Of a stretch of 64,000 nt of DNA, positions 1 through 64,000 are shown piece by piece; position 1 is the first letter of the stretch, and the number at the start of each line of letters is the position of its first letter. The stretch covers positions 11,835 to 75,834 of the forward strand of contig JBIODC010000004.1 in assembly GCA_044440135.1 (NCBI GenBank). The letters run 5' to 3'. The notes below the pieces were generated by a model. The model searched no databases and was not told the origin of the DNA. It worked only from the letters and a program-made list of their open reading frames with translations. This stretch comes from Steroidobacterales bacterium (GTDB lineage Bacteria > Pseudomonadota > Gammaproteobacteria > Steroidobacterales > Steroidobacteraceae). Position numbers and translations under genes: made by a program.

Positions 1-461
1 AGCACATGGCGGTATTCCAGGCCGGTGGCCCTGAGGTCCAGCAGCAGCAGCAGGCCCACGGCGGTAAACAGGTACATCACACTCAACGTCAACACGATTT
101 CCACGATGACGGTGGCACTGACGGGGGCCGCCGCGAGCCCACGCCATCGCAACAGGCGAATTCCTGCCACGCCGCCACCGACGCTGGCCACCGGCAGCAG
201 GCGGTCGACTGCATCGCGCACCGAAGTGACCCAGAACAGGTAGCCGAGTCCGGCACGCCGCCGGACATCGTAGGGGCGAAGCAGCACCAGCCAGCCGAGC
301 GCGTACAGCACAAAATACACTGCGCGGTACGGGATCAACCACAGCAGCCGCCAGCCGCCGATCGCGAGCGTCTGCAGCATCGCGGTGAAGTCGGCGCGCA
401 CCACCAGCGTTACCAGCAACGCCAGGCCCAGCAGACCGCCGATGTAGGCTGCGATTTTCAA
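1..461 (-). CDS. Flippase-like / lysylphosphatidylglycerol-synthase TM-region family (UPF0104) membrane protein, N-terminal part; gene runs off the left edge
   Basis: Absent from the ORF track because it is open at the window edge. Minus frame from TTG 461 (in-frame TGA 15 nt upstream) reads LKIAAYIGGLLGLALLVTLVVRADFTAMLQTLAIGGWRLLWLIPYRAVYFVLYALGWLVLLRP... It is hydrophobic with high GC3. The overlapping + ORF 6..530 is a Gln/Arg/His-rich shadow. Confidence 0.6.
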   Translation of the reverse strand, partial: MKIAAYIGGLLGLALLVTLVVRADFTAMLQTLAIGGWRLLWLIPYRAVYFVLYALGWLVLLRPYDVRRRAGLGYLFWVTSVRDAVDRLLPVASVGGGVAGIRLLRWRGLAAAPVSATVIVEIVLTLSVMYLFTAVGLLLLLDLRATGLEYRHV

Positions 462-658
462 GCCGGGCGCAATTCATCGCCCCCGTTCGTGCAGCCTCGC
501 GCCGGACAAGCGGCGCAGGCGTTGCGCTGAATCGAGGCTGTTGAGCAGCGGATGCGAAGCGCACAGGCCGGTCATCCGACGCAGTATACCCTCAAAGGGC
601 TTTTCCTCCGGCGCACTGCGCCGTGCCCGCAGCGCTCCCTGTGCTAACCTTGTCTGCG

Positions 659-2452
659 ATGCGCAACGAACTGCGGGCACTGGTCGTCGCCGCGTGCGGC
701 GCCGTCGCCGCCTGTACATCGCTTGCCCCCAACAGCGCTGCGGTCGAAGCGCGAGTCGCCGCTCAGAACGCGCTGTTCGAGGACGAGTATCAGTACGAGC
801 TCAGGATGCACCCCGAGCGCGCGACGTCGTACGGGGATTATCGTTATAACGACCGCCTCGACGACCGTTCGCTCGCGGCGCTCAGCAGCGAGCACGCCAG
901 CGACCAGGATTTTCTTGCGCGCCTGAAGGCCATCCCGACCACCGGCTTTGCCGAGCACGACGCGCTATCGCACCAGGTGCTGCTGCGCATACTCAGCCAG
1001 CGCATCGAGGACTATGAATTCAAGGAATACGAGATGCCGGTGAGCCAGATGGAAGGCCCGCACGTGCGCCTTGCCGATCTGCCGCTCGCGGTTCCTTTCG
1101 ATTCAGTGAAGCAGTACCAGGACTACATCAGCCGCCTGCATCAGATCCCGCGCGCTTTCGCCCAGACCGAGCAGGTCCTGCGGCAAGGCATGAAGGACCA
1201 TCTGATGCCGGTGCGCTTCCTGCTCGAGAAGGTGCCCACGCAGTGCCAGGGCATCATTGCGGCCGACCCGTTCCTGCGGCCGACGGAGAGATTTCCGGCC
1301 AGCATCCCGAGCGATGAGCAGCAGCGCCTGACCAAGGCGATCAACGACGCGGTGATCAACGAGGTGCTGCCGGCCTACCAGTCCTTTGGCAGCTTCATCG
1401 CCACCGAGTACGCACCGCACGGTCGCACCACGCTGGCCGTCACCTCGCTGCCCGGCGGCGAACGCCGCTATCTCAACGCCATCCACAGCCGTACCACCGT
1501 CACCAAGCTGACTCCGGCCCAGATTCACCAGATCGGACTGCGCGAGATCGAACGCATCGAGGCCGACATGCTGGTCATTGCGCATCAGGAAGGCTTCGCC
1601 GATCTGGCGTCGTTCCGCGAGTCGCTCGAGACCAACGCCAAATACCGGCCGGTCTCGGCCGAGCAGATCGTCGATGACTTTCGCAACTACATTGCGCAGA
1701 TGCAGTCGAAGCTGCCGGACCTGTTCGGCTTCATCCCCGGATCGCCGGTGACCGTCGAAGCCATCCCGGATTTCCAGGCCGCGATGGCCACGCACTACCA
1801 GACCGGCACGCCGGATGGCAAACGTCCGGGCCGCGTGGTCGTGGCGACCTCCAATTTCGCGCACCGTACGCTGATCGATGACGAAGCCATTGCCTATCAC
1901 GAGGGCGTCCCCGGACACCACATGCAGCTGTCGGTGGCGCAGCAACTGACCGGGCTGCCGAAGTTTCGCCAGCACGGCGGCAACTCGGGCTACGTCGAGG
2001 GCTGGGCGCTGTACGCGGAACAGCTCGGCAAGGAGGCCGGTTTCTATCAGGATCCGGTCAGCGACTACGGCCGCCTCTCCAGCGAACTGTTTCGCGCGGT
2101 GCGCCTGGTCGTGGATACCGGCGTCCACTCCGAGGGCTGGACGCGCGACCAGGTGGTCGACTTCATGCGCAAATCCGGCGCCGTCGACGAGCCCACGATC
2201 CAGTCCGAGACCGACCGCTATATCGCCTGGCCGGCGCAGGCGCTGTCGTACAAGCTTGGCCAGCTGGAGTTCCGCCAACTGCGCGAACGCGCGCGCAGCG
2301 AGCTGGGGCCGAAGTTCGACATCCGCAGCTTCCATGACGAGATGCTCAACGGCGGCGTGCTGCCGCTCGACCTGCTGGAGTCCCGCACCGGCAGCTGGAT
2401 TCGGGCGCAGAAAATGGGGTCCGTGACCGCGAGCTCAGCGACGCTCAACTAG
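659..2452 (+). CDS. DUF885 family lipoprotein (metallopeptidase-like)
   Basis: Track ORF 623..2452 starts at GTG. Internal ATG 659 gives the lipoprotein signal MRNELRALVVAACGAVAAC|TS. HEGVPGHHMQ and EGWALYAE motifs are typical of DUF885. Confidence 0.85.
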   Translation: MRNELRALVVAACGAVAACTSLAPNSAAVEARVAAQNALFEDEYQYELRMHPERATSYGDYRYNDRLDDRSLAALSSEHASDQDFLARLKAIPTTGFAEHDALSHQVLLRILSQRIEDYEFKEYEMPVSQMEGPHVRLADLPLAVPFDSVKQYQDYISRLHQIPRAFAQTEQVLRQGMKDHLMPVRFLLEKVPTQCQGIIAADPFLRPTERFPASIPSDEQQRLTKAINDAVINEVLPAYQSFGSFIATEYAPHGRTTLAVTSLPGGERRYLNAIHSRTTVTKLTPAQIHQIGLREIERIEADMLVIAHQEGFADLASFRESLETNAKYRPVSAEQIVDDFRNYIAQMQSKLPDLFGFIPGSPVTVEAIPDFQAAMATHYQTGTPDGKRPGRVVVATSNFAHRTLIDDEAIAYHEGVPGHHMQLSVAQQLTGLPKFRQHGGNSGYVEGWALYAEQLGKEAGFYQDPVSDYGRLSSELFRAVRLVVDTGVHSEGWTRDQVVDFMRKSGAVDEPTIQSETDRYIAWPAQALSYKLGQLEFRQLRERARSELGPKFDIRSFHDEMLNGGVLPLDLLESRTGSWIRAQKMGSVTASSATLN

Positions 2453-2500
2453 CCGGCCGCGCGGCTTTCTGGCCGTGGGCATCGGCGTCGAATCTTCGCG

Positions 2501-3358
2501 TTATGCGCTTCTTGCCTTCAGCGCCAATACCCCATCGCCGTTCAGCTCGGCGGCGAAACCGGCATGCCTCAATCGCGTCGCCACTTCGTTGGCAAAATCA
2601 CGGCCGCTGCTGAGCCTGTTCGGGCTTCCGGTGTAATGAAACAGCCTGCCCCTGCGCTTGAGCACGCGGGCGAGATGGTCATAGAACACCTGTGAGTACA
2701 GTTGTCCGGCAATGCCGAATCGCGGCGGGTCGTGCAGGATCGCATCGACCGACTCGTCCGGCAGGCCCGCGATCCGCTCGGCGATATCCCCGACGGTCAA
2801 TGTCAGCGCACCGCCATGCTCCGGCGACCAGCGATTGTCGGGCGACCACGGATTGAGGCTGCGCAGCCAGATGACATCGGGATTGGATTCGTACGAGTAC
2901 ACGTGACGTGCCAGACCGCGCAGACACCAGGCGGCGAAATAGCCCAGGCCGCCGCAGGTGTCGAGGATCAGCTTGCCGCCCGGCGCGATCAGGCCAACCT
3001 TGCGTTCGGCATCCGCATAAGGGGAGACGCGGGCCGTCGGCAGCATCTTTATGCCATCGATTTCGAATGTCGGTGGTCCCCATTCGGTCGGCACCAGCTT
3101 GATCAGAGCGCCGGTATAGCGCGCCACCGGCTCGAAGCTGGTGTTGTCGGCCCAGTGGTAAATCGTGCGCTCCTTGCAGCGGGCCAGAAACGGAAATGCC
3201 CGCTCATCCCAGATCCATGCGTCGGCGCGCAGCTCGACCGTAGTCGTGGAGCGATCGAGATCGAGCGAGCAGCTCACCCTGGTCGCGCCCGCGCTGCGCG
3301 CCGCGAGCAGTGCCTGGTGCACCTTTGAAGTCAACAGCGGCCCTATCGCTGCGCTCAC
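2501..3358 (-). CDS. Class I SAM-dependent methyltransferase (DPPRF type)
   Basis: C-terminal 285 aa of track ORF 2501..3529. GTG 3358 overlaps the TGA of the upstream gene (GTGA). Motif I ILDTCGGLGYFA and ILHDPPRFG are present. The first 57 track codons overlap the neighbour and are Arg/Ala-rich. Confidence 0.7.
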   Translation of the reverse strand: MSAAIGPLLTSKVHQALLAARSAGATRVSCSLDLDRSTTTVELRADAWIWDERAFPFLARCKERTIYHWADNTSFEPVARYTGALIKLVPTEWGPPTFEIDGIKMLPTARVSPYADAERKVGLIAPGGKLILDTCGGLGYFAAWCLRGLARHVYSYESNPDVIWLRSLNPWSPDNRWSPEHGGALTLTVGDIAERIAGLPDESVDAILHDPPRFGIAGQLYSQVFYDHLARVLKRRGRLFHYTGSPNRLSSGRDFANEVATRLRHAGFAAELNGDGVLALKARSA

Positions 3359-4098
3359 AGCGTCCCGATCTCCCGCTCGGTCAGCATGCGCCACTGGCCT
3401 TTCGGTAGCGCGCCCAATGACAGCGGCCCGACTGCGACCCGCACCAGGCGCAGCACGGCAATCCCGCAGGCCGCCAGCAGTCGGCGTATCTGCCGATGGC
3501 GACCCTCGCCGAGCACGATCTCGAGCCACGCGTTCCGGTGCCCGGCGCGCAGGCGGCGCACCGAGCGGGCGCTCAGGCGCTCGCCATCGAGCACCACACC
3601 GTGCTCGAGCTGGCGCAGCAGATCTGCCGAGGGCAAGCGGTCGATCTGCACATGGTAGGTCTTGTCAGGACCGGACTCAGGGTCGGTGATGCGGGCCGCC
3701 CACGCGGGGTCGTTGCTGAACAGCAGCAGGCCTTCACTGGCCTTGTCGAGCCGCCCGACTGGCGCCAGCCAGGGCAATGCGGAACCGGCGAAACAGGCAT
3801 ACACGGTATCGCGGCCATGCTCGTCGCTGGTTGTGGTGACCAGGCCGCGCGGTTTGTTCAACATCAGCACCACACGCGCGGCGGCGCACGGCCGCTGGCC
3901 TTCGATGTCGATGCGGTCGATGCCCTGGCGGACCGGATATTCGGCGTCGCGCACCACGCGCTGATTCACGCGGACACGCCCGTCGCGCACCCATTGTGCC
4001 GCCTGGCTGCGCGATCCCAGGCCGAGCTTCGAAATGACGCGCGCGACGCCATGGCGTGGCGGACGCGATGCGCGGGCTCGTGGCTTGGGCGTCGTCAT
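3355..4098 (-). CDS. rRNA pseudouridine synthase, RsuA/RluB/RluE family
   Basis: S4-like N-terminus (VISKLGLGSRSQAAQWVRDGRVRVN) and catalytic-Asp motif VGRLDKASEGLLLFSND. The specific rRNA target cannot be told from sequence. Confidence 0.88.
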   Translation of the reverse strand: MTTPKPRARASRPPRHGVARVISKLGLGSRSQAAQWVRDGRVRVNQRVVRDAEYPVRQGIDRIDIEGQRPCAAARVVLMLNKPRGLVTTTSDEHGRDTVYACFAGSALPWLAPVGRLDKASEGLLLFSNDPAWAARITDPESGPDKTYHVQIDRLPSADLLRQLEHGVVLDGERLSARSVRRLRAGHRNAWLEIVLGEGRHRQIRRLLAACGIAVLRLVRVAVGPLSLGALPKGQWRMLTEREIGTL

Positions 4099-4154
4099 CG
4101 GTCAAGTTCGCCTGAGCGAGCCGCCAGCCATACCCGCGCGAGCACCCCGGAAGC

Positions 4155-6416
4155 TCAGGTGCTCAGCTGATCGGCGATCGGCAGCCGGCGGATGCGCTTG
4201 CCGGTGGCGGCGAATATCGCGTTCGCGACCGCCGGGGCGATCGGAGCGGTGCCCGGCTCGCCGACGCCGGTCGGTTTGGTGCCTGACGGCACGATATGCA
4301 CCTCGATCGCGGGCATCTCGTTGATGCGCAACGGCGTGTACTGATCGAAGTTCGCCTGCTCGATCTGGCCTTCTTTCAGCGTGATCGCGCTGTGCAGCGC
4401 CGCGGCGAGCCCGTAACCGATGCCGCCCTCCATCTGTGCCCGGATCACGTCCGGGTTGATCGCAAGGCCGCAATCCACCGCGCAGACGACCCGGTCGATG
4501 CGCAGCTTGTTGTCGGCACTGACCGTCACTTCCGCGATTTCGCAGACGCAGCTATTGAACGACTCGTGCAGCGCGATGCCGCGGCCACGGCGCGCGCCGT
4601 TGGCAGCGGGCGCCAACGCCGAGGCCCAGCCCGAGCGGGCGACCGCCAGTTCCATCACCGCAAGATGACGCGGATGCTGCGCGAGCAGCGCGCGGCGAAA
4701 CTCAACCGGATCCCTGCCGGCGGCGCCCGCCAGCTCATCGATCATGCATTCGGTCGCGAACGCGGTGTGCGTGTGGCCCACCGAGCGCCACCATTGCACC
4801 GGTACGCCGATGTCGGTCGGCGTGTGCAGTTCGATTCGAAGGTTCGGGATTTCATAAGGCTCGGCCGAGCCCTCGACCGACGTCGCATCGATGCCGTCCT
4901 TTATCAGGAACGCTTCGAACGGCGAGCCCTTGATGATCGATTGGCCGACCACGCGTTGCTGCCACGCCAGCAGCGCGCCCTGCTGATCGACCGCACCGCG
5001 CAGGCGGTGCAGGTACGCCGGGCGGTAATAGCCGCCGCGGGTGTCGTCCTCGCGCGTCCAGACCATCTTGATCGGAACCCGATGACCCTGAAGTTGCGCT
5101 GCGCGCGCGATCGCAACCGCTTCGAGCACGTAATCGGCCATCGGATTCGCGCGCCGGCCGAAGCTGCCGCCCGCGTAGAGCTGCGTGATCTCGACCTGCT
5201 CGGGCTTCAGATCGAGCAGTCTGGCGACCGCCGCCTGGTCGGCCGTGTGCATCTGCTCGCCGTTCCAGATTTCGCAGCGACCGTCGCTCAGGCGCACCAG
5301 GCAATTGAGCGGTTCCATCGATGCGTGGGCCAGATACGGAAACTCGTAGTCGGCCTCGATCAGCTTCGCGCCCGCTGCAAGCGCGGCCGCGGTATCGCCT
5401 TCGTTCTTGACCAGCGCGCCGGGCTGATCGGCGAGGCTGCGGTATTGCGTCAGGATATCCGCGCTGCTCTGCCCGAAGGCCTGCGACTCGTCCCATTGGA
5501 TCGTCAGCGCATCGCGGCCCTGCTTGGCGACCCAGGTATTGCGGGCCAACACCGCGACGCCGCCGAACGAGGTCGAGCTGCCCGGGAACTGCACCACATC
5601 CACCACCCCCGCGATGGCCCTGGCGCGACCGGCATCGAAGCTGCCGACGGTGGCTCCGAAGCGCGGTGGATGCGCCGGCACGGCGACCAGCATGCCCGGC
5701 AGCTTGAAGTCCTGGGTAAAGACCGCGCTGCCGTTGGTCTTGGCGGCGCTGTCCTTGCGCGGCAGGCGCGGGTTGCCGATCAGCTTGAACTCAGCGGGGT
5801 TCTTGAGCCTGACATCGCTCGGAACCGGCTGCGTCGCCGCGGCCCGAACCAGGGAGCCGAAGCGCGCCTTGCGGCCGGAAGGCCTATGCGCCACGACGCC
5901 GCTATCGACGGTGATGCTGTCCACCGGCACCCGCCATTGCTGCGCGGCGGCCGCGACCAGCATCGCGCGCGCGGTGGCGCCGGCCATGCGCATCTGCTCG
6001 TATGAATTCGCCATCGCGGTGCTGCCGCCGGTCAGCTGCATGCCGAGCAGCAGATTGGCGTAGCGCTTGACGTCGGCCGGCGCCCCTTCCACGCGCACCT
6101 GGTGCCAGTCGGCATCGAGTTCCTCGGCCAGCAGAGTGGCCAGTCCCGTAAACGTGCCCTGGCCCATTTCCAGATGCTTGGACACGACGGTGACAGTGTT
6201 GTCGGCCGCGATGCGCACGAATGCGTTGGGCGCGAACACGGCCGTCGAATCGGTGCCGGCGGCGCGCTGCGCGGCTCCCAGGGACAGCTGGGGTGCGAGA
6301 TAGAAACTGAGCGTCAGGCCTCCTGCCTGGCGCAGAAACTGCCGGCGGGATGGGCGCTTGGCGCTCGGCGACTGCTGGTGTGCGGCGGCGTCGCGGGTGT
6401 TGTCGGGAATTCGCAT
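4155..6416 (-). CDS. Molybdopterin-binding oxidoreductase large subunit (IorB / aldehyde oxidase-xanthine dehydrogenase family)
   Basis: 753 aa with Tat signal [16 protein letters not shown]. Its start lies 25 nt downstream of the 2Fe-2S subunit gene stop. Family architecture recognised by eye. Confidence 0.85.
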
Positions 6417-6441
6417 GCTGGTGCTCCGGATTTTAGTGCCT

Positions 6442-6903
6442 TCAGGCGCTCAGCGATCGGGCCGCTTCATGGATCGCGGCACGAATGCGCACGTAGGTGG
6501 CGCAGCGGCACACGTTGCCACTCATAGCCGCGTCGATATCGGCATCGGTGGGCCGTCGATGGCTACGCAGCAGTGCGACTGCCGACATCATCTGGCCGGA
6601 CTGGCAGTAGCCGCATTGCACGACGTCAAGCTTGCGCCACGCGTTCTGCACCGCCTTGCCGACCGGCTCGCTGGCCACCGCTTCGATCGTCGTAACGTGC
6701 TTGCCTTGCACCGCGGCCAGCGGCGTGACACACGATCGGATCGCACGGCCGTCCAGCTGCACGGTACAGGCACCACAGAGCGACATGCCGCAGCCGTACT
6801 TGGTGCCGGTCATGCCGAGCTCGTCGCGCAGTGCCCACAGCAGCGGCATGTCCGCCGGCGCATCCACCGATACCTCGCGGCCATTGACCTTGAACGTGCT
6901 CAT
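6442..6903 (-). CDS. (2Fe-2S)-binding small subunit of the molybdoenzyme (IorA-like)
   Basis: Real start is ATG 6903 ([11 protein letters not shown]...), 153 aa. Cluster motifs [11 protein letters not shown] and QCGYCQSG...CRCATY are present. The 362-aa track ORF 6442..7530 is an upstream over-extension. Confidence 0.9.
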
Positions 6904-6981
6904 CGTCGCCCTCCATGATCGGATCGAAGACAAACCCCGGGGATGGCGCCAATTATAGCCGCTGCGCGCTAGAATCAATGA

Positions 6982-7635
6982 ATGCCGGATGCATTGCCGC
7001 CGCTCGAGGGCTGGAATAATTTCTACGTCATTGTCGGATCGTCCGCGGCCGGGCTCACGGGTCTCACGTTCGTCGTGATTGCACTGGCGTCGGACGCGAA
7101 TATGGTGCGACTGTCGGGCCTGCGCACCTTTATCACGCCGATCGTGATGCATTTTGGTTCGGCACTGTGGATCGCCGCACTGCTGTGCATTCCCGGACAC
7201 ACGGTCGCGAGCCTGGCGACCTGCATGAGCGTCACCGGAGTCATCCTGGCCGCCCATGGCGGCATCACGACCTGGCGCATGTACCGCAATCGGAGCGTCT
7301 ACCGGCCGATGCTCGAGGACTGGATCTGGAACGCACTGCTGCCCTCGCTGTGCTATCTGGCGCTGCTGACGGGGGGCGTGCTGCTGGTCAGCCATCCGCT
7401 GCCCGCGCTCTACACCATCGGCGCCGTGGCGCTGACGTTGCTGTTCATCGGCATCCACAACGCCTGGGACCTGGCGGTGTGGATTACGGTCGAACGTCCC
7501 GAGGCGCGATCCCAGGCGGAAGCCGGGCACAGCGCATCCGGCACCCCGGCCGGCTCAAGCAGTTCGAGCACCTCGAGCGTCAGGTCCGGGGGCGCAGCCG
7601 GCGGGGCTGCCGCGCCCCCGGATGCTGGCGCCTGA
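6982..7635 (+). CDS. Hypothetical integral membrane protein
   Basis: 217 aa with about 5 hydrophobic helices (e.g. [23 protein letters not shown]) and a Ser/Gly/Ala-rich C-terminal tail. No family recognised. Confidence 0.55.
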
Positions 7636-7704
7636 CGCAAGCGCTGCGGGGGCTCGTCGGGCCGGCTTGCGCGAGACCTGGCGCCACTAGCCTCGCCAAC
7701 CGGA

Positions 7705-8493
7705 TCACGACCGAAACTGTGGTGCGGGCGTGCTCCATTCCGAATCTGTCAGCACGATATCCATCGTTATCTTTGCGCGGCAGAGCCACAACAGACGCCA
7801 GGCCGTCAATACTCGTCCGTTATGATCATAGATATGCTTGTAGAAGGCGGTACAGCGAATGATTTTCCGCGTTCCCGCAACGCGGGCAATCACCCTGCCG
7901 ATCCAGCCCAAAGGGCGAAGTTTGAGATAACACGGGTGCAGCGAAAGATGCAGCGTCGGGCGATTCAACTTCAGGTAATCCACCATGGTCGGCAGGATCG
8001 CGTATTCCCCGCCCTCTATGTCCATCTTGATGAAGTTGCATTCGGTGATGTTGCTCTCACGGATGAAATCATCGAACGACAATCCCTTGACGGTCCAATG
8101 GGTCTTCTTCTTGCCGAACAGCAGGCTTGAGGTTGAATCGCCGCCCTGTCCGCGGCTGCCGAAAGCCACCTCGCCCGATTTCGGCGCAATGCATATGTTG
8201 AGCACCCGAATGTTGTCGGTCGTGGGCCTGTTCAGGTCGATGTTCTGCTCGAGCTCGGCAAAGGCCAGCGGATCGGGTTCCACAGCATAAGCGGATTTCG
8301 CGAGCTGGCATCCGTACAACAGCGTGGGACCGATCCAGGCGCCGATGTCGATATAGGAGTGCTGGCGATCGAGGAACCGGTCAAAAATCGCGAAGGTGTC
8401 CGATTCCCAGGTGCCTTTCGCAACCTCTCGCCAGAAAGCGCCATTCTTCCCTGGCGAGACTTTGAATTCCTTGTTCTGCAGGCTGATGAGCAT
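7705..8493 (-). CDS. FkbM family methyltransferase
   Basis: FIKMDIEGGEYAILP motif. ATG at 8493 (the track start 8499 is GTG). About 52% G+C from hand counts over 7801-8100, versus about 70% in the flanks. Confidence 0.85.
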   Translation of the reverse strand: MLISLQNKEFKVSPGKNGAFWREVAKGTWESDTFAIFDRFLDRQHSYIDIGAWIGPTLLYGCQLAKSAYAVEPDPLAFAELEQNIDLNRPTTDNIRVLNICIAPKSGEVAFGSRGQGGDSTSSLLFGKKKTHWTVKGLSFDDFIRESNITECNFIKMDIEGGEYAILPTMVDYLKLNRPTLHLSLHPCYLKLRPLGWIGRVIARVAGTRKIIRCTAFYKHIYDHNGRVLTAWRLLWLCRAKITMDIVLTDSEWSTPAPQFRS

Positions 8494-8498
8494 CCGCA

Positions 8499-9848
8499 CT
8501 AGGCAGCGCCGTGCCTGGCCTCGAGATCGTAGGTGCCGGCCGCGGTGATCTCGAGCGTGGCGAAGTCCCCGACCTTCAATCGCGCGGCGCCGCGAATGCG
8601 CACCACGCCGTCGATCTCCGGCGCATCGCCGGCGCTGCGCGCGATCGCGACACCGTCCTCGATCGCATCGACCAGCACGCGACAGCGCCGACCGACGCGC
8701 GCCGCGAGGCGCGCGGCGCTTATCTGCCCGGCCTTGTGCATGAAGCGCTCATAGCGCTCCTGCTTGACCTGCTCGGGTACCGGATCGGCGATCGCATTGG
8801 CCGCGGCGCCCTCGACCGGCGAATACTTGAAACAGCCGACACGGTCGAGTCCGGCGGCATCGAGCCAGGCCAGCAGCTGCTCGAACTCGGCCTCGGACTC
8901 GCCCGGAAAGCCGACGATGAAGGTGCTGCGCAACGTCAGATCGGGCCGCTGTGCGCGCCAGGATTCGATCCGGCGCAGCGTATTCTCGGCGTGCGCCGGC
9001 CGGCGCATGCGCTTGAGTACCGCGGGGCTGGCATGCTGGAACGGAATGTCGAGATAGGGCAATACGCCCTGTTCACTCATCAGCGGGATCACGGCGTCGA
9101 CGTGCGGGTACGGATAGACGTAGTGCAGGCGCGCCCAGACTCCGAGCGCGCCCAGCGCGCGCACCAGGTCGAGGAATCGGGTCTGATACGGCTCGCCGCG
9201 CCACTGCACGCCGCGATAGCGGATGTCGCTGCCATAGGCGCTGGTGTCCTGCGAGATGACCAGCAGTTCCTTGACGCCAGCGCTCACCAGCGCTTCGGCC
9301 TCACGCATGACCGCATCGAGCGGCCGGCTCACCAGCGCGCCGCGCAGCGATGGAATGATGCAGAAGCTGCAGCGGTTGTTGCAGCCCTCGGAGATCTTCA
9401 GGTAGGCGTAGTGGCGGGGCGTGAGGCGGATGCCCTGCGGCGGCACCAGGTCGATGAACGGATCATGCGGCTGCGGCAGATGCTCGTTGACTGCCTCGAT
9501 CACGCGCTCGTAGGCGTGCGGGCCAGTGACGCCAAGCACCTTCGGGTGACGCTCGAGGATGCGCTGCGGATTGGCGCCGAGGCAGCCGGTCACGAGCACA
9601 CGGCCGTTCTGGCGCAGCGCTTCTCCGATCGCCTGCAGCGACTCATCGATGGCCGCGTCGATGAAACCGCAGGTATTGACCACCACCAGATCGGCATCGG
9701 CATAGCCGGCGGCAATGGTGTAACCGCGGGTCTTGAGCTCGGTGATCAGACGCTCGGAGTCCACCAGGGCCTTGGGACAGCCGAGGCTGACAAAGCCGAC
9801 CGCGGGCGCGCGGCCGCGCACCGTGGATTTTCGTAGCGCAGTGCTCAT
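8499..9848 (-). CDS. rimO: Ribosomal protein S12 methylthiotransferase RimO
   Basis: [24 protein letters not shown]-terminus, radical-SAM CNNRCSFC and C-terminal TRAM-like region. ATG 9848 (MSTALRK...). Confidence 0.93.
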
Positions 9849-9955
9849 GGGAGTCGCAAATGGCAGGCTTGGTCGCAAAGCCTGTCGGGGCGTGCCGTCC
9901 GGCCGGTACAATGGGGATTCCCAGTGTACCTCAAGCGGCGGCGCCGGATCGACGT

Positions 9956-10537
9956 ATGGCTTTTGACCTCGCGTACTACCAGCGGTTCTACTTCAATCGC
10001 CGCACCGCCGTGACCACCCGGGCCGAGATGGGCGCCCGTGCCCGGCTGATCACCGGTTGTGTCGACTATATCGGCTTGCCGGTCGGCAAGATCCTGGACG
10101 CCGGCTGCGGCGTCGGCCTGCTGCGTACGCCGCTGCTGCGTGGCCTGAAGCGCGCCAGTTACACCGGGCTCGAGTTCAGCGACTATCTGTGCCAACGCTA
10201 TGGCTGGCTGCAGGGCTCGATCGAAACTTTCCGCACCCGCGAGCGCTTCGATCTGGTGATCTGCTACGACGTGCTGCAATACCTGTCCGCGGCTGCCGCG
10301 CAGCGCGCGATCGAGAATCTGGCGAGGCTGTGCCGGGGCGCACTGTACTTCGGTGCGCTGACGCGCGAAGACTGGCGCGACAACTGCGATCGTACCCGCA
10401 CCCACCGCATCCCGGGGCTGCGCCCCGGCAGCTGGTACCGGCGCGAGCTGTCAGCCGCATTCCGGCCGCTCGGCTGCGGCATGTGGGTCAAGCGCGATCT
10501 GCCGCTGACGCTGTGGAACCTGGACGCCGCGGCTTGA
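9956..10537 (+). CDS. Class I SAM-dependent methyltransferase
   Basis: ATG 9956 ([13 protein letters not shown]...). Motif [12 protein letters not shown] and [13 protein letters not shown]. First gene of a four-gene overlapping operon. Confidence 0.8.
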
Positions 10538-10995
10538 GCGCGCTCGCGTCGGGCCGGCGCGAGCTGATCGCGTTCGCCGGTGCCGTCCAGTGCGAATCCG
10601 CCGCCGGCGCCGTTGACCTGGTGCTGCGCGGCTATGCCCGCGGCATGGAGCCCGCGCGCAGCGGATTGACCGAAGTGCTGTTCAGCGGCGCCGGCACCGT
10701 GGCGCTGCCGCCGGTGCTGCGCGACGCCCGGGTGATCGAGCTCGCCGCCGCACCCGCGACCGGCAGCGCCCACGACATCGCACGCAGGCGCTATCGCATC
10801 GAGAGTCCCGGGCTGCAGCTCGAATTGCCGGCGCGCAGCGTGCAGCTGCACCGCGATGCGGCAGCGGCGTTCTTCGGTGCGGTGCCGCCGGTGCGGGTGC
10901 CGCTGCGGCTGCGCGTCGGCTGGTCGCTGCTGCTGACGGTGCTGCGTATTCCGAAGGCCGAGCTGCTGCTCAGGAAAATTCGAGGCTCGACATGA
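10534..10995 (+). CDS. Hypothetical protein (about 153 aa)
   Basis: TTG 10534 overlaps the upstream TGA (TTGA), and its own TGA overlaps the downstream ATG (ATGA). GC3 is very high in this frame. C-terminal hydrophobic segment GWSLLLTVL. Start is uncertain (alternative ATG at codon 38). No family recognised. Confidence 0.5.
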
Positions 10996-12461
10996 CGGCG
11001 CGCATTCCGGTCACGGTGCTCACGGGATTTCTCGGCGCCGGCAAGACCACCCTGGTCAATCGCATCCTGTCCGAGAATCATGGTAAGCGCATCGCCGTGA
11101 TCGAAAATGAATTCGGCGAGGTAGGCGTGGACCACGAACTGGTGATCGGCGCCGACGAGGAGATCTTCGAGACCAGCAATGGCTGCATCTGCTGTACGGT
11201 GCGCGGCGACCTGATCCGCATCCTGAGCCAGCTGCGCAAGCGGCGTGACCGCTTCGATTCAATCCTGATCGAAACCACGGGCCTGGCCGATCCGGGCCCG
11301 GTCGCGCAGACGTTCTTCATCGACGAGGAACTCAAGGAGCACTTCTCGCTCGACGCCATCGTGACGCTGGTCGATGCGCGCCACATCGAGCACTCGCTCG
11401 AGAGCAGTCCGATCGCGCTCGAGCAGATCGCGTTTGCCGACGTCATCCTGCTCAACAAGATCGATCTGGTCGACCCGGCCGCGCTCGAGCGCATCGAGCG
11501 CCGGGTACGCAGCATCACCGCCACCGCCGCGGTGATACACAGCCACAAGGCCGACGTGCCGCTCGAGCGTGTGCTGAGCCTCGGCACGTTCGATCTGGAG
11601 CGCGCGCTCGGGCTCGACAGCGCGTTCCTTGAACCGGCACGCCCGTTCGAATGGGCCGGGTTGTATCGGCTGTCGCCGGGCCGGCATGTGCTGCATACCG
11701 GCGCCCACGACCACGACCACGAACACGAACACGACCACGACCACGAACACGAACACGACCACGACCACGAGGACGGGCATGGGCACCCGCCCGCACACGG
11801 CGATGGTCACGGCGGGAACGACGATCAGGATCACGCGCATGCGCAGCACCCAGGCCACGCGCTGTCGCAGGTCGATCTGGTGATGCTGCCGGCCGTCGAC
11901 GCGTCGACCGGCTCGATCGATGCACTGCTCGAGGCCGCGACCGCGCTGTTCGAGAGCGAACCGGTGGCGGCCGCGTCCGGCGCCGTGCTCGGCCCGCAGC
12001 GGCGGTACCGGCTGCAGCTCGCGCGGGATGCGCAGTTCCAGCTCCAGATCGCGCAAGCCGGATGCTGGGCGGTCTTCACCGAGCACGCGCCGGTCGAATT
12101 CGGCCTGCATCTGCACGGCGCCGCGCCGCAGACGCAGCGCGAGTTCGGTTCGCATCATCACGACCTCGCAGTGGGCTCCATCGGACTGACCGATGCGCGC
12201 GCACTCGATGCCGCCAAGGTCAACGACTGGCTTTCGTACCTGTTGCAGAGCCGTGGTGCGGACATCCTGCGCATGAAGGGCGTGCTCAATCTCAAGGGCG
12301 AGAGCCGGCGCTACGTGTTCCACGGCGTGCACATGATGTTCGATGGCCAGCTCGAGCGCCCCTGGAGCGATGCGGCTGCGCGCCGCAGCCGGCTGGTCTT
12401 CATCGGCCGCAGTCTCGATCGCCATGAGCTCGAGGCCGGCTTCGAATCCTGCGTCGCATGA
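10992..12461 (+). CDS. COG0523 / CobW-family G3E GTPase (putative metallochaperone) with a long His-rich insertion
   Basis: Walker [17 protein letters not shown] (CxCC) and a CobW_C-like end ([10 protein letters not shown]...[10 protein letters not shown]). The His/Asp/Glu tract [37 protein letters not shown] sits in an insertion of about 170 aa. Confidence 0.88.
11706..11771 (+). repeat. 24-nt tandem repeat (about 2.7 copies) inside the COG0523 gene, encoding HDHDHEHE units
   Basis: CACGACCACGACCACGAACACGAA occurs at 11706-11729 and identically at 11730-11753. A partial third copy runs 11754-11770/1. Confidence 0.9.
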
Positions 12462-13477
12462 GCGCCGCGCCCGGCCGCCTGCGGCCCCAGGAGCGCATCG
12501 AGCTCGGCGACTACCCGGTCGACGCCGCCTGGTCGAGTGACGGCCGCAGCCTCGCGATTGCCGGCGGCGAAGGGGCGGTCCTGCTGCTGCCGGTTGCCGT
12601 TCGCGGTGCAGCGCGGGTCATCGGCCGCCACGACGGCGGCGTGCTGGCCGTGGCGTGGCAGAGCGCGGGCGGTTTATTTGCCACGTCGGGGCAGGACGGC
12701 AACGTGCTGCTGTGGGACGCTCGCTCGCTCGAGGCAAAACCGATCCACCGCGGCAACGAATGGAGCGAGCAGCTCGCGTTCGCCGACAACGGCCGGCTGC
12801 TCGCGGTGGCCACCGGGCGCGCGCTGCATCTGTTCGATCAGTACGGTGAGGCGCGGCATCATTTTGCCGGCCACGCCGGTGCAATCGTGGCGCTGGCGTG
12901 GCGGCCCAAGCGGCGGGAGATTGCCGCGGCGGGCAACGGTGGCATGCGGCTGCATCGACTCGAACCGCATCCGGAGTCGCGCGACTACCCGTGGCGCGGC
13001 GCCTGCCTGACCGCGAGCTGGAACGCCGACGGCCGCATGCTCGCCTGTGGCATGCAGGATGGCAGCGCGCACCTGTGGTATGTCGCGAGCGACACCGAGG
13101 CCGAGCTGCCCGGGCTGGGGGCCAAGGTGTTCGCGACCGGATGGAGCGCCAACGGACGATTTCTCGCGGCCGCGGCCGGCGCTGCCCTGGTGGTGTGGGA
13201 TTTTGGCGCCAAGGGCGCGGATGCGTTGCGGCCGACCGAGCTGCAGGCGCATTCGGAGCGCATCACGGCGCTGGCTTTCCGGCCCAGCGGCAGCTGGCTG
13301 GTGTCTGCGGCGCGCGACCGACGGCTGCTGCTGTGGCGCGTCGGCGCCACGAACCAGCCGCAGGATGCGCATCTGCTGGCCGACGACTGCACGCTGCTGC
13401 GATTCTCGCGCGACGGCACCCGTCTGGCGGTGGGCGATGCGCGCGGCGGCATGACCATCTACGACTGCGCACCGTAG
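12458..13477 (+). CDS. WD40 repeat protein
   Basis: ATGA overlap with the COG0523 gene. Repeated blades include [53 protein letters not shown] and [26 protein letters not shown]. Confidence 0.88.
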
Positions 13478-13498
13478 CGACCGCCGGGCCGCGCCGCT

Positions 13499-14644
13499 TC
13501 ACGGGCCCTGCGGATCCAGCTCCATCGCGGGACGCACGCCGCCGGCCGTGCGCGACCAGCCGAAGACGCTGGCGTAGCTGGCCAGCTGCATCTGCAGCAC
13601 CTGTGACCAGGTGAAGCGCTGCAGCACGCGCACGCGCGCGCTCGCGCCCAGCGCATCCAGGTCGCGCTCGTAGAGTTGCCGGATCGCCCGCGCCATGCTC
13701 GCCGCGCTCTCTGGCTCGGCCAGTTCGCCGACCCGTTGGTCCACCAGCTCGGGCACCGCGCCGGCGCGCACGCCGACCACCGGCCGGCCGCACGCCATTG
13801 CCTCGACGATCACCAGTCCGAAGGTCTCGCTGCTGCCCGCGTGCACCAGCGCGTCGGCGGAGGCCAGCCATTGGGCCAGCTCGATGCTGTCGCGCCGATA
13901 CGGGATCATGGTCACATGCTGGCTCGGGCGTGCGCTGCGCCCGCCGCCGATCAGCAGCAGGTGATAGGGCCTGCCCAGCAGCGCCATCGCCTCGCGCAGC
14001 ACATGCAGGTTCTTTTCCTCGGAGAATCGGCCGGCAAACACCAGCAGGCGCGCATCGTCGGGCAGCTCGAGCAGCCGGCGCAGATCGAGCGTGCGCCGCG
14101 CCGGCGAGAATACCTCGGTGTCCACGCCCAGCGGCTGATAAACGCTGCGCGCCACGCCGAGCCGGGCGAGGTACGCGCACATCAGGCGGCTCGGGGCCAG
14201 CACCAGATCGAACTTCGCGTACACGTGGTGCAGGTAGCGCGTGATGGCGCGTTCGACGCCCGCGCCGAAGCGGCGAGCAAGCACCTGCGCCAAATGCGAA
14301 TGGAAGAACGCGACCAGCGGAATGTTGCGCGCGCGCGCCACCTGCGCCGCGCACCAGGCCGGATGAAACACGTCGCCGGCTTCGATCAGGTCGGGCTCGA
14401 GCGCAAACAGCATGCGGGTCCAGGTGCGGGTCGACAGCGGCAACCGGTAATTGAAAGTGAACGGCAGCGGCATGCCGGCGATGGTGCTGATGTCGCCGGG
14501 ACGCAGCCGCGTGCAATTGCCGGGCACCAGTATCGAATGACGGTGGGCGCTGCGCGAGCCGAGCCAGGCATGCTTGGCGGTCAGATAGCGCTTGACGCCA
14601 CCGCTGGTGGGCGAGAAAAACACTGTGGTGTCGACGAGCTGCAT
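13499..14644 (-). CDS. Glycosyltransferase family 4 (GT-B)
   Basis: ATG 14644 (MQLVDTTVFFSPTSGGVKRYL). C-terminal SETFGLVIVEAMACGRPVV motif. Lies 50 nt downstream of the CheA-like ATPase gene on the same strand. Confidence 0.85.
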   Translation of the reverse strand: MQLVDTTVFFSPTSGGVKRYLTAKHAWLGSRSAHRHSILVPGNCTRLRPGDISTIAGMPLPFTFNYRLPLSTRTWTRMLFALEPDLIEAGDVFHPAWCAAQVARARNIPLVAFFHSHLAQVLARRFGAGVERAITRYLHHVYAKFDLVLAPSRLMCAYLARLGVARSVYQPLGVDTEVFSPARRTLDLRRLLELPDDARLLVFAGRFSEEKNLHVLREAMALLGRPYHLLLIGGGRSARPSQHVTMIPYRRDSIELAQWLASADALVHAGSSETFGLVIVEAMACGRPVVGVRAGAVPELVDQRVGELAEPESAASMARAIRQLYERDLDALGASARVRVLQRFTWSQVLQMQLASYASVFGWSRTAGGVRPAMELDPQGP

Positions 14645-14694
14645 GACGGTTCCCGCACCGGGAAGCTGCATTGCAGCGGCATGTCAATTTGGTG

Positions 14695-15750
14695 TCAAGC
14701 GGGCAGCCTGGCGGAAAGCTCGGCGTCTGACAGCGGCGGAAAGGAAATCCGATAGCGCGTGAACTGCCCGCGCTTGGCCGCGACCTGCAGCCGTCCGCCC
14801 AGGCGCTGCACGTGATCGCGCACGATCTGCAGCCCGAGGCCGCGCCGCGCGGTATTTTTCGCGGTGGTGACGCCGGGTTGGAAGATCACGCTGGCCAGGC
14901 GCGGCGGATCGAGTGCCTTGGCCGCCTCCGCGGTCAGTAGGCCGAGTCTGACCGCGACTTCAGCGATCCGTTCGGCGTCGAGTCCCGCGCCATCATCCTG
15001 CATGTTCAGATCGAAACCCTGCGCGCCGCGGTCGATGAACTCGACCACCAGCGTGCCGATCTCCGGCTTGGAGCGTTCGGCGCGCTGCGCCGGCGGCTCG
15101 ATGCCGTGTTCGATCGAGTTGCGCAGCAACTGGCCGAGCAGATCGAACAGGGTGCTGATCCAGGGCTCGGGGATGTCCTCCAGGCCCATCGTGACCAGCG
15201 CCACGCGCTTGCTCTGCTCGCCGGCGAATTTGTCGCTCAACTGCTGCAGCGCTGCGACGAACTTCGGCGGCGCGCGCTGCTGGGTGGCGTCGAGCTCGTC
15301 CGCGCCGTCCTCGTCCCCGGGCGGCAGATGCACCGCGGCGCAGTCGGCTGCGATCAGAACATGGCTGCACAGCTCCTCGAGCGTCACCATCGCCGGCAGC
15401 AGGTCGTTGCCGCTGATGTCCGCCCGCAGCTCGATCGCGTGCAGCGCGGCCTGCGCGCTGGCGACCCGCGAACTGAAGCTGGGAAGGTGCAGGCCGAGCA
15501 TCGCTTCGCTGAGGGAGGACAGTTCGTTCTGCAGGCGTTCGATCTTGCCGCGAAACGCGCCCTGGTCGCGCGTCGTCATGCGCAGCGCCGCGCGGATGCG
15601 CTCGACCGTTTCGAGCGCGTGCGTCATGCACGCCGCCAGCGGCGCGAGTTCCGCCAGCAGCAGCGATCGGTACAGGTCGCGCTGATCGCGCAGCGTTTCG
15701 ATTTCGACCAGCAGCGCCTGCGGCATCTTCTGGATGGTGGAGTCGCTCAT
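14695..15750 (-). CDS. CheA-type HATPase_c domain protein with no recognisable HPt, H-box or CheW-like domain
   Basis: N-box LLRNSIEHGIE, G1 MQDDGAGLD, G2 RRGLGLQIVRDHV. The N-terminal 190 aa or so is helical and unassigned. ATGA overlap with the upstream kinase gene. Confidence 0.75.
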   Translation of the reverse strand: MSDSTIQKMPQALLVEIETLRDQRDLYRSLLLAELAPLAACMTHALETVERIRAALRMTTRDQGAFRGKIERLQNELSSLSEAMLGLHLPSFSSRVASAQAALHAIELRADISGNDLLPAMVTLEELCSHVLIAADCAAVHLPPGDEDGADELDATQQRAPPKFVAALQQLSDKFAGEQSKRVALVTMGLEDIPEPWISTLFDLLGQLLRNSIEHGIEPPAQRAERSKPEIGTLVVEFIDRGAQGFDLNMQDDGAGLDAERIAEVAVRLGLLTAEAAKALDPPRLASVIFQPGVTTAKNTARRGLGLQIVRDHVQRLGGRLQVAAKRGQFTRYRISFPPLSDAELSARLPA

Positions 15751-17054
15751 GACTCGCTGGCCTCGGCGCCGACCGGCGCGCCATGCGCGGCGCGCTCGTC
15801 GATGGCAGCCATGATCGCCGCGTAGGCCGCCACGGCGTCCGGGAAGCGCCGGTTGCGGTCGCGCGCCATCAGCCCCTCGAGCAGGGGCTCGAGCGCGGCC
15901 AGCTCGCCCGCCAGCGGCGGACGCGGCCCCTGCACGTGCTGCTGCATGACTTCCACGGCGCTGTTGCCGACGTAGGGCTTGGTCCCGGTCAGCATCTCGT
16001 ACAGCATGACGCCGACGCTGTAAAGGTCGCTGCGCGCATCGAGCGCAATGCCCTGCGCCTGCTCCGGACTCATGTAGTAAGGCGAGCCGCGCAGCACGCC
16101 GAGCGCGGTGCTGCGGCCGGTGGATTCGAGGCCTTTGGCAATCCCGAAATCGATCAGCACCACCGAGCCGTCTTCGCGCAGCATCACGTTCGGCGGCTTC
16201 AAATCGCGATGAATCAGGCCTGCGGCGTGGATCACGCGCAGCGCCCCGCAGATGCGCAGCGCGTAGCCCAGGCTCTCGCTCACGCTCATGGGCTGCTGCA
16301 GGCGCGTCTTCAGATCGCCGCAGGGAAAGTATTCCATTGCGATGAATTCGCGTCCCGCATGAAACCCGTAATCGTAGATCTCCACCACCGAGCGATGCTG
16401 CACCGCACTGATGGCGGCGTACTCGCGCGCGAACTCGCGCGATTCCTCCGCCCCCTCGGCGCTCGGCTTGCTGATCTTGAGCGCGACATTGCGCCCCAGG
16501 GTGATGCTGTAGGCGAAGTACACCGCGGCGCGCGAGGACTCGCCGAGCTTGTGCAGGATGGCGTACTGCGGCAGGTCCAGCAGTGACGGATCGATACGGC
16601 GCAACAGCGCCTTGGCCGGCCCCGGACGCGCCGGCGCGGCACGCCGTCGCGTGCGCAGCGCCAGGCGCAACGCGGTCGCGAGCCGCTGCGCGTTGAGCAG
16701 AGTCCGCGGCAGGTAGTCGGTCGCCCCCAGCCGCAGCGCCCGCACCGCACTCAGCTCGTTGCCGCCCGAGGCGATGACGACGATCGGGGGCGTGTCATCG
16801 CGGCGCTGGAACAGGCGCAGCGTTTCCAGGCCGGTGGCCGGATCCTCGGGCGCATCACCGCACTGCGCGCCGAGCACGATCAGGTCGAACGACTTCGTGG
16901 TCAGGTCCGCTGCGCGCGCCGGCAGCTCAGTCGGCTGCATTTCCCCGACCGTGGCGTCGGGCCACAGGATCTCGATGTGATGACGCAGCCAGGTGCGCAG
17001 GTCGCGCTCGGCACCGACGATCAGCAGGCGCGCGTTTGTGGCTGGAGCGTTCAT
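15747..17054 (-). CDS. Ser/Thr protein kinase with N-terminal degenerate (pseudo-)receiver domain
   Basis: CheY-like segment RLLIVGAERD...FDLIVLGAQ...PIVVIASGG...DYLPR. Hanks kinase motifs VALKISK, HRDLKPPNVML, DFGIAKG and SPYYMSPEQ. Confidence 0.85.
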   Translation of the reverse strand: MNAPATNARLLIVGAERDLRTWLRHHIEILWPDATVGEMQPTELPARAADLTTKSFDLIVLGAQCGDAPEDPATGLETLRLFQRRDDTPPIVVIASGGNELSAVRALRLGATDYLPRTLLNAQRLATALRLALRTRRRAAPARPGPAKALLRRIDPSLLDLPQYAILHKLGESSRAAVYFAYSITLGRNVALKISKPSAEGAEESREFAREYAAISAVQHRSVVEIYDYGFHAGREFIAMEYFPCGDLKTRLQQPMSVSESLGYALRICGALRVIHAAGLIHRDLKPPNVMLREDGSVVLIDFGIAKGLESTGRSTALGVLRGSPYYMSPEQAQGIALDARSDLYSVGVMLYEMLTGTKPYVGNSAVEVMQQHVQGPRPPLAGELAALEPLLEGLMARDRNRRFPDAVAAYAAIMAAIDERAAHGAPVGAEASES

Positions 17055-18889
17055 GGCTTGAACCGCACGCGCACGCGCGCGCGCTGGGCGACGGCGACCC
17101 CGTCGCGCTCGACCGGATGGTAGCGGCTCTGCGACAGCGCTGCGATGGCCGAGTGTTCGAACACGCCGCGCGGCTCGGCCGAGACCACCTGGACGTTGGC
17201 GACATTGCCCGCGGGCGTGACGGTGAATTCAAGCTCGACCGAGCCGCTCACGGCCTGCGCCAGTGCATCCGGCGGATAAACCGGTGTCACGAAGTGCGCT
17301 CGCTGCAGCCGGGCTTCGGGGATGACCGCAGGCAGAGCCGCATCCTGCGCCCGCTGCAGCGCAGCCGCAGCGCTCGCGAGCTCGTCGCCGCCGAGACCCG
17401 CGGCCGATGCCGCCTGCAGCCGCTGGTCCGCGCCGGCGAGGTCGTTGCGTGCCAGCCGCGCCTGCACGTCCGCGGCGAGCGCGCTGCGCAGCGAGTGCAG
17501 CATGGCCGGCAGCGCCGCATTGTCGGGATCGGCTGCCTTGAGATCGCGGTACTGGGCGAGCGCACCGTCATCCGCGGGCTCCAGCAGCTGTCCGTCGGCG
17601 AGGCGCTGCTCGAAGGCGCGCTGCCAGGCCAGCAGCTGCTCGGCGTGCGCGCTGCGGGCGCGTTGCAGGCTGGCGAGCTGCGTGCTCAGTTGCTCCAACG
17701 TGCCCTCGTTCACATGGTAGTCGCGACAGGCGGCGAGCCAGCGCGCGGCGGAGTCCACGTCGCCGGCGGCGAGGGCGGCGCGCAGCTTCGCGATCAGCGC
17801 ATCGCCGAGCGCGACCGACACCGCACGCACGTCGGCATCGTCCGGGGCCAGCGCGATCGCCGCCTGCAGGTAACTGCGGGCGCTGTCGTCGGCGGGCTCG
17901 AGCAGTGCGCCGCTCGCGAGGCGCTTCTGCGCCAGCTGCACATAGACATGCGCCTGATCGGTCCGTGCAACGATCGCGGTGCGTTTGACCTGATCGGCCA
18001 GCACGGCTGCGCGGGCTTCGCTGTCGCTGATCAGACGGTCACGCTCGGCCCGCTCGGCCGCTGCGCGATCGATCGCGTCGCGTTCGGCCTCGGCATCCTG
18101 CGCCGTCTGTGCGGCGCGCGCTGCCTGGGTTGCCGCGGCGTCCGGAGCCGTGGAATTCGAGGTCGCGGGCGCACCCGGCTGCAGCGCACTCGGCGCCGGG
18201 CCGGGCGGCGAGCGATACCACAGCGCGGCGCCCACCGCGGCGGCGACCAGGGCGAGGAGAATCGAGGCCATCAGCCACAGCGGGCGGCGGCCGCGGCCGG
18301 AGTGTCCGAACGGGCTCTGGCCGACCGGGTTCACCGCGGCAGGGCCATTCGGCAGCGGCACGCCCAGGGCCTGATCGAGCAGCGTCTGCCGGCGCAGCAG
18401 TGCCGCATCCACGAACAGCTTCAGGCGCTGGGCCGACGCGGGCTTATGGGCGAATCGGAACAGCGTACCGTCCGCCAGCTGCGCGGCGAACTGATTCTGC
18501 AGCGCGGCCGGTGCGGCCAGCAGCAGCAGCAGCTGCGGGAACTGCTGATGTACCGTGGCGATGAAGCCTTCGAGCGGCGTCGGGGCGGCGGCGGCATCGA
18601 TCAGCGCCACCGCCGCTGCGTTCGCGACCAGCTGGTCCGCAAAGCGGTCGGCAGAGGGTGAGGTGACGACGGCGGCCTGATTGATAGCGGCGAGCGTCAG
18701 CGCCTCGAGCAGCAGCGGATCCTCCGACAGTGCAACGATCGACAGCGACGCGCGGCTGCCCGACGGCGGCGGCGATGCCTCGGGACTGCCGCGAGCCGGG
18801 GTCGGGGCGACGCCCGCGGGGGGTGCGCGCTCGCTCGCGACGGCAGGCTCCGCAGCGGCGGGGTCCGGGGGGGCAGCTCGCGGTTTCAT
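17051..18889 (-). CDS. TonB C-terminal domain protein with N-terminal receiver-like domain, one TM helix and repeated helical motifs
   Basis: ATG 18889 preceded by GGAG. (beta-alpha)5-like segment SIVALSED...VALIDAAA...LLLLLAAP...FAHKP. TM helix LWLMASILLALVAAAVGAALW. LLEPADD[SG]A repeats. TonB_C end VYPPDALAQAVSGSVELEFTV...RVRVRFKP. The 51 upstream track codons were rejected. Confidence 0.75.
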   Translation of the reverse strand: MKPRAAPPDPAAAEPAVASERAPPAGVAPTPARGSPEASPPPSGSRASLSIVALSEDPLLLEALTLAAINQAAVVTSPSADRFADQLVANAAAVALIDAAAAPTPLEGFIATVHQQFPQLLLLLAAPAALQNQFAAQLADGTLFRFAHKPASAQRLKLFVDAALLRRQTLLDQALGVPLPNGPAAVNPVGQSPFGHSGRGRRPLWLMASILLALVAAAVGAALWYRSPPGPAPSALQPGAPATSNSTAPDAAATQAARAAQTAQDAEAERDAIDRAAAERAERDRLISDSEARAAVLADQVKRTAIVARTDQAHVYVQLAQKRLASGALLEPADDSARSYLQAAIALAPDDADVRAVSVALGDALIAKLRAALAAGDVDSAARWLAACRDYHVNEGTLEQLSTQLASLQRARSAHAEQLLAWQRAFEQRLADGQLLEPADDGALAQYRDLKAADPDNAALPAMLHSLRSALAADVQARLARNDLAGADQRLQAASAAGLGGDELASAAAALQRAQDAALPAVIPEARLQRAHFVTPVYPPDALAQAVSGSVELEFTVTPAGNVANVQVVSAEPRGVFEHSAIAALSQSRYHPVERDGVAVAQRARVRVRFKP

Positions 18890-19059
18890 CCGACTCCGTG
18901 ATTTCAACAGTTTGGGGCAGGATATCGCGTGATCCCATGGACTGTATGCTGTCTGTCGATGCGGACAATGCTGGCCGTCGGCGGCAGCAGGGAAACTGTG
19001 ACGCGCTCGGTGCTGTTCCACTGATAATGTGACGCGCCTCACCTGACAGGAGAACGGCG

Positions 19060-19527
19060 ATGTTGCGCCTGCGTGCCGCCGAAGCGGCGGATGTGCCGGT
19101 CCTGTTCGAGCTGATCGGTGAGCTGGCCGACTACGAGCGGCTGCGCCACAAGATGGTTGGCGACATCAATGATTTGCATCGTCACCTGTTTGGCGAGCCG
19201 CGCTACGCTCACGCGCTGCTCGCGGAATGGGACGGCGCCGCGGCCGGCTTCGCGCTCTACTTCTTCAACTACTCGACGTTTCTGTGCCGTCCGGGCCTGT
19301 ATCTGGAGGATCTGTTCGTGCGTCCGGTGCATCGCGGTCGCGGCATTGGCCTGGCGCTGCTCACGGCGCTCGAGCAGCGGGCGCGCGAGCTCGGCTGCGG
19401 CCGCCTGGAATGGGCGGTGCTCGACTGGAACGAGTCGGCGATCGAGTTCTATCGCCGCTTCGGCGCGCGCCCGATGCAGGACTGGATCCTGTATCGCAAG
19501 GAACTGATCAACCCGCGCTCGGGCTGA
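19060..19527 (+). CDS. GNAT family N-acetyltransferase
   Basis: SD GGAGAA lies upstream of ATG 19060. Acetyl-CoA motif VHRGRGIGLALL. 155 aa. Confidence 0.88.
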   Translation: MLRLRAAEAADVPVLFELIGELADYERLRHKMVGDINDLHRHLFGEPRYAHALLAEWDGAAAGFALYFFNYSTFLCRPGLYLEDLFVRPVHRGRGIGLALLTALEQRARELGCGRLEWAVLDWNESAIEFYRRFGARPMQDWILYRKELINPRSG

Positions 19528-19561
19528 GGATCGCGCCGGTGCGGACCACCTGGTCCTGCCA

Positions 19562-20479
19562 TCAGCTGGTGCCGGTGGTGCGTCGGAAGCTGCGCGGGGA
19601 GGCGCCCATTCCCCTTGCAAAGAAACGGCTGAAATAGGCCGGGTCCTCGAAACCCAGATAGTAGGCAATCTGCGTGATCGACATCCCGGTGTAGCGCAGC
19701 TGGCGTTCCGCCTCGATCAGCATGCGCGCGTGGACCAGCTGCGTCGGCGATTGCCCGGCGACGCGCACGCAGGCCTTGCGCAGCGCGGCCTCCGACGTGC
19801 CGAGCTCGCGCGCGTAGGCGCCCAGGCCAAGATGGCCGCGATAGCACCGTTCGATCACCTGCCTGAAGTGGGCGACCATCTCGCGCTCACGATTGGCCGC
19901 GCTCGCAGGCGGCACCGCGGCACCTTCCGAGATGCGCAACACATTGGTCAGCAGTGTCGTGAGCAGGCCGTACAGGGCACTGTCGCGACCGGTGGCGGCA
20001 CGCGACGACTCTCTCAATAGCATCGTCGCCAGCGGCTTCAGGTCGGTGGCGGCCAGCTGGGTGCGGCGGATTCTGGCCGCGGCCGGCCGGTCCAGGATCT
20101 CCCCGAGGCCGTTCGCGTCGCGGAACATCTCGCGTGCGAGTCCCGCCGCGAAGGTCGCGACCAGCCCATCGGTTTGCTTTCCGAATTGGAACGAATGCAC
20201 CGTGAGCGGGGGCACGATCACAAACGCGGGGCCGCGCAGGATCGCTTTGGCGCCGTCGAGCTGCGCCTCGATCGGTCCGCGCCAGACGATCAGGACCTGG
20301 TGCAGGTCGCGGTGGCGGTGCGCGCGGATCTTCCAGTCATGCAGGCTGCTGCGCGCGGCGATGGTTTCGACGTGAACGGTGCGCGCATCCGGCGCCCGCA
20401 GCGGTTCGCCATAGAGAAAAAACGCAGGAACGTCGTCCCGGTCGGTGGATATTCCCTGACGATTCAGACGCGGTGGCAT
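19562..20479 (-). CDS. pobR: AraC/XylS family transcriptional regulator, PobR-like by context
   Basis: N-terminal cupin-type ligand domain and C-terminal HTH ITQIAYYLGFEDPAYFSRFF. The symbol is inferred only from proximity to pobA. Confidence 0.7.
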   Translation of the reverse strand: MPPRLNRQGISTDRDDVPAFFLYGEPLRAPDARTVHVETIAARSSLHDWKIRAHRHRDLHQVLIVWRGPIEAQLDGAKAILRGPAFVIVPPLTVHSFQFGKQTDGLVATFAAGLAREMFRDANGLGEILDRPAAARIRRTQLAATDLKPLATMLLRESSRAATGRDSALYGLLTTLLTNVLRISEGAAVPPASAANREREMVAHFRQVIERCYRGHLGLGAYARELGTSEAALRKACVRVAGQSPTQLVHARMLIEAERQLRYTGMSITQIAYYLGFEDPAYFSRFFARGMGASPRSFRRTTGTS

Positions 20480-20569
20480 GATTCGAAAAGTACAATTTTC
20501 CCGCGGTGGCGTCCAATGCCCGCAGTTGCGGCTCGGGGTTCGGCCGCGGCCATGCGCTGCGCCGGTCCG

Positions 20570-23035
20570 CTAGTACTTCATGCCGAGCGTTGCATACCAC
20601 TCGCGTGGCGGATTGTAGGTGCCGAAAATGACGCCACCTGCGATCTGCGGCTGTCCGGTCGTGATGTAGCGCTTGTCGGTCAGATTGGCACCCCCGAGCG
20701 TGAACGTAATCCTGCCACTCGGTGAAACGATGCTGGTCGAAGCATTGATCATATCGACGTCTGGTCGGCCCAGCAGCGGCGTGTTCTGAACATCGTTGAA
20801 CATGTGGCTGGTGTGCGAGTAGTCGGCGGCAAGCCGCAGCGTCGCGCCGTTGGCGATGGTGGTGTGTGCGTCCGGACTGATCGAGACCTTCAGACGCGGC
20901 GTCTTCGGCAGATCGCTGCCGGTAAACGGGGCCGCTGCCGGGTTGATGGTGCGGTAGTAGGCGTCCATATAACCCAGGTTGCCGGACAGTGAGAAGTACT
21001 GGCCGAGGCGCGACTGCGCCTGTAGCTCGAGCCCCTTTATCGTGGCGTTACCGGCGTTCTGGGTCACGGGTGAGGTACTGATCTGGTAAGTCAACTGGAT
21101 GCCGTTATACAGGCTGTAAAACGCCGCGGCGTTGACGATCAGTTGCCGCTCGAGCCATTCGGACTTGAATCCGACCTCATAGGTTTGATCAGTTTCCGGC
21201 CCGAACGACTGGGCCGGGGATCCAGGCGGCAGCGGCGCAGTGAGTCGCGTGGTCCAGCCGCCGGTCTTGAAGCCCTTGGCATAGGTGGCGTACGCCATCA
21301 GGCTTGGGTCGAAGTGATACTGAATACCGGCGGTGGGCGTGAACTCGGTGAAGTTCTGATGATTCTCGCCCAGTGGGTAGACCTGATAAGGATTGGCGGC
21401 GCTCGGGAATCCAAAGCCAGCGCCGGCCAGGGTCTGTTGGCAGGCCGGGCTCGGAGTGGCGGGATAGCCTGCATAGCAGCCGCCGATCAATCGGTAAAAG
21501 AACCCATTCAGGTCCTGCTGTCCTCCGGTAAACGTCTTGCGGTCGCTTGACTCACGGCCGCCCAGAGTCAGCCCCACCTTGTCCGTCAGCTTGTAATCCA
21601 GGTGCAGATACCCGGCGTAGGATGTGGTGTCCAGGGTGTTGGGACCGTCAACCTGCAGTAACCCGCCGCCGAAAGTCACGAAGTCGTGGATATACCCACC
21701 TTCGTTGAAATAATAGAGGCCCGCGACGAGTTTCAACCTCGAATCGAACAGGTCCCCGAGCAGTTGCACTTCTTCGGAGATCTGATGCTGGCCTTCGGCG
21801 AAACTCAATTCGAAGAAATTGATCGGCGAGCCGTCGGCATCGAGACCGGGGGTCCAATGCAGTCGCCGCCAGCCGGTGATGGAGCGCAGCGTGAAGGACG
21901 GGTTCAGAGTCCACTCCGCGGTCAGCGCGCCACCGTAGGAATCGAGTTTGTCGAAATTCTGCCCGGTGGCGTAGGTGGTATCGATGTTTCCGGTGTTGGT
22001 CACCGCGGGGCCATACAGCAGGCGCGTGGTGGCCGGGTTCAGATTCGCCTGCCACAGCGGCGTCCCTACGGTATTGCGCGGCCCGCACACCTGCGCCGCC
22101 GTCGGCGCGAATGGAATGCCGAGCAGGCAGGCGTTGTAGATGGCGCCGAAGATGGCGCTGGGACCCGATGTAACCGTCTGCAACACGGTACTTGCCGTGG
22201 ACGGCTGGTTGGTATGCGTCCAGTCGAGCGACAAAGTCGCGGTCAGCGAGTCGGTGGCTTTCCATAGAAACTTGGCGCGCGCGACCTGCTGATTCTCACC
22301 GCCTTGGGTGTCGAAGGTCTCGGTGCCAGAACTGTGCATCGCACCCACCGGATCGGAGACGTAGGGAGTCAGCGACGGATATGGGATGCGACGCTGATAG
22401 CCGTCCCGGAATTCGGACGAGAAGGTGAACGTCGTCAGCAGATTGCTGGCCAGCGGAATGTCGGCCATGAGCGCGACGTCACGCCGATTGTAGCTGCCGC
22501 CGCTCACCTGGGCCTGACCGGCCAGCTGATCGCCCGGCGTACGGGTGACGATGCTGATGGCACCACCGATGGTATTGCGGCCAAACAACGTGCCCTGCGG
22601 GCCATTGAGGATCTCGATGCGCTCGACATCGAGCAGGTTCTGGTTGGCGCCGACGGTGCGCGCAAAGTAGACGCCGTCGACATAGACGCCGACGCCGGGA
22701 TCGAGATTGAAGGCGAAGTCGTCCTGGCCGATACCGCGAATCGAGGCCGACAGCACTGAGTTTGAGCCTGAGAACGGCGACCCTGCGTCAAGATTGACGT
22801 TGGGCGTCAACGTGGACAGGCTGTGGATATCGGTGACCCCCTTGGCGCGCAGGTCGGATTCCGAGAACGCCGTGATCGCGATCGGTACGTCCTGGATGTT
22901 CTCGCTGCGCTTCTCGGCAGTAACGACGACCTCCTCGAGCGTTCCGGCGTCCACTCCTGCCGTGGTCTGCGGGAACGCAGCCAGCGGTAGCAGAGTGCCT
23001 GCCGCACCGAACACCCACAATGCTCTGATATTCAT
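20570..23035 (-). CDS. TonB-dependent receptor
   Basis: ATG 23035 gives signal peptide MNIRALWVFGAAGTLLPLAAFPQ. Plug region EEVVVTAEKRSENIQDVPIAITAF. 821-aa barrel. The 64 upstream track codons were rejected. Confidence 0.9.
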   Translation of the reverse strand: MNIRALWVFGAAGTLLPLAAFPQTTAGVDAGTLEEVVVTAEKRSENIQDVPIAITAFSESDLRAKGVTDIHSLSTLTPNVNLDAGSPFSGSNSVLSASIRGIGQDDFAFNLDPGVGVYVDGVYFARTVGANQNLLDVERIEILNGPQGTLFGRNTIGGAISIVTRTPGDQLAGQAQVSGGSYNRRDVALMADIPLASNLLTTFTFSSEFRDGYQRRIPYPSLTPYVSDPVGAMHSSGTETFDTQGGENQQVARAKFLWKATDSLTATLSLDWTHTNQPSTASTVLQTVTSGPSAIFGAIYNACLLGIPFAPTAAQVCGPRNTVGTPLWQANLNPATTRLLYGPAVTNTGNIDTTYATGQNFDKLDSYGGALTAEWTLNPSFTLRSITGWRRLHWTPGLDADGSPINFFELSFAEGQHQISEEVQLLGDLFDSRLKLVAGLYYFNEGGYIHDFVTFGGGLLQVDGPNTLDTTSYAGYLHLDYKLTDKVGLTLGGRESSDRKTFTGGQQDLNGFFYRLIGGCYAGYPATPSPACQQTLAGAGFGFPSAANPYQVYPLGENHQNFTEFTPTAGIQYHFDPSLMAYATYAKGFKTGGWTTRLTAPLPPGSPAQSFGPETDQTYEVGFKSEWLERQLIVNAAAFYSLYNGIQLTYQISTSPVTQNAGNATIKGLELQAQSRLGQYFSLSGNLGYMDAYYRTINPAAAPFTGSDLPKTPRLKVSISPDAHTTIANGATLRLAADYSHTSHMFNDVQNTPLLGRPDVDMINASTSIVSPSGRITFTLGGANLTDKRYITTGQPQIAGGVIFGTYNPPREWYATLGMKY

Positions 23036-23269
23036 GCATCGCCCCCTGGTGTCTGAATTCGATATTTCGTTGTTGTGCGCGTCGGTAGTTCTCGTCGATA
23101 TCAGCGGCTGTCTGAACCGAACCGTGTTCCGCTCCCGTGATCGCCAGCGTCGAGTGGTGAAGGGAAGCGTTGGCGCCAATTGCACCGCGCGCCATGGAGG
23201 GTAGCCGCGCGGGTGTTGCGGGTACATGGACGAAATTCGCAGGAACTTGGATTTTTATTCCGACTGTCC

Positions 23270-24439
23270 CTAAAACTTGAGGCCGACATAATTTTCGGCA
23301 AAGGATGCAGCCGCCGCCGGGGACGCGGCGATGTATTCCAGCTCTGCGAGCTGGATCTTGCGGGCGAAGCTGTCGTTGGAAAACGTGTGCATCAACGTCG
23401 TGAACCACCACGAGAATCGCGTGGCCTTCCAGACCCGCGCGAGCGCGCGCGAGGAGTACTCGTCAAGCAGCGTCTCGCTTGCTCCGCGAAAGTAGTCGAC
23501 CAGCGCCTCGAACAGCACCCGGACGTCGGCGGCCGCGAGATTGAGCCCTTTGGCGCCGGTTGGCGGCACGATATGCGCCGCATCGCCGACCAGGAACAGT
23601 CGGCCAAAGCGCATCGGCTCGGCGACGAAGCTGCGCAGCGGAGCGATGCTCTTCTCGATCGACGGGCCGGTGATCAGCCGCGCGCTATACGTTTCGGGCA
23701 GGCGCAGGCGCAGCTCGTCCCAGAAGCGCTGGTCGGGCCAGCTGTCAATCGTGTCGTCGAGCGATACCTGCAGGTAGTAGCGGCTACGAGTCTTCGACCG
23801 CATGCTGCACAGCGAGAAGCCGCACGCGTGATTTGCATAGACGAGCTCGTCGGCAACGGGCGCGATGTCCGCGAGGATGCCGAGCCAGCCAAACGGATAG
23901 ATGCGTTCGTGCAGTGCGATGCTTTCCTTCGGAATGCTGGCGCGCGTGACGCCATGGTAGCCATCGCAACCGGCGATGAACTCACAGTCGATCTCGTGGC
24001 GCCGCGAGCCATGTGTGTAGGTCACCCGGGGTCGGGGGCCGCCAAAGTCATGGATCGCAACGTCCCTCGCTTCCCAGACGATGTGTCCGCCGGAAGCGGC
24101 ACGCGCATCGGCCAGATCCTTCTGTATCTCGGTCTGGCCATAGACCATCACTCGCTGACCCGTCAGACCGTACAGATCAATCCGGTGCACATGGCCGTCG
24201 AAGGCGAGTTCGACACCGTCGTGCGCGAGGCCTTCCCGCAGCATCCGCGCCCCGACGCCGGCCTCATTCAGCAGATCGACCGTGCCCCACTCGAGCAGGC
24301 CCGCGCGGATGCGCGCCTCGACGTACTCGCGCGACTGCCGTTCGAGTACGATCGATTCGATGCCGCGCGTGTGCAGCAGTTGGGACAGGAGTAGCCCGGA
24401 CGGCCCCGCGCCGATGATGGCGACCTGGATTTTGGACAT
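23270..24439 (-). CDS. pobA: 4-hydroxybenzoate 3-monooxygenase
   Basis: ATG 24439 (MSKIQVAIIGAGPSGLLLSQLLHTRGIESIVLERQSREYV...). 389 aa with full-length PobA-like sequence. Confidence 0.92.
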   Translation of the reverse strand: MSKIQVAIIGAGPSGLLLSQLLHTRGIESIVLERQSREYVEARIRAGLLEWGTVDLLNEAGVGARMLREGLAHDGVELAFDGHVHRIDLYGLTGQRVMVYGQTEIQKDLADARAASGGHIVWEARDVAIHDFGGPRPRVTYTHGSRRHEIDCEFIAGCDGYHGVTRASIPKESIALHERIYPFGWLGILADIAPVADELVYANHACGFSLCSMRSKTRSRYYLQVSLDDTIDSWPDQRFWDELRLRLPETYSARLITGPSIEKSIAPLRSFVAEPMRFGRLFLVGDAAHIVPPTGAKGLNLAAADVRVLFEALVDYFRGASETLLDEYSSRALARVWKATRFSWWFTTLMHTFSNDSFARKIQLAELEYIAASPAAAASFAENYVGLKF

Positions 24440-24737
24440 TGTTGCTCCGCCAGCGAGGCGCGCCGCAGGCACCCCCAAGGCTCCAGACTAAAGATTCGCG
24501 GCGCCGAGGGAATGGACGGAATTCATTGGAATTTGTACTTTTGATTCACTGTCGATTCGACCACCGGAGGATCCGGACTCGCTGCAGTGGTCGATTCGGG
24601 TGCGGGGGCGTTGGCGCCAGCCAAAAATACAAGAATCCAATGCTTTCGGCCACGCCTGTGCGTGCGGCGCAGGCGCCTCGCAGGCCTGCCGTCTCCGGCT
24701 ACACTAGCTGGCCGCCATCGCCCTGCCAGGGAACTAC

Positions 24738-25061
24738 ATGCCGGAAGTCACGTATATCGAACCCGACGGGCGCGTGCGCACATTGCAGGTGCCGGTCGGT
24801 ACCAGCGTGATGCGCGCTGCCATGGATGCGGGGCTCGAGGGCATCGAGGCGCAGTGCGGCGGCAACTGTTCGTGCGCGACCTGCCATTGCTACGTGCAGC
24901 AGCCGTGGATGGACAAACTCAAGCCGCCCTCGGATGATGAGCGATTGATGCTGAGCAATGTGGCAGCGGAACGACGCCCCAACAGCCGGCTGTCCTGTCA
25001 GGTGATCGTCGAGCCGGCGCTCGACGGTCTGACCGTGCAGTTTCCAGAGCGTCAGAGCTGA
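24738..25061 (+). CDS. [2Fe-2S] ferredoxin, adrenodoxin/putidaredoxin type
   Basis: 107 aa. Ligand pattern CGGNCSCATCHC plus a distal LSCQV Cys. Confidence 0.9.
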   Translation: MPEVTYIEPDGRVRTLQVPVGTSVMRAAMDAGLEGIEAQCGGNCSCATCHCYVQQPWMDKLKPPSDDERLMLSNVAAERRPNSRLSCQVIVEPALDGLTVQFPERQS

Positions 25062-25081
25062 CCATATAAGGGGCTTAGTTC

Positions 25082-26347
25082 GTGCGATCCCAGGCACCCA
25101 TCCTGATCGTCGGCGCCGGCCAGGCCGGCGTTCAGATTGCTGAATCGCTGCGCCAGGAAGGCTTCGGCGAGCAGCTGCTGCTGATCGGCGATGAGTCGCA
25201 TCCGCCCTACCAGCGGCCACCGCTGTCCAAGAAGTGGCTGATCGAGCCCGGTGCGATGACGGCGCTGTGGCTGCGAGGCGCCGAGTCGCTGGTGCGCCGC
25301 AGGATCGAGCTCAAGCTCGATACGCACGTGGCGGCGATCGATCGCGCCGCATCCCAGCTGCTGCTCGCGAACGGCGAGCGGCTTGGCTACGGCAAGCTCG
25401 CGCTTGCGACCGGATCGCGGGCGCGCACACTGCCGGTGCCGGGGGCATCGCTCGGCGGGGTGCTGAGCCTGCGCTCGATCGCCGACTCGGCCGCGATCGC
25501 GGCGGCGATTCGCCGCTGTGCGGCCGAGGCGCGCCCGGTGGTGGTCATCGGCGGCGGCTTCATCGGACTGGAAGTGGCCGCGGCCGCGAGCAAGCTCGGC
25601 GCCTCGGTCACGGTGCTCGAAGGACTGCCGCGACTGATGTCGCGGGTCACCGCGCCGATCGTCTCGGAGGCCTTCGAGCGCGTGCATCGTGCGCATGGCG
25701 TCGAGCTGGTGTTCGGTGCGCAGGTGACCGAGCTGGTCGGAAGCGACGGCCGGGTCGAGGCGGTGCGCAGCGCCGATGGCCGCGAATACGCGGCCGGCTG
25801 TGTCGTGGTCGGCATCGGCGTGGAACCGGATGATCGGCTCGCCGCCGCGGCCGGCCTGGCCTGCGAGCGCGGCATCGTCGTCGATGATTGCTCGCGCACC
25901 AGCGATGCCGCAATCGCCGCGGCCGGGGACTGTACTGCGCGCCGACTGGCCGACGGACGGATGCTGCGGCTCGAGTCGGTGCAGGGCGCCGTGGAGCAGG
26001 CAAAATCCGCGGCGGCGGCTCTGATGGGGCGCGAGCGGCCGTTTCGCGCCGCGCCCTGGTTCTGGTCCGACCAGTTCGACATCAAGCTGCAGATGGTCGG
26101 CCTGAGCCACGGCTACGATCAGGTCGTGACGCGCGGGGATCTGATAAAACCGGCGTTCTCGGCGTTTTATTTCCGCGCCGGCCGACTGATCGCGGTCGAT
26201 TCGCTGAACCGTATCCAGGATCACATGCAGGCCAAGCGGCTGCTGGACCACGACCTGTCGCCGACGCCGGAGCAGGTCGCCGATCCGCTGTTCGAGCTGC
26301 AGAGCCTGCTCAAGCAAGCCAAGCTCGCTACTGCGGGCGAAGCATGA
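25082..26347 (+). CDS. FAD-dependent ferredoxin-NAD(P)+ reductase (putidaredoxin-reductase-like)
   Basis: GTG start. Dinucleotide motifs IVGAGQAGVQ and VIGGGFIGLEVA. 421 aa. Lies 20 nt after the ferredoxin gene. Confidence 0.88.
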   Translation: MRSQAPILIVGAGQAGVQIAESLRQEGFGEQLLLIGDESHPPYQRPPLSKKWLIEPGAMTALWLRGAESLVRRRIELKLDTHVAAIDRAASQLLLANGERLGYGKLALATGSRARTLPVPGASLGGVLSLRSIADSAAIAAAIRRCAAEARPVVVIGGGFIGLEVAAAASKLGASVTVLEGLPRLMSRVTAPIVSEAFERVHRAHGVELVFGAQVTELVGSDGRVEAVRSADGREYAAGCVVVGIGVEPDDRLAAAAGLACERGIVVDDCSRTSDAAIAAAGDCTARRLADGRMLRLESVQGAVEQAKSAAAALMGRERPFRAAPWFWSDQFDIKLQMVGLSHGYDQVVTRGDLIKPAFSAFYFRAGRLIAVDSLNRIQDHMQAKRLLDHDLSPTPEQVADPLFELQSLLKQAKLATAGEA

Positions 26348-27059
26348 ACTCCTGGCCGCGGTAGTCGAGCGCCACCCCTTCGCGAGTGATTGCCAGGACA
26401 CGCGGCCCTTCCGGCAATGCGTCACCCTCGTGAACCCGGTGCATGTTGATCAGTGCGTAACGATCGCGCGCGCGCGCGCCGAAGACATGCAGATCGAGCC
26501 GCAGCTCCGGCAGGTCGCCACCGACGTCGCTGAAGCTCGGAAGATTGGCGTAGCGGCCGGCGCTGCCGCGTTCGGGCCGGGCGCCGGCGCCGCCCGGCAG
26601 CACCGCCGGTTCATCGTCGGCGGGATTGCGCGCACCGTCCGATGCCTCAATGCCCGCCTCGGGCGGCGGGACAGCCCTGGCCGCCGGGTCGATGCTGCCG
26701 GCGACCGGCGCCGACGCATCGGTGCCCGCCAGCGCGGCGGGCCGGTTGGCCACCGGCGCCACGGCGGCCGGCAACGCGCTCGCGCTCGGCGCGGCCGTTG
26801 CGGCCGGCAGCGATGCCGCGACGGCAGCGGGCGCCGTGGCCGGGGCGGGCGGCAACGCACGCTCGATCTGCGGGCTCGCGGGCCGATGCAGCACGAATGC
26901 AAGCAGCAGCAGGTTGACCGCGAGCAACGCGACCACGGCGATCACCCAGGCGGGGTAGCGGCGCCGCGGCTGGGTGACGCGCACCTCGAGCAGCGTCGGC
27001 CCGCTCTGCCGCTGCCGTTCGGCTTCGGATTTCTTCAGCGCGTCGAGAATCAGGGACAT
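26328..27059 (-). CDS. GspB/ExeB-like general secretion pathway protein
   Basis: MSLILDALKKSEAERQ N-terminus, one TM helix (YPAWVIAVVALLAVNLLLLAFVL) and an Ala/Pro-rich linker. TGATG overlap with the ExeA-like gene. Confidence 0.7.
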   Translation of the reverse strand: MSLILDALKKSEAERQRQSGPTLLEVRVTQPRRRYPAWVIAVVALLAVNLLLLAFVLHRPASPQIERALPPAPATAPAAVAASLPAATAAPSASALPAAVAPVANRPAALAGTDASAPVAGSIDPAARAVPPPEAGIEASDGARNPADDEPAVLPGGAGARPERGSAGRYANLPSFSDVGGDLPELRLDLHVFGARARDRYALINMHRVHEGDALPEGPRVLAITREGVALDYRGQEFMLRPQ

Positions 27060-28840
27060 CAGCCGCCTCGTGTCGACGCCTGTTGCGCCGTTCGCGGCTG
27101 CAACAGCGGCGAATCCGGGGACGCCAGCACGGCATCGAGCGCCACCTGCGTTTCAATGCCGGCGACGCCGTCGACCGCGAGACGATTGGCGCGCTGAAAC
27201 TGTTCGACCAACTTCACCAGACTCCCATCGTATTCATCACTGGTCGAGGCGTCACTGAGCTCGCCGCTCCAGCGATTGAGCTGCTCGCGCAGGCGGCGCA
27301 CCGGTGCGCCGCGCATGCCCGCACTCAAGTCGCGAACGTCCTTGCCGCCCGGACGCCACACCAGCACGAAGTCGCCGAACCAGTAGCGCATCAGTTCCGC
27401 GACCCCAACGCTCGCGCTCTGGCCGCCGATCTGCACTTGCGCCGTATCGTCTCCGAGCGCGCGCAGCACCACCTGACTGGCCGTGCCTGCCTCGTCGCTG
27501 AGCATCAGGATGGCCGGTCGGTTGAGCATTCGCAACTCCGCCAGCGAGCCGCGCTGCATCAGGCAGCGCAGCCCCTGGGCCAGCGCCTGGCTGCAGCCAT
27601 CGGTCTTGCCGGGGGTGTAACCGGCCTGCCACAGGCCGAGCAGTTGCGCGAAGGCGGTATCGGGGTCGGTGCTGCTGCGGTTCATCGCCAGCAACTGGGC
27701 AAAGGTCGGGGGCGGTGCCGTGATGGCCGACCGCGGCGCGGCGGGGACCGATCCCGCAGCCGGCGCAGCGGCCGGCGCCGGCGTGCCATCCGCGGCACCG
27801 CTGGCGGCATCGGCGCCCGGTACCACCGGGGCGACCGTGGGTGCGACCGCGGAGGGCGCCGCGACCGCCGATGCAGCGGGCGGCTCGGCCACCACCGGGG
27901 CCGCGTTGGTGCCCGCGCGACCCGGCAGCACCCGGCCCGGCAGGTGGCGCCACAGCAGGGCGCCGCTGCCGAGCAGCACCGCGACCACCATCGCGCCGAC
28001 TGCCAGCGGCATCCAGCGCGGCGCCAGTTCCTGGTCGAACACTTCGGCCGCGGCGCGGCGCACCAGCGCGGCCGGCACCTGGTGCAGATCCTGGGTGTAG
28101 GCGCCGAGCAGTGCGCGATCGCAGATGATATTGATCACGCGCGGGATGCCACGGCTCACGTTGTAGACCTCGCGCAATGCGCCGCGCGTGAAGACATCGG
28201 CGGTCGCGCCCGCAACCCGCATCCGGTGGCGTACGTAGGCCGCGGTCTCCAGGCGCGACAGCGGATCGAGGTGGTAGCGGCCGGTGATGCGCTGCGCGAG
28301 CTGTCGCAGGTCCTCGCGCGCGAGCAGCTTACGCAGCTCCGGCTGGCCGATGAGGATGATCTGCAGCAGCTTCTGCGTCTCGGTCTCGAGATTGGTCAGC
28401 AGGCGGATGTGCTCGAGCAGCTCGGGCGTGAGATTCTGCGCCTCGTCGACGATCAGCACGACGCGCCGTCCCTGCGCGTGCGCCCGCAGCAGATAGCGAT
28501 TCAGCAGGTCCACCAGCTCCTTGGTGTTGCCTGCGGCGCTGTCGTCCGCGCCCATGCCCAGCTCCTCGCACAGCGCCAGCAGGAACTCGCCGGGCGACAG
28601 CCGCGGATTGAGAATCAGCGCGATCTCGGCGTTCTTCGGCGCGCGCGCCAGCAGCGAACGAATGGTGGTGGTCTTGCCGGTGCCGACCTCGCCGGTGAGC
28701 TGGATGAAGCCGCCGGCCTCGTTGATGCCGTACACCAGATGGGCAAGCGCATCCGCATGCCGCGCACTCAGGTACAGATAGCGCGGGTCCGGGGTGATCG
28801 CAAACGGCTTTTCCGCAATGCCAAAGAACGCCAGGTACAT
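27059..28840 (-). CDS. ExeA/GspA-like AAA ATPase with C-terminal peptidoglycan-binding domain
   Basis: MYLAFFGIAEKPFAITPDPRYLYLSARHADALAHLVYGI, Walker A GEVGTGKTT, TM segment, and C-terminal PG_binding_1-like FQRANRLAVDGVAGIETQ. Confidence 0.85.
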   Translation of the reverse strand: MYLAFFGIAEKPFAITPDPRYLYLSARHADALAHLVYGINEAGGFIQLTGEVGTGKTTTIRSLLARAPKNAEIALILNPRLSPGEFLLALCEELGMGADDSAAGNTKELVDLLNRYLLRAHAQGRRVVLIVDEAQNLTPELLEHIRLLTNLETETQKLLQIILIGQPELRKLLAREDLRQLAQRITGRYHLDPLSRLETAAYVRHRMRVAGATADVFTRGALREVYNVSRGIPRVINIICDRALLGAYTQDLHQVPAALVRRAAAEVFDQELAPRWMPLAVGAMVVAVLLGSGALLWRHLPGRVLPGRAGTNAAPVVAEPPAASAVAAPSAVAPTVAPVVPGADAASGAADGTPAPAAAPAAGSVPAAPRSAITAPPPTFAQLLAMNRSSTDPDTAFAQLLGLWQAGYTPGKTDGCSQALAQGLRCLMQRGSLAELRMLNRPAILMLSDEAGTASQVVLRALGDDTAQVQIGGQSASVGVAELMRYWFGDFVLVWRPGGKDVRDLSAGMRGAPVRRLREQLNRWSGELSDASTSDEYDGSLVKLVEQFQRANRLAVDGVAGIETQVALDAVLASPDSPLLQPRTAQQASTRGG

Positions 28841-28870
28841 TGGTGCCGCGTCAGTTCATGAGCATCGCCG

Positions 28871-29284
28871 TCACTTGGTCACCGTGATCGTGATCCTGCT
28901 CGAGGCCACGTTGGGTACGAACGGCGTGTGCGTGTAGTCGGCGAACAGCAGCTGCAGCGTGTGTTTTCCCGGCGGCAAGTCCAGCGTGGTTTCCGTCTGC
29001 CCCTTGCCGAAATGGCGGATGTTGTCGCTCACCGGCAGCGGCTGCGTGAGATCCGCCGGCAGCTCGCTGTCGATCAGCAGGTGGTGGTGCCCGGTGTTGT
29101 CGAACTTGACCCCGGCCGGGGCGATGCCCATGCCCTTGAGTCCGAACACGACCGTGACCGGGCTCTTGACCCGGGCGCCGGCCGCGGGCTTGATGATGTA
29201 CACGGCGGCGCCCGCGGGCGAGGGCGACTGATCGGCCATCGCAACGCCGCAGGCCAGGGCCAGTAACACGGTCAGGACACGCAT
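28871..29284 (-). CDS. Secreted DUF4399-like protein
   Basis: Strong SD GGGAGGAG. Signal peptide MRVLTVLLALACGVAMA. GHHHLLID motif. The family name is recalled from memory. Confidence 0.6.
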   Translation of the reverse strand: MRVLTVLLALACGVAMADQSPSPAGAAVYIIKPAAGARVKSPVTVVFGLKGMGIAPAGVKFDNTGHHHLLIDSELPADLTQPLPVSDNIRHFGKGQTETTLDLPPGKHTLQLLFADYTHTPFVPNVASSRITITVTK

Positions 29285-31767
29285 GTTTGATCTCCTCCCA
29301 GGGTTGGAGCGAGCGCGCGCGGAAATGTTCTGCCCGAGACCTGCCCGAGCTCCTCGGGCGCGAAATCATCGACATCGATGATCTGCATGATGCGCCGGTC
29401 GTAGTCGGCCAGCAGTTGCGCTTCCGCTTCGGTCAGAATGCCGAGCGTACGCGCCTGTTCGATCTGACCGGGCAGGTCGAGCGCGCTCAGGCGGCCGGTC
29501 TTCTGTCCTTCGACCCGCAGTTTTCGCTCCAGCGGCTCAGCCACGGCGGCGAGCTCGAGCGCCTGCTGCAGGGCACCGAGCGGGTTGCCGGGTTCTGCGG
29601 TGCGGTAGACCAGGCGGCTCAGCCGCGCGCGCGTGGCGGTGTCATTGAGTACCAGATCGGCGACGCGCCGGCCGAGCCGGTCGGCCGGTGCAAAATAGGT
29701 CAGGCCGCGCGGGAAGATCAGCAGCCGCATCATCGCGGCCAGCATGCGGTTGGGGAAGTTGCGCAGCACGCTATGCAGCTGCTCCTGGGCCTGATACAGC
29801 AGCTCGCGACAGGCCCATTCGACGATCGGGAGCTCTTCGGGGGGCTGGCCCTCGTTCTCGTGGTGCTTGAGCACCATCGAGGCCAGATACATCGCCGACA
29901 GCACGTCGCCGAGGCGCGCCGAGATGGTTTCCTTCTTCTTCAGGTAACCGCCCAGGGTCAGCATCGCGACATCGGTGGCAAAGGCGAACGAGGCGCTGAA
30001 GCGCTCGATGTGCTGGTAGTAGCGCCGCGTCGGCCCCGATTCCGGCACGCGATGCAGGCGCGCGAAGCTCAACGCCATCAGCAGCGATCGCACCGCGTTG
30101 GAGATCGTGAAGCCGATGTGGCCGAACAGCGCGCGATCAAATTCGGCCACGCCATGCTTGCGATCCTGGTCGCGTACCGCGTTCATCTCGCGCAGCACGA
30201 ACGGATGGCAGCGGATCGCCCCCTGGCCAAAGATGATCAGGCTGCGCGTGAGGATATTGGCGCCTTCGACCGTGATCGCGATCGGAATCGACTGATAGCC
30301 GCGGCCGAGATAGTTGTTCGGCCCGAGCATGATGCCCTTGCCGCCCTGTATATCCATGGCGTCGTTGCCGACGCGCCGTCCCATCTCGGTGACGTGATAT
30401 TTCAGGATCGCGGCCGGCACCGCGGGCTTCTCGCCGTTGTCGATCGCCGCCGTGGTCACACTGCGCGCCGCATCCATGATGTAGCCCAGGCCGACCATGC
30501 GCGCGATCACCTGCTCGACGCCCTCGAAACGCCCGATCGGGGTATTGAATTGCCGGCGCACGCGTGCGTAGGCGCCGGTGGCGAAGATTGCCGCCAGCGC
30601 CCCGCCGGTCGCGTTCGCGGGCAGGGAGATGCAGCGCCCCACCGACAGCTGTTCGACCAGCATGCGCCAACCCGAGCCCGCCATCTTCAGCCCGCCGATG
30701 ATGCAGTCGAGCGGCGCGAACACGTCGTGGCCGTGGACCGGTCCGTTCTGAAACGCAACGTCGAGCGGCAGATGGCGCCGTCCGATCTCGATGCCCGGCG
30801 TATCGCGCGGCAGCAGGGCGCAGGTGATGCCGATGTCGACCTTGTCGCCGAGCAGATGCTCGGGATCGAACATGCGAAATGCCAGTCCGACCACGGTCGC
30901 CACCGGCGCGAGCGTGATGTAGCGCTTGGAGAAATTGAACTTCAGGCCGATCACCTGCCGTCCCTGCCACAGGCCGCGGCACACCACGCCGGTGTCGGGA
31001 ATCGCTGCGGCGTCCGAGCCGACCCGCGGTCCGGTCAGCGCAAAGCACGGAATGTCTTCGCCGCGCGCCAGCCGCGGCAGGTAGTGGTTCTTCTGCTCCT
31101 CGGTCCCATAGTGCAGCAGCAGTTCCGCGGGCCCGAGCGAGTTCGGTACCGCGACCGTGGATGCGCAGGTCACGCTGCGGCCGGCGAGCTTGACCAGCAC
31201 ACACGAATGCGCATAGGTCGAGAACTCGAGGCCGCCGTAGCGTTTCGGAATGATCATCGCAAAGAAACCTTGCGATTTGATGTACTGCCAGACTTCCGGC
31301 GGCATGTCGCCACGCCGGTGCGTGATGTCGAAGTCATCGATCATGCGGCACAGCGTCTCGCACGGGCCGTCGAGAAACGCCTGCTCCTCGGCCGAAAGTC
31401 GTGGCGGCGCGGCCGCGTGCAATTTGCGCCAATCGGGACTGCCCGTGAACAGCTCGCCTTCCCACCACACCGTGCCGGCCTCGAGCGCGTCGCGCTCGGT
31501 ATCGGACATCGAGGGCAGCAGGCGCCGGTAGGCCCGCATGAACGGCCGGCTGATCAGTGCGATGCGCAGCGGACGCAGGTTCAGCAGCCAGAAACCCGCC
31601 AGCAGCAGCCACAGCAGGCCCTGCCACAACCCGGCGGGAGCGCCGAGCACGCTATAGGCGAGCAGCAGTACCGTAAAGGCGATGGTGAAGGAAAACAGCG
31701 GCAGGCGCCGGTATGCGAGATACAGCACCGCGACGATGAAAAACACGGTGATGATGGCGCCAATCAT
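29272..31767 (-). CDS. fadE: Long-form acyl-CoA dehydrogenase FadE
   Basis: 831 aa. N-terminal membrane-associated helices (MIGAIITVFFIVAVLYLAY...) followed by ACAD domains. Confidence 0.9.
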   Translation of the reverse strand: MIGAIITVFFIVAVLYLAYRRLPLFSFTIAFTVLLLAYSVLGAPAGLWQGLLWLLLAGFWLLNLRPLRIALISRPFMRAYRRLLPSMSDTERDALEAGTVWWEGELFTGSPDWRKLHAAAPPRLSAEEQAFLDGPCETLCRMIDDFDITHRRGDMPPEVWQYIKSQGFFAMIIPKRYGGLEFSTYAHSCVLVKLAGRSVTCASTVAVPNSLGPAELLLHYGTEEQKNHYLPRLARGEDIPCFALTGPRVGSDAAAIPDTGVVCRGLWQGRQVIGLKFNFSKRYITLAPVATVVGLAFRMFDPEHLLGDKVDIGITCALLPRDTPGIEIGRRHLPLDVAFQNGPVHGHDVFAPLDCIIGGLKMAGSGWRMLVEQLSVGRCISLPANATGGALAAIFATGAYARVRRQFNTPIGRFEGVEQVIARMVGLGYIMDAARSVTTAAIDNGEKPAVPAAILKYHVTEMGRRVGNDAMDIQGGKGIMLGPNNYLGRGYQSIPIAITVEGANILTRSLIIFGQGAIRCHPFVLREMNAVRDQDRKHGVAEFDRALFGHIGFTISNAVRSLLMALSFARLHRVPESGPTRRYYQHIERFSASFAFATDVAMLTLGGYLKKKETISARLGDVLSAMYLASMVLKHHENEGQPPEELPIVEWACRELLYQAQEQLHSVLRNFPNRMLAAMMRLLIFPRGLTYFAPADRLGRRVADLVLNDTATRARLSRLVYRTAEPGNPLGALQQALELAAVAEPLERKLRVEGQKTGRLSALDLPGQIEQARTLGILTEAEAQLLADYDRRIMQIIDVDDFAPEELGQVSGRTFPRALAPTLGGDQTCVS

Positions 31768-31835
31768 GGGTTCGCCCCTGCTGCAATACGATTCGTCGCG
31801 CGATGGAACTATAGCCCGTTGCGCGCTGTCGCGCT

Positions 31836-32819
31836 TCAGCCGCCGAGCAGCTCGCGCACGCCGTCGCGCTCCTCGCGCAGCTCCGCGGCGCTCAGATCCA
31901 TGCGTTTGCGGCTGAATTCATCGATCGAGAGCCCCGGCACGATCCGGTAGACGCCGTTGCTGCAGGTCACCGGGTGCGAGTAGATCAGGCCTGCCGCGAT
32001 CCCGTAGCTGCCATCCGAAGGAATGGCCATGCTGGTCCAGTCGCCTTCGGCGGTGCCGAGCATCCAGGTGCGCACATGATCGATCGCGGCCGAGGCGGCG
32101 GATGCCGCCGACGAGGAGCCGCGTGCCTTGATGACGGCGGCGCCGCGCTGTTGCACCGTAGGAATGAAATGCTCCTCGAGCCATCGCTGGTCGACCAGGC
32201 CGCGGGCCGGCTTGCCCTTGATCAGCGTGTGACTGACGTCCGGGTACTGGGTCGATGAATGATTGCCCCAGATCGTCAGGCGCCTGACGTCATTGACGTG
32301 CACGCCGGTCTTCTCGGCCAGCTGCGACAGCGCGCGGTTGTGATCGAGGCGCGTCATCGCGGTGAAGTTGCGCCGCTCCAGGCCCGGGGCGTTGCCGCTG
32401 GCAATCAGCGCATTGGTATTGGCCGGATTGCCGACCACCAGCACACGCAGCGTCCGGTCAGCGACCGCATCGAGCGCCTTGCCCTGCGCCGAGAAGATCT
32501 GCGCATTGGCGAGCAGCAGATCCTTGCGCTCCATCCCGGGCCCGCGCGGCCGCGCGCCCACCAGCAGCGCGACCTGGCAATCGCGGAATGCCACGCGCGC
32601 ATCGTCGGTGGCGACCACCTTGTGCAACGTCGGAAACGCGCAGTCGTGCAGTTCCATCACGACGCCGCCGAGCGTGGGCAGCGCCGGCGTGATTTCGAGC
32701 AGGTGCAGGTTGATCGGCTGATCGGCCCCGAGCATCGCCCCCGAGGCGATCCGAAACGCCAGCGCGTATCCGATTTGGCCGGCGGCGCCGGTGATGGCAA
32801 CGTTCAGGGGCTGTTTCAT
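31836..32819 (-). CDS. mdh: Malate dehydrogenase (327-aa form)
   Basis: [31 protein letters not shown], then [15 protein letters not shown] and NHSSTQYPD motifs. Confidence 0.93.
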
Positions 32820-32905
32820 GGGGGCTCCGGGACGAAAAGAGCGCTGATTCTAGTGACCCCAGCCTGCCCGGCAAGCTCCAGGCCGTCCGGCGGTGGCCGC
32901 AGATT

Positions 32906-32931
32906 TAGTGTTATACTTAACTACAACACTA
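32906..32931. promoter_or_regulatory. AT-rich nested palindrome, candidate operator for the adjacent GntR/YtrA regulator
   Basis: TAGTGTT-ATACTTAACTAC-AACACTA has 7-nt inverted arms, with an inner GTTA-N4-TAAC. It lies 29 nt upstream of the gntR-type GTG in an otherwise GC-rich intergenic region. Confidence 0.4.
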
Positions 32932-32959
32932 TCTTATCGAGCATGCCTGCAAGCAACGC

Positions 32960-33391
32960 GTGAGCGACGATACCCATTGGAACGCCGGTCAACCGATCTA
33001 TCGACAGCTGCGCGATCGCGTGGTTGCGATGATCCTCGAGGGCGTGCTCAAGGAGGGTGATGCGTTGCCGTCGGTGCGCCATGTCGCCGCCGAGTTCCGC
33101 CTCAACCCGCTGACCGTGCTCAAGGGTTACCAGCAACTGGTGGACGAGCGGCTGGTCGAAAAACGCCGCGGCCTCGGCATGTACGTGAGCGTCGGGGCTG
33201 CGGCCGCACTGCTCACCGACGAGCGCCGGCGCTTTCTCGAGAGCCACTGGCCGAAAGTGCGCGCGACCATCGCGCGCCTGGGCCTGTCCGCCGACGAGCT
33301 GCTCCAGCCGCCCACCAGCCCGACGCCCGGGCCTGCGAGCGCGTCGGGCCCGCAAGCGAACGAGGATCATGACGATGACCACGATCATTGA
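32960..33391 (+). CDS. GntR family (YtrA-like) transcriptional regulator
   Basis: Winged helix PIYRQLRDRVVAMILEGVLKEGDALPSVRHVAAEFRLNPLTVLKGYQQL, short C-terminal region and an acidic/His tail NEDHDDDHDH. Confidence 0.85.
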   Translation: MSDDTHWNAGQPIYRQLRDRVVAMILEGVLKEGDALPSVRHVAAEFRLNPLTVLKGYQQLVDERLVEKRRGLGMYVSVGAAAALLTDERRRFLESHWPKVRATIARLGLSADELLQPPTSPTPGPASASGPQANEDHDDDHDH

Positions 33392-34232
33392 AGCCAAAGA
33401 CCTCAGCAAACGATACGGCGGTTTCGTCGCCCTCGACCACGTCGGCTTTCGAGTGCAACCGGGCCGCATCGTCGGGCTGATCGGACGCAATGGCGCCGGC
33501 AAGACCACGCTGCTGAAGGCGATCCTCGGCCTGACCAGCTGCGAGGGCAGCGTGCGGGTCCTGGAGCTTGAGCCGGCGCGCGATCGCAATGCATTGATGA
33601 GCCAGGTGTGCTTCATCGCCGATACGGCGGTGCTGCCACGCTGGCTGTGCGTGCGCCACGCCATTGACTATGTCGCGGGCGTGCATCCGCGCTTCGATCG
33701 CGCGCGCGCCGAGCAGGTGCTGGCCACGACCAGCATCCGGCGCGACAGCCGCATCGGCGAGCTGTCCAAGGGCATGATCACGCAGCTGCATCTGGCCCTG
33801 ATCCTCGCGATCGACGCGCGCCTGCTGGTGCTCGATGAGCCGACGCTCGGACTCGACCTGATCTACCGCCGCCAGTTCTACGACACGCTGCTCAACGACT
33901 ACTTCAACCAGCAGCGCACGATCCTGCTGACCACCCATCAGGTCGAGGAAGTCGAGAATCTGCTGACCGACGTGATGTTCATCGATCGCGGCCGCATCGT
34001 GCTCGACGCCGCGGTGGAGGATCTTGGCGCGCGCTTCCAGCAGCTCGATGTCGCCGCCAACAGCATCGAGGCGGCGCGCGCGCTCAAGCCGTTTCACGTG
34101 CGCGAGCTGTTTGGCCGCACCATCATGCTGTTCGAGAACCGCTCGGCGCTGGACCTCGCCGGCCTTGGTGAGCTGCGCACGCCCGGCATTGCCGACCTGT
34201 TCGCGGCCAGGATGCAGGCGGTGGCGTCATGA
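33369..34232 (+). CDS. ABC transporter ATP-binding protein
   Basis: Walker A GRNGAGKTT, signature LSKGMITQL, Walker B LLVLDEPT. Overlaps the regulator gene by 23 nt. Confidence 0.9.
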   Translation: MTMTTIIEAKDLSKRYGGFVALDHVGFRVQPGRIVGLIGRNGAGKTTLLKAILGLTSCEGSVRVLELEPARDRNALMSQVCFIADTAVLPRWLCVRHAIDYVAGVHPRFDRARAEQVLATTSIRRDSRIGELSKGMITQLHLALILAIDARLLVLDEPTLGLDLIYRRQFYDTLLNDYFNQQRTILLTTHQVEEVENLLTDVMFIDRGRIVLDAAVEDLGARFQQLDVAANSIEAARALKPFHVRELFGRTIMLFENRSALDLAGLGELRTPGIADLFAARMQAVAS

Positions 34233-35140
34233 GTGCGCTGCAGATCCAGATCCGGCGCGAGTTCTGGGAGCATCGCGCGCTGTGGATCACGCCGCTTGCG
34301 ATCGCGATCGTGCTGCTGCTCCTCACGTGGCTGTTTGGCCACGTCCGGGTCGGCCTCGGTGATCCGCAGGCGCTTGAATACCGGGAGTTCGCGCCGCCGC
34401 TCTACCAGCTGATGCTGCTCGGATGGGCGGTGCCGTTCTATCTGGCGACCGCGATCCTGGCCGCCTCCTACCTGCTCGACTGCCTGTATGGCGAGCGCCG
34501 CGACCGCAGCATCCTGTTCTGGCGCTCGATGCCGGTATCGGATGCGCGCACGGTGCTGGTGAAGCTGCTGGTCGGACTGGTGCTGGTCCCGCTCGGAACG
34601 TTCCTCATCGCCGGAGCGACCAGCCTGCTGGCCAGCGGCCTGATGGCGTTGCGCCATCACACCCTGGTCATCAACGGCCTGAGCGTTCCACTGTGGAACA
34701 CCGTAGCGTGGCTGCAGATGCAGGGCGTGATGCTCTACGGCCTGGTCGCGGCGCTGCTCTGGTACGCACCGTTTGCCGCTTACCTGCTGCTGATCTCGGT
34801 CTGGGCGCGCCGCTCGCCCTACGCCTGGGCGTTCATTCCGCCGCTGCTGCTGGTGATCTTCGAGCACATGATGTTCGGTACCAATTACATCGGCCACGTC
34901 GTCAACGGCGGCTTCGGTGAGCTGCTGCATCGCGCGTTTCGCGCCCCGCACAGCGCGATGATGATCAGCAGCGACCTGGCCGCGGCGCCGGCTGGCGCAG
35001 GCGCCGCGCTCTGCCCGAGCGGCGTGCTGCTCGACCCGCTGAACCTGCTGGCCAGTGCGCGACTGTGGTGGGGACTGCTGGCGGCGGCCGCGATGAGCGC
35101 GCTGGCAATCCATCTGCGTCGTTTCGGCGACGATGCCTGA
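34229..35140 (+). CDS. ABC-2-type transporter permease / membrane protein
   Basis: ATGA overlap with the ATPase gene. 303 aa with about 6 hydrophobic helices. Confidence 0.7.
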   Translation: MSALQIQIRREFWEHRALWITPLAIAIVLLLLTWLFGHVRVGLGDPQALEYREFAPPLYQLMLLGWAVPFYLATAILAASYLLDCLYGERRDRSILFWRSMPVSDARTVLVKLLVGLVLVPLGTFLIAGATSLLASGLMALRHHTLVINGLSVPLWNTVAWLQMQGVMLYGLVAALLWYAPFAAYLLLISVWARRSPYAWAFIPPLLLVIFEHMMFGTNYIGHVVNGGFGELLHRAFRAPHSAMMISSDLAAAPAGAGAALCPSGVLLDPLNLLASARLWWGLLAAAAMSALAIHLRRFGDDA

Positions 35141-35636
35141 AGCCGCCGGCTGCTGCGGCGATAGATGCAGCCGATGCTCCCGATCCGATCAGGCGATTGG
35201 AGCAGCCGCATCGCTCGAACAGCTGCTGAATGCGCGGCTGGCCGATGCGCTCGACCTGGAATCGGCGAGCAAGCAGGCTCACTGGAACGTCAAGGGCCCG
35301 CATTTCATCGCGCTGCACCAGTTGTTCGATCAGGTGCACGCCAGCATCGAGCAGCACGTCGACGTCATTGCCGAGCGCATCACCGCGCTCGGCACCGTGC
35401 AGGCCGTCGCGAGCGCCAGCTCGCTCGCGCCGTACCCACAGCACATCAGCGAGGGTATCGAGCACCTCGAAGCGCTGTCGGACCGTCTGGCCGACTTCGG
35501 CAGAAAAATCCGTGCCGCGATCGCCGTCTCGGACCAGTTCGGCGACGCCGACACGGCCGACCTGTTCACCGGCATTTCGCGCGATGCCGACAAGTACCTG
35601 TGGTTGCTCGAGGCCCATCTGCAGGGCAAGCGCTGA
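35133..35636 (+). CDS. dps: Dps family DNA-protection/ferritin-like protein with Cys-rich N-terminal tail
   Basis: HWNVKGPHFIALHQLFDQVHASIEQHVDVIAERI ferroxidase region. ATG 35133 is the only in-frame ATG/GTG/TTG before the conserved core. It overlaps the permease stop by 8 nt. Confidence 0.85.
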   Translation: MPEAAGCCGDRCSRCSRSDQAIGAAASLEQLLNARLADALDLESASKQAHWNVKGPHFIALHQLFDQVHASIEQHVDVIAERITALGTVQAVASASSLAPYPQHISEGIEHLEALSDRLADFGRKIRAAIAVSDQFGDADTADLFTGISRDADKYLWLLEAHLQGKR

Positions 35637-35697
35637 CGCTCGCGCGCCAACACTGCTAGCATCGGCGGCACGAAGTTGCAGAGCGCATGGAGCCGTC

Positions 35698-35940
35698 ATG
35701 AACCAGCCGACCGTGGCCGGGCGCGGGCCGATCGCCGTGGATGTCGAGGCAGGCAGGACTTACTACTGGTGCAGCTGCGGTCTGTCGACCACGCAGCCGT
35801 TCTGCAGCGGTGCCCATAAGGGCAGCGGGTTCACGCCGGTAGCGTACGTGGCCGAGCGCAGCGGCCGGGTATATTTCTGCGCCTGCAAGCATTCCGCCAA
35901 GTCGCCGCTGTGCGACGGCACGCACAAGACCCTGCCCTGA
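35698..35940 (+). CDS. CDGSH iron-sulfur domain protein (two CDGSH-type motifs)
   Basis: SD GGAG lies upstream of ATG 35698. 80 aa. Motifs WCSCGLSTTQPFCSGAHK and FCACKHSAKSPLCDGTHK. Confidence 0.85.
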   Translation: MNQPTVAGRGPIAVDVEAGRTYYWCSCGLSTTQPFCSGAHKGSGFTPVAYVAERSGRVYFCACKHSAKSPLCDGTHKTLP

Positions 35941-35956
35941 ACCGAACGAGCGCCGC

Positions 35957-37069
35957 ATGTACCTGACCGCGCGGCGCACTGCGGATGAGCTGAACCTGGA
36001 GCTCAGCGGCGACTGGCACGCGTTGCGGTTCGCAGCCATCGAGGCCGAGCTTGCGACCGTCGATATCGCCGGCCTGCGCCGCGTCGTGATCGACGCCGGG
36101 CAGGCGAAGCTCGATCTGACCGGGGCCTGGCTGCTGCGCGAGTTTCTCAAGCGGGCGCGCGCTGCCGGCGCGAGCATTGAGTTCCAGGGCATCGAGCCTT
36201 CCGCGCTGGCCCTGGTGGAACGCTGTAAGACCGGCGCCATCACCGTGGAGACCCGCGCCATCGAATGGCTCGATCCGGCCCATGCGGTCGAAGGCCTGGG
36301 CCGGCGCGCGTTACATGGCTTCGACAGCGTCACCGGCGGCGTGAGCTTCCTGGGTCGCATCGGCGTCGCCTTTGTGCGCGCGCTGTCGCGCCTGCGACTG
36401 CGGCCGGTCTCGATTGCGCGCCATGTCTACGACACCGGCGTCACGGCGATTCCAATCGTATCGATGATCGCCTTTCTGATCAGCGTGATCCTCGCCTACA
36501 TGGGGGCGCAGCAGCTGCGCCAGTTCGGCGCCGATATCTTCGTGGTGGATCTGGTGACCGTCGGCGTACTGCGTGAGCTCGGGGTGCTGCTCACCGCGAT
36601 CATCGTCGCCGGCCGCTCCGGCAGCGCATTCGCCGCCGAGATCGGCGCCATGCAGCTCAACGAAGAAGTCGATGCGCTGTACGCCATCGGCGTCGATCCG
36701 ATCGAGGTGCTGGTGCTGCCGCGGCTGCTCGGCCTGGTGATCGCGCTGCCGCTGCTCACCCTGGTGGCCGACATCATCGGTCTGGTCGGTGGCGGTCTGC
36801 TGTGCCACTCGCTGCTCGACATGCCGCTGGCGCAGTATCTGCACCGCGCCCAGGGCGCCATCGCCAGCACCACGTTCTGGGTCGGCATCATGAAGGCGCC
36901 GGTGTTTGCCTGCCTGATCGCGTATTCGGGCTGTTACTGTGGCATGAGCGTGCGCGGCTCTTCACGCGATCTGGGCCGCCTGACGACGCTCGCGGTCGTG
37001 CAGGCGATCTTTTTCGTGATCCTGGTCGATGCGTTGTTTGCGGTGCTGTTCATGGAGATCGATGTCTGA
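35957..37069 (+). CDS. MlaE-family ABC permease with N-terminal STAS-like domain
   Basis: 370 aa. N-terminal 100 aa or so is STAS-like (LNLELSGDWHA...VVIDAGQAKLDLTGAWLL), then an MlaE-type membrane domain. Confidence 0.85.
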   Translation: MYLTARRTADELNLELSGDWHALRFAAIEAELATVDIAGLRRVVIDAGQAKLDLTGAWLLREFLKRARAAGASIEFQGIEPSALALVERCKTGAITVETRAIEWLDPAHAVEGLGRRALHGFDSVTGGVSFLGRIGVAFVRALSRLRLRPVSIARHVYDTGVTAIPIVSMIAFLISVILAYMGAQQLRQFGADIFVVDLVTVGVLRELGVLLTAIIVAGRSGSAFAAEIGAMQLNEEVDALYAIGVDPIEVLVLPRLLGLVIALPLLTLVADIIGLVGGGLLCHSLLDMPLAQYLHRAQGAIASTTFWVGIMKAPVFACLIAYSGCYCGMSVRGSSRDLGRLTTLAVVQAIFFVILVDALFAVLFMEIDV

Positions 37070-37833
37070 TGCGCACGATGCTGGAGGTTCAGGGCGTGGT
37101 CAACCGCTTCGGTGCCCAGATCGTGCATCAGGGCGTCGACATGCAGGTGTACGAGGGGGAGGTCTTTGGCATCATCGGCGGCTCGGGTTCGGGCAAATCG
37201 GTGCTGCTGCGTACCATCCTCGGTCTGCGCAAGCCCAACGCCGGCAGCGTGCGATTTCTCGGCCGCGAGCTCGGCAGCATGAACGCGGCGGAACTGCATG
37301 CGCTGAAGGCCAGCTACGGCGTGACCTTCCAGCAGGGCGCGTTGTTCGGCTCACTCGACGTGCGCCAGAACGTACAGCTGCCGATGCTCGAGCACCTGCA
37401 GCTCAGCGCGCGCGCGCTCGACGAGCTCGCCCTGCTCAGGGTGCAGCTGGTCGGGCTGCCGGCCGAGGCGGCACGCAAGTATCCAGCGCAGCTCTCCGGT
37501 GGCATGATCAAGCGCGCGGCGCTGGCGCGCGCGCTCGCGCTCGATCCACTGCTGCTGTTCCTCGACGAGCCGACTTCCGGCCTCGACCCGATCAGTGCGG
37601 CGGCATTCGACGAGCTGTTGATTTACCTGCATCGCGAACTGAAGCTCACCGTGGTGATGATTACGCACGATCTGGACACCATCTTCCGCACCTGCAGCCG
37701 GGTGGGCGTCATCGTCGACGGCAAGATGATCAGCGACACGCTCGAGGCCATCGTGCACAACCCGCATCCCTGGATAAAGGCCTATTTCCAGGGCGAGCGC
37801 GCGCAAGCGCGCCGGAGGGAGCATGGAACGTGA
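37069..37833 (+). CDS. MlaF-like ABC transporter ATP-binding protein
   Basis: ATG 37069 overlaps the upstream TGA (TGATG). GGSGSGKSV, LSGGMIKR, LLFLDEPTSGLD. Confidence 0.9.
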   Translation: MRTMLEVQGVVNRFGAQIVHQGVDMQVYEGEVFGIIGGSGSGKSVLLRTILGLRKPNAGSVRFLGRELGSMNAAELHALKASYGVTFQQGALFGSLDVRQNVQLPMLEHLQLSARALDELALLRVQLVGLPAEAARKYPAQLSGGMIKRAALARALALDPLLLFLDEPTSGLDPISAAAFDELLIYLHRELKLTVVMITHDLDTIFRTCSRVGVIVDGKMISDTLEAIVHNPHPWIKAYFQGERAQARRREHGT

Positions 37834-38767
37834 AGCCAACTACCTCGCGGTCGGCAGCTTCGTGCTGCTGGTGGTGGTGATGGGGTTCCTGTTCGTCTAC
37901 TGGTACTCCGCCAGCATCGAGCACCGCACCTACCTGCGCTACGAGATCTATTTCGACGGCAGCGTCAGCGGGCTGTCGCAAGGCGGCCCGGTGCGCTATC
38001 TGGGCGTGGACGTCGGCCGCGTGGTACGCATCCTCGTCGATCCACGCGCCGCCAATCGCGTCCAGGTGATCGCCGACATCGAGGCCACCACACCGATCTC
38101 GGAGCGTACCCTGGCGCAACTGTCGCTGCAGGGGGTGACCGGCCTGCTGTACATCGATCTGCAGCAGCAACGCGTCGATGACACCGGCCGAAGCATTCTG
38201 GCCGGGGTCCCGAGCGAGCGCTATCCGGTGATCCGTTCGGCGCATTCGGACTTTGATCTGTTTCTGAGCAGCCTGCCGGAACTGACGGCGCGGCTGAATC
38301 GATTGGTCGATCGCTCCACCCGGATACTGTCGGACAAGAACATCGCTGGCCTGGAGCGTATGGTGGCAAATCTCGACCAGGCCTCGGCAAAGCTGCCGCA
38401 CACCGCGGGCAACCTCGACGGCCTGGTGGAGAAGCTGCGCGCGACCGTCGACGACGCGGACCAGGTGATCAGCGACATTCACGGCGCCACGCGCAGCGCG
38501 AGCGTCGATATCGTCGCCGCGGCGCAGAAGCTGCGTGCGACCAGCGACAATCTGGAGCGCGCCACCGGCAGCCTGGACGCCTTCGTCGCCGAGAATCGCG
38601 ATCAGCTCACCGGCTTCGTGCGCGGCGACCTGCCGCAGATCGATCTGCTGCTGCGCGACAGCCGTGCGGCGGCGCAGGAGATCCGCGAGCTGTCGCGCAG
38701 CCTGCGCGACAATCCGTCGCAGCTGCTCTACCAGCCGGTGGCCGGCGGCGTGGTGATACCGCCATGA
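37823..38767 (+). CDS. MlaD/MCE family substrate-binding protein
   Basis: N-terminal anchor ANYLAVGSFVLLVVVMGFLFVYW, MCE core GLSQGGPVRYLGVDVGRV and a long helical C-terminus. Confidence 0.85.
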   Translation: MEREANYLAVGSFVLLVVVMGFLFVYWYSASIEHRTYLRYEIYFDGSVSGLSQGGPVRYLGVDVGRVVRILVDPRAANRVQVIADIEATTPISERTLAQLSLQGVTGLLYIDLQQQRVDDTGRSILAGVPSERYPVIRSAHSDFDLFLSSLPELTARLNRLVDRSTRILSDKNIAGLERMVANLDQASAKLPHTAGNLDGLVEKLRATVDDADQVISDIHGATRSASVDIVAAAQKLRATSDNLERATGSLDAFVAENRDQLTGFVRGDLPQIDLLLRDSRAAAQEIRELSRSLRDNPSQLLYQPVAGGVVIPP

Positions 38768-39408
38768 AGATTGCGCCATCGGCACCATCGTTGATGCAGC
38801 GCCGCGCCGCACGGCTGCCATGGGTGCTGCTGCTGCTGGCCGGCTGCAGCGGTGGGCTCAAGAGCAACCTGCCGCCAGCGCAGGTGTATGTGCTGCAACC
38901 GACGATCGCCGCGCCCGCCGCGCCTGCGCGAAGCTCAGGCACGGTCCAGGTCATGCTGCCGCTGGCCGCCCCGGGACTGGCGGGCGACGGCATTGTCGTG
39001 CTGCACCCGGGACAGCGGCTCGACTATTACAGCGCCGCGCGCTGGGCCGCAGCCGCACCGATCGTGCTGCAGACTCTGGCGATCGAGGCGTTGCGTGCAT
39101 CGAACCGCTTTGCGATGGTCGAATCGGACGCCGGACCGTTCGCCGCCGAGTATGTGCTGAGTCTGGAGCTGCGCCACTTCGAAGCCGAATACCGCGATAG
39201 CGGGCCGCCGACGGTGCATGTGTCGCTGATCGCTACGCTGGGACGGCGCGGCACGCGCGATGCCGTGGTCAGCTTCACCGCCGACAGCGAGGTCAGGGCG
39301 GAGGCCGATCGTATGCAGGCGGTAGTCGCGGCTTTCGAGCGCGCCACCGCGGATGCCCTGTCGCAGCTGGCCGCCAATGCGGCATTGCCGGCAGCAGCGC
39401 AGCCTTGA
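38764..39408 (+). CDS. ABC-type transport auxiliary lipoprotein (DUF330/PqiC-like)
   Basis: ATGA overlap. Lipobox LLLLAGC|SGG. 214 aa. It is the usual fourth gene of MCE-type operons. Confidence 0.75.
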   Translation: MKIAPSAPSLMQRRAARLPWVLLLLAGCSGGLKSNLPPAQVYVLQPTIAAPAAPARSSGTVQVMLPLAAPGLAGDGIVVLHPGQRLDYYSAARWAAAAPIVLQTLAIEALRASNRFAMVESDAGPFAAEYVLSLELRHFEAEYRDSGPPTVHVSLIATLGRRGTRDAVVSFTADSEVRAEADRMQAVVAAFERATADALSQLAANAALPAAAQP

Positions 39409-39518
39409 GGTTGATGGGGCCGTCGTGGCGCGGCAAGGTACATCCGTGAGGCACGATCGGCGTTGGCATCGACATCGGGGCGAGAGCGAAGGTTAGCTGA
39501 CTGCAAGCAGAACTCACC

Positions 39519-40235
39519 GTGCGGGGCCGGGGCATTCATGGCCGCGGCATGTGGTTGGCGGCGCTGCTGTCACTGGCCTCGCCCGGGCATGCCCAGGGTC
39601 TGGGGGGCTCGCTCGGCCTGGCCACGGACGATGTGTTCCGCGGGCTGTCACTGAACGACGGTCAGCTGTCCCCGCAGCTCGATCTGCACGATGTCTCGGG
39701 CCAATGGTACGGTGGTGTATCGGCGGGCGGCGTCAGGCGCGGCCACAACACGGGCGCGGGCGCCGAGCTGATCGCCTATGCCGGCTATCAGTATCGAATG
39801 GGCGACGACTGGAGCGATCAGGTGACGCTGCGCCATTACGACTATCCCGGCAATCCGCACCGGACGCGCTACGACTATGACGAATTGGGGCTGGGGTTCG
39901 CATGGCGTGAGCGGTTGGTCCTGACCGTGATCGCATCGCCCGACACCTACTCCGCGGACTACCAGGGCAACTATGGCAGCGGCGCGGCGTTCTGCTACGA
40001 GCTCGCTGCGCGCCAGCCATTGCCGTACGGGCTGTCCGCCATTGCCGGTGTCGGTTACTACGACCTGCAGCGCCAGATCGGTACCGGCTATGCTAATTGG
40101 AGCGGCGCTCTGCAACATCGCTGGCGTTCCTGGGCTTTCGACCTGCGTTATGTCGGCACCGACGGGACGGCGAGGCATCATTTCGAGCACGATGCCGGCG
40201 ATCGGGTGATACTGAGCGCGTTCTGGCTGTTCTGA
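39519..40235 (+). CDS. TorF-family putative outer-membrane porin (TIGR02001-like)
   Basis: Signal MWLAALLSLASPGHAQG, then LGLATDDVFRGLSLNDGQLSPQLDL and alternating beta-strand pattern. The start is either GTG 39519 or ATG 39549. Confidence 0.65.
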   Translation: MRGRGIHGRGMWLAALLSLASPGHAQGLGGSLGLATDDVFRGLSLNDGQLSPQLDLHDVSGQWYGGVSAGGVRRGHNTGAGAELIAYAGYQYRMGDDWSDQVTLRHYDYPGNPHRTRYDYDELGLGFAWRERLVLTVIASPDTYSADYQGNYGSGAAFCYELAARQPLPYGLSAIAGVGYYDLQRQIGTGYANWSGALQHRWRSWAFDLRYVGTDGTARHHFEHDAGDRVILSAFWLF

Positions 40236-40332
40236 GCGCCGTCGCCCCTACCCGCCGCACCTGCGTTACAACCTTTTTACAGCCTTGCGGCACATAGCTC
40301 TGAGGGCCATGTTGCGCCCGAGGCCGATAGCC

Positions 40333-40941
40333 ATGTCGTTCCCTGCCGCGCCAAAGCCACCCATGCCGGTGCGAGATGACCGGCTCGATCGCGAGCTGCT
40401 GCGACTGGTTGCCGCACAGGACAGTCGCGCGCTCGAGCACCTTTATCTTGAGTACCACCGGCGGCTGCTGCAGTTCCTGTCGCGTCTGAGCTCGCAGCGC
40501 GATGCGCTGGAAGAGGCCATCAACGACACCTTCTGGATCGTCTGGCGCAAAGCCGATGAATTTCGAGGTGACTCGCGGGTCTCCACCTGGATCATGGGGA
40601 TCGCCTGGCGCTGCGCACTCAAAGCCTTGCGGCGCAACAGCGACGCGTCGGCGGAGGCGTTCGCGCTGGCGATGCCTGCGGAGCTGCAGGTAGCCGACAC
40701 GGTCGCGGTCGAAGAGCGCGGCGAATGGCTCCAGCATGGCCTGGCGACGCTGCCGTTCGAGCAACGTGCGACGCTCGAGCTGGCCTACTTTGTCGGCCAC
40801 TCGTGCGAGGAAATCGCGACGATCATGAATTGCCCGGTGAACACGGTGAAAGCACGCATGTTCCAGGCGCGCATCAAGCTTCGAAATCTGCTGCCCAAGC
40901 TCGGCGGATTCGCGGATGCGACACACCGGGCGGGGAGTTAG
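40333..40941 (+). CDS. ECF-type RNA polymerase sigma-70 family factor
   Basis: Region 2 ELLRLVAAQDSRALEHLYLEYHRRLLQFL. Region 4 LPFEQRATLELAYFVGHSCEEIATIMNCPVNTVKARMFQARIKLR. Start ATG 40333 was chosen; alternatives are 40285 and 40309. Confidence 0.85.
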   Translation: MSFPAAPKPPMPVRDDRLDRELLRLVAAQDSRALEHLYLEYHRRLLQFLSRLSSQRDALEEAINDTFWIVWRKADEFRGDSRVSTWIMGIAWRCALKALRRNSDASAEAFALAMPAELQVADTVAVEERGEWLQHGLATLPFEQRATLELAYFVGHSCEEIATIMNCPVNTVKARMFQARIKLRNLLPKLGGFADATHRAGS

Positions 40942-40946
40942 CTGTG

Positions 40947-41621
40947 ATGAGCGATACGTCATCGACACACCGGCAGGCCTGGGATCTTATTCCCTGGATC
41001 GTCAATGGCAGTGCGCCGGAGTCGGAGCAGCGGACGGTGCAGGCGCATCTCGAGAGTTGCGCCGACTGCCGCGCGGAACTGGAATTTCAGCGCCAGCTGC
41101 AGGCGGCCATGGCGCAGGACAGCACCCCGGACAGCGATGTGCGGGGCGCCTGGGAGCGGCTGCGCAGCCGTCTCGATGGCGCCGTGGAGCCGGAAGCGCA
41201 GGTAGGCGCCGTGCAGCGCCGCGCCCGCGGCAGCGGCGTTGCCTGGATGCCGTGGCTGGTCGCCGCGATGGTGGTTCAAGCGATCGGGCTCGGGGCGCTC
41301 GGTGCTGCCTGGTGGTCGCGGCCGAGCGCGCCGGCATCGCTTACGGCTCCCGCAGCCGTGTATCGCACCCTGTCGGCGACGGAAGCCGCGGCGCCGCCGG
41401 CCACGATTCGGGTCGTGTTTGCTCCCGACGTCACGATCGCACAGCTACAGGCGATGCTGGCCGCGGCAAGGCTGCAAGTCCGCTCGGGACCCAGCGACGT
41501 CGGAGTCTGGACACTGGGGCCGGCGCGGAACTCGGACCGTGCGGCGACCGAGGCGGCATTGCACGAGCTTCGTGGCAATTCCGAAGTTCGCTTTGCCGAA
41601 GCCCTCGCAGGCCCGCCGTAG
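40947..41621 (+). CDS. Anti-sigma factor (zf-HC2 type), single-pass membrane protein
   Basis: HLESCADCRAELEF (HxxxCxxC) and TM helix WMPWLVAAMVVQAIGLGALGAAWW. Begins 6 nt after the sigma gene stop. The start could also be GTG 40944. Confidence 0.8.
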   Translation: MSDTSSTHRQAWDLIPWIVNGSAPESEQRTVQAHLESCADCRAELEFQRQLQAAMAQDSTPDSDVRGAWERLRSRLDGAVEPEAQVGAVQRRARGSGVAWMPWLVAAMVVQAIGLGALGAAWWSRPSAPASLTAPAAVYRTLSATEAAAPPATIRVVFAPDVTIAQLQAMLAAARLQVRSGPSDVGVWTLGPARNSDRAATEAALHELRGNSEVRFAEALAGPP

Positions 41622-41636
41622 CGCTGTGCACCGGCC

Positions 41637-43073
41637 ATGAGCAATCCACGGCGTGTGCGACGGGCTCGGGCGACCGCGATCGTCGCAGCGCTGCTGTCGG
41701 CTCTGGCCGGTTGCGCCACGCCGCCGCGACTGCCGGACCCGAACCTGGCCGGCGCGGGACTAAACGCATCGGCCGACCGGCTGATCCTGGTGACGATTGC
41801 CAATGACGGCGGCCCGGTGCTGAGCGAGCCGGGGTCCACGCCGCACGGCTATGACCTGATCGGTCCTTACACGGTCAGCGATCAGGCGAAAGCGGTTACC
41901 GCAGCATTGCGGCGCGACTATGACCTGCAGGAGGTGCGTGCGTGGCCGATCGCGCCGCTGCACGTGCAATGCCTGGTGTTCGCATTGCCGCCGCAGGCCG
42001 ACCGCGCGGCCGTGCTGCGGGCGCTGGCGGCCGATCGACGCGTGCGCCTGGCGCAGCCGCTGCAATTATTCGACGCGCTGAGCGGGAATGCCGGCCCGAC
42101 CCCGGACGCCGCTGCAGGCGCGCACGCCGCCAGCACCCCGGCGGCCGGCGCGGCGCTGCCGGCCGTGTTTGGCCCGGGCAGCGGCAGCCTGGCGATTACT
42201 GCGTACAACGATCCTTATTTCCAGCTGCAGCACGGCTTTGCCGCCATTGAGGCCGGGGCGGCACAGCAATGGTCGCGCGGCGAGGGCGTGAGCGTCGCGA
42301 TCATCGACACCGGGGTCGATGTGGGCCATCCGGATCTCGCCGGGCGCGTCGCGGTCACGCGCAATTTCATCGATGATGACATGACTTCGTTTGCATCCGA
42401 CCGCCACGGCACCGGGGTTGCCGGCATCATCGGCGCCGACGCCAACAACAACCTCGGCATTGTCGGTGTGGCGCCATCGGTGCGGCTGCAGATCTATAAA
42501 GCCTGCCAGCCGCGGCAGCCGCAGGGCCTCGAAGCACAGTGCAATTCGTTCACGCTCGCGCTGGCGCTCGGAGCGGCCATCGAGGCGCGCGCGCAGATCG
42601 TCAACCTGAGCCTCGGCGGACCAGCCGATCCACTGCTGGGGCAACTGGTGAGCTACGGGCAGCGTCGCGGCATGGTATTCGTCGGCGCGGTACCGGAAGA
42701 CGGGCGGCTCGATGGATTCCCGCTCGGCATACCCGGCGTCATCGCGGTCGACCAGACCGGGTCAACGAGCGCATCGACCGCGGTGCTCTATGCCCCGGGC
42801 CGCGACATCCTGAGCCTGGCGCCCGCCGGCCGCTACGATTTCGCCACCGGCTCCTCGTTCGCCGCCGCGCATGTCACCGGGGCGATAGCGCTGCTGCGAG
42901 CGCAGGCACCGAATCTCGACGCGACGGCGTTGTTCGCCGTGCTCGAGCGCACCCGCACGCATGATGAGCATGGCGATCGGATCAACGTCTGCGCCGCGCT
43001 CGCCGCAGTACAACCCAAATATGATTGCACGCGCCCGGCGCGTGCGGTAGCCACGACTGCCGCGATGCACTGA
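41637..43073 (+). CDS. S8 family (subtilisin-like) serine peptidase lipoprotein
   Basis: Lipobox LLSALAGC|ATP. Catalytic triad contexts VAIIDTGVDVGHPDL, HGTGVAGIIGA and GSSFAAAHVTGAIALL. An N-terminal propeptide-like region is present. Confidence 0.9.
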   Translation: MSNPRRVRRARATAIVAALLSALAGCATPPRLPDPNLAGAGLNASADRLILVTIANDGGPVLSEPGSTPHGYDLIGPYTVSDQAKAVTAALRRDYDLQEVRAWPIAPLHVQCLVFALPPQADRAAVLRALAADRRVRLAQPLQLFDALSGNAGPTPDAAAGAHAASTPAAGAALPAVFGPGSGSLAITAYNDPYFQLQHGFAAIEAGAAQQWSRGEGVSVAIIDTGVDVGHPDLAGRVAVTRNFIDDDMTSFASDRHGTGVAGIIGADANNNLGIVGVAPSVRLQIYKACQPRQPQGLEAQCNSFTLALALGAAIEARAQIVNLSLGGPADPLLGQLVSYGQRRGMVFVGAVPEDGRLDGFPLGIPGVIAVDQTGSTSASTAVLYAPGRDILSLAPAGRYDFATGSSFAAAHVTGAIALLRAQAPNLDATALFAVLERTRTHDEHGDRINVCAALAAVQPKYDCTRPARAVATTAAMH

Positions 43074-43083
43074 ACACGCGCCG

Positions 43084-44109
43084 GTGCCCATCAGTTCCGC
43101 CACCGACCCCTTTCACGAGCGTTCCACCGGCCTGCATCGCCGGCACCTGCATCTGCTTGGGGCGCAGGTGCGGTTCGAGAGCAACAGCGACCGCCTGCTG
43201 CGGCTGGTCGATCAGGCGTTTGCGGGCCTGTCGCCGCACCAGCTGTTTGCCGAGACACCGCGGCTGCGAGTCCGATTGCAGTTGATGCCGCGCGCGCACC
43301 GCAACCCGGCCCGCGAGCCGCCGCTGATGAAGATGTTCGCCGCCCCCGGATTGCTCTGCGGCGCGATGGACGAGTCGAATCTCGCGGTCGTGTCGCCGGC
43401 ACAGCGCTCGGCCCTGGTGGTCATTTCCCGCGACATGCTCCGTCATCCCTACCATGCCCGCTACGAGCTGATCGAGTTTGCCGTGTATATGCTGGCCGCG
43501 CGCGCGCAGGGACTGGTGCCGCTGCACGCCGCGGCGGTCGGCTGCGAGGGTCGCGGACTGCTGCTGATGGGCGGCAGCGGCGCCGGCAAGTCCACGATGG
43601 CGCTGCATTGCCTGCTGCAAGGCCTGGAGCTGCTGTCCGAGGACAGCGTGTTCGTGACGCCCGGTGGACTGATGGCGACCGGGATTGCCAACTTCCTGCA
43701 CCTGCACCCGCAGGGCCTGCGTTTTCTGCGTGGCCACCACAGCGCAGAGCGGATACGCAGCTCACCGATGATCCGGCGCCGCAGCGGCGCGGAAAAATAT
43801 GAACTCGACCTGCGCCACGCCGATTACCGGCTGGCGTCGGCGCCATTGACCGTCCAGGCGGTGGTATTCCTGTCGACCCGCCGCGCCGGTGATCGCCGCC
43901 TGCTGGTGCCGGTCCCCAGGCGCGAGCTGGCCGCGCGGCTCGCCGCCCAGCAGCCGTACGCCTCAGGCCAGCAAGGCTGGCACACGTTTACCCGGCGTCT
44001 GTCGGGCGTTCGGGCATTCGAGCTGCACCGGGGCTCTCATCCGCGCGTGGCGGTCGAGGTATTGCGTGGATTGCTGGATGTTCCAGTGCGGCGTACACGG
44101 CGTGCATAG
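43084..44109 (+). CDS. HPr-kinase-related P-loop protein (HprK-related kinase family)
   Basis: GTG 43084, 10 nt after the S8 stop. P-loop LLLMGGSGAGKSTMAL sits where the HPr kinase C-terminal domain has its Walker A. Family assigned from motif, length and context only. Confidence 0.6.
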   Translation: MPISSATDPFHERSTGLHRRHLHLLGAQVRFESNSDRLLRLVDQAFAGLSPHQLFAETPRLRVRLQLMPRAHRNPAREPPLMKMFAAPGLLCGAMDESNLAVVSPAQRSALVVISRDMLRHPYHARYELIEFAVYMLAARAQGLVPLHAAAVGCEGRGLLLMGGSGAGKSTMALHCLLQGLELLSEDSVFVTPGGLMATGIANFLHLHPQGLRFLRGHHSAERIRSSPMIRRRSGAEKYELDLRHADYRLASAPLTVQAVVFLSTRRAGDRRLLVPVPRRELAARLAAQQPYASGQQGWHTFTRRLSGVRAFELHRGSHPRVAVEVLRGLLDVPVRRTRRA

Positions 44110-45331
44110 ACAACGGCCGTGGCGGGCGGCTCACGACCCAGCGCCAGATGCGCCGGCCTTGTGACAAGTGCGGCCAGGCACTGGCCGTCGCCCAGGTCTG
44201 CGCACGCTGCGCCACGCGCATCGCGAGCAGCTCCCGGCTCGGCATGATGCGATCGCGCATGTAGGTGAGCCTTTCGGACATCGAAATCGACCAGCCGATT
44301 CCCGGAAAGGCTTCGATCCGGAGGTTCGCCAGCGAGACCTCCGAGAGCCGCTGGCGCCGGGACATGTCTCGCAAGCGACGCGGGCAGTCCGGCCTGAGCG
44401 TCGCCAGCACGTCGCCCGGTATGGCTTGCGGGTAGTAGCGCGCCACCAGTTCCAAAGGCGGCACCGCCCACCACAGCGCCCGATCGTCGCGTCGGAAGGA
44501 GAGCAGCCGCGCCCAATCGCCCGTGCGCATGTGCGCCGCCAGCAACGCCAGATCGTGCAGTTGGATCAGCCGCAGTGCGCGCCCCACCATGTTGCCGGCG
44601 GCGTGCAGCAGCAGATGTGCGAACAACGCTGCGACCGACGGATAGCGGTTCAGGCCCGGATGCGGCTGCGCCGGATGAATCAGCGCCGAGACGTCCGCAA
44701 TGCTCAGCGGCAGCCGCTCGGCGACCCGGATGTGCAGGTCGATCTTGATCGGACGGTCGGCGTGTTCGCCGAAACCGGCGGCGGCCGCTGGCACGACGGC
44801 GGTGGCGTGCTGCGCCGGCTCGAACTCGCGCTCCTTCCAGCTCACCGAGGTATTGAGGTACCCGAGCTGGTGCAGCAACCGGGTCACCCGCGACAGCTCG
44901 GGTTCCGTCACCAGCAGGTCCACGTCGGCCATCGGCCGCTCACCGCCCGAGTAGACGCCCAACTGATGCAGGGCCGCTCCCTTGAGCGCCACGATTGGGA
45001 GGCCCGCGCGGCGCGCGTGCTCGTCGATGCGCGCCAGCAGCGCCAGAATGCGCTGATGCCGGACGGCGGTGTGAATCCGCTGCTGGCTCAGGAAACGCTG
45101 CCATTCGCCGGGACCGCGCCAACGCAGGATACCGGCCAGCAGCGGTGTGACGCCCTGCAGAACGGCGGCGGCACGGGCCATGCTCCACTCGAACTCGGTC
45201 CAGTGCGGCCGCGTGCACCCCGGATGTGCCAGCTCGGCGGCGAAGAACTCGCTCGTGCGCTGCAGCGCTAGCTGCACGCGCGGCAGCGGCGGCAGCCGCT
45301 GCGCTTCAGACTGCCACGGCGGCATCGGCAT
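43988..45331 (-). CDS. Uncharacterised nucleotidyltransferase family protein (PF14907 / NTP_transf_5-like)
   Basis: LPIVALKGAALHQLGVYSGGERPMADVDLLVTEPEL core. 447 aa. The 3' end overlaps the convergent kinase-like gene by 122 nt. The start is either 45331 or 45325. Confidence 0.6.
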   Translation of the reverse strand: MPMPPWQSEAQRLPPLPRVQLALQRTSEFFAAELAHPGCTRPHWTEFEWSMARAAAVLQGVTPLLAGILRWRGPGEWQRFLSQQRIHTAVRHQRILALLARIDEHARRAGLPIVALKGAALHQLGVYSGGERPMADVDLLVTEPELSRVTRLLHQLGYLNTSVSWKEREFEPAQHATAVVPAAAAGFGEHADRPIKIDLHIRVAERLPLSIADVSALIHPAQPHPGLNRYPSVAALFAHLLLHAAGNMVGRALRLIQLHDLALLAAHMRTGDWARLLSFRRDDRALWWAVPPLELVARYYPQAIPGDVLATLRPDCPRRLRDMSRRQRLSEVSLANLRIEAFPGIGWSISMSERLTYMRDRIMPSRELLAMRVAQRAQTWATASAWPHLSQGRRIWRWVVSRPPRPLSMHAVYAALEHPAIHAIPRPPRADESPGAARMPERPTDAG

Positions 45332-46781
45332 CCGGTTCGGCGTCGTGGTTGCCTCGATACTGCCGTTCGCTCGAGATCAGGTCCTCCCAGCGCTGCTGCT
45401 GCGACTGTGTGGCGCGGCGGTAATCCTCGTGGCGATGCGCGGCATCCAACTGCTGCGCGGACACCTGGTCGTGCAGCAATCCGCGCACCGCACGGTAGAA
45501 CTCAGAGCGATAGGTTCCATGGAACATCATTTCCAGATCGTCGCTCTCGTGCCAATGGGTCTTGGCACCGAGCTGCGCCTTGACCTGCTCGTAGAATGGC
45601 GTGCCGGGCAGCGGATAGGACACGCTGACGCCGACATCGTCGGGACGCGCGCGCTCGATCAGATCGCGCGTCGCCAGAATGTCCGCGAGCCGCTCGCCCA
45701 GATAGCCGATCTGGATGAAAAAGCCGATCCGTATGTTTTCGGCCTTCAGGCGCGCGCGGGCGGTCAGGATCTCCTCGACCGTGATGCCCTTGTTCATCGC
45801 GTTCAGCACCCGCTGGCTGCCGCTTTCGGCGCCTATCCAGACTTCGGCGCAGCCCGCATCTGCCAGGGCTCGTGCCATCGCGACGCTGATCAGGTCGGCG
45901 CGCGTCTGGATGGTGAACGGGATCGCACCGCCCGCCGAACGGGCCGCTTGCGCGAATTCGCCGATCCAATCGACGCGAAAACCGAAGATATCGTCGGCAA
46001 ACCAGATGTGGTCGGGACGGAACCGTTGCTTCAGATCGGTCATTTCCGCGGCGACGTCGCGTGCGCCACGCTGCAGATAGCGGTTACCCCAGATCGGCTT
46101 GGAGCACCAGTTGCAACGAAACGAACAACCGCGCGAGGCGGCCATGTTCAGGCTGAAGTAGCCATGCGAGCGCATCCACATCGTGCGATAGCGTTCCATG
46201 TCGATCAGGTCCCAGGCCGGCGGCTCGAGCCGCTGCGCATCGGCGGCCGGCCTGGCGCCGCGGTTCACCGTCAGCCGGCCGTGCGCGATCGCGGCAACAC
46301 CCAGCTGTCCTTCGATCAGCTGCGTGACCGCAAGTCGCGGATTGGTGTCGAGCCGCGCGGTGAGCACCCGCAGCGTCGGCAGCCCTTCGCCTATGAGCAC
46401 CGCGTCAGCGCCGGCGTCCAGGTAGGGCTGCGGTGCATCCGACGCGTCGGACCCGACGGCGATCACACGGGCATCGGCGGCGCGCGCCAGGCAGATCATC
46501 TGGCAGCTTGCCACGCGCATGCGCTGCAGGCACATCTTGCTCAGGAAATTGAAGCTGTCCTCGTACAGCAGCACCAGCTGCGGGCGCGCCTCGCGTAGCA
46601 GTTGCTGGTATTCCTCCAGCCCCTCGGCCAGCATCGCGTCGAACACGCGCACCGCGTGTCCGGCCTGGCGCAGGCCCGACGCCACCTGCAGCGTCGCCAG
46701 CGGCGGGTACGGCTTGGCGCGCTCGAGCTGCTTGCGGTCGAAGCGCAGAAAATACGAATGCGCAACCACGATGGACAGCAT
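45306..46781 (-). CDS. B12-binding-domain radical SAM protein (no. 1)
   Basis: ATG 46781 (MLSIVVAHSYFLRFD...). N-terminal Rossmann-like B12-binding region and radical-SAM CSFRCNWC. 491 aa. The 70 upstream track codons were rejected. Confidence 0.85.
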   Translation of the reverse strand: MLSIVVAHSYFLRFDRKQLERAKPYPPLATLQVASGLRQAGHAVRVFDAMLAEGLEEYQQLLREARPQLVLLYEDSFNFLSKMCLQRMRVASCQMICLARAADARVIAVGSDASDAPQPYLDAGADAVLIGEGLPTLRVLTARLDTNPRLAVTQLIEGQLGVAAIAHGRLTVNRGARPAADAQRLEPPAWDLIDMERYRTMWMRSHGYFSLNMAASRGCSFRCNWCSKPIWGNRYLQRGARDVAAEMTDLKQRFRPDHIWFADDIFGFRVDWIGEFAQAARSAGGAIPFTIQTRADLISVAMARALADAGCAEVWIGAESGSQRVLNAMNKGITVEEILTARARLKAENIRIGFFIQIGYLGERLADILATRDLIERARPDDVGVSVSYPLPGTPFYEQVKAQLGAKTHWHESDDLEMMFHGTYRSEFYRAVRGLLHDQVSAQQLDAAHRHEDYRRATQSQQQRWEDLISSERQYRGNHDAEPDADAAVAV

Positions 46782-46842
46782 TTTTTTGTCTTCTTCCGAT
46801 CGATTCGTGACCGCTGGGCTGTGGTACCGCGCTGCCGCGCCA

Positions 46843-47955
46843 CTACAGGAACAGATGCAGTTCGGCAAACCCGAAGGTTTGGTTTTGCAGGTTGTTCTGT
46901 GGAATGCCCTGATAGCGCCGGAATCCGGCCCGCGCCTGCAGGAATGGAATCGGAGTGAGCTCGTACACCACGCTCCAGCGCGTCTGGCCATTGTTCGGGA
47001 CGCTGCGTTCCGGGTCGTAGAATTCGTAGGTCAGCTTAAGATTGTTGCCTTTGCAGATCGCCCAGTCCGCCTCGGCCAGGGCCGGAATCATGCTGCGTGT
47101 GCCGTCGGGAAAGCCGGCCTGCCGGACCAGATCGGCTTCGCCCAGCCAGGCTACGGGCCCGGTTCTCACGCCGGCGAACACGCCGTACATCGATCGATCG
47201 CCGGCGTCGGCCTTGGTGAATGCACTGGCCACGCCGACGCGCCATATCGACTGCACGCGCACCAGCTGACCCGTGACCTGGTAACCGGAGCCGCCGCCCG
47301 CATTGGCGGAACCGTTGGTCAGGTCGAGCTGCCCCGACCAGTTCGGACGCTCCAGGCCGAATTCGACGCCGTTGTCCGGCGTCGTCATATTGATGCCGGT
47401 CGCGATGCGCACCAACGCCGTCTGGTCCTGCAGGCGCCAGCCGAATGGCAGATAGAAGTGGCCGGCCTTGAGGTACCAGTCGGAGGTGTCGCCGTAGCGC
47501 GCGTACGCCTCCATGGTCTGTGCGGCGCCGGGCGCGACCTGCTCGTCAACGTACAGGCCCAGCCGGTTCGGGATCAGCGTGACATCGGCGTACATCCGGA
47601 ACTGTTCGAGCGCAAACTGCTGCTGCGATGGCGACTGCGGCACCGTGGTCCGCGACCAGTCCGTTCTCAGGTCGCCGCCGATGCGCACGATGTCCTGCAG
47701 CACCTGTCCCAGCCACACCGGTGCATTAGCGGGAAGCGTGGTGGCCGGCATCGCGTTCTCGGCGAATACCAGACCGAAGGCGTTGCGCAGGCCGCCGCCG
47801 GTCGGATTGACGTGGCAGGCGACGCATTTGTAACCCTGCTGCACGGCGAGATACGGTTCCGCCACCGCCACTCGCGTGCTGGCCCACGCGACGCAAGCCA
47901 GCGCAAACAGCAGCGGTGCGATGCGCAGGCGTGCCGCGCGACCAGTAGTCTTCAT
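46843..47955 (-). CDS. Predicted outer-membrane beta-barrel protein with an N-terminal CxxCH motif
   Basis: ATG 47955 overlaps the upstream TGA (ATGA). Signal LRIAPLLFALACVAWASTRVAVA, then YKCVACHVNPTGGG and alternating-hydrophobic strands. Ends ...FGFAELHLFL. Confidence 0.7.
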   Translation of the reverse strand: MKTTGRAARLRIAPLLFALACVAWASTRVAVAEPYLAVQQGYKCVACHVNPTGGGLRNAFGLVFAENAMPATTLPANAPVWLGQVLQDIVRIGGDLRTDWSRTTVPQSPSQQQFALEQFRMYADVTLIPNRLGLYVDEQVAPGAAQTMEAYARYGDTSDWYLKAGHFYLPFGWRLQDQTALVRIATGINMTTPDNGVEFGLERPNWSGQLDLTNGSANAGGGSGYQVTGQLVRVQSIWRVGVASAFTKADAGDRSMYGVFAGVRTGPVAWLGEADLVRQAGFPDGTRSMIPALAEADWAICKGNNLKLTYEFYDPERSVPNNGQTRWSVVYELTPIPFLQARAGFRRYQGIPQNNLQNQTFGFAELHLFL

Positions 47956-48812
47956 GGCGTGGCGGCCACGGTGAACCGGCTGATGATTCGATCGCCGTTG
48001 ACGTCGGCGGCCGGCAGCGCGGTGAGGGCCTGGCCATCGCTGGCGCTGAGCCCGGCACCGGGCTGTCCACTGAGCACGATCTGATAGTCGCCGGCCATCA
48101 GCGGCGCGCGCGGCGTCAGCAGCAGCGCGCGCGGATTGGCCGCTGGCACCGATGGATCGATCGCGACGGCGATCGTCGACGCGGTTCCGGCTGCGCCCAC
48201 GCTGCGCTCCAGGCGCACTGCGGCTGTATCGACGCGCGTGGCATCCAGTTCGCGCGTGAATCCGAGCACGATCTGCGCCGGTGGCACCGGCAGCACGTCG
48301 CGGTCGTCCGGCGCCAACGAGGCGATGCGGAAACTCGCGGCCATCGGGCTGGCCAACGCTCCCGGCTGCGCGCCGTCCGTGATCCACTGAACGATGAAGG
48401 CAATGGTGCTCGCGGGCAGCGGCGTCTCGCCGAGCGGCATCTGTGCGCCGACGGCGGCATGCCCTTCGATTTTCTGAATGATGTAACTGTTGGTGGGGTC
48501 GCCCGGCTTGACGCGATCGATGCTCGGCACTTCGGTGCTGGGGATGTTCACCAGCAGGTTGTAGCCATGCGCCGCATCCAGCATCAGGCCTTGCGGGGCG
48601 GTGGCCCCGATATGGCACACCGAACAGATTGGTGTGAACACGTTGGCTTGTATGGCGTCGAAGTTGGCGGACAATGGCACCGGGCCGCCCGAGCTCGATC
48701 CGGTCAGCGGCTGTCCGCTGCTGTCGAGGCCGGCGCCGCTACCCGAGCAGGCGCACAGCCAGATGCAAAGCACACCCGAGGCAGCTTGAGAGGTGCGAAT
48801 CAGAGTCGTCAC
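47952..48812 (-). CDS. Lipoprotein with cytochrome-c-like CxxCH domain (PSCyt1-like) and C-terminal Ig-like domain
   Basis: GTG start. Lipobox-like IWLCAC|SGS. NVFTPICSVCHIGATAPQGL...VKPGDPTNSYIIQKI...IVQWITDGA resembles the planctomycete cytochrome C domain. The C-terminus is beta-rich. Confidence 0.65.
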   Translation of the reverse strand: MTTLIRTSQAASGVLCIWLCACSGSGAGLDSSGQPLTGSSSGGPVPLSANFDAIQANVFTPICSVCHIGATAPQGLMLDAAHGYNLLVNIPSTEVPSIDRVKPGDPTNSYIIQKIEGHAAVGAQMPLGETPLPASTIAFIVQWITDGAQPGALASPMAASFRIASLAPDDRDVLPVPPAQIVLGFTRELDATRVDTAAVRLERSVGAAGTASTIAVAIDPSVPAANPRALLLTPRAPLMAGDYQIVLSGQPGAGLSASDGQALTALPAADVNGDRIISRFTVAATP

Positions 48813-48896
48813 AGCGGTAGGTGCCGGTCACCGCGTCGGCGGTTTTATCCGACGCAGGGCAATGGCCGGCGGATCGCCCCGCGCTGGCCGGTGAGC

Positions 48897-50009
48897 CTAT
48901 CGCCGGCCAGCGCTCAGGCTCGAGTAGAGGGCTTGAAAGCGCGCGGCGGTGAAATCGGCGTCTTCCCGCGCGGCGCGCCCCAGAGCCTCGCGAGCGATAC
49001 CGAGGCGCAGATCTTCGTCGGCGAGCAGCCGCTCGATGGCGCCGGCGAGGGCAACCGGATCGCCGACCGGTACCGCGATTGCGGCTTCCGGCGCCCATTC
49101 CGCGACATGTCCAACCGTCGTTCCCACCGTCGGCACGCCGGTCACGGCCGCCTCCAGCATCGCCAGCGGGCCCGCCTCATGGCGTGACGAGACGATCATC
49201 AGGTCCGCGGCCTCCACCACCGGACGCAATTGCCGTTGCGTCAGAAAGCCACGGAACCTGACTTGTCCGGACAGCCCCAATTGTCCCGCCAGCGCCTGGA
49301 TTTCGCCGTGCAGCGTATCGTCACCGACGATATCCGCCTCAAAGCGCACGCCGGATCGTGCCAGAGCGGCAAGCGCGCGCAGCAGCGTCGGTTGATCCTT
49401 GACCCGATTGAGGCTGGCGACCTGGATCAGCCTCGCCGGCCGGCCGGGCTCGCGCCGCAGCGGAGCTCGTGGCGGCCAAATGCTCAGATCGACGCCGAGT
49501 GGCAGACGTTGCGCCGCCAGTCCAAGTTCCGACAGCAGACCGACGACCGGCGAGCTCGTCGCGGTCACGGCGGATGCGCTGCGCAGGACCAGCGCTTCGC
49601 GCACGCGGCCGCGCCAGCTCTGCCTGCCGCCAAAGCCAATATCGGGCATCGCAACCACCTCGCCGCCGGTGACATGAACCAGGCTCGGGACGCCCAGGAT
49701 GCATGCGGCCACCACCGCCACCTGGCCGCTGGCCCCCGACCACATCGCGTGCACGATGCTGAACGGCGAGCAGCGATGCAGCTTCCGGATCGCACGCACG
49801 GCTCGCGGGCGCGTGTAGCGTGAGCCGATGTTGTGGATCCGGGCGCCCGCCAGATCCCAACTGCCGGGCCGAGCCTCCTGATGCAACGCGAAAACCTGGA
49901 CGTCATGGTGCCGGGACAGCCGCTCGATCAGGGACAACAGCGCCGGAATCACCCGGTACTCTCCCGACCGATCGACCCCTCCAGGTACCACCAGAGCGAT
50001 GCGCATCAT
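48897..50009 (-). CDS. Glycosyltransferase family 4 (GT-B)
   Basis: MMRIALVVPGGVDRSGEY N-terminus and C-terminal HEAGPLAMLEAAVTGVPTVGT motif. The start is ATG 50009 or 50006 (the track start 50012 is TTG). Confidence 0.85.
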   Translation of the reverse strand: MMRIALVVPGGVDRSGEYRVIPALLSLIERLSRHHDVQVFALHQEARPGSWDLAGARIHNIGSRYTRPRAVRAIRKLHRCSPFSIVHAMWSGASGQVAVVAACILGVPSLVHVTGGEVVAMPDIGFGGRQSWRGRVREALVLRSASAVTATSSPVVGLLSELGLAAQRLPLGVDLSIWPPRAPLRREPGRPARLIQVASLNRVKDQPTLLRALAALARSGVRFEADIVGDDTLHGEIQALAGQLGLSGQVRFRGFLTQRQLRPVVEAADLMIVSSRHEAGPLAMLEAAVTGVPTVGTTVGHVAEWAPEAAIAVPVGDPVALAGAIERLLADEDLRLGIAREALGRAAREDADFTAARFQALYSSLSAGRR

Positions 50010-50133
50010 CAAGGTAGGTGCCCGCTACGGCCCGAAAGGTTTTTCGTGACCTGCGGGCACACGCAGCCCCGGTTGCGGCCATTGTCCGCGCAATCGAAGT
50101 CTGACACGCTGCGCCAGCCTCTCTGATTGAAAC

Positions 50134-50982
50134 ATGCATCGACCACCCAACTCACCTGCGGCACCGCCGGTCTGTACCGAGCCGCAACTGCGCGACACAC
50201 GGACTGCATTCGACAGCGTCGCGGCAGACTATGACGGTCCGCGCGGCAACAACGCGCTGATTCAGGACATGCGCCGGGAGATGTGGCACTGGCTGGACGT
50301 CACGTTTGCCGCCGGCAGCCGATTGATCGACATCGGCTGTGGCACCGGCCTGGATGCGGTCCGCATGGCGGGCCTCGGGCATCAGATCACGGCCACCGAC
50401 TGGTCGCCGCAAATGGTGCAGCGGACCTGCGCTCGTGCGGCGAGCGAACACCTGGAGGCGCGCGTGCAGGCAATCGCCGTGGGTGCACAGGAATTGGGGC
50501 TGCTCGACGGCGCCGGCAGCTACGACGGCGCGTATTCCAATCTTGGCCCGCTCAATTGCGCGCCCGATCTGGCCGAGGTGTCGCGCGAATGCGCGCGCCT
50601 GCTCAAACCCGGGGGCGCGCTGGTGTTTTCCGTCATTGGCCGCATCTGCCCGTGGGAGATTGCGCATTACCTGGGGCGGGGCCGGTGGGCGCGGGTGAAA
50701 CTGCGCTTTGCCCGCAACTTCGTGCCGGTCGGCATGAACCGTCACACCATCTGGACGCGCTACTATGGGCCGCGCGAATTCTATCGCGCGTTCCGGCGCC
50801 AGTTCGCGCTCAGCCACTTCCGTGGCCTGTGCGTGTTCGCGCCGCCGCCGTATCTGATCTGGGTTCGAGAGCGGCATCCGCGCTGGCACGATCGCCTGTG
50901 GCGACTGGATCGACGGCTGGCCGGGTGGCCGCTGCTGCGCGCGATGGGCGATCATTTCCTGATCGTCATGCAGAAGCGCTGA
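50134..50982 (+). CDS. Class I SAM-dependent methyltransferase
   Basis: Motif I LIDIGCGTGLDAVRMA and post-I ITATDWSPQMV. 282 aa. Confidence 0.85.
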   Translation: MHRPPNSPAAPPVCTEPQLRDTRTAFDSVAADYDGPRGNNALIQDMRREMWHWLDVTFAAGSRLIDIGCGTGLDAVRMAGLGHQITATDWSPQMVQRTCARAASEHLEARVQAIAVGAQELGLLDGAGSYDGAYSNLGPLNCAPDLAEVSRECARLLKPGGALVFSVIGRICPWEIAHYLGRGRWARVKLRFARNFVPVGMNRHTIWTRYYGPREFYRAFRRQFALSHFRGLCVFAPPPYLIWVRERHPRWHDRLWRLDRRLAGWPLLRAMGDHFLIVMQKR

Positions 50983-51018
50983 CGCCGGCGAGTTTGGGCA
51001 GCGCGACGCCGCTTCGAG

Positions 51019-53031
51019 CTACTGCTGCTTCGATCCGGTCGGCGTCATGGCGCGAAAGCAGCCGTCGATCACACTCGCGACCATCAGCGCGCCTGTCCAC
51101 GTCAGGTGATTCGAGTCGGCGTACAGCAGCTGGCCGTGAGCCTCGAAGATGCACCAGCCTGTGCGACACAGCAGGTCCTTGGGATCGACCGTGGTCAGCA
51201 CTCCGCGGCGCTCGAGCGTGCGGAAATCGGTTTCGGGCCCACGCAGCTGCTGCCGCGCCTCGGCTTGGCTCCACTGCAGGAAATCCTCCGAGATCCCGCG
51301 CTTGCGCGCCACCGCCAGCGCATACGGCAGGTCGTACGCGTAGGTGGGAACATCCAGCACAACGCAGATCGAGCGCTTGTCCGAGGTCACGGCGCGCAAG
51401 GTCTGCTGCAGTCCGCGCATCAGGTTCGATTCACCCGGGGCCGCGGGTACGTCCGGCTGCGGGACGAGATTCGCATCGACATCCATCCAGCGCGCATTCA
51501 GGATGACCACGGCGGGAGCAAGCCGGCGGATGGCTTGTACGGCCGCGGCGTTGAAGTCCGCACATCGGAGGCGGGCGGCTGGGGGCAGCGCCCGGTCGGC
51601 AACACCAAGCAACGGCCGGCATGACGAATTGGCTGCGAAGAACAGCCGGATCTGATGTGAATTCGCCAACTTCTCGTACGTCGACAACAGCGCCATCGCA
51701 TGGCTGTCACCCCACACCAGGGCACGGGGCGCAGCGTCGCTTTGGGGCCCGAAACTGCACAGTTCCCCCGTGGCGATCTTCTCAGGCGGCAGATCCAGGC
51801 ATTGCATCACGTCGTCGCGGTTGACCTTCCACAACTCGCCCTGGGTTTGAAATTCGCTCGGGAATCGCCCGGGCAGCCCATGCGTTTTCCACAGTGCAAC
51901 ACCGACAATCAGGACCATGGCATTGGCCGTCAATGCCCACAGCAGGAACGACCGGTTGGACTTGAGCAATGTCCTCCGGCGGATGGGCGCTTCGACCCAT
52001 TTCCAGCTCAGGCAGGCGACGATGTACATCGAGCCGATCAGCGCCGCAACGCCGGCAGCGCTGACCTTCAGGATGTAGTAGTAGGTGAACAGCGCCAGGA
52101 TCACGAAGTGCCACAGATAGAGCGAATAGGAGATCAGCCCGGTGAATACCAGCGGTCTCAGCGACAACAGCCTGGCGGCCAGGGTGGGCCGCTGGCGTCC
52201 GGTCAGTATCAATGCCGCCGTCGCTGCGCACGGTGCGAGGGTATATAGCCCTGGGTATCTCGTCGCCGCGCTGTACCAGCCGGCCGAGGATCCCAGCGTC
52301 ACAAGTGCTGCAATGGCCAGCAGTTCGCCGGCGAACCGGGACCGGATCAGATCTTCGCGGCCGGTCGCAATCGCCGCGCCCAGCAGCAGTTCCCATGACC
52401 GCGAGGGGGCCAGGTAGTAGTTGGCGACCGGCCGGTGATACGAGGCCCAGACACATGCGGTGAACGACGCCGCCGCCAGCACAAGCAGGGCTGGCGTTGG
52501 ATGCCGGGGCAGGTATCGGCTGATGAGCAGCAGCGAGATCGGATAGATTAGATAAAATTGCTCTTCGATGGCGATCGACCAGAAATGCAGCAGCGCGACG
52601 TTTTCGCCGAAATTCTGGAAGTAGCCCTGTCGGTCGGTCCACGCGGCAATGTTTGTCAGCAGTAGTGCGGTTGCGGCAAGGTATTTTCCGAATCTTGCGA
52701 GCGCCCACGGCAGGAGAATGATGCTTGCCGCGGCTGCCGCGATCAGCGATACGACCAACAGCGCAGGCAGGATGCGGCGCGCGCGGCGCAGGTAAAAATT
52801 CGCCAGCCGCGCCCGCAGCGGTTGTGCGCTCGAGCCGATCAGCAACAGGGTGATGAGATATCCGGATATGACAAAGAACACGTCGACGCCGACATATCCG
52901 CCGCCGAATCCTGGTACATGCGAATGAAACAGCACCACCAATGCAACCGCGATGCCCCGCAGCCCGTCGATGTCGCGGCGATAGGGCGATGTGACTGCAT
53001 CGCCGGCCGGCCATTTCATCGCTTGCTGCAT
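51019..53031 (-). CDS. Acyltransferase family 3 membrane protein with C-terminal SGNH-like domain (OafA/YrhL type)
   Basis: RRDIDGLRGIAVALVVLFH start motif, about 10 TM helices and a C-terminal soluble domain (LVWGDSHAMAL). The start is ATG 53031 or 53019 (the track start 53043 is TTG). Confidence 0.85.
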   Translation of the reverse strand: MQQAMKWPAGDAVTSPYRRDIDGLRGIAVALVVLFHSHVPGFGGGYVGVDVFFVISGYLITLLLIGSSAQPLRARLANFYLRRARRILPALLVVSLIAAAAASIILLPWALARFGKYLAATALLLTNIAAWTDRQGYFQNFGENVALLHFWSIAIEEQFYLIYPISLLLISRYLPRHPTPALLVLAAASFTACVWASYHRPVANYYLAPSRSWELLLGAAIATGREDLIRSRFAGELLAIAALVTLGSSAGWYSAATRYPGLYTLAPCAATAALILTGRQRPTLAARLLSLRPLVFTGLISYSLYLWHFVILALFTYYYILKVSAAGVAALIGSMYIVACLSWKWVEAPIRRRTLLKSNRSFLLWALTANAMVLIVGVALWKTHGLPGRFPSEFQTQGELWKVNRDDVMQCLDLPPEKIATGELCSFGPQSDAAPRALVWGDSHAMALLSTYEKLANSHQIRLFFAANSSCRPLLGVADRALPPAARLRCADFNAAAVQAIRRLAPAVVILNARWMDVDANLVPQPDVPAAPGESNLMRGLQQTLRAVTSDKRSICVVLDVPTYAYDLPYALAVARKRGISEDFLQWSQAEARQQLRGPETDFRTLERRGVLTTVDPKDLLCRTGWCIFEAHGQLLYADSNHLTWTGALMVASVIDGCFRAMTPTGSKQQ

Positions 53032-53033
53032 CA

Positions 53034-53777
53034 ATGACCGCAATCGTCACGGGCGAAGCATACTTCCGGGCGATCACCGGGAACGCATCCGATCGTCGCG
53101 CGCGCGTCGCCTTTCAACAACTGGTTCTGAAGATTGCAAGACCGGGCGCCAGGCTCTTCGACTTCGGATCCGGCCCGGGGATCGACGCTCGCTTCTACGC
53201 CGAACGCGGCTTTGCCGTCGAAGCCTATGACGTCGATCCTGAAATGCGCGCATTCTTCGCCGTCTACTGCCGGGAATTCATCGAGACCGGACGAATCGCG
53301 CTCTACCGCGGCGACTATCGCGAATTCCTGGCTCACGAAGCCATCGAAGGTACCGGCGGCATCGAGCTCATCACCTCGAATTTCGCGCCGCTCAATCTGG
53401 TTCCGGACTTGCCAGAGCTGTTCGGAAAATTTCACGCGCTGGCGGCCCCGGATGGCCAGGTGCTGGCAAGCGTTCTGAGCCCCTATTGCATCGGCGATCT
53501 GAAGTACCGCTGGGCGTGGCGGAACGCACCGCGCCTGTGGCGCCATGGTTCCTATACGCTGCCTGGCCCGCGGTTCCCGAGCACCCGGCGCACGCTGGCC
53601 AATTTCGCCGCTCACAGCGCGCCGTACTTCGTATTGGAACGGGTATATCGTGGGCTGCCGCCAAGGCCGGGGCGCGACGCCATCGGCGTCGACGTGCGCC
53701 GTGGTGTCGGATTCTCCTGGCTTCACGCAATCACCTCGCAGTTCATGTTTCTCCTGTTTCGAAGGGCGCCGCTCTGA
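53034..53777 (+). CDS. Class I SAM-dependent methyltransferase
   Basis: Motif I LFDFGSGPGIDARFYA and VEAYDVDPEM. 247 aa. Its ATG lies 2 nt from the divergent acyltransferase ATG. Confidence 0.8.
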   Translation: MTAIVTGEAYFRAITGNASDRRARVAFQQLVLKIARPGARLFDFGSGPGIDARFYAERGFAVEAYDVDPEMRAFFAVYCREFIETGRIALYRGDYREFLAHEAIEGTGGIELITSNFAPLNLVPDLPELFGKFHALAAPDGQVLASVLSPYCIGDLKYRWAWRNAPRLWRHGSYTLPGPRFPSTRRTLANFAAHSAPYFVLERVYRGLPPRPGRDAIGVDVRRGVGFSWLHAITSQFMFLLFRRAPL

Positions 53778-53830
53778 AGACCGGGAATCCGCTGGCAGCA
53801 TTCGCCAGCGTCCGACGCGCGGCTTCGGCT

Positions 53831-55018
53831 TTAGCGATAGGCAATCCGTCGCAGTGTGGCCCGCAAGCCCGACACGGCCGAAATGCCGTATCCGAGCCTG
53901 TTGGCGGACCGGCCGACCACCGTTGCGACCAGAAGTTTCTCCGCCCCAGTCAGCGTGCGATGCGGCATGTGCTCGTCGTCGGCGAGAATCCGACCCTTCA
54001 CTTCGCCCGATTCATACGAGCTGTTGCTTCCGGCAAGTACTCCGCCAATGGTCGGGCGCCACAGAATCGGCAGCGGTTGAATGCCGAGGAAGGCCGCGAG
54101 CCTGCTTATCGTCACGCGCTGATCATTCACCAGCTGTTCGTAGCGGATCAGCAGGTAGCGATCGCTCAAGTTGGCGTCTGAACAGGCGATGGCGACCCGA
54201 TATGTCCGGGCAAGATCTCGTAGCACCGCTCGAACGTTGCGAAACGCGGCCGAGGTGTGCAATTCCATGATCTTGCGGGAGTTGAACACCGCCATCGGGT
54301 CCCGAATGACATGGATGATCCGGGCGTCGGGAAACTCTGCCAGCAATCGATTGATGAAACGTTCGTTGGCCGGTGTTTTCTCGACCCACCTCAATGCAGC
54401 AGGGGCAATTCTGCCCCCGGCGTTGCAGTAGGCATACGCCAGCGCCACGGCTACCAGCGTCCACGAGCGCGTGTCCCGACCCAGAGCGCGTTCAACGATG
54501 AACCACCATGCCATCAAGGCGCGCGCGAACGACACGTACGGCGAATCCACGGAGGAACTGCGCCCGAGCAGCCAGAACGGCGGTTGATTGCTGTGATTCG
54601 CCAGTCTGCGCACCCATTCGCAGGCGACTGCACGCAGGCTGGCGTCCGTTGGTCCGACAATTCGACTCCATCGATTGCTATGCAACGTTCCCTCGGCCGG
54701 CAATACCGACAGCGCCGGATGAGAGTCCAGCAGATCGCGTATCAGCGTTGTGCCGCTACGATGCACGCCGCAGATGAACACCGGGCGCCGCGCCAGACTG
54801 ACCCCGCGCTCGATGTCCTCGGGCGCGATCCGACATGGGCCGCGGGTCTCGGCCGCCGCCCAGACGCGGTCAGACCACGCGAGCGCGGTCATCGCCGCAA
54901 CCGCGGCCGCGCTGCTATCCAGCCGCCAGTCCACCAACTGCCGGTCGAGCAGCGGCTCGAGATCCAGCAGCTGCTTCATTGCGCTTGGGTCGGATGCTCG
55001 GGTAGACATCTGGACCAT
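53831..55018 (-). CDS. Sulfotransferase, Sulfotransfer_3 / tyrosylprotein-sulfotransferase-like
   Basis: 5'-PSB-like VFICGVHRSGTTLIRDLLDSHP, 3'-PB-like FPDARIIHVIRDPMAVFNS, and LLIRYEQLV. TGATG overlap with the ABC gene. Confidence 0.85.
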   Translation of the reverse strand: MVQMSTRASDPSAMKQLLDLEPLLDRQLVDWRLDSSAAAVAAMTALAWSDRVWAAAETRGPCRIAPEDIERGVSLARRPVFICGVHRSGTTLIRDLLDSHPALSVLPAEGTLHSNRWSRIVGPTDASLRAVACEWVRRLANHSNQPPFWLLGRSSSVDSPYVSFARALMAWWFIVERALGRDTRSWTLVAVALAYAYCNAGGRIAPAALRWVEKTPANERFINRLLAEFPDARIIHVIRDPMAVFNSRKIMELHTSAAFRNVRAVLRDLARTYRVAIACSDANLSDRYLLIRYEQLVNDQRVTISRLAAFLGIQPLPILWRPTIGGVLAGSNSSYESGEVKGRILADDEHMPHRTLTGAEKLLVATVVGRSANRLGYGISAVSGLRATLRRIAYR

Positions 55019-56811
55019 CAGCGCATGCCGGCCAATTGCTTGAAGCCCTCTGAGTCGCGGAGCAGCTCAGCGTAGGACCCGCTGGCCATGATCTTCCCGT
55101 TGGCGAGCTCGAAGATCACATTGCAGGTGCGCAGCGTGCTCAAGCGGTGAGCGATCAGAATGATGGTATAGCTGCCGCGCAGGCTCATCAGGGTCGCGAT
55201 CAGCTCCTGTTCGGTCAAGCCATCCAGGGCGTTGGTGGCTTCGTCCAGAATCAGTACCGAGGCTTCACGGTAGAGTGCACGGGCAATGCCGACCCGCTGA
55301 CGTTGACCGCCACTCAAGCCAACGCCGCGCTCACCGACCGGGTGATCGTAGCCGTCGGGCAGGCTGCGCACGAATTCGTCGAGCTGCGCGCGCCGTGCGG
55401 CGGCGAGCAGCCGCTCCCGATCGATATGCTCCCTCGGAACGCCGAGCGCGACATTCTGCGCGATGCTCGCATCCATTAGACCGATATGCTGCGGAACGTA
55501 GGCGATCCGGTGTTGCCACGCCGCGCGCGTTGCGTGGTCCACGGCGATGCCGTCGACTTCCACCTGGCCCGTCACAGGCACGAGCAACCCCGCAATCAGA
55601 TCGACCAGCGTGCTCTTTCCCGAACCGTTGGCACCTACGAAGCCGACTACCGATCGCGCGGGAATCACCAGCGAGACCGCGTTGACCGCCGGCGGCGCAT
55701 CGGCCGAATAGGCGAACGTTACCTCGGTCATGCGGATGTCCCGTGCCGGACGTTGCCGCCACGATTCATCCACCGCCGCGGGTATATCGATGGCGGAGCG
55801 CGCCAGCCGCAGATCCGGCGCTATCGCGGCAAATCCGGTGCGGCTGGCGCGAATTCTGATTGCCGCCACGAATGCCTGCTGCAGCGTGGGCAGCAGCCGA
55901 TACGCCGCAAATCCCATGAAGGTCAGCTGACCCAGCCACGGGCTGACGCCGTCGTCGCGGCTACCCAGCAGCAGGGCCGTGCCGACCAGACCCGCCACGG
56001 CGACGCACTCCATCACGTGCCTTGGGCTCTGGCTCACGAGCTGGGTGTGCGCGACGGCCAGCGACAGGGTTCGGCTTGCGCGGTCGAATCGGTCGCGAAA
56101 TACGTTCTGGATTCGAAACAGCAGGATTTCCTTCATCGCGCCCAGGGTCTCGGTGACGATCTTTGTCTGCTCGATAAAGAACTTCGACTGAACCTGGCCG
56201 CAGCGCAGCGACCGCTTGCGCACTGCGAGGTAGATCAGCAGATAGCCGCCGCCGAGCGCTCCGATCATCGCCAGGGCAACCGCCGGGTTGAGCAGCAGAA
56301 CCGATACGATGATGAATGCCGCCGTGATGATGGCCGTGACCAGGGTGAATGCGCTCTGCAGGATCTCATTGGTGACCCGGGCGGTCTCGTGGATGACGTT
56401 GTTGTAGATCGTTGCGCTGTGCGTTTGCGCGTGAAAGACATACGGGCGGCGAAGATACTCACCGAACAATGTTGCCTGCAGGTCGGCGCCGATCCACCAG
56501 GCCAGCCGACTCATCGCGAAGGCGCCCAGGATGTTGATCACGTTGGCGATCACTACCAGTGCCACGAACCCAAGACCCAGGGCCACGATGAATCTGCGGT
56601 TGCTTGAGAATCCCAGGTGAACGTACAGCCAGTGCACCGGCCCGACCGAATCGATCAACTCCGGTCTTCCCAGCACGGAGAAGAATGGCGCGATCGAAAC
56701 TATCCCGGTCACGGTGGAGAACGCCATCGTGACCGAAAGCACCTGCGCCGCGAGTACCCAGCGTCGTTGCCGGGGCGTCAGGATGCTCCAGATGTCGCGC
56801 AGCATGCTCAT
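55018..56811 (-). CDS. Fused TMD-NBD ABC exporter (MsbA/PglK type); no C39 peptidase domain
   Basis: ATG 56811 overlaps the upstream TGA (ATGA). Six-helix TMD. GANGSGKST, LSGGQRQR, VLILDEAT. 597 aa. Confidence 0.9.
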   Translation of the reverse strand: MSMLRDIWSILTPRQRRWVLAAQVLSVTMAFSTVTGIVSIAPFFSVLGRPELIDSVGPVHWLYVHLGFSSNRRFIVALGLGFVALVVIANVINILGAFAMSRLAWWIGADLQATLFGEYLRRPYVFHAQTHSATIYNNVIHETARVTNEILQSAFTLVTAIITAAFIIVSVLLLNPAVALAMIGALGGGYLLIYLAVRKRSLRCGQVQSKFFIEQTKIVTETLGAMKEILLFRIQNVFRDRFDRASRTLSLAVAHTQLVSQSPRHVMECVAVAGLVGTALLLGSRDDGVSPWLGQLTFMGFAAYRLLPTLQQAFVAAIRIRASRTGFAAIAPDLRLARSAIDIPAAVDESWRQRPARDIRMTEVTFAYSADAPPAVNAVSLVIPARSVVGFVGANGSGKSTLVDLIAGLLVPVTGQVEVDGIAVDHATRAAWQHRIAYVPQHIGLMDASIAQNVALGVPREHIDRERLLAAARRAQLDEFVRSLPDGYDHPVGERGVGLSGGQRQRVGIARALYREASVLILDEATNALDGLTEQELIATLMSLRGSYTIILIAHRLSTLRTCNVIFELANGKIMASGSYAELLRDSEGFKQLAGMR

Positions 56812-57974
56812 CGGGCGCTGGAGCTGCATTCGCGCCGTGGCATGAGGGCCCCGGATCTTCGGTCGAGCATGTCGCGATAGACTGCATTCAGCTTGCGGCC
56901 GATGGCCGCGATGGACAGCTCGCGGTCGAAGTGCGCGCGCACCGATGCGCGCAGATCCTTGCCCGACCGCATCCAGATCGATACCAGCGCCAGCGCCAGG
57001 CGCTGCGCGCTACCGCATGGCCAGAGCTCGCCAACCATGGCATCGCCGGTGAGCGCGCGAAAGGCAGGGATGTCCGACACCACCGGCGGGACACCGCAGG
57101 CCATCGCCTCCAGCAGCGCGTAGCCGCTGCCTTCGCGGCGACTTCCGAGTACGAACAGATCCGCCGCGCGCATCACCTGTTGAATCTGCTCGTGGGGCAC
57201 GCTTCCCATCAGGCGGGTTCTCGCAGCCAGTCTCGGGTCCTGCGCGATGCGCCGCTGCACCGCTGCCAGCAACGGCGCGCTACCGAAATAGCACCACAGG
57301 CGCAGGCCGGGCAGGCGCTCAGCCGCCGCGCTCACGCCATCGAGCACGGTCAGTGGATCCTTGTTCTCGTTCAAGTGTCCCACCCACAGGACGCATGGGT
57401 CACCGTGCAGTCCGGTCGCGCGTTGCGCCTGAGCCTGATCTCCCGGCGCGAAATGGCTGGTCCCCTCGGGAACCTCGTAGACCACGGTGGACGCACTGAC
57501 GAGACCGGCATCCCGGAACGGCATGGCCTGCTCTTTGGCACAGAAGCATAGGCCCGAGGCCGCCGACAGGCAGCGGCGCCATAACGGCCGTCGCCATTTG
57601 CGCGGTGGCTGATCGGCATGATCCTGCAGCAGCATCGGGGTTCGCGGCGCGAGCTTCGCGAGCGCCAGCACTTCGTGCGGAAAGCCGAGGCCGTGCACAT
57701 GCAGCACATCGGCATTCAGATCACGGATCAGCCGACGCAGCCCCGATCCCCGCGCAATACCGGACGCATGCCGATGCGGCGCCAGGAAGTGATAGGTGAT
57801 GTCACGTTGGGTGAGGGTCTGTGCGCGCGAGCTGGCCTGGATGACCGACACCTGGGCCCCACCGCCGCAGGCGGCCTGCGCCACGTCGACCATCGTCGGC
57901 CAATCGTGCAGCAGCTGCTGCGGCTCGCGTTGGCGAGGGTCGATGAAGAAGCCGATCTGTGCCACGCGCAGCAT
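56808..57974 (-). CDS. Glycosyltransferase family 4 (GT-B)
   Basis: ATG 57974 (MLRVAQIGFFIDP...) overlaps the upstream TGA (TGATG). C-terminal REGSGYALLEAMACGVPPVVSD. The 90 upstream track codons were rejected. Confidence 0.85.
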   Translation of the reverse strand: MLRVAQIGFFIDPRQREPQQLLHDWPTMVDVAQAACGGGAQVSVIQASSRAQTLTQRDITYHFLAPHRHASGIARGSGLRRLIRDLNADVLHVHGLGFPHEVLALAKLAPRTPMLLQDHADQPPRKWRRPLWRRCLSAASGLCFCAKEQAMPFRDAGLVSASTVVYEVPEGTSHFAPGDQAQAQRATGLHGDPCVLWVGHLNENKDPLTVLDGVSAAAERLPGLRLWCYFGSAPLLAAVQRRIAQDPRLAARTRLMGSVPHEQIQQVMRAADLFVLGSRREGSGYALLEAMACGVPPVVSDIPAFRALTGDAMVGELWPCGSAQRLALALVSIWMRSGKDLRASVRAHFDRELSIAAIGRKLNAVYRDMLDRRSGALMPRRECSSSAR

Positions 57975-59551
57975 CAGATTCCGGTCACTCGCGGATCGGC
58001 GAGGCGCACGAGTCGCTTCGACAGATCGAGTTCCCACGGCCGGTCGTAGAGGCGCAACCGATAACGCCAGGAGGCCAGCGCACTCAGGGTCGATTTGGTC
58101 CATGATCGGGTGCGCACGTCCTGCACGGTCGGGAATCGGCAGCCGAGCACCGTGACGAAATTGCGGATCCGCCGCCGCAGGCGCTCGCTCACCCACGGCG
58201 CGGCGGCATGGCACGCATAGTCGACCCACTGGCGCTCGGTCCATTCCTCCGGGCTGCGCGGGAAACGAACCGGATGGCCCGCGAGATTTAGCAGCGGCGG
58301 CGCGGCCGCGCCGCTGCGGGCATCATTCGGCAGATTCTCCGCGGGCAGCGGCGTGTAGATGTAGACGATGATCTCCGCGAACGGATTGACCCGCTTGAGC
58401 TCCCGAATGAACTCGAAAGTGCGCTCGGTCTCGCCCTCAGGATCGACCGGTGGCGCCACCATGAATGACAGTTCGGGTATGACGTCGTGGCGGCGACACA
58501 GTTCGGCCACCGCGATGGTCTGATCCGAGCGGGTGCCTTTGCGGATGCTCCTGAGCATCGCATCGTTCGGAGACTCGGCACCGATGTAGGCCATGCGCAG
58601 CCGGCTCTTGCGCACCAGGCTCCATGAGGCGTCGGTGAGGCCGAGCAGAGCGTCGGCACGGGCGTAACACCACCACGGCATCTGCACCCTCGAGAGCACC
58701 TGCAGCAGCGGAATCATGTCGTCTTCGCGGTCAAAGAAGTTGTGATCGAAAAACTGGATCGAGTCCGCGCCGAGTCGATCCCGCAGCCACAACAGGTCCC
58801 GCTCCAATCGGAGCGGCGGCGGCAGCGCCGTGGCTCCCCGAAACATCCCGGCCACGCCGCAGAAGGTGCAGCGGAAGCGGCAGCCGAGCGCGGCCTGGTG
58901 GGCCACGGTGCGTTGCCCGAGAAAGGTCCTGGCCAGGTATGCGCGCGGATCCCCCAGGCTGTGGTACGGCAGCGGTCGCGGCGATCGGCGATCGGCCGGC
59001 CGTCGATCCCGGTTGATGACGATCTCACCGCCTCGCTTCCATGTGATCCCATCAATCGACTCGAGCGCATCGCGTTCGCCGGCGCTGATTGCCTGCAGCA
59101 GTTGCGCGAAAGTCTGTTCGCCCTGACCCCGGACCGCGTAGTCCACGTAGGGCGCGTTGATGGCCGCGCCGCGGTACAGGGTCGGGAAATATCCACCCCA
59201 GACGATCGGCGTTGCCGCAGATGCCGCGCGCACCGCGAGCGAAGCGTCGATCGCGGTACGCACCTGCGGGCCTCCCATCACCGAGACGCCGACGGCGTCA
59301 AAGCACTGTTGCGACAGCGCTTGCCGGATCGTGTTGATGTAGTCGCGGTCGACATTGCCGTCGATGATCCGGCAGTCATAGTCCGGCTCCAGGGATGCCG
59401 CGAGCGCCAGCAATGACAGTGGAAAGCGCGCGCCGCGCCGCGAGGTGATCGTCGGATTGATCAGCAGAATCCGGCGTGCCGCTTCGGTCAGGGACGTGGC
59501 CGCAGTCACGGGCATCGGCAACCTTCTGCTGGTGGTCGGTGTGGTTCTCAT
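57974..59551 (-). CDS. B12-binding-domain radical SAM protein (no. 2)
   Basis: N-terminal RILLINPT...LLALAASL B12-binding-like region and radical-SAM CRFRCTFC. 525 aa. An alternative start is ATG 59515. Confidence 0.85.
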   Translation of the reverse strand: MRTTPTTSRRLPMPVTAATSLTEAARRILLINPTITSRRGARFPLSLLALAASLEPDYDCRIIDGNVDRDYINTIRQALSQQCFDAVGVSVMGGPQVRTAIDASLAVRAASAATPIVWGGYFPTLYRGAAINAPYVDYAVRGQGEQTFAQLLQAISAGERDALESIDGITWKRGGEIVINRDRRPADRRSPRPLPYHSLGDPRAYLARTFLGQRTVAHQAALGCRFRCTFCGVAGMFRGATALPPPLRLERDLLWLRDRLGADSIQFFDHNFFDREDDMIPLLQVLSRVQMPWWCYARADALLGLTDASWSLVRKSRLRMAYIGAESPNDAMLRSIRKGTRSDQTIAVAELCRRHDVIPELSFMVAPPVDPEGETERTFEFIRELKRVNPFAEIIVYIYTPLPAENLPNDARSGAAAPPLLNLAGHPVRFPRSPEEWTERQWVDYACHAAAPWVSERLRRRIRNFVTVLGCRFPTVQDVRTRSWTKSTLSALASWRYRLRLYDRPWELDLSKRLVRLADPRVTGI

Positions 59552-59557
59552 GCAGGT

Positions 59558-60271
59558 TCAGCTGAGCTTCAGGATCGCCAGCCTCTCGTTGACGAAGTCA
59601 CGCTCGGCGACCACCGCTATCGCAAACCCGCCGCGACGAAACTGGCCGACGAACTCGCGCGCTCCGCCGTAGTTAGATAGCAGCACCAGGGCAAATCCCG
59701 ATGGCGTCAGATGGTCCCTCAACCCGGACGCAAATCGTTCGGCAACGTCGGTCGATCGCCAGGCGCGATCGGCGTCGTCCCGGGGCACGCCGTGCAGGAA
59801 CGGCGGATTGAACAGCACCACGTCGAAGCGGCGACCGGTGAGCGGTGCGAACAGATCCCCGTGCAGCACCTCGATTCTGTCCTCGCACCGGTGGATCATC
59901 GTGTTGATACGGGCGCAGCGTACCGCCGCGGGATTGATGTCCACGGCGGCGACGTGCCGCGCATGCCTGGCGGCGAACAGCGCACACACGCCCGATCCGG
60001 TGCCCATGTCGAGCACGTCGGCATCGGCAGGCAGCAGGTCGGAGCGCAATTGCGACGCGAAGAACTCGCCGGTCCGCGTCAGCCGCGGATTGAGCACGCC
60101 CGGTGCGACCAGCAATGGCAGGCCGCCGACCTGCTCGAGCACGAAGTCATGCTGTCGCAGGTAGCGCGACAGGCGATAGCGCCAATGCAGCAGCCTGCCG
60201 ATGGCGCGCCGGATCGCGCCGTAGCCGGGCGCATCCAGCAGCGCCTGCAATGTCCGAGTCTGCGCGCCCAT
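59558..60271 (-). CDS. Methyltransferase of the HemK/PrmC-like (NPPF motif) type
   Basis: ATG 60271 (MGAQTRTLQALL...). Motif I VLDMGTGSGVCALFAA and motif IV VVLFNPPFL. 237 aa. The 277 upstream track codons were rejected because they overlap the rSAM gene. Confidence 0.8.
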   Translation of the reverse strand: MGAQTRTLQALLDAPGYGAIRRAIGRLLHWRYRLSRYLRQHDFVLEQVGGLPLLVAPGVLNPRLTRTGEFFASQLRSDLLPADADVLDMGTGSGVCALFAARHARHVAAVDINPAAVRCARINTMIHRCEDRIEVLHGDLFAPLTGRRFDVVLFNPPFLHGVPRDDADRAWRSTDVAERFASGLRDHLTPSGFALVLLSNYGGAREFVGQFRRGGFAIAVVAERDFVNERLAILKLS

Positions 60272-60288
60272 GGGTTCGGACTGACGGC

Positions 60289-61344
60289 TCAGACCGCGGC
60301 GGTCCGCGCCGGGCACAGTTCCCAGTCGGCGACGCCGCTCGGCTCTCGCCACATCGAACACACGCAGGTCGCGCACTCGGGGCGCCGCCGCTGCCCGATA
60401 TCGTGGCGCAGGCTCGTCATCGCATCGCCATTCAGGGCTGCCAGCAGATCGTCGTGCACCCGCGCCTCCGCCGGTCCGGGAATGAAATAGCACGGATGCA
60501 CCTGACCCTGTGCGTCGATCACCGCCGAGAACTCGGGTGCATTGCACCGCACCGCCGGATAGGCGCCCTGTCCGCAGACCGCGGCAAAGTATTGCAGGAT
60601 GCGCCCGAGCTTCTGCGGGCTCTCGGCGATGAAACCGGAGCGAAACTCCGCGGCACATTGCTGCGCCAGATCGCGCAACAGCTGTTCGAACAGCGGCAAA
60701 TCCTGTGGATGCAGGGCCAGATCCGAGCTGAATGCATCGGTGCGCCCGAATGCATGCGGGTTCGCAACATCGACCGCGAGAAACGAAATCCGATGCACGC
60801 CGGTCTGCCGGGCCAGCTCGACGAACCGCGGCAACTCGCGGTAGTTGGCCCGTTGCAGGGTGACCCGCAGGCTGATCCGCGCCCCGGCCACGGCGGCAGC
60901 GCGGATGCCTTCGCACACCTTGTCGAACGCGTCCAGGCCGCGAATGGCCGCGTAGGTTGCAGCGTTGGTGCCGTCCAACGATACGGTGATGGCATCGAAC
61001 AGCTCCGAGGCCTGCCGTGCGTGCCTGGTCAGCGACAGCCCGGAGGTCAACAGCCATGGGACCAGCCCGTTCGATTGCAGCAGGCGGGCGATGTCTGCCC
61101 ATTGCGGATTGATCAGCGGCTCGCCGCCGGACAGCTGGACCACGCGGGTCTGCAACTGCTTCAGGCTTGGCAGCAGCCGCTCGACCGATTCGAGATTCAT
61201 ATCGGCTCGACCATGTCGCCAGTAGTCACACGTCACGCAGCGTGAATTGCAGCGCTCGGTCAGGTACAGCGTGACCAGCGGCAGCCGTTGCAGCGGGCTC
61301 GGATCCGCCGGACGATTCGTCAGATGCACACGCGTACCGAGCAT
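60289..61344 (-). CDS. Radical SAM protein with C-terminal SPASM/twitch-like Cys cluster; no N-terminal RRE-sized extension
   Basis: SD AGGGGAA. CNSRCVTC at residues 32-39. C-terminal C-x12-G-x4-C (CNAPEFSAVIDAQGQVHPC) followed by CATCVC. Confidence 0.85.
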   Translation of the reverse strand: MLGTRVHLTNRPADPSPLQRLPLVTLYLTERCNSRCVTCDYWRHGRADMNLESVERLLPSLKQLQTRVVQLSGGEPLINPQWADIARLLQSNGLVPWLLTSGLSLTRHARQASELFDAITVSLDGTNAATYAAIRGLDAFDKVCEGIRAAAVAGARISLRVTLQRANYRELPRFVELARQTGVHRISFLAVDVANPHAFGRTDAFSSDLALHPQDLPLFEQLLRDLAQQCAAEFRSGFIAESPQKLGRILQYFAAVCGQGAYPAVRCNAPEFSAVIDAQGQVHPCYFIPGPAEARVHDDLLAALNGDAMTSLRHDIGQRRRPECATCVCSMWREPSGVADWELCPARTAAV

Positions 61345-61534
61345 GGTTCCCCTGGCCAGCGGCCAACAATCGCTCGCGCCGTGCCGGAGGGAGCGCGAGC
61401 AGGCAGCGGGCGGATCTGGACGCTACCTATGCGGTTAGTGCCTCGAGCGATCGGGTTGGTTGTTTCGACGGCTGCATCGCGCGCCTCGCCCGCTGCACTC
61501 GTGACCGGCTGCGTGTATAAGACTTGAGCTTGCG

Positions 61535-62377
61535 ATGAAGCCGCCTGCAACCGGACTGCTGGGTGACACTGCCGCACGCGACTATTCCGGCAAGTTGAAG
61601 CAATTCAACGCGTTTGCGCAGCCCGAGCTGCGGGCGGCGATGGCCAGTCTGCGGTTGCAGCCGGGCATGCGCGTGCTCGACGCCGGCTGCGGGACCGGCG
61701 AGGCCCTGGGCTGGCTGGCCGATGCGGTCGGGAAGGATGGCGCGGTCATCGGCATGGAGCTCGCGGCGGCCCATGCGACGATGGCCCGGGCCACCGCGGC
61801 GCCGTCGGCACTGGTGCTACAGGCTGACCTGATGAAAGCGCCGTTGCGCAGCGGCGCATTCGATCTGATCTGGTCGGTGAATACGATCAACCATCTGCGC
61901 GATCCGCTCGCCGGCATGAGATCTCTGGCCGCGCTGCTGCGGCCGCGTGGCCGGATTGCGCTCGGCCAGAGCTCGTTGCTGCCGGACATGCTGTTCGCCT
62001 GGGACGCGCGCCTCGAGCGGCTCACCACCGACGCGGTGCGCCAGTATTACCGTGATCGCTACGGCCTCAGCGAGCTCGACTTGGCCGCGGTGCGCTCGCT
62101 GGTGGGTTGGCTGCACGGCGCTGAGCTGGCAAACGTCAGCGTGCGCACATCAACGCTCGAGCGCATCTGGCCGCTGGACGCCGCGAGCGAGAATTATCTT
62201 CGGGACGTGATCTTCCGCGATACCTGGGGCGAGCGGCTGCGTCCGTACCTGTCCGCCCAGGACTACGATCAGCTCGCCCGCCTGTGCGATCCGCACAGTC
62301 CGGAATATGCGCTGCGCCGACCGGACCTGCATGTGGTGCAGACCTTCACGCTGGCGGTAGCGGAAATTCCACGGTGA
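61535..62377 (+). CDS. Class I SAM-dependent methyltransferase
   Basis: Motif I VLDAGCGTGEALGWLA and FDLIWSVNTINHL. 280 aa. Confidence 0.85.
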   Translation: MKPPATGLLGDTAARDYSGKLKQFNAFAQPELRAAMASLRLQPGMRVLDAGCGTGEALGWLADAVGKDGAVIGMELAAAHATMARATAAPSALVLQADLMKAPLRSGAFDLIWSVNTINHLRDPLAGMRSLAALLRPRGRIALGQSSLLPDMLFAWDARLERLTTDAVRQYYRDRYGLSELDLAAVRSLVGWLHGAELANVSVRTSTLERIWPLDAASENYLRDVIFRDTWGERLRPYLSAQDYDQLARLCDPHSPEYALRRPDLHVVQTFTLAVAEIPR

Positions 62378-62405
62378 CCTGAAGTCACCGCGCAGGTAAG
62401 CGCGG
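62373..62405. terminator. Two adjacent or alternative GC hairpins between convergent genes (possible bidirectional terminator; no U-tract)
   Basis: GGTGAC-ctgaa-GTCACC spans 62373-62389 and covers the methyltransferase stop. CCGCGC-aggtaa-GCGCGG spans 62388-62405. No T-run follows on either strand. Confidence 0.3.
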
Positions 62406-62452
62406 CCTCCTCATTTCCTCCGGAGATCATCGTCATACCGGGCGCGTGACGG

Positions 62453-63802
62453 CTAGCGCATCGTGACCATCTCTTCGGCGCTGGTCGGATGAATCGCGAT
62501 GGTATCGTCGAAGTCGGCCTTGGTCGCGCCCATGCGCAGCGCCACGGCAAAGCCCTGCAGCATTTCGTCGGCGCCCTCGCCAATGACATGGATGCCGACG
62601 ATCTTCTGCGTCGGGCCGACGGTGATCATCTTCATGTGCTCGCGTGGCTTGCGCGTCGTCAGTACGTGATACATCGGCATGAAGGTGGACGTGAATACCT
62701 TGACCGTGTCGCCATAGCGCGCCCGAGCATCGTTCTCGGCCAGGCCGACGGAACCGACCGGGGGATGGCTGAACACCACCGACGGAATGTTCTCATAGTC
62801 AACCTTGCGCCCCGCCTGCCCGCCGAACAGGCGATCCGACAGCCGCCGCCCGGCGGCGATGGCGACCGGGGTCAGGCCGGCTCGGGGCGTCACATCGCCG
62901 ATGGCATAGAGATGCTGCAGATTGGTCTGCTGCAGGTCATCGGTAATGACATGTCCCATCCGGTCGACGCTCACGCCCAGCTTCTCCAATCCCATGTCGA
63001 CGCTCCTCGGCGCGCGGCCCACCGCCCAGATCAGACAATCGAAGTGGCCGAGCACGCGGCCGTCCTCGACGTTCAGCTCGAGCAGTCCGGCGGCATTGCG
63101 CGTCAATGACTTCGGTACCGCGCCGGTGGCGATGTCGATGCCTTCCTCGCGCATGATCTGCATCAGCGAGTCGCCGAGCATCGCATCGAAGTTTCGCAGG
63201 ATGCGCTGGTGCCGCAACACCACGGTGGTGCGCGAGCCCAGTGCCGAGAAAATGCCGCTGAGCTCGGCGGCGACGTAACCGCTGCCGATCACGGCAACGC
63301 TGTCGGGGCGCGCGCCGAGCTCGAAGAATCCATCCGAAGTGATGCCGAGCGCGGCGCCGGGCAGGCGCGGCACGATCGGATGGCCACCGGTTGCGATCAC
63401 GATGCTGCCGGCCGACAGCACCCGGTCGCCGACCTGTATCGATTGCGGCGTCAGCAGCCGCGCATGGCCGCGCAGCAGCTCGACCTGGCGCTTGGCAAGG
63501 TTGCGCTCGTAGATCGCGTTGAGACGGGTGATGAACTCGTCGCGCATCTGCCGCAGCAGCGCCCAATCATGCCGGCACAGCGAGATATCGAAACCGTAGC
63601 CGGCCGCATCGCGCAGCGCGTGAGCCAGCTCGCCGGCATTCCACATGACCTTCTTAGGCACGCAGCCGACGTTGACACAGGTGCCGCCGAGGCGGCCCAT
63701 TTCCACCACCAGCGCCCGGGCCCCGTATTCGGCGGCGCGCTGGGCACACGCCAGTCCGCCGCTGCCGCCGCCGATCACAATCAGGTCATAGTCGGAAGCC
63801 AT
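62453..63802 (-). CDS. gor: Glutathione-disulfide reductase
   Basis: ATG 63802 ([16 protein letters not shown]...); the track start 63811 is TTG. Redox-active [13 protein letters not shown]. 449 aa. Confidence 0.9.
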
Positions 63803-63899
63803 CGGATGCAACCTCGTCGGTATCGATGCCGCAAAATGGCCATGTTACACCGGCCACTCATGGCTAAAATGCCCGCCTGCCATGCCGAGGTTGCCATCG

Positions 63900-64000
63900 A
63901 TGTCCGCTGCCACGCCAGACAATCCGTTGCTCGAAGACACGCCGCTGCCGCGTTTCGACGCCATCCGGCCCGAACACGTCGAACCGGCCATGTCGCGGGT
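63900..64000 (+). CDS. prlC: Oligopeptidase A, N-terminal fragment; runs off the right edge
   Basis: MSAATPDNPLLEDTPLPRFDAIRPEHVEPAMSR resembles the OpdA N-terminus (NPLL...LPxFxxIxPEHVxPA). Not in the ORF track because no stop falls in the window. An alternative in-frame ATG is at 63882. Confidence 0.6.
   Translation, partial: MSAATPDNPLLEDTPLPRFDAIRPEHVEPAMSR

Follow-up and report, generated by a model that had tools for sequence, protein, structure and literature searches.

Three genes on the minus strand of the window, the whole 64,000-nt stretch analysed here, form what looks like an apparently undescribed signalling module derived from a two-component system. The invariant core of the module consists of two of them, G2 and G3. 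G2 is, by its residues, a pseudo-receiver fused to a catalytically complete Hanks-type Ser/Thr kinase, and G3 is a CheA-type protein with an intact ATP site in which the phospho-accepting His of the HPt domain has been replaced. The third gene, G1, and a downstream GT4 glycosyltransferase gene are frequent but dispensable. The initial annotation of this DNA had described a mixture of two-component and Hanks-kinase parts for which it knew no described system. The domain identities and conservation agree with this description, and literature searches found no system of this composition.

ORF calling places G1, G2 and G3 in co-directional open reading frames, and the coordinates of genes and domains given below all refer to the minus strand. 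Stop/start ATGA overlaps join G1 to G2 (17051-17054) and G2 to G3 (15747-15750), as first reported, and no convincing terminator-like site was found between the three genes on the coding strand. G1 starts at an ATG at 18889 that is preceded by GGAG. The divergent intergenic region between G1 and a GNAT acetyltransferase gene (18890..19059) is the probable operon promoter region; no sigma-70 consensus match was found in it, so the promoter position was not located. The host of this locus is a soil gammaproteobacterium.

The 351-aa product of G3 (14695..15750) is soluble and joins an HPt domain of the CheA-P1 type, lacking its His, to a CheA P4 ATPase, as identified from the ORF, Pfam, AF2 and Foldseek. 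The initial annotation had recognised the CheA-type HATPase and no CheW-like domain, in agreement with Pfam, the CheA alignment and Foldseek, but it had also recognised no HPt. A search of the ATPase N-terminus, which it had proposed, corrects this last point: aa 11-141 (15328..15720) fold into a bundle of five helices with homology to HPt domains of the CheA-P1 type (phmmer, hhalign, AF2 helices), with Ser78 (codon 15517-15519) at the His position, Ser81 at the Lys position and Glu82 at the Gly position. Over its full length, G3 matches sensor-Hpt-HATPase proteins carrying Pfam Hpt hits (phmmer). The His-less family aligns with its His-containing relatives in hhalign (99.6%, E = 2.7e-24, ungapped in the alignment shown), and the profile of these relatives matches the CheA P1 structures 1tqg (E = 3e-11) and 1i5n. 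The His column of the 67-sequence G3 alignment reads T17, S10, E9, A8, D8 ... H2. A residue other than His thus occupies it in 65 of the 67 sequences, and one of the two exceptions is the distant outlier L079. No invariant His was found anywhere in the N-domain of this alignment, and the family does not conserve the side of the HPt helix that once held the active site (aa 76-82). HPt domains lacking the His are rare (0.9%; PMC12632262).

The ATP-binding domain of G3 (aa 162-340; 14731..15267) was assigned by alignment to E. coli CheA (residues 337-506, E about 1e-22) and by Foldseek, in which it matches CheA P4 with a target TM of 0.85-0.92 and an rmsd of 1.5-2.2 Å. It carries an N box QLLRNSIEHGIE, a G1 box DDGAGL and a G2 box RRGLGLQ. 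Asn211, Asp252, Gly254 and Gly256 are conserved in 67/67 sequences, and Gly304 in 66/67. Neither a P3 nor a P5/CheW-like domain was detected in G3.

G2 (15747..17054; ORF, Pfam) encodes a 435-aa soluble protein in which no hydrophobic helix was found. Its pseudo-receiver (aa 8-135; 16650..17033), defined by phmmer alignments and family statistics, matches Response_reg in Pfam below threshold (26.7 bits, cut-off 30.2) and aligns at residue level with CpxR (4uhj; phmmer E = 3.5e-8) and KdpE. In these alignments Gly14-Ala15 replace the acidic pair, Gly62 the acceptor Asp and Arg117 the Lys; Ser96 is also present. Across 60 homologues the acceptor column reads G25, C16, V7, S6 ... D1, and the Lys position is Arg in 53. 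The conserved parts of the domain are alpha1 (WLRHH, with Trp22 above 95% and at least one His at position 25 or 26 in every homologue) and alpha4-beta5 (GNEL..A.R.GA..YLPR). Receivers contact their partners via the alpha1 and alpha4-beta5 faces. The kinase domain (aa 164-424; 15783..16565) scores 144.6 bits with Pkinase in Pfam and has all the expected residues, namely Lys193, Glu211, HRD 282-284, Asn289, DFG 302-304 and SPE 329-331. Lys193, Glu211, DFG and SPE are invariant (60/60), while HRD and Asn289 are found in 57-59/60: two homologues have Cys in place of the Arg, and there is one gap in the alignment. These results match the earlier view of a CheY-like domain without acidic pocket and Asp, fused to a complete Hanks kinase.

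In 58/58 loci of Steroidobacteraceae-like MAGs (full-length G3 homologues with enough flanking DNA, de-duplicated), the gene immediately upstream of the G3 homologue is a G2 homologue. All of these loci belong to a single order-level lineage and one syntenic block, so this linkage is largely one inherited arrangement and not many independent events. G3 identity in these loci ranges from 93% down to 30%, and most of them keep the 4-nt G2/G3 overlap. In L051 one ORF of 790 aa spans both genes, which are connected by a distinct linker without an intervening stop codon; it lies on one MAG contig, for which an assembly error could produce the same picture. G1 and GT4 have been lost repeatedly, and G2 and G3 are never separated. 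G1 is present in 32/53 loci (missing in about 40%), and its TonB_C domain is missing in about 60%; the TonB-like protein is therefore accessory, and not central. A real conserved unit exists, but its invariant core is G2 plus G3, and not the triad of the initial annotation.

The nearest His-containing relative that could be set in gene context, P0275, carries the canonical Hpt His and adjoins a single-domain receiver and CheX. This is a classical arrangement. His is also found at the HPt position in two deep relatives, L090/P0265 and L063, and L090 carries a G1 homologue with the Asp. The deep-branching G2 homologue L071 keeps the DD, the Lys and, opposite the acceptor of CpxR, an Asp, consistent with stepwise degeneration.

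We tentatively favour a reading of these sequences in which a former histidine kinase/response regulator pair has lost both phosphosites and persists as an ATP-dependent regulatory complex of the Hanks kinase. The ancestor would have been a CheA-class kinase (HPt/P1 and P4 ATPase) with a cognate regulator whose output domain was a Hanks Ser/Thr kinase, and the lineage would have lost both the HPt His (now Ser78) and the receiver Asp (now Gly62). G2 and G3 would be made together by translational coupling and are probably still binding partners. Instead of donating phosphate, G3 may then bind ATP and, as a regulatory subunit or scaffold, set the kinase activity or substrate choice of G2. The G2-G3 linkage, the L051 fusion and the ATGA overlaps count for such a complex, as do the conserved alpha1 and alpha4-beta5 faces of G2. 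Against it, the unconserved HPt face at aa 76-82 fits poorly with conserved docking through that face, and the intact-looking receiver pocket of G1 argues that some Asp phosphorylation persists in the system.

A two-kinase cascade, in which G3 would keep a part in phosphoryl transfer, as enzyme or as substrate, though not on His, appears rather doubtful. P4 could phosphorylate Ser/Thr or the conserved alpha1 His of the G2 pseudo-receiver, or G2 could phosphorylate Ser78 of G3. Ser/Thr phosphorylation by the GHKL kinases SpoIIAB, RsbW and PDK/BCK would be the model for P4, and KdpD, reported as a histidine kinase that also acts as a Ser kinase, counts as a precedent. The ATP-binding residues of P4 are invariant despite the loss of His, the alpha1 His is kept in all G2 homologues, and the G3 His column holds Ser/Thr in 27/67 and Asp/Glu in 17/67 sequences, phosphorylatable or phosphomimetic residues in two thirds of the family. 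However, we know of no CheA-class P4 that phosphorylates Ser/Thr, and one third of the family has Ala, Asn, Arg, Leu or Gly at this position, so the former His site is not required. ChpA bears on both sides, since some of its Hpt-like domains lack the His, and these were unphosphorylated in vitro (PMC10542144).

The 612-aa product of G1 (17051..18889; ORF and RBS) is a predicted inner-membrane protein: a receiver on the cytoplasmic side, one TM helix, helical repeats in the periplasm and, last, a TonB_C domain. Its Steroidobacteraceae homologues have ~560-610 aa and the N-terminus MKPR... The receiver-fold domain (aa 48-176; 18362..18748) was identified by AF2, Foldseek and profile search. It shows a (beta-alpha)5 fold at aa 49-175 with pLDDT above 90, and all its top Foldseek matches are receivers (HupR, NtrC1, TadZ and 3hv2; E 1e-5 to 1e-3, target TM about 0.7). 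The G1 family profile also matches 3hv2 in the PDB (E = 4.4e-5), while Pfam gave no Response_reg match at E <= 1. Glu56-Asp57, Asp98 and Lys149-Pro150 are present, the motifs SED, VALID and HKP mapping to Asp57, Asp98 and Lys149, and the Thr position is Ala125. Asp57 is conserved in 34/34, Asp98 in 35/35 and Lys149 in 33/35 homologues. The TM helix (aa about 203-224; 18218..18283), preceded by GRGRR and without His, is the only hydrophobic helix of G1 and its top Kyte-Doolittle window (2.33), and its sequence is poorly conserved. The periplasmic Ala-rich helical region (17315..18022) contains LLEPADD[SG]A motifs at aa 329-337 and 435-443 leading two repeats (aa about 335-414 and 441-517). This two-fold repeat of ~80 aa is weak (self-alignment score 70; shuffles 42.6 +/- 7.5, maximum 67), and its second copy is missing from shorter homologues. 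The TonB_C domain (aa 536-611; 17057..17284) has a YP motif and matches PF03544 (64.8 bits) and TIGR01352 (49.4 bits), and the G1 profile matches the TonB C-terminal structures 2k9k, 6fip and 1u07. The architecture first read from the sequence, from the CheY-like N-terminus with its Asp to the single TM helix, the repeated motifs and TonB_C, is verified. As an optional third part of the regulatory complex favoured above, G1 may extend by its TonB_C domain and helical repeats to the outer membrane or peptidoglycan layer, with its cytoplasmic receiver, acid pocket intact, towards G2/G3. Given this topology, it could report the state of the envelope to the module, or the module could act on it.

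The initial annotation had instead proposed a relay that starts with trans-phosphorylation of a His by the G3 ATPase (on another HPt/HisKA protein or a non-canonical His), continues to Asp98 of G1 and has the Hanks kinase acting in parallel. The G1 pocket kept in 33-35/35 homologues, the intact G3 ATP site and the HPt His of L090/P0265 and L063, the former beside an Asp-bearing G1, favour it. Nevertheless, a His-Asp relay starting at G3 is unlikely. The HPt site has no His in the window and in 65/67 sequences, the N-domain holds no invariant His, a scan of the cluster found no HPt or HisKA gene besides G3, and G1 is missing from about 40% of the loci keeping G2 and G3. CheA trans-phosphorylation uses the P3 dimerisation domain, which G3 lacks.

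It is more improbable still that G3 is a decaying histidine-kinase remnant held beside G2 by inherited synteny, with no joint function. The lineage shares its gene order from GNAT to CobW (WD40 in 64 loci, CobW in 57) and the phosphorylation sites are gone, but 67 sequences, with identities as low as 30%, all have an undamaged full-length G3 ORF with invariant ATP-binding residues, the 4-nt overlaps are preserved, one locus has a fusion ORF, and G2 and G3 stay together where G1 and GT4 have been lost.

The GT4 gene (13499..14644) starts 50 nt downstream of G3, as noted earlier and supported by Pfam. It encodes a GpgS-like glycosyltransferase (NCBIfam NF053787, Pfam GT4 families), and aligns over its full length with NF053787 at 442.3 bits, just below the cut-off of 480. 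The GpgS family is that of GlcNAc-phosphatidylglycerol synthase. A weak match to GT4-conflict (PF20706, Pfam) and the matches of G2 to the PADLOC kinase models PD-T4-6 and mad6 could point to an anti-phage defence module of Ser/Thr kinase and ATPase, which is highly improbable: the PADLOC matches cover the generic kinase domain only, with none for G1, G3 or GT4, and the locus lies in a stable chromosomal block with housekeeping genes (MiaB-like radical-SAM enzyme, malate dehydrogenase, acyl-CoA dehydrogenase), not in a variable island. The co-transcribed GT4 suggests envelope or membrane-lipid remodelling as the physiological theme, and the GpgS-like enzyme may be an output of the proposed G2/G3 complex. 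GT4 genes lie directly downstream of G3 homologues in 37/59 loci.

Four co-directional genes occupy positions 13499-18889 on the minus strand. The first, G1 (17051-18889), encodes a 612-aa protein, and GGAG precedes its ATG at 18889. It is followed by G2 (15747-17054; 435 aa), G3 (14695-15750; 351 aa) and, 50 nt downstream of G3, a GT4 glycosyltransferase gene (13499-14644). ATGA overlaps at both the G1/G2 and the G2/G3 junctions and the 50-nt spacing were read directly from the sequence, in agreement with the initial annotation. No convincing terminator-like site was found on the coding strand between the operon genes, and a promoter and terminator scan gave no sigma-70 consensus promoter and nothing exceeding shuffle expectation. 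The G+C content of the window ranges from 62 to 72%, and the closest homologues are annotated as Steroidobacteraceae or Gammaproteobacteria metagenome-assembled genomes (MAGs).

To place this operon among its relatives, 89 loci were examined, with counts given after de-duplication. The genome scan for relatives used a single peptide pattern, RN[AS][IV]EHGIE, and every locus found is from a MAG. In all loci whose upstream DNA is long enough (58 of 58), a G2 homologue lies directly upstream of the G3 homologue; most of them share the 4-nt overlap, and their G3 identities span 93% down to 30%. The other two genes are less constant: the G1 receiver part is present in 32/53 loci, the G1 TonB_C domain in 20/53 and GT4 in 37/59. 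Of the three coupled genes, G2 and G3 make up the invariant core, and G1 is frequent but dispensable. TonB_C co-occurs with GT4, which is present in 17 of 18 TonB_C-bearing loci. The complete four-gene order is seen again in the most distant loci, L073 and L090, which is most simply read as an ancestral order from which G1 and GT4 have repeatedly disappeared. All loci belong to one lineage and one syntenic block, with WD40 and CobW genes convergent downstream in ~60 of them; the G2-G3 linkage is therefore strong evidence of constraint over time, and not of many independent associations. Two loci depart from the common layout. In L063, a 95-aa ORF upstream of the kinase gene (6050-6337) joins a G1-type receiver start (…ALIDAAA…) directly to a TonB_C end (…RVRF) and looks like a deletion remnant of G1. 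In L051 (MAG MFD02134.bin.3.167; 6663-9035), the G2 and G3 homologues form one 790-aa ORF comprising pseudo-receiver, kinase, HPt-like and P4 domains. A distinct linker connects the two parts, and the junction contains neither a stop nor a start codon; the ORF reflects either a genuine gene fusion or a misassembly.

The C-terminal domain of G3 is a CheA-type P4 ATPase. Residues 169-338 align with residues 337-506 of E. coli CheA (E ~1e-22), and Foldseek matches to P4 of T. maritima CheA have a target TM of about 0.9 (0.85-0.92; rmsd 1.5-2.2 A). All 67 sequences have Asn211, Asp252, Gly254 and Gly256, and 66 of them also have Gly304. The N-terminal domain was harder to assign. Pfam Hpt (PF01627) gave no match to G3 at E <= 1, and P4 matches dominate the Foldseek search with the whole G3 model, so that the fold of the N-domain is not separable there. 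The profile of the His-less N-domain (A6) alone found no HPt in the PDB, and homology was therefore traced through His-containing intermediates. An exhaustive phmmer search with G3 retrieved many longer proteins aligned along its entire length. In the scanned longer relatives (P0269, P0280, P0289, P0308 and P0249), Pfam Hpt falls exactly where the G3 N-domain aligns. The profile of these His-containing N-domains matches the CheA P1 structures 1tqg (E = 3e-11) and 1i5n (E = 8.5e-9), and the His-less G3 family matches the His-containing profile with 99.6% probability (E = 2.7e-24), the displayed alignment being ungapped. The AF2 model of G3 (mean pLDDT 89.5) shows five helices at aa 11-141, as in a P1-type HPt; P4 follows after a linker that is disordered at aa 148-158. 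In the H-x-x-K-G motif of this HPt, His is replaced by Ser78, Lys by Ser81 and Gly by Glu82. The N-domain has no invariant His, and the His column in 67 sequences contains T17, S10, E9, A8, D8, N3, R3, L2, G2, H2 and others, and one of the two His-bearing sequences is the distant outlier L079. The initial annotation described G3 as only a CheA-type HATPase_c domain; the ATPase and the lack of a CheW-like domain stand, and the lack of an HPt does not.

CheA is a class II histidine kinase whose core domains are P1/Hpt, P3, P4 and P5. In a survey of CheA homologues, Hpt, dimerisation, HATPase and CheW-like domains were present in all those examined (PMC10542144). G3 resembles CheA in its P4 and, via its His-containing relatives, in its P1, but it has no phospho-His and no P2. 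Pfam H-kinase_dim (P3) gave no match to G3 at E <= 1, the linker being disordered in the AF2 model, and there is no P5/CheW-like domain, as the protein ends 11 residues past P4. CheW or chemoreceptor (MCP) genes are also absent among the scanned neighbouring genes. With a His-less P1 joined to P4 and neither P3 nor P5, G3 has the make-up P1(His-less)-P4, which sets it apart both from stand-alone ATPases and from CheA. The closest whole-length relatives of G3 are sensor-Hpt-HATPase kinases (such as P0269, P0289 and P0308, with a PilJ-type sensor, and P0275), in which Hpt is likewise joined directly to P4 without P3 or P5 and the motifs PAR...FR.K and SGNDLLP are shared with G3. Unlike G3, they keep H-x-x-K-G and carry TM or periplasmic sensor domains.

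G2 likewise carries a dead phosphorylation site. Its Pfam matches are Pkinase (144.6 bits) and Response_reg (PF00072; 26.7 bits, under the gathering score of 30.2). By phmmer, the N-domain matches the CpxR receiver at E = 3.5e-8 and 84 PDB receivers at E <= 1. In residue alignments to CpxR and KdpE, the acidic pair corresponds to Gly14-Ala15, the acceptor Asp to Gly62, the Thr to Ser96 and the Lys to Arg117. Among 60 homologues, the acceptor column contains G25, C16, V7, S6, E2, A2, N1 and D1, and the Lys column is Arg in 53/60. Within the pseudo-receiver, conservation is highest in alpha1 (WLRHH) and alpha4-beta5 (GNEL..A.R.GA..YLPR); Trp22 is >95% conserved, and at least one His occurs at position 25 or 26 in every sequence inspected. 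The kinase domain of G2 contains the catalytic Lys, the alphaC Glu, HRD, Asn, DFG and SPE. Lys193, Glu211, DFG and SPE are invariant in the 60 homologues, and HRD and Asn289 are kept in 57-59/60. No hydrophobic helix was found in G2. G2 is a soluble protein in which a pseudo-receiver precedes a catalytically complete Hanks kinase, and this domain make-up agrees with the initial annotation. The Gly loop of G2 (16515-16541; aa 172-180 region) reads G-x-S-x-R-A in place of the usual G-x-G-x-x-G, with Gly171 and Ser173 invariant and Arg175 in 57/60 homologues, and is a conserved, unusual variant of the ATP-phosphate-binding loop.

Some relatives of the pair keep one or the other of the lost residues. 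The HPt-position His is kept in two deep-branching members, L090/P0265 and L063, and the G2 homologue of L071 retains DD and Lys together with an Asp that aligns to the CpxR acceptor. No locus among those examined keeps both His and Asp. P0275, a relative with a canonical Hpt and the one sensor-Hpt-HATPase protein examined in its gene context, has a classical arrangement: its partner is a single-domain receiver, not a Hanks kinase, followed by CheX. BLASTP among the G1 receiver, the G2 pseudo-receiver and this CheY-like partner gave no informative similarity, and descent of the G2 receiver from a P0275-type partner is unsupported by it. Deep-branching G3 homologues are also longer, with 468 aa in L073 (7542-8948) and 478 aa in P0265/L090 (6001-7437), owing to an extra N-terminal domain of ~120 aa, for which P0265/L090 gives a weak, sub-threshold PAS_4 match. 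This domain has probably been lost in the clade of the window, leaving G3 here without a recognisable sensor domain. The pattern fits a stepwise degeneration of a former kinase/regulator pair.

Pfam and NCBIfam detected only TonB_C in G1 (aa 536-611; Pfam 64.8 bits) and no receiver, so the receiver fold was shown by AF2 modelling, Foldseek searches and a family profile. Modelled by AF2 with 28 homologues, aa 1-210 contain a well-defined (beta-alpha)5 domain (aa 49-175; pLDDT >90). The top Foldseek matches are all receivers, led by HupR (2jk1, E = 1.2e-5) and followed by NtrC1, TadZ, 3hv2 and 3kcn, with target-normalised TM of ~0.7. Independently, the family profile matches the receiver 3hv2 at E = 4.4e-5. 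In homologues down to ~40% identity, Asp57 is conserved in 34/34, Asp98 in 35/35, Lys149 in 33/35 and Pro150 in 35/35, and the acidic pair Glu56-Asp57 is conserved. The Thr/Ser position is Ala125, in a column of A26, T4 and S1 among 35 homologues. A single hydrophobic helix, LWLMASILLALVAAAVGAALWY, lies at ~aa 203-224 after a GRGRR stretch. The periplasmic part contains two helical repeats led by LLEPADD[SG]A (self-alignment 70, shuffles 42.6 +/- 7.5), and the TonB_C domain matches solved TonB C-domains at E down to 1.6e-18. Together these results bear out the initial description of G1 as a receiver-like segment, one TM helix, repeats and TonB_C. The receiver would be cytoplasmic and TonB_C periplasmic.

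In E. coli TonB, an N-terminal TM helix with a conserved Ser/His motif couples to ExbB/ExbD. G1 resembles TonB transducers in its C-terminal TonB_C with a YP motif, its N-in single pass and a Pro/Ala-rich segment past the TM helix. It differs in a 200-aa cytoplasmic receiver-bearing extension, in long helical repeats that replace a simple Pro-rich rod and in its TM helix, which has no His and is not conserved in sequence among homologues. TonB_C is present in G1, and a coupling TM helix of the Ser/His type is not. A Pfam scan of 34 window genes detected neither exbB nor exbD, which may be encoded at another place in the genome. Upstream of G1 in the window, with AraC and GNAT genes between, lies a TonB-dependent receptor gene (20570-23227, minus strand). 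In L090, such a gene (1-4629) is directly upstream of, and co-directional with, the G1 homologue. An orthologue of the window receptor is found nearby only in the six closest loci, and it was rejected as dedicated partner of G1; a TonB-dependent receptor is a possible dedicated receptor for the G1 TonB_C, though not conserved across loci.

The GT4 protein aligns end to end with the NCBIfam model NF053787 for GpgS (protein residues 1-361, model positions 1-360 of 361) at 442.3 bits, under the equivalog cut-off of 480. In P. aeruginosa, GpgS is a GlcNAc-phosphatidylglycerol synthase that makes GlcNAc-PG and is encoded in the operon gpgSDF (PMC12713373). Neither a gpgD deacetylase nor a gpgF flippase gene is adjacent to GT4, where the next gene is a convergent WD40 gene. 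The GpgS-like gene hints at control of membrane charge.

G2 and G3 are two soluble proteins made together, each with an intact nucleotide-binding catalytic site and a dead two-component phosphorylation site. We propose that they still form the ancestral HPt/P4-receiver complex, in which G3 would be an ATP-dependent regulatory subunit of the Hanks kinase and not a phosphodonor. G1 could serve as an optional envelope-spanning input or target, its receiver perhaps being phosphorylated by something else, and the GpgS-like GT4 would suggest remodelling of membrane lipids or the envelope as the theme. Two observations count against such a regulatory complex: the former active-site face of the HPt helix is not conserved, and the acid pocket of G1 is. 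The likeliest alternative is a two-kinase cascade with a non-His acceptor. In its fullest form, P4 of G3 would still be an active phosphotransferase with a new acceptor, either the Ser/Thr that has taken the place of His in its own HPt or the conserved His25/His26 in alpha1 of G2, in a two-kinase relay with the Hanks kinase that reads G1 as an envelope-spanning receiver/TonB_C sensor and controls membrane-lipid glycosylation. The invariant P4 residues and the retained alpha1 His are in keeping with this scheme, and the residue at the old His site varies well beyond Ser and Thr; we consider the scheme unlikely. If true, a non-canonical acceptor would be known for the first time in a CheA-class kinase, and no earlier case would exist of a two-component pair that was re-wired instead of being lost. 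The trans His-Asp relay of the initial annotation would find an acceptor in the conserved G1 receiver, set against an HPt without its His, the lack of P3 in G3 and a G1 that is missing from many loci. That G3 is a relic would accord with the degenerate HPt and receiver sites, and the strict linkage and invariant ATP-binding residues speak for continued constraint. An anti-phage defence role was rejected, since the PADLOC matches are only generic kinase ones. The pair is intact in both catalytic sites (Hanks kinase and CheA P4) across deep divergence, which makes the fate of a two-component pair after losing phosphotransfer a directly testable question. Natural intermediates exist, with His in some relatives, Asp in others and fused proteins in one locus. 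If G1 takes part, the module would also link the outer-membrane/TonB-box layer in a new way with Ser/Thr signalling in the cytoplasm.

All parts of the operon are of known kinds: CheA P1 and P4, receiver, Hanks kinase, TonB_C and GT4. As characterised here, G3 does not qualify as a CheA, G2 as a canonical response regulator or G1 as an ExbBD-coupled TonB. In HstK, the transmitter is a conventional HisKA/HATPase one that retains its His. Cyanobacterial dual kinases of the HstK type combine Ser/Thr kinase and histidine kinase domains in one protein (Phalip et al., 2001, as cited in PMC1262709). They likewise join a Hanks kinase to histidine-kinase-type ATPase machinery, a general layout also seen in the L051 fusion ORF, whereas here the ATPase is CheA-class, His-less and in most cases a protein of its own, and the Hanks domain follows a pseudo-receiver. 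In the Esp system of Myxococcus xanthus, the hybrid histidine kinases EspA and EspC act with the Ser/Thr kinase PktA5, its partner kinase and EspB. A histidine-kinase module and Hanks kinases there function as a single signalling complex (PMC4320627), but the Esp kinases perform active His-Asp phosphotransfer, differ in domain types and gene order, and have no TonB_C or GT4 partner. ChpA of P. aeruginosa contains Hpt-like domains without the conserved His and of unknown function (PMC10542144). Like G3, it is a CheA-class protein with a non-His residue at the Hpt phosphorylation site, but its His-less Hpt domains accompany several functional ones in a complete CheA, whereas the only HPt of G3 is His-less. 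His-less Hpt domains are rare (0.9% in a survey; PMC12632262). Bacterial pseudo-receivers (PsR), like the G2 N-domain, are recognisable receivers without the catalytic Asp/Asp/Lys, and their activation mechanisms are largely unknown according to the same review (PMC12632262). Here, the pseudo-receiver forms one protein with a Hanks kinase and has a His-less HPt-ATPase as its strict partner; pseudo-receiver and His-less Hpt occur jointly in a strictly linked, translationally coupled gene pair; a text search of this review found no mention of such a context. None of these systems (HstK fusions, Esp, the His-less Hpt of ChpA, pseudo-receivers) pairs a His-less P1-P4 with a pseudo-receiver/Hanks kinase. 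A search of open-access papers for a REC-STK/His-less CheA-like pair found no description, in line with the initial impression that no system of this composition had been described.

The operon is surrounded by chromosomal housekeeping genes, including those for a MiaB-like radical-SAM enzyme, a methyltransferase, CobW and WD40 proteins, GNAT and AraC, and further by the TonB-dependent receptor, GspA/GspB-like, acyl-CoA dehydrogenase, malate dehydrogenase and MlaE/MlaD genes. Rfam and tRNA scans of the window found none. At 10992-13477 (plus strand), the gene for the CobW-family GTPase, which has a long His/Asp/Glu-rich insert, shares a 4-nt overlap with the seven-bladed WD40 gene, and the two run convergently to the G2-G3(-GT4) unit. 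Bacterial Ser/Thr kinases often have WD40 proteins as partners, and a functional link between the WD40/CobW pair and the kinase unit is therefore conceivable. A few kb upstream of the operon lie GspA-like (AAA_22 plus peptidoglycan-binding domain) and GspB-like (T2SSB) genes (26331-28840, minus strand), whose synteny with the kinase locus extends to several relatives (L003, L005). At 35957-38764 (plus strand), an MlaE-type permease with a weak N-terminal STAS_2 match (27.5 bits, cut-off 29.2) is followed by an MlaD-domain protein; this is a lipid-transport-like ABC system that possibly contains an unusual STAS fusion. Genes for an NTP_transf_5 'uncharacterised nucleotidyltransferase' (43991-45331, minus strand) and a B12-binding radical-SAM enzyme (57977-59551, minus strand) lie in a stretch of ~38-61 kb where few genes are found by GC3-based calling and G+C falls to 0.63; this stretch may be a peptide-modification or otherwise atypical region.

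Follow-up and report, generated by a model that had tools for sequence, protein, structure and literature searches.

Several described systems share features with the locus reported here. The hopanoid side-chain pathway combines radical-SAM (rSAM), glycosyltransferase (GT), deacetylase and B12-rSAM enzymes (PMC13459092), and in natural nucleoside hopanoids the base can be a methylated adenine or, alternatively, one that has been deaminated and N-methylated (PMC12583986). In lasso-peptide clusters, HprK homologues, nucleotidyltransferases and sulfotransferases act as tailoring genes (PMC8498205), as a preliminary description of our locus had noted. Within a 64,000-nt window of a Steroidobacterales MAG, we delimit a ~23-kb unit (39549–62377; Table 1) that is a real conserved gene set in a soil-bacterial family and matches no described system. 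Its most probable product is an exported, sugar-based molecule with many decorations rather than a modified peptide.

Comparison with described pathways

Lipid-linked oligosaccharide pathways (Campylobacter pgl; OafA/OafB; SucT) resemble the cluster in their GT4/GT2 enzymes, their AT3-SGNH acyltransferase and a fused ABC half-transporter, for which PglK and MsbA are the best full-length bacterial matches, and relatives of the cluster add GT-C enzymes and sugar-nucleotide genes. Unlike these pathways, the cluster has no initiating phosphoglycosyl transferase or oligosaccharyltransferase, its core consists of three rSAM enzymes under ECF sigma control, and its exporter scores 228 bits with the PglK model against a cutoff of 1000. 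For the rSAM/SPASM protein, the AprD4-like rSAM and the NPPF methyltransferase, the characterised enzymes that come nearest are BlsE (blasticidin S), AgnC7 (agrocin 84), AprD4 (apramycin) and GenN (gentamicin). As in nucleoside and aminoglycoside tailoring, a nucleobase-deaminase-like enzyme is coupled to the rSAM, and a GT–rSAM fusion in one homologue recalls the blasticidin S order of glycoside formation, then BlsE. However, identity is only ~30% or lower, the other genes of those pathways are absent, and such antibiotic clusters are sporadic, whereas this one is conserved within a bacterial family and sits with genes of envelope type.

The hopanoid pathway (HpnH, HpnI, HpnK, HpnJ, HpnP/HpnR) uses the same rSAM, GT, hydrolase and B12-rSAM classes, and its nucleoside base variants parallel, by analogy only, the alternation described below between the NPPF methyltransferase and a deaminase plus methyltransferase. 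Yet no cluster protein reaches an Hpn family cutoff, no neighbourhood contains a cyclase, and the cluster encodes an ABC transporter for export where the hopanoid pathway has HpnN, an RND-type exporter. Phospho(glycosyl)ated lasso peptides (paeninodin, pseudomycoidin) and the SynChlorMet cassette likewise put a PF14907-type nucleotidyltransferase, a sulfotransferase and rSAM/SPASM enzymes alongside an HprK/ScmC-like kinase; in pseudomycoidin, the kinase/transferase pair yields a phospho-linked hexose. In contrast, the cluster lacks a precursor, lasso cyclase, B1/B2 proteins and PqqD, and its scores with the ScmC, ScmE/F and HprK-related A/B models fall far short of the cutoffs.

Extent and gene content of the cluster

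The locus had been described as a single array of 19 contiguous genes at 43084–62377. Codon-usage gene calling gave 16 genes in this interval, which occupy both strands and make up five or more transcription units. The left boundary also moved, as the genes for the S8 peptidase, anti-sigma factor, ECF sigma factor and Gcw_chp protein (39549–43073) are co-conserved with the cluster; the S8 gene stops 10 nt short of the first gene in the earlier list. Pfam searches placed every listed protein type where it had been reported, including four class-I methyltransferases (one with NPPF), two GT4 enzymes, AT3+SGNH, Sulfotransfer_3 and the ABC exporter, and the pair of CxxCH lipoprotein and CxxCH barrel is present. 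Both motifs of the two proposed B12-binding rSAMs (CSFRCNWC and CRFRCTFC) were found, but the B12 domain of the 45306–46781 protein falls below the Pfam cutoff (26.6 versus 32.1 bits). The sulfotransferase called TPST-like retains only the PAPS-binding loop in support of that name, its best PDB match being a PKS (OLS/CurM-type) sulfotransferase.

Domain searches of the cluster genes also bore out the reported lack of Asn-synthetase, transglutaminase, PqqD, NRPS/PKS, Wzx/Wzy and sugar-nucleotide domains, the last being true of the window but not of the family. The largest intergenic gap is 190 nt, as reported, and no gap in 43084–62377 held a credible small ORF. No cluster protein reached any NCBIfam curated cutoff and our literature search found no described system with such a gene combination, in agreement with the earlier failure to match a described class; judged by sequence scores, all similarities to characterised enzymes listed here are far below family cutoffs.

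Table 1. Genes and promoter motifs of the cluster, in window coordinates
Position	Strand	Feature	Evidence
39549..40235	+	Gcw_chp (TorF-like) outer-membrane protein, first gene of regulatory module	PF09694, E 1.1e-13
40270..40296	+	ECF-type promoter motif AACC-N-GGCACATA, upstream of sigma gene	Also precedes 9 ECF sigma genes of related loci
40363..40941	+	ECF sigma factor	Sigma70_r2 + r4_2; co-conserved in 11 loci
40944..41621	+	Anti-sigma factor, N-terminal zf-HC2, one TM helix, periplasmic tail	PF13490, E 2e-6; sequence inspection
41655..43073	+	S8 subtilase lipoprotein, lipobox LAGC, D/H/S motifs present	PF00082, E 2.8e-30; sequence inspection
43084..44109	+	ScmC/HprK-like P-loop kinase	Weak PF07475; PF27840 'ScmC' on its homologues
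43988..45331	-	PF14907 nucleotidyltransferase	PF14907, E 1.7e-27
45306..46781	-	Radical SAM, weak B12-like N-domain, CSFRCNWC, AprD4-like	PF04055, E 3.8e-16
46843..47955	-	16-stranded porin-like outer-membrane barrel	AF2 model; Foldseek matches Omp32, OmpF, OprO
47952..48773	-	Lipoprotein, CxxCH domain + Ig-like region	Lipobox + CxxCH by sequence inspection
48818..48844	-	ECF-type motif upstream of lipoprotein/porin operon	Same position in L083/L084; precedes 5 lipoprotein genes of related loci
48897..50009	-	GT4 glycosyltransferase (a)	Glycos_transf_1 + Glyco_trans_4_4; in 19 loci
50015..50041	-	ECF-type motif 3-6 nt from GT4 (a) start codon	Same arrangement in L083/L084
50134..50982	+	Class-I SAM methyltransferase	Methyltransf_25/11; in 15 loci
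51019..53031	-	AT3-SGNH acyltransferase (OafA/SucT-type)	PF01757 + PF19040
53034..53777	+	Class-I SAM methyltransferase	Methyltransf_23; in 17 loci
53831..55018	-	PAPS-type sulfotransferase, variable accessory gene	PF13469, E 2.3e-30
55018..56829	-	ABC half-transporter exporter without peptidase domain	ABC_membrane + ABC_tran
56808..57974	-	GT4 glycosyltransferase (b)	Pfam; in 40 loci
57974..59551	-	B12-binding radical SAM, CRFRCTFC	PF02310 + PF04055
59558..60376	-	HemK/MTQ2-like N-methyltransferase with NPPF	MTS domain
60289..61344	-	Radical SAM/SPASM, anchor of conserved core	PF04055 + PF13186
61435..61461	-	ECF-type motif 91 nt upstream of rSAM/SPASM operon	Motif scan
61535..62377	+	Class-I SAM methyltransferase, divergent from rSAM/SPASM operon	Methyltransf_11

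The genes are co-conserved around a radical-SAM core

Relatives of the rSAM/SPASM protein occur in 217 GTDB species, and we compared 83 loci around its gene in soil Steroidobacteraceae-type genomes (almost all MAGs), each covering 10 kb either side. The same families recur around this gene in shuffled order beside differing housekeeping neighbours, and the architecture in L084 and L087 is near-identical to that in the window. Because of this recurrence, the cluster is not a chance juxtaposition, and the mixed genes form one functional unit, as first proposed, also sharing one promoter motif between operons. The most conserved partner is the CRFRCTFC B12-rSAM (73 of 83 loci). Natural fusions join GT4 to rSAM/SPASM (P0428), a deaminase-like amidohydrolase to rSAM/SPASM (P0424) and GT4 to amidohydrolase (L054), and so couple core members, tying the rSAM to amidohydrolase and GT4.

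The closest characterised relatives of the rSAM/SPASM protein are AgnC7 from the agrocin 84 cluster (E 1e-26) and BlsE (E 5.5e-17), and AprD4 is the best PDB match of the CSFRCNWC rSAM (E 1e-15); all three relatives are enzymes that act on sugars or nucleosides. The NPPF methyltransferase, which probably starts near 60292, matches HemK and GenN (GenN E 1.2e-9) in the PDB and alternates strictly among genomes with a nucleobase-deaminase-like amidohydrolase plus methyltransferase. The PF14907 gene shares 122 nt at its 3′ end with the kinase gene. These two genes and that for the AprD4-like rSAM are adjacent in all six loci with all three in range (L083, L084, L087 and L088, plus L017 and L057, which were recognised by tblastn or our own protein families only); in L085 and L067 the PF14907 gene lies beside the rSAM gene without the kinase. 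An AF2 model of the kinase (pLDDT 89) is PEPCK/HprK-like. The ScmC/HprK-like kinase, PF14907 and HemK-like methyltransferase families are best known from RiPP contexts, which speaks against a glycan product.

Among the remaining genes, that for the sulfotransferase is missing in L084 and present in L087, whereas the family of the 61535–62377 methyltransferase occurs in 11 loci, beside the cluster every time. The exporter matches PglK at 189 bits and MsbA at 183 bits; its pairing, without a peptidase domain, with an extracytoplasmic S8 protease resembles NisP/NisT, again a point against a glycan. Relatives additionally encode GT2 (44 loci), GT87, PMT_2, AT3, AT3-SGNH, PIG-L, a GFO/MocA oxidoreductase and a second sulfotransferase family, an MBOAT and carrier-protein module sits inside the core in L064, and seven sugar-nucleotide genes adjoin the module in L085.

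An ECF-type promoter motif links the operons

In the window, AACC-N14-18-GGYACTCA is found upstream of the sigma gene and of three operons of the cluster. Across related loci, the pattern AAC[CT]-N14-18-GG[TCA]AC.. gave 98 matches versus ~29 in shuffles, directly upstream of 47 of the 83 rSAM/SPASM genes, 9 ECF sigma genes and 5 lipoprotein genes. Its position ahead of the sigma gene is the same in L083–L086, presumably reflecting autoregulation, and its distance from GT4 (a) suggests a possibly leaderless mRNA. The cluster is apparently activated by the sigma factor that it encodes, which would recognise the motif. In related loci the Gcw_chp gene adjoins the ECF sigma gene (~10 loci), and the S8 gene lies immediately 5′ of the rSAM/SPASM gene in L007 and L034. 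ECF sigma/zf-HC2 envelope-stress regulons similarly combine a sigma/anti-sigma pair with autoregulation, from a promoter whose -35 element is of the AAC type, and with envelope-related targets, but here the regulon is a biosynthetic cluster. We know of no ECF group that includes the S8 lipoprotease, the Gcw_chp protein or the CxxCH porin/lipoprotein.

Proposed pathway and alternatives

We lean towards reading 39549–62377 as one ECF-sigma-controlled pathway that makes, exports and decorates a carbohydrate-based product (a glycolipid/oligosaccharide or nucleoside-type glycoside), not a ribosomal peptide; its chemistry throughout and the nature of any anchor are what we infer from the gene content. 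An envelope signal would be sensed by the Gcw_chp, zf-HC2 anti-sigma and S8 lipoprotease module, and the freed sigma factor would drive its own operon and the three cluster operons via the common promoter. Cytoplasmic GT4 enzymes (with GT2 in most relatives) would assemble a glycoside, whose carbon skeleton may be remodelled by the BlsE/AgnC7-like rSAM/SPASM and two B12-type (AprD4/HpnJ-like) rSAMs through C-methylation, deoxygenation, decarboxylation or ring contraction. The NPPF enzyme would N-methylate an exocyclic amino or amide group, which in other species may be deaminated before methylation. Methyl and sulfate groups would come from the other methyltransferases and the sulfotransferase, and phospho-linked groups from the PF14907 transferase working with the ScmC-like kinase. 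The product would cross the inner membrane via the PglK/MsbA-like half-transporter and be acylated in the periplasm by the AT3-SGNH enzyme; to our knowledge, all characterised AT3-SGNH enzymes acylate extracytoplasmic glycans. The barrel and its lipoprotein partner may serve outer-membrane passage or sensing.

A glycan is indicated because relatives carry the GT2/GT87/PMT_2/AT3/PIG-L/GFO/MocA genes, the MBOAT module and the sugar-nucleotide genes, and sugar or nucleoside chemistry because BlsE, AgnC7, AprD4 and GenN are nearest and the exporter's closest matches are PglK and MsbA. An even balance of peptide-type and glycan-type tailoring is not borne out, since the 'peptide-type' enzymes are closer to these sugar- or nucleoside-acting ones and the variable accessory genes are overwhelmingly glycan-type. 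Of the substrates then suggested, 'lipid or glycolipid' comes nearest. Against a glycan, the window has no initiating phosphoglycosyl transferase, Wzx/Wzy, Wzm/Wzt or sugar-nucleotide genes.

A hidden precursor had been among the candidates. In a RiPP pathway with its precursor elsewhere in the genome, the rSAMs would C-methylate and cross-link the peptide, which would also receive N-methyl, phosphate, sugar and sulfate groups before leaving through the ABC transporter and being freed by the S8 lipoprotease, in the manner of NisT/NisP. We regard this as unlikely. The lasso-peptide tailoring genes, a kinase family named in Pfam after a putative RiPP cassette, the 85.2-bit score of the NPPF enzyme with a protein-glutamine methyltransferase family (TIGR00537, cutoff 87), the S8 gene sharing an operon with the kinase and lying directly 5′ of rSAM/SPASM in relatives, and weak B12-rSAM matches to RiPP C-methylases and the MCR glutamine methylase are set against the lack of any precursor-sized ORF family, PqqD/RRE, cyclase, leader peptidase, lasso or proteusin gene in the window or ~87 related loci. 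Neither an N-terminal RRE in the rSAM/SPASM protein (CxxxCxxC begins at residue 32) nor an RRE or winged-helix peptide-recognition domain in the kinase model was found. The exporter has no C39 domain, RiPP family models score far below cutoff (TIGR03975, 39-48 bits versus 282), and AT3-SGNH, MBOAT, GT87, PMT_2 and sugar-nucleotide genes play no part in known RiPP pathways.

Still less probable is a pathway that tailors a membrane lipid of non-glycan type (a hopanoid-like compound or a different isoprenoid/acyl lipid), with HpnH-like rSAM/SPASM, HpnJ/HpnP/HpnR-like B12-rSAMs, HpnI-like GTs and an ABC lipid flippase. The HpnH model aligns end to end with the rSAM/SPASM protein (E 4e-13), the B12-rSAMs match HpnJ, HpnR and a ladderane-lipid rSAM, the second B12-rSAM of relatives has HpnJ as top match (113 bits), MsbA is among the exporter's best matches, and the enzyme classes are shared. 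But Hpn scores stay far below cutoffs (49 versus 225; 113 versus 578), NirJ, BlsE and AgnC7 match rSAM/SPASM better, the squalene-hopene cyclase motif DxDDTA is in no long ORF of 87 loci, and no lipid-synthesis gene is conserved nearby. Modification (glycosylation, methylation or sulfation) of the CxxCH lipoprotein, porin or S8 lipoprotein is very unlikely: the PMT_2 and GT87 (GT-C) enzymes of relatives can glycosylate proteins, a PglK-like flippase recalls general protein-glycosylation systems and the promoter motif extends to the lipoprotein/porin pair, yet there is no oligosaccharyltransferase, only 6-7 of 83 loci have the pair within 10 kb of rSAM/SPASM, L086 carries it without any rSAM gene in that range, and cytoplasmic rSAMs would need to act before protein export. 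Chance juxtaposition of unrelated islands, suggested by several transcription units on both strands and varying accessory content, is scarcely credible and is refuted by linkage in 83 loci with different flanks, the common motif and the domain fusions. On balance we favour a pathway under ECF control whose product is an exported glycoconjugate remodelled by the rSAMs.

The outer-membrane pair

Homologues of the barrel share an invariant N-terminal KCxxCHVNPTGGG. It models as a diffusion porin, not a polysaccharide/glycolipid exporter, a further point against a glycan product. The CxxCH lipoprotein had no match in a Pfam search; its CxxCH domain appears PSCyt1-like. A short one-domain version of this lipoprotein is encoded in L086.

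A sigma factor module joins the cluster on its left

The tailoring genes at 43084-62377 had been counted as 19 in the preliminary description. With a G+C content of ~67% in the window, the majority of long open reading frames (ORFs) are spurious; calling genes by codon-usage log-odds and checking the products against Pfam gave 16. The catalogue of protein types itself held in this check: an HprK-like P-loop protein (hereafter the kinase), a PF14907 nucleotidyltransferase, an ABC half-transporter, a Sulfotransfer_3 protein, three radical SAM (rSAM) proteins (one with a weak B12 domain, one B12-rSAM and one rSAM/SPASM), three ordinary class-I methyltransferases and a HemK-like one with NPPF, two GT4 glycosyltransferases (GT4a and GT4b), an AT3-SGNH acyltransferase, and a lipoprotein and an outer-membrane protein that both carry CxxCH. 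The longest gap between coding regions was 190 nt, as stated before, and reading every gap of the window in six frames gave no credible small ORF. Both strands are used, and the cluster genes fall into at least five transcription units.

Four genes to the left (39549-43073) form a regulatory module, whose S8 protease gene ends 10 nt from the start of the kinase gene (Table). Beyond this module lies a Mla-type transport system of ordinary housekeeping character, which also flanks the cluster on the left in two related loci, L084 and L087; its MlaE permease has an N-terminal STAS domain (35957-37069). A glutathione reductase gene marks the right end. The convergent kinase and PF14907 genes share 122 nt at their 3′ ends (43988-44109), an overlap that tblastn results also suggest for L084. 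No cluster protein reached a curated NCBIfam cutoff, which only the flanking glutathione reductase did. By sequence, neither the kinase nor the PF14907 protein had a PDB match. Rfam and tRNA scans were without hits. Three other genes of the window are unrelated to the cluster: one at 15747-17054 encodes a Ser/Thr protein kinase with a fused receiver domain, one at 17051-18889 a protein of 612 aa that has a TonB C-terminal domain, and one at 20570-23035 a TonB-dependent receptor.

Table. Cluster features, predicted promoter motifs and recurrence of the gene families among 83 loci
Feature	Position	Strand	Basis	Loci (of 83) with family within 10 kb of rSAM/SPASM gene
Gcw_chp protein	39549-40235	+	Pfam	
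Motif before sigma gene	40270-40296			
ECF sigma factor	40363-40941	+	Pfam	11
zf-HC2 anti-sigma factor	40944-41621	+	Pfam	
S8 subtilase lipoprotein, D/H/S motifs intact	41655-43073	+	Pfam, sequence reading	8
Kinase, HprK-like	43084-44109			18
rSAM, weak B12 domain (CSFRCNWC)	45306-46781			
Outer-membrane barrel (porin), CxxCH	46843-47955			6
Lipoprotein, CxxCH	47952-48773			7
Motif before lipoprotein/porin operon	48818-48844			
GT4a	48897-50009			19
Motif before GT4a	50015-50041			
GT4b	56808-57974			40
B12-rSAM (CRFRCTFC)	57974-59551			73
HemK-like methyltransferase, NPPF	59558-60376	-		38
rSAM/SPASM	60289-61344	-		
Motif before rSAM/SPASM operon	61435-61461			
ABC exporter				54
Other methyltransferases				11-17 each
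Sulfotransferase				7
Second B12-rSAM	not in window			53
GT2	not in window			44

The cluster is a predicted ECF sigma factor regulon

The sigma factor has Sigma70 regions 2 and 4 and is encoded next to its zf-HC2 anti-sigma factor, and a common promoter motif precedes both the sigma gene and its putative targets. This motif, TG(C/A)AAC(C/T)TT ... CGG(T/C)AC(T/A)TA, is common to the sequences 5′ of the ECF sigma genes, and the commonest hexamers 5′ of the rSAM/SPASM genes spell it as well. Across all loci the pattern matched 98 times, compared with 19-42 times in shuffled sequences; 47 of the matches lie directly 5′ of rSAM/SPASM genes, nine of ECF sigma genes and five of the lipoprotein gene. 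Four of the five matches in the window precede cluster transcription units, and the related loci L083-L086 carry the motif at corresponding positions. At GT4a, no more than 3-6 nt separate the -10 part from the start codon (50009-50012), and L084 shows the same arrangement (motif 16913-16939, GT4 start 16907), which suggests either a leaderless GT4 transcript or a misplaced start codon. A scan for generic sigma-70 promoters and terminators stayed at or below chance. From the shared motif, we infer that the cluster forms a regulon under its own ECF sigma factor, which is predicted to recognise the motif, and 39549-62377 is very probably one co-regulated unit. Removal of the anti-sigma factor should turn the pathway on; this clear experimental handle, the lineage-wide conservation and the unusual rSAM core give the cluster moderate to good interest.

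Cluster families recur in relatives despite varying order and neighbours

By alignment of homologues, 217 GTDB species genomes have a relative of the rSAM/SPASM protein, the anchor of the conserved core; the closest relatives have the whole 20-gene module. The rSAM/SPASM protein of the window is 100% identical to an NCBI entry assigned to a 'Steroidobacterales bacterium' MAG. A contig scan gave the best 80 loci, all of one lineage and, with few exceptions, bearing the label Steroidobacteraceae or unclassified Gammaproteobacteria/Proteobacteria MAG. In 83 loci (window included, nearly all MAGs), genes were called and proteins clustered over 10 kb on each side. Distribution beyond the best 80 was judged from representative clusters, which are sequences without genomic context. 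Steroidobacteraceae are common in soil and have few cultured members.

The B12-rSAM, the exporter and GT4b recur most widely among the window's families, and a second B12-rSAM and a GT2 are frequent in the relatives (Table). Gene order varies across species and so do the flanks, with a ccm operon in ~25 loci and glutathione reductase in others, yet the families are kept. An architecture close to that of the window, including the regulatory module, is present in L084 (a complete-chromosome MAG) and L087; the sulfotransferase is present in L087 and missing in L084. Since the families stay together while order and neighbours change, a chance juxtaposition of unrelated islands, which would have undone the earlier reading of the locus, is scarcely credible.

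Two enzyme sets alternate in the conserved core

Directly 3′ of the rSAM/SPASM gene comes the HemK-like NPPF methyltransferase in 38 loci, and a different methyltransferase together with an amidohydrolase in 34; four truncated loci have the alternative methyltransferase alone. None of the related loci L001-L082 has both the HemK-like enzyme and the amidohydrolase/methyltransferase set. The best family matches of the amidohydrolase are deaminases acting on 8-oxoguanine, guanine, 5′-deoxyadenosine, MTA/SAH, cytosine and aminofutalosine. A scan of 1.84 billion representative proteins found this amidohydrolase fused to an rSAM/SPASM protein resembling that of the cluster (P0424), and a GT4 fused to another such protein (P0428). 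In the related locus L054, GT4 and amidohydrolase are joined in a single ORF (11044-14109). The strict alternation of methyltransferase and deaminase-like enzyme, with these fusions, limits the structure of the product: we infer that the glycosyltransferase, the rSAM enzyme and the amino-group-modifying step share one intermediate, with an exocyclic amino or amidine function that may belong to a nucleobase.

The characterised relatives of the cluster enzymes, all remote, include enzymes of sugar and nucleoside chemistry. The rSAM/SPASM protein is nearest to BlsE (E 5.5e-17) and to AgnC7 of the agrocin 84 plasmid (30% identity, E 1e-26), the NPPF enzyme to HemK and the gentamicin N-methyltransferase GenN, and the 45306-46781 protein to AprD4. 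The latter has PF04055 and a B12 domain below cutoff (26.6 vs 32.1); this domain is also below cutoff in AprD4-like enzymes. The 57974-59551 protein is a class B rSAM enzyme by its domains, PF02310 (51 bits) and PF04055. The acyltransferase joins PF01757 (E 5e-29) to PF19040 (E 7e-40), as in AT3-SGNH glycan O-acyltransferases. The sulfotransferase had been called TPST-like; its PAPS loop fits that description, and the rest does not, the nearest characterised relative being of the OLS/CurM type. Among bacterial proteins, the exporter is best matched at full length by PglK (189 bits) and MsbA (183 bits), with which it shares fold class and full-length alignment; its equivalog scores lie far below the cutoffs (MsbA 278 vs 602, PglK 228 vs 1000).

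The accessory families in the relatives also point to glycans: GT2, GT87, PMT_2, AT3, AT3-SGNH, PIG-L, a further family of sulfotransferases and a GFO/MocA-2-hydroxyacid dehydrogenase. In L064, six genes are inserted within the conserved core (11692-17872: MBOAT, an unknown protein, a methyltransferase, a carrier-protein-like ORF, MaoC-like and FkbH/GNAT), in what looks like an extra O-acylation module. No sugar-nucleotide gene was found in the window, in line with the preliminary description; this absence does not extend to the relative L085. There the regulatory module, PF14907, an AprD4-like rSAM, porin, PMT_2 and GT87 adjoin seven such genes (1-5939: SIS, NTP_transferase, GHMP kinase, GFO/MocA, SDR, UDP-glucose/GDP-mannose dehydrogenase and epimerase), a set reminiscent of a heptose- or uronic-acid-type pathway. 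L085 lies at a malate dehydrogenase / acyl-CoA dehydrogenase flank that the window has too.

A carbohydrate-based product is favoured over a peptide

A carbohydrate-based, non-peptide product, lipid-anchored or soluble, is the reading we somewhat favour. By analogy, the cluster may work like a lipid-linked-glycan or nucleoside-sugar pathway. Under ECF control, a glycoside would be built in the cytoplasm; after its remodelling by the three rSAM enzymes, N- and O-methylation, sulfation and phospho-substitution would follow. The PglK/MsbA-like exporter would carry the glycoside across the inner membrane, and the AT3-SGNH enzyme would acylate it in the periplasm. The product is probably envelope-associated or secreted. 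It would not be an ordinary O-antigen or capsule, since the window has no initiating phosphoglycosyl transferase, Wzx/Wzy/Wzz or Wzm/Wzt/Kps gene, the first two of these absences having been noted before.

The enzymes also recall peptide tailoring, and a RiPP with a remotely encoded precursor was weighed against the carbohydrate reading. Lasso peptides are tailored by HprK homologues, nucleotidyltransferases and sulfotransferases (PMC8498205). The kinase belongs to the Pfam family 'ScmC' (PF27840), and the NPPF methyltransferase scores close below the MTQ2 cutoff. The peptidase-less ABC exporter with an extracytoplasmic S8 protease resembles the NisT/NisP pairing. Against this, neither a precursor-sized family nor an RRE, cyclase or leader peptidase occurred in ~87 loci; the N-terminus of the rSAM/SPASM protein is too short for an RRE; and the kinase model (pLDDT 89), which folds like PEPCK/HprK in two domains, has no winged helix. 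In 84 loci, every call of 30-140 aa within the span of the cluster was a fragment of a gene, an antisense artefact or an unrelated protein, and the sole conserved small family nearby, CcmD, belongs to the adjoining ccm operon. Pfam and NCBIfam searches of all 20 products found no Asn-synthetase-like cyclase, transglutaminase-like peptidase, PqqD-type RRE or lasso precursor; the window gaps contain no ORF, and ~87 related loci have none of these features. The lack of lasso enzymes and PqqD reported earlier was thus borne out, as was that of an NHLP/Nif11 precursor, for which the related loci have no family either; TIGR03975, a RiPP family model, scored 39 and 48 bits vs 282. SynChlorMet models scored low (TIGR04249 21.5 vs 125, ScmF 62.8 vs 400, with no PqqD), the likeness being confined to the broad family PF27840 of the kinase, and so did the HprK-related kinase A/B models (TIGR04352/TIGR04355; 44.7 and 40.8 bits vs 200). 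A RiPP is therefore improbable, and for genome mining the trio of HprK-like kinase, PF14907 and sulfotransferase is not diagnostic of lasso/RiPP chemistry. A genome-wide motif scan should expose any missing scaffold or precursor gene.

Tailoring of a non-glycan lipid is less probable still, and modification of an encoded envelope protein even less so. The closest analogy for the enzyme set is the hopanoid side-chain pathway (PMC13459092). HpnH (49 vs 225) and HpnJ (77/53 vs 578) scored below cutoff, and no long ORF with the cyclase motif DxDDTA was found in 87 loci; a hopanoid link was set aside and the pathway kept as an analogy only, because no neighbourhood examined has a squalene-hopene cyclase motif.

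A more specific version of the carbohydrate reading, which we consider doubtful, is that the rSAM/SPASM, B12-rSAMs, glycosyltransferase and alternating enzymes make a nucleobase-bearing glycoconjugate of soil Steroidobacteraceae. By analogy, the base could enter through 5′-deoxyadenosyl addition, as with HpnH and MqnE, or as a hexosyl-nucleoside, as in blasticidin biosynthesis. There would be two chemotypes, N-methyl-amino versus deaminated and methylated, mirroring the adenosyl- and N-methylinosyl-hopane 'soil-marker' lipids; an ECF sigma factor would switch on the pathway together with the haem-motif porin/lipoprotein pair. Nucleoside hopanoids carry methylated adenine, or a deaminated and N-methylated base (PMC12583986), a natural precedent for the alternation. 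If true, such a glycoconjugate would be previously undescribed.

No membership was found in the lasso, proteusin, SynChlorMet, HprK-related, O-antigen/capsule, PglK/MsbA equivalog or Hpn classes, and the earlier judgement that the combination matches no described class stands. A literature search on Steroidobacteraceae radical SAM, ScmC/SynChlorMet, or these enzyme classes combined found nothing relevant. That a regulated module combines three rSAM enzymes and matches no curated family points to an unknown molecule of the whole lineage.

The porin and lipoprotein may serve sensing

The barrel family numbers 1935 homologues and has no Pfam model; KCxxCHVNPTGGG follows closely on the signal peptide and is invariant. 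A fold for polysaccharide or glycolipid export had been expected, but the 16-stranded model was most like Omp32, OmpF and OprO. By this model, it is a general/anion diffusion porin fold and not a polymer exporter, which weakens a role in product export. The CxxCH domain of the lipoprotein has no Pfam match and looks like the Planctomycete PSCyt1 domain. A porin with an apparent haem motif is unusual. L086 has the ECF module, the porin and a one-domain form of the lipoprotein, and no rSAM gene in the 10 kb around them; this and the porin fold suggest that the pair may be on the sensing rather than the export side of the system.

Families of the pair also occur in L020, L035, L039, L045, L078 and L086. 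In ~25 loci (e.g. L015, L017, L019, L026 and L028) the cluster is divergent to a complete ccm operon; this may be plain synteny, and is of note given the two CxxCH proteins in the predicted regulon. L025 and L086 have Steroidobacteraceae-type genes, yet are labelled Enterobacteriaceae and Gemmatimonadota MAGs, which are probably binning or labelling errors.

What the first reader, a model, noticed from the sequence alone, without database searches (positions are those of the whole stretch)
53831..61344. Six-gene translationally coupled operon from rSAM/SPASM to TPST-like sulfotransferase
**Seen:**
- The junctions between the six genes are, in order, a 17-nt gap, a 6-nt gap, TGATG (57972-57976), ATGA (56808-56811) and TGATG (55016-55020).
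- The gene order is rSAM/SPASM, NPPF methyltransferase, B12-rSAM, GT4, ABC exporter, sulfotransferase.
- The rSAM has its CX3CX2C only 31 residues from the N-terminus, so there is no RRE-sized extension. It also has C-x12-G-x4-C and CATCVC at the C-terminus.
- The sulfotransferase motifs are VFICGVHRSGTTLIRDLLDSHP, FPDARIIHVIRDPMAVFNS and LLIRYEQLV.
- From memory, not from an alignment, these resemble the PAPS-binding and core motifs of eukaryotic tyrosylprotein sulfotransferases (GGVPRSGTTLMRAMLDAHP, ...LLMVRDGRASVHS, ...VHYEQLV).

**Established:**
- NPPY/NPPF methyltransferases methylate amide or amino nitrogens, for example the Gln of release factors.
- Xanthomonas RaxST, encoded next to an ABC exporter, sulfates a Tyr in the secreted RaxX peptide.
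- SPASM rSAM enzymes mostly act on peptides or proteins.

**Inference:** the enzymology points to a secreted, sulfated, N- or C-methylated and glycosylated peptide or protein. That would make it a RaxX-like concept with far heavier tailoring, yet no substrate gene lies in the operon.
Basis: partly seen in the sequence, partly recalled or inferred. Interest (0 to 1): 0.75.

Follow-up and report, generated by a model that had tools for sequence, protein, structure and literature searches.

The report
Radical-SAM surface-glycan operon with optional sulfotransferase
The six-gene operon is real, but comparison with about 70 related soil-bacterial genomes suggests it builds and exports an unusual sulfated, methylated envelope sugar chain or glycolipid, not a RaxX-like sulfated peptide.

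Summary
**Observation:** confirmed. Gene order, the TGATG/ATGA/TGATG overlaps, the domains and every quoted motif are in the sequence. One caveat: the B12-rSAM probably starts at 59515, which makes that gap 42 nt rather than 6.

**Source:** a Steroidobacterales MAG.

**Conserved cluster:** in 68 related loci the constant parts are:
- the rSAM/SPASM gene
- one or two B12-rSAM genes
- GT4/GT2 glycosyltransferases
- a half-size ABC exporter

**Variable shell:**
- The sulfotransferase is present in only 8 of the 68 loci.
- The other shell genes are AT3-SGNH and AT3 acyltransferases, GT87/PMT_2, CE4 and PIG-L deacetylases, and methyltransferases.

**Peptide signs:** I found no precursor ORF, RRE or C39 peptidase domain.

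**Nearest solved relatives:**
- rSAM: BlsE, which acts on a sugar nucleoside.
- ABC exporter: PglK and MsbA.
- Sulfotransferase: about equally distant from TPSTs, the CurM/OLS sulfotransferases and mycobacterial Stf1/Stf9.

**Rhodanobacter:** orthologues of the B12-rSAM, the glycosyltransferases and a methyltransferase lie on one strand with Wzx, a Wzy-like protein and Wzz.

**Best reading (confidence about 0.55):** a lipid-linked envelope glycoconjugate pathway with radical-SAM sugar tailoring. Here the product is also sulfated in the cytoplasm before being flipped across the membrane.

**Rivals:** a peptide substrate encoded elsewhere, or a nucleoside-like small molecule. Neither is excluded.

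**Product:** unknown, so this is moderately interesting.

The parts
60289..61344 (-). Radical SAM enzyme with a partial SPASM/twitch C-terminal domain. First gene of the operon and the constant anchor of the cluster.
   Evidence: Pfam finds Radical_SAM plus SPASM. The cysteines C32/C36/C39, C267, C285 and C324/C327/C329 are invariant. It reaches no NCBIfam equivalog; the best is NirJ at 78 bits against a cutoff of 515. BlsE is the best solved relative by profile (67.5 bits) and by fold (E = 2.1e-13, TM 0.61-0.65). The motif scan found 194 GTDB species-level relatives; the best 80 are all Steroidobacteraceae or uncultured Gammaproteobacteria/Proteobacteria-labelled MAGs (one labelled Enterobacteriaceae).
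59558..60271 (-). MTS/HemK-type SAM methyltransferase with an NPPF motif.
   Evidence: Pfam MTS, E = 3.2e-16. It scores 85.9 bits on TIGR00537 (HemK2/MTQ2), just under the cutoff of 87. In related loci it is replaced, in the same slot, by a type-11 methyltransferase plus an amidohydrolase: 34 loci versus 33, and never both.
57974..59551 (-). B12-binding radical SAM enzyme. The likely start is ATG 59515.
   Evidence: Pfam finds B12-binding plus Radical_SAM. It only weakly matches BchE, HpnJ, PhpK and RiPP C-methylases, all far below cutoff. It is present in 64 of 68 loci. There is a 64%-identical orthologue inside a Rhodanobacter Wzx/Wzy-like/Wzz cluster. Start site.
56808..57974 (-). GT4 glycosyltransferase.
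   Evidence: Pfam Glycos_transf_1 and Glyco_transf_4. Present in 39 of 68 loci, often alongside one or two GT2 genes.
55018..56811 (-). ABC half-transporter (TMD-NBD, 597 aa) with no peptidase domain. Candidate flippase for a lipid-linked glycan.
   Evidence: Pfam finds only ABC_membrane plus ABC_tran. The best NCBIfam matches are MsbA (278 bits), HepA (249) and PglK (228), all below cutoff. Among solved half-transporters PglK is best and aligns end to end (residues 4-574 on 2-560, 189 bits), followed by MsbA at 183. Present in 52 of 68 loci.
53831..55018 (-). PAPS-type sulfotransferase (Sulfotransfer_3). Last gene of the operon and an accessory tailoring gene.
   Evidence: Pfam PF13469, E = 2.3e-30. 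Profile search against the PDB gives OLS 57, CurM 54, TPST1 50, TPST2 43 and Stf1 30 bits. By fold, the TPSTs, Stf1, OLS, Stf9 and CurM all fall at E = 1e-7 to 1e-5 with target-normalised TM about 0.36-0.58. Present in 8 of 68 loci. It also occurs alone in Dyella and in one metagenomic contig of unknown taxon. Its GC3 of 0.74 is the second lowest of the cluster.
53034..53777 (+). SAM methyltransferase (Methyltransf_23), convergent with the sulfotransferase.
   Evidence: Present in 17 of 68 loci. Where the sulfotransferase lies downstream of the core, this gene is usually the adjacent convergent gene.
51019..53043 (-). AT3-SGNH membrane acyltransferase.
   Evidence: Pfam Acyl_transf_3 plus SGNH. 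The NCBIfam best hit is the acetyltransferase SucT, below cutoff. This family is present in 9 of 68 loci, and two further AT3 families occur in others.
50134..50982 (+). SAM methyltransferase (Methyltransf_11/25).
   Evidence: Present in 16 of 68 loci. There is a 58%-identical orthologue in the Rhodanobacter polysaccharide cluster.
48897..50012 (-). Second GT4 glycosyltransferase.
   Evidence: Present in 19 of 68 loci, often directly after the HPrK-like gene. 63% identical orthologue in Rhodanobacter.
46843..48812 (-). Two secreted proteins of unknown function. One is a CxxCH lipoprotein (47952-48812). The other looks like an outer-membrane barrel with an N-terminal CxxCH (46843-47955). Whether they belong to the pathway is uncertain.
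   Evidence: No Pfam or NCBIfam hit. The motifs were read from the translations; 'outer-membrane barrel' is my own reading of the sequence and was not tested. The two genes overlap by ATGA. The same pair lies next to the rSAM gene in 7-9 of 68 loci.
45306..46991 (-). Second B12-binding radical SAM enzyme. The true start is probably downstream of 46991.
   Evidence: 62% identical orthologue in Rhodanobacter and 74-78% in L003/L004.
43988..45331 (-). PF14907 (NTP_transf_5) nucleotidyltransferase.
   Evidence: Pfam E = 1.7e-27. It follows the second B12-rSAM in L001 and L004 as well.
43084..44109 (+). HPr-kinase-like P-loop protein (HprK-related, ScmC-like).
   Evidence: Weak hits to Pfam Hpr_kinase_C (24 bits, below the cutoff of 33) and to TIGR04352 and TIGR04355. 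Present in 16 of 68 loci. In L090 it is co-directional between the sulfotransferase and a GT4.
40285..43073 (+). ECF sigma factor, zf-HC2 anti-sigma factor and an S8 subtilase. Possible regulatory module at the far edge of the cluster.
   Evidence: The same genes lie upstream of the rSAM gene, mostly directly and on the same strand, in 7-9 of 68 loci.

Best explanation
**What it is.** The six genes are one transcription unit within a roughly 18-21 kb locus (about 40.3/43.1-61.3 kb of the window). I read the locus as making an envelope glycoconjugate: a lipid-linked oligosaccharide that ends up as a glycolipid, a short surface polysaccharide, or a decoration of LPS or EPS.

**Proposed order of events. 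All steps are inferred; none was tested.**
1. In the cytoplasm, the BlsE-like rSAM/SPASM enzyme and the B12-dependent rSAM enzymes remodel a sugar or sugar-nucleotide-type intermediate. Possible reactions are radical decarboxylation, dehydration or epimerisation, followed by C-methylation or rearrangement.
2. The NPPF methyltransferase N-methylates an amino or amide nitrogen of that unit. In the sister variant of the cluster, an amidohydrolase plus a second methyltransferase act at the same step.
3. The GT4 and GT2 enzymes assemble the glycan on a lipid carrier.
4. In this genome the Sulfotransfer_3 enzyme then adds sulfate from PAPS, still in the cytoplasm.
5. The PglK/MsbA-like ABC half-transporter flips the lipid-linked product to the periplasmic face.
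6. There the AT3-SGNH enzyme O-acylates it. In other genomes GT-C enzymes (GT87, PMT_2) and CE4 deacetylases act on it there.
7. The HPrK-like kinase and the PF14907 transferase may add a phosphate-linked substituent.

**Shown versus inferred.**
- Shown: gene content, synteny, family assignments and nearest structural relatives.
- Inferred: the substrate, the order of steps and the chemistry.
For: **Cluster composition across relatives**
- In 68 non-redundant loci the core is rSAM (68), B12-rSAM (64), ABC exporter (52), GT2 (45) and GT4 (39). The sulfotransferase is in only 8.
- Accessory genes in this window and in related loci are carbohydrate-active or glycan-modifying:
  - AT3-SGNH and two further AT3 families
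  - GT87, a PMT_2-like GT-C enzyme and a CE4 polysaccharide deacetylase
  - a PIG-L deacetylase
  - a weak AlgX/GDSL-like match

**Rhodanobacter sp. C03 (L001)**
- Orthologues of the B12-rSAM (64% identity), GT4a, GT4b (63%) and MT11 (58%) lie on one strand.
- An amidohydrolase and another methyltransferase lie in the same run (Pfam only).
- The same run holds Wzz, a polytopic 396-aa Wzy-like protein, a GT2 and a Wzx (Polysacc_synt) gene.

**Nearest solved relatives**
- ABC exporter: among solved half-transporters PglK is best and aligns end to end, then MsbA. The top NCBIfam matches are MsbA, HepA and PglK.
- rSAM: BlsE by profile and by fold. BlsE acts on cytosylglucuronic acid (PMC3715490).

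**No sign of a peptide system**
- Genes are packed with median gaps of -34 to 79 nt, leaving no recurrent slot for a small ORF.
- No conserved small ORF lies upstream of the rSAM gene.
- No RRE or C39 domain was found.

**Composition**
- GC3 of the tailoring genes is below that of housekeeping genes (0.73-0.80 versus 0.84-0.86). From my own knowledge, that is common in variable surface-glycan loci.
Against: - The window holds no priming phosphoglycosyltransferase, no Wzy/Wzz and no outer-membrane polysaccharide exporter. The locus is therefore not a self-sufficient polysaccharide pathway.
- None of the proteins reaches a curated equivalog cutoff.
anSME, SkfB, SuiB and PqqE are the next-best fold matches.
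- The combination of an HPrK-like kinase, a PF14907 transferase and a sulfotransferase is also known from lasso-peptide clusters (PMC8498205).
- An S8 protease lies at the edge of the cluster.
- NPPF methyltransferases of the HemK/Mtq2 type methylate protein glutamine, and this one nearly reaches that model.
- Rhodanobacter has the B12-rSAM module but no rSAM/SPASM gene within 10 kb. The two may not act on one substrate.
- All of the evidence is comparative.
Confidence: 0.55

Rival explanations
1. **The first reader's view.** The cluster matures and exports a ribosomal peptide or a protein that is cross-linked or methylated by the rSAM enzymes, N-methylated, glycosylated and Tyr/Ser/Thr-sulfated. 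The precursor gene would lie elsewhere in the genome.
For: - The rSAM has an SPASM-type domain, and peptide maturases (anSME, SkfB, SuiB, PqqE) are among its top fold matches.
- The sulfotransferase shares its fold and its 5'-PSB motif with the TPSTs.
- The methyltransferase nearly reaches the HemK2/MTQ2 protein-glutamine model, at 85.9 bits against a cutoff of 87.
- An HPrK-like kinase, a PF14907 transferase and a sulfotransferase occur together in lasso-peptide clusters, where the first two modify a C-terminal Ser (PMC8498205).
- An S8 protease sits at the cluster edge, and in 7-9 of 68 loci it lies close upstream of the rSAM gene.
Against: - No precursor ORF was found within or upstream of the cluster in about 80 loci.
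- No RRE or PqqD domain or partner protein was found.
- No lasso cyclase or B protein turned up among the ORFs I scanned in the window. ORFs in the first ~14.7 kb were not scanned.
- The ABC exporter lacks a C39 domain, and no MFP was identified among the cluster genes scanned, unlike RaxAB (PMC6637879).
- The sulfotransferase is dispensable for the cluster, being present in 8 of 68 loci.
- The shell genes are glycan enzymes, and the Rhodanobacter orthologues lie in a Wzx/Wzy-like/Wzz cluster.
- BlsE outranks the peptide maturases by about three orders of magnitude in E-value.
Confidence: 0.17
2. **A soluble small molecule.** The product would be a glycosylated nucleoside-like or pseudo-oligosaccharide natural product pumped out by the ABC exporter. 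The rSAM enzyme would act like BlsE on a hexuronic-acid nucleoside. The exocyclic amino group of a base would be either N-methylated by the NPPF enzyme or deaminated by the amidohydrolase and then methylated.
For: - BlsE is the closest solved relative of the rSAM by sequence and by fold.
- The NPPF methyltransferase and the pair of methyltransferase plus COG0402-like amidohydrolase are strictly alternative in the same slot: 34 loci against 33, with none holding both.
- The amidohydrolase's best, though weak, matches are base and amidine deaminases: 8-oxoguanine, guanine, 5'-deoxyadenosine and aminofutalosine deaminases.
- From my own knowledge, B12-rSAM C-methylases, GT4 enzymes, deacetylases and kinases are typical of aminoglycoside and nucleoside pathways.
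Against: - Identity to BlsE is only 21%, and the protein scores 56 bits on TIGR04466 against a cutoff of 400.
- I found no aminotransferase, cyclitol synthase or nucleotide hydrolase in the cluster.
- The membrane-embedded and periplasm-facing enzymes (AT3-SGNH, GT87, PMT_2, CE4) and the Wzx/Wzy-like/Wzz context do not fit a soluble metabolite.
- From my own knowledge, conservation across a whole family of soil bacteria is unusual for an antibiotic cluster.
Confidence: 0.15
3. **A membrane-lipid head-group pathway, analogous in logic to hopanoid side-chain elaboration.** That pathway uses the HpnH rSAM, the HpnI glycosyltransferase, the HpnK deacetylase and the HpnJ B12-like rSAM (my own knowledge). 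Here the rSAM enzymes would modify a lipid or its sugar head group, and the ABC exporter would move the lipid to the outer membrane.
For: - The rSAM aligns over its full length to the HpnH model (residues 19-338 on 24-316 of 318, E = 4e-13).
- The B12-rSAM enzymes hit HpnJ, HpnR and the ladderane-lipid B12-rSAM models.
- Related loci carry deacetylases or amidohydrolases.
- MsbA is the best NCBIfam match of the ABC exporter.
Against: - All of these scores are far below cutoff: 49 bits against 225 for HpnH, and 53 against 578 for HpnJ.
- No squalene-hopene cyclase or other lipid-synthesis gene was identified among the scanned ORFs of the window.
- This reading overlaps with the best explanation if the product is a glycolipid.
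Confidence: 0.1

Closest known systems
Xanthomonas raxX-raxSTAB (RaxST tyrosine sulfation of RaxX, export by RaxAB)
   Same: A PAPS-type sulfotransferase of the TPST-like fold is encoded next to an ABC exporter (PMC6637879).
   Different: - RaxX is encoded in the cluster, RaxB removes a double-glycine leader, and RaxA is its type I secretion partner (PMC6637879).
- Here there is no precursor and no C39 domain, and no MFP was identified among the cluster genes scanned.
- The sulfotransferase is optional.
- The same paper notes that raxST homologues in other phyla occur without raxX and presumably act on other substrates.
Lipid-linked-oligosaccharide and lipid A flippases PglK and MsbA, in glycan assembly loci
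   Same: It has the same half-transporter architecture and aligns end to end with PglK. It is encoded directly after glycosyltransferases and before periplasm-acting glycan modifiers.
   Different: - Scores are below the PglK (228 against 1000) and MsbA (278 against 602) equivalog cutoffs.
- No pgl-type oligosaccharyltransferase or lipid A gene was identified among the scanned ORFs of the window.
- From my own knowledge, no characterised PglK or MsbA locus has been reported to include three radical SAM enzymes.
BlsE, the radical SAM cytosylglucuronate decarboxylase of blasticidin S biosynthesis
   Same: BlsE is the best solved relative of the rSAM/SPASM protein, by profile (67.5 bits) and by fold (E = 2.1e-13 over 342 columns). 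BlsE acts on a sugar rather than a peptide (PMC3715490).
   Different: Identity is 21%, and the protein is far below the BlsE equivalog cutoff (56 against 400). The other genes around it do not look like a nucleoside-antibiotic pathway.
Sulfated bacterial polysaccharide clusters, for example synechan (xss) of Synechocystis
   Same: Cytoplasmic sulfotransferases are encoded among glycosyltransferases and export genes of an extracellular polysaccharide (PMC8205485, abstract and title seen).
   Different: I did not read the paper in full, so its gene content is not compared in detail. Those systems are Wzx/Wzy-type and, from my own knowledge, are not reported to carry radical SAM enzymes.
Tailoring set of lasso-peptide clusters (HPr-kinase homologue, PF14907 nucleotidyltransferase, sulfotransferase)
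   Same: The same three enzyme families co-occur in one locus (PMC8498205).
   Different: No lasso cyclase, B1/B2 protein or precursor was found among the ORFs I scanned in the window. Here the trio sits among glycosyltransferases and acyltransferases.

Membership tests
Tyrosylprotein sulfotransferase (TPST/RaxST type) | PAPS-binding 5'-PSB and 3'-PB motifs and the sulfotransferase fold | tested here: met
   Pfam Sulfotransfer_3, E = 2.3e-30. HMMER aligns residues 73-103 to the TPST2 5'-PSB motif and 225-314 to its core. Fold matches to TPST1 and TPST2 have probability 1.00.
Tyrosylprotein sulfotransferase (TPST/RaxST type) | Closer to TPST/RaxST than to sulfotransferases that act on other substrates | tested here: not met
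   Profile search gives OLS 57.3, CurM 53.7, TPST1 49.9, TPST2 43.5 and Stf1 30.1 bits. By fold, the TPSTs, Stf1, OLS, Stf9 and CurM all lie within E = 3e-7 to 2e-5, and CurM has the best target-normalised TM-score (0.58) among them. No RaxST, NodH or NoeE reference tree could be built. The only NCBIfam hit is NoeE, through the PSB motif alone.
Tyrosylprotein sulfotransferase (TPST/RaxST type) | A peptide substrate gene nearby, with a leader-cleaving PCAT exporter and an MFP (the rax layout) | tested here: not met
   No recurrent small ORF. The ABC exporter is 597 aa with only ABC_membrane plus ABC_tran. No MFP was identified among the cluster genes scanned.
RiPP radical SAM/SPASM maturase | CX3CX2C radical SAM core plus an SPASM auxiliary-cluster domain | tested here: inconclusive
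   The core is present. SPASM scores 23.0 bits against a cutoff of 21.5. Only five invariant C-terminal cysteines are present, ending in CxxCxC rather than the canonical CX2CX5CX3C (the canonical motif is from my own knowledge).
RiPP radical SAM/SPASM maturase | An RRE/PqqD-like recognition element, fused or stand-alone, and an adjacent precursor peptide gene | tested here: not met
   The first cluster cysteine is residue 32, so there is no N-terminal extension. No PqqD-family hit appears on any cluster protein. No conserved small ORF was found.
PglK/MsbA-type lipid or lipid-linked-oligosaccharide flippase | TMD-NBD half-transporter most similar to PglK or MsbA | tested here: met
   It aligns to PglK over residues 4-574 on 2-560 at 189 bits, and to MsbA at 183 bits. 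These are the best solved half-transporters. MsbA, HepA and PglK are among the top NCBIfam hits.
PglK/MsbA-type lipid or lipid-linked-oligosaccharide flippase | Reaches the curated equivalog score | tested here: not met
   MsbA 277.7 bits against 602; PglK 227.8 against 1000; HepA 249.4 against 725.
Self-contained surface polysaccharide locus (Wzx/Wzy-dependent or ABC-dependent) | Glycosyltransferases plus a flippase or exporter and glycan-modifying enzymes | tested here: met
   Two GT4 genes, the ABC exporter, AT3-SGNH, the sulfotransferase and methyltransferases. Related loci add GT2, GT87, PMT_2, CE4 and PIG-L.
Self-contained surface polysaccharide locus (Wzx/Wzy-dependent or ABC-dependent) | A priming phosphoglycosyltransferase, a polymerase with chain-length regulator, and an outer-membrane exporter in the locus | tested here: not met
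   None was found among the scanned window ORFs. Wzx, a Wzy-like protein and Wzz occur only next to the orthologous genes in Rhodanobacter L001.
BlsE-type sugar-modifying radical SAM enzyme | Equivalog-level similarity to BlsE | tested here: not met
   TIGR04466 scores 56.1 bits against a cutoff of 400. BlsE is only the nearest solved relative, at 21% identity.
Hopanoid side-chain enzymes HpnH and HpnJ | Equivalog-level similarity | tested here: not met
   HpnH 49.1 bits against 225; HpnJ 52.7 against 577.6.
Lasso-peptide cluster with kinase, nucleotidyltransferase and sulfotransferase tailoring | A lasso cyclase (asparagine-synthetase-like), a B1/B2 leader peptidase with RRE, and a precursor | tested here: not met
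   No such family was found on any cluster protein or on the other scanned window ORFs. ORFs in the first ~14.7 kb were not scanned, and the rest of the genome could not be searched.

The most novel reading that the evidence does not exclude
Steroidobacteraceae, soil bacteria known here mostly from MAGs, carry a family-wide pathway in which a BlsE-like rSAM enzyme and up to three B12-rSAM enzymes build a sugar or head group not yet described. That group would bear an amino or amidine nitrogen.

The nitrogen would be handled in two strictly alternative ways: N-methylation by an NPPF enzyme, or hydrolysis or deamination followed by methylation. Lineage-specific sulfation, phosphorylation and acylation would follow.

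The result would be a new class of envelope glycoconjugate made with radical chemistry.
Probability: 0.25. Interest if true: 0.75.

Novelty: new variant of a known kind. Interest (0 to 1): 0.5.

Why it matters
**If the glycan reading holds**
- It would be one of the few cases in which radical SAM and cobalamin-dependent radical SAM enzymes are core parts of a bacterial surface-glycan pathway rather than occasional parts.
- The pathway is conserved across a whole family of soil bacteria that is known here mostly from MAGs.
- It would point to unknown sugar chemistry.
- It would also point to sulfated envelope glycans in soil Gammaproteobacteria. [quoted passage not shown]

**The strict either/or swap.** The alternation between an NPPF N-methyltransferase and an amidohydrolase plus methyltransferase gives a concrete, testable handle on what the substrate is.

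**If the peptide reading holds instead.** It would be a heavily tailored sulfated RiPP with its precursor encoded elsewhere, which would also be new.

**In either case.** The finding cautions against reading 'SPASM plus TPST-like sulfotransferase' as a sign of a peptide substrate.

Tried and rejected
- **Exact look-up of the 395-aa sulfotransferase.** Nothing on record, because NCBI calls a shorter 353-aa product.
- **Precursor peptide.**
  - Gaps between consecutive cluster genes across about 80 loci are too small and show no recurrent slot.
  - Clustering six-frame peptides from the 700 nt upstream of the rSAM gene gave only neighbouring genes (CcmA, methyltransferase) and GC-rich noise.
- **Regulatory RNA.** Rfam at gathering threshold found no match anywhere in the window.
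- **Promoters and terminators.** The scan of 53-62 kb found no more sites than in shuffled sequence.
- **Lasso-peptide context for the kinase, PF14907 and sulfotransferase trio.** No cyclase or B protein was found among the scanned window ORFs.
- **Hopanoid (HpnH/HpnJ), haem d1 (NirJ), AhbC/D, MoaA and PqqE assignments.** All are far below their cutoffs.
- **Whether the rSAM sequences split by cluster type (NPPF versus amidohydrolase).** They do not: 67.7% identity within types against 67.1% between.
- **Literature searches for the cluster.** Three searches found nothing that describes it:
  - Steroidobacter plus radical SAM
  - B12-rSAM plus SPASM plus glycosyltransferase plus ABC
  - HprK-related kinase or PF14907
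- **Contexts of B12-rSAM homologues.** The top 120 are all at least 66% identical and, where a source names them, come from Steroidobacter-like MAGs, so I did not pursue them.
- **Not run.** I did not use the representative-library HMM search or the metagenome scan. The genome scan had already given 80 loci.

Full report
**1. The observation**

Six minus-strand ORFs fill 53831-61344:

| Gene | Coordinates |
|---|---|
| rSAM/SPASM | 60289-61344 |
| MTS methyltransferase | 59558-60271 |
| B12-rSAM | 57974-59551 |
| GT4 | 56808-57974 |
| ABC exporter | 55018-56811 |
| Sulfotransferase | 53831-55018 |

- The junctions are as reported: a 17-nt gap, then TGATG (57972-57976), ATGA (56808-56811) and TGATG (55016-55020).
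- The 6-nt gap before the B12-rSAM depends on the start codon.
  - Homologues begin 5-10 residues before the conserved ILLINP motif, and NCBI calls a 513-aa product.
  - ATG 59515, preceded by GAAGG, is therefore more likely, which gives a 42-nt gap.
- The long start of the sulfotransferase, which the TGATG overlap needs, is supported by conservation of its first 42 residues. NCBI's 353-aa call looks too short.
- Pfam confirms every domain.
- The cysteine motifs of the rSAM are invariant in 16 homologues.
- NPPF and the three sulfotransferase motifs are present.
- HMMER aligns the first sulfotransferase motif to the 5'-PSB motif of TPST2.
- The operon ends at the sulfotransferase, because the next gene (53034-53777) is convergent.

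**2. Where it comes from and how far the locus extends**

The source is a Steroidobacterales MAG, shown by 100%-identical proteins on a 92-kb NCBI contig. The locus continues downstream of the six genes:

| Coordinates | Strand | Product |
|---|---|---|
| 53034-53777 | + | methyltransferase |
| 51019-53043 | - | AT3-SGNH acyltransferase |
| 50134-50982 | + | methyltransferase |
| 48897-50012 | - | second GT4 |
| 47952-48812 | - | secreted CxxCH lipoprotein, no family hit |
| 46843-47955 | - | secreted CxxCH protein that looks like an outer-membrane barrel, no family hit |
| 45306-46991 | - | second B12-rSAM |
| 43988-45331 | - | PF14907 nucleotidyltransferase |
| 43084-44109 | + | HPr-kinase-like protein |
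| 40285-43073 | + | ECF sigma factor, anti-sigma factor, S8 protease |

- The same order is kept in a relative whose sulfotransferase is 74% identical (L003/L004).
- Of the rest of the window, the ORFs I scanned (14.7-39.4 kb and the two genes upstream of the rSAM gene) are housekeeping. The first ~14.7 kb was not scanned.

**3. Comparative genomics**

A motif scan of one genome per GTDB species found 194 relatives of the rSAM. The best 80, at 62-72% identity, are all labelled as Steroidobacteraceae or uncultured Gammaproteobacteria/Proteobacteria MAGs, apart from one labelled Enterobacteriaceae. I mapped the window's proteins, and four further families found in the loci, onto these loci with tblastn. 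Counts below are for the 68 non-redundant loci with at least 9 kb downstream of the rSAM gene:

| Gene family | Loci out of 68 |
|---|---|
| rSAM/SPASM | 68 |
| B12-rSAM | 64 |
| ABC exporter | 52 |
| distant B12-rSAM paralogue | 46 |
| GT2 | 45 |
| GT4 | 39 |
| NPPF methyltransferase | 34 |
| type-11 methyltransferase | 34 |
| amidohydrolase | 33 |
| second GT4 | 19 |
| MT23 | 17 |
| MT11 | 16 |
| HPrK-like | 16 |
| AT3-SGNH | 9 |
| sulfotransferase | 8 |

- The reported operon is therefore one variant of a conserved cluster, and the sulfotransferase is an optional tailoring gene.
- Further accessory families in the loci:
  - two more AT3 acyltransferase families
  - GT87 and a PMT_2-like GT-C enzyme
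  - a CE4 polysaccharide deacetylase and a PIG-L deacetylase
  - flavin-reductase-like proteins
- L090 shows 12 co-directional genes: rSAM, B12, MTS, B12, GT4, GT2, GT2, ABC, sulfotransferase, HPrK-like, GT4, AT3-SGNH.
- Genes are tightly packed, with median gaps of -34 to 79 nt, and no recurrent gap could hold a precursor gene.
- No conserved small ORF lies upstream of the rSAM gene.
- Rfam finds nothing in the window.

**4. An unexpected regularity**

- The NPPF methyltransferase, and the pair of type-11 methyltransferase plus amidohydrolase, occupy the same slot right after the rSAM gene.
- They never co-occur: 34 loci have the first, 33 have the pair, one has the type-11 methyltransferase alone, and none has both.
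- The amidohydrolase's best matches, all weak, are base and amidine deaminases.
- From my own knowledge, NPPF/NPPY enzymes methylate amide or exocyclic amino nitrogens.
- This suggests, by inference only, that the intermediate carries such a nitrogen and that the two cluster types treat it differently.
- The rSAM sequences do not split by type (67.7% identity within types, 67.1% between). The B12-rSAM partly does: the nearest neighbour is of the same type in 67 of 71 cases.

**5. What the individual proteins resemble**

None reaches a curated NCBIfam equivalog.

*rSAM/SPASM*
- Profile search against the PDB gives BlsE 67.5 bits, PqqE 48, MoaA 43 and SkfB 25.
- The AlphaFold model has mean pLDDT 76.
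- Its fold search gives BlsE at E = 2.1e-13 and TM 0.61-0.65. anSME, SkfB, SuiB and PqqE follow at about 1e-9 to 1e-10, and then viperins and MoaA.
- BlsE decarboxylates cytosylglucuronic acid (PMC3715490).

*Sulfotransferase*
- Profile search gives OLS 57 bits, CurM 54, TPST1 50, TPST2 43 and Stf1 30.
- The model has mean pLDDT 83.
- By fold, the TPSTs, Stf1, OLS, Stf9 and CurM all lie within E = 3e-7 to 2e-5, with target-normalised TM about 0.36-0.58.
- The label 'TPST-like' is therefore correct at the level of the clade, but it does not predict the substrate.
- The family also occurs alone, next to TonB-dependent receptors, in Dyella and in one metagenomic contig of unknown taxon.

*ABC exporter*
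- It has no C39 domain.
- The best solved half-transporters are PglK, aligned end to end at 189 bits, and MsbA at 183 bits.
- The top NCBIfam matches are MsbA, HepA and PglK.

**6. The Rhodanobacter locus**

- In the isolate Rhodanobacter sp. C03 (L001), orthologues of the B12-rSAM (64% identity), both GT4 genes (49% and 63%) and MT11 (58%) lie on one strand.
- An amidohydrolase and another methyltransferase lie in the same run (Pfam only).
- That run also holds Wzz, a polytopic 396-aa Wzy-like protein, a GT2 and a Wzx flippase.
- The sulfotransferase (48%), MT23, the second B12-rSAM (62%), PF14907 (50%) and the HPrK-like gene (51%) lie directly alongside.
- This places the shared modules in a classical heteropolysaccharide cluster.
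- Rhodanobacter has no rSAM/SPASM gene within 10 kb.

**7. Interpretation**

- The most likely product is a lipid-linked envelope glycoconjugate. Its sugar unit is remodelled by radical SAM chemistry, methylated, and in this genome sulfated in the cytoplasm.
- It is then flipped by the PglK/MsbA-like ABC exporter and O-acylated in the periplasm.
- The HPrK-like kinase and the PF14907 transferase may add a phosphate-linked substituent. In pseudomycoidin these two families put a phosphate on a Ser and hexoses on that phosphate (PMC8498205).
- I put confidence at about 0.55.
- Arguments against this reading:
  - The window has no priming transferase, polymerase or outer-membrane exporter.
  - SPASM enzymes usually act on peptides.
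  - The methyltransferase nearly reaches the Mtq2 model (85.9 bits against 87).
  - The kinase, PF14907 and sulfotransferase trio is known from lasso-peptide clusters.
- Rival readings:
  - a tailored peptide whose precursor is encoded elsewhere (0.17)
  - a nucleoside-like small molecule (0.15)
  - a lipid head-group pathway (0.10), which overlaps with the main reading

**8. Comparison with known systems, and novelty**

- The locus does not meet the defining features of a rax-type system (precursor, PCAT, MFP), a RiPP maturase system (RRE, precursor), a lasso cluster, or the hpn, Bls, PglK or MsbA equivalogs.
- It works most like a surface-glycan assembly and flipping locus. It differs in having two to four radical SAM enzymes as core parts.
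- My literature searches found no description of it.
- I class it as a new variant of a known kind, of moderate interest.
- The chemistry is unknown and the cluster is conserved across a whole family.

Noticed in passing
window 46843-48812 (-): Two overlapping genes (ATGA at 47952-47955) encode a lipoprotein with a CSVCH haem-type motif and an Ig-like C-terminus, and a protein with an N-terminal CVACH that looks like an outer-membrane beta-barrel. Neither hits any Pfam or NCBIfam model. The same pair lies beside the rSAM gene in 7-9 of 68 related loci.
   Followed up: partly
window 40285-43073 (+): An ECF sigma factor, a zf-HC2 anti-sigma factor and an S8 subtilase. In 7-9 related loci the same genes lie upstream of the rSAM gene, mostly directly and on the same strand, so they may regulate the cluster.
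   Followed up: partly
window 59558-60271 (-); related loci such as L022 10945-12911: The NPPF methyltransferase, and a pair made of a type-11 methyltransferase plus a deaminase-like amidohydrolase, take the same position after the rSAM gene. They are strictly mutually exclusive across 68 loci: 34 versus 33, and none with both.
   Followed up: yes
NCBI's 353-aa sulfotransferase omits a conserved N-terminus. The B12-rSAM more likely starts at 59515 than at 59551.
   Followed up: yes
related loci, for example L034 4801-9457 and L084 1479-2832: The cytochrome c maturation operon (CcmA, B, C, E, F, G by sequence appearance) lies close upstream of the rSAM gene, on the opposite strand, in about 24 loci. 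Together with the CxxCH proteins this may be more than coincidence.
   Followed up: no
window 43988-44109: As called, the 3' ends of the convergent HPrK-like gene and PF14907 gene overlap by 122 nt. One of the two ends or starts may be miscalled.
   Followed up: no
window 35230-35940 (+); L007 8774-9088: A zf-CDGSH iron-sulfur protein is encoded about 5 kb from the far end of the cluster (40285) in the window. A shorter one lies directly upstream of the rSAM gene in L007.
   Followed up: no
window 53034-55018: The sulfotransferase and the convergent methyltransferase have the lowest GC3 of the biosynthetic cluster genes (0.74 and 0.73). Housekeeping genes in the window have 0.84-0.86. This fits recent acquisition of these two genes.
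   Followed up: partly
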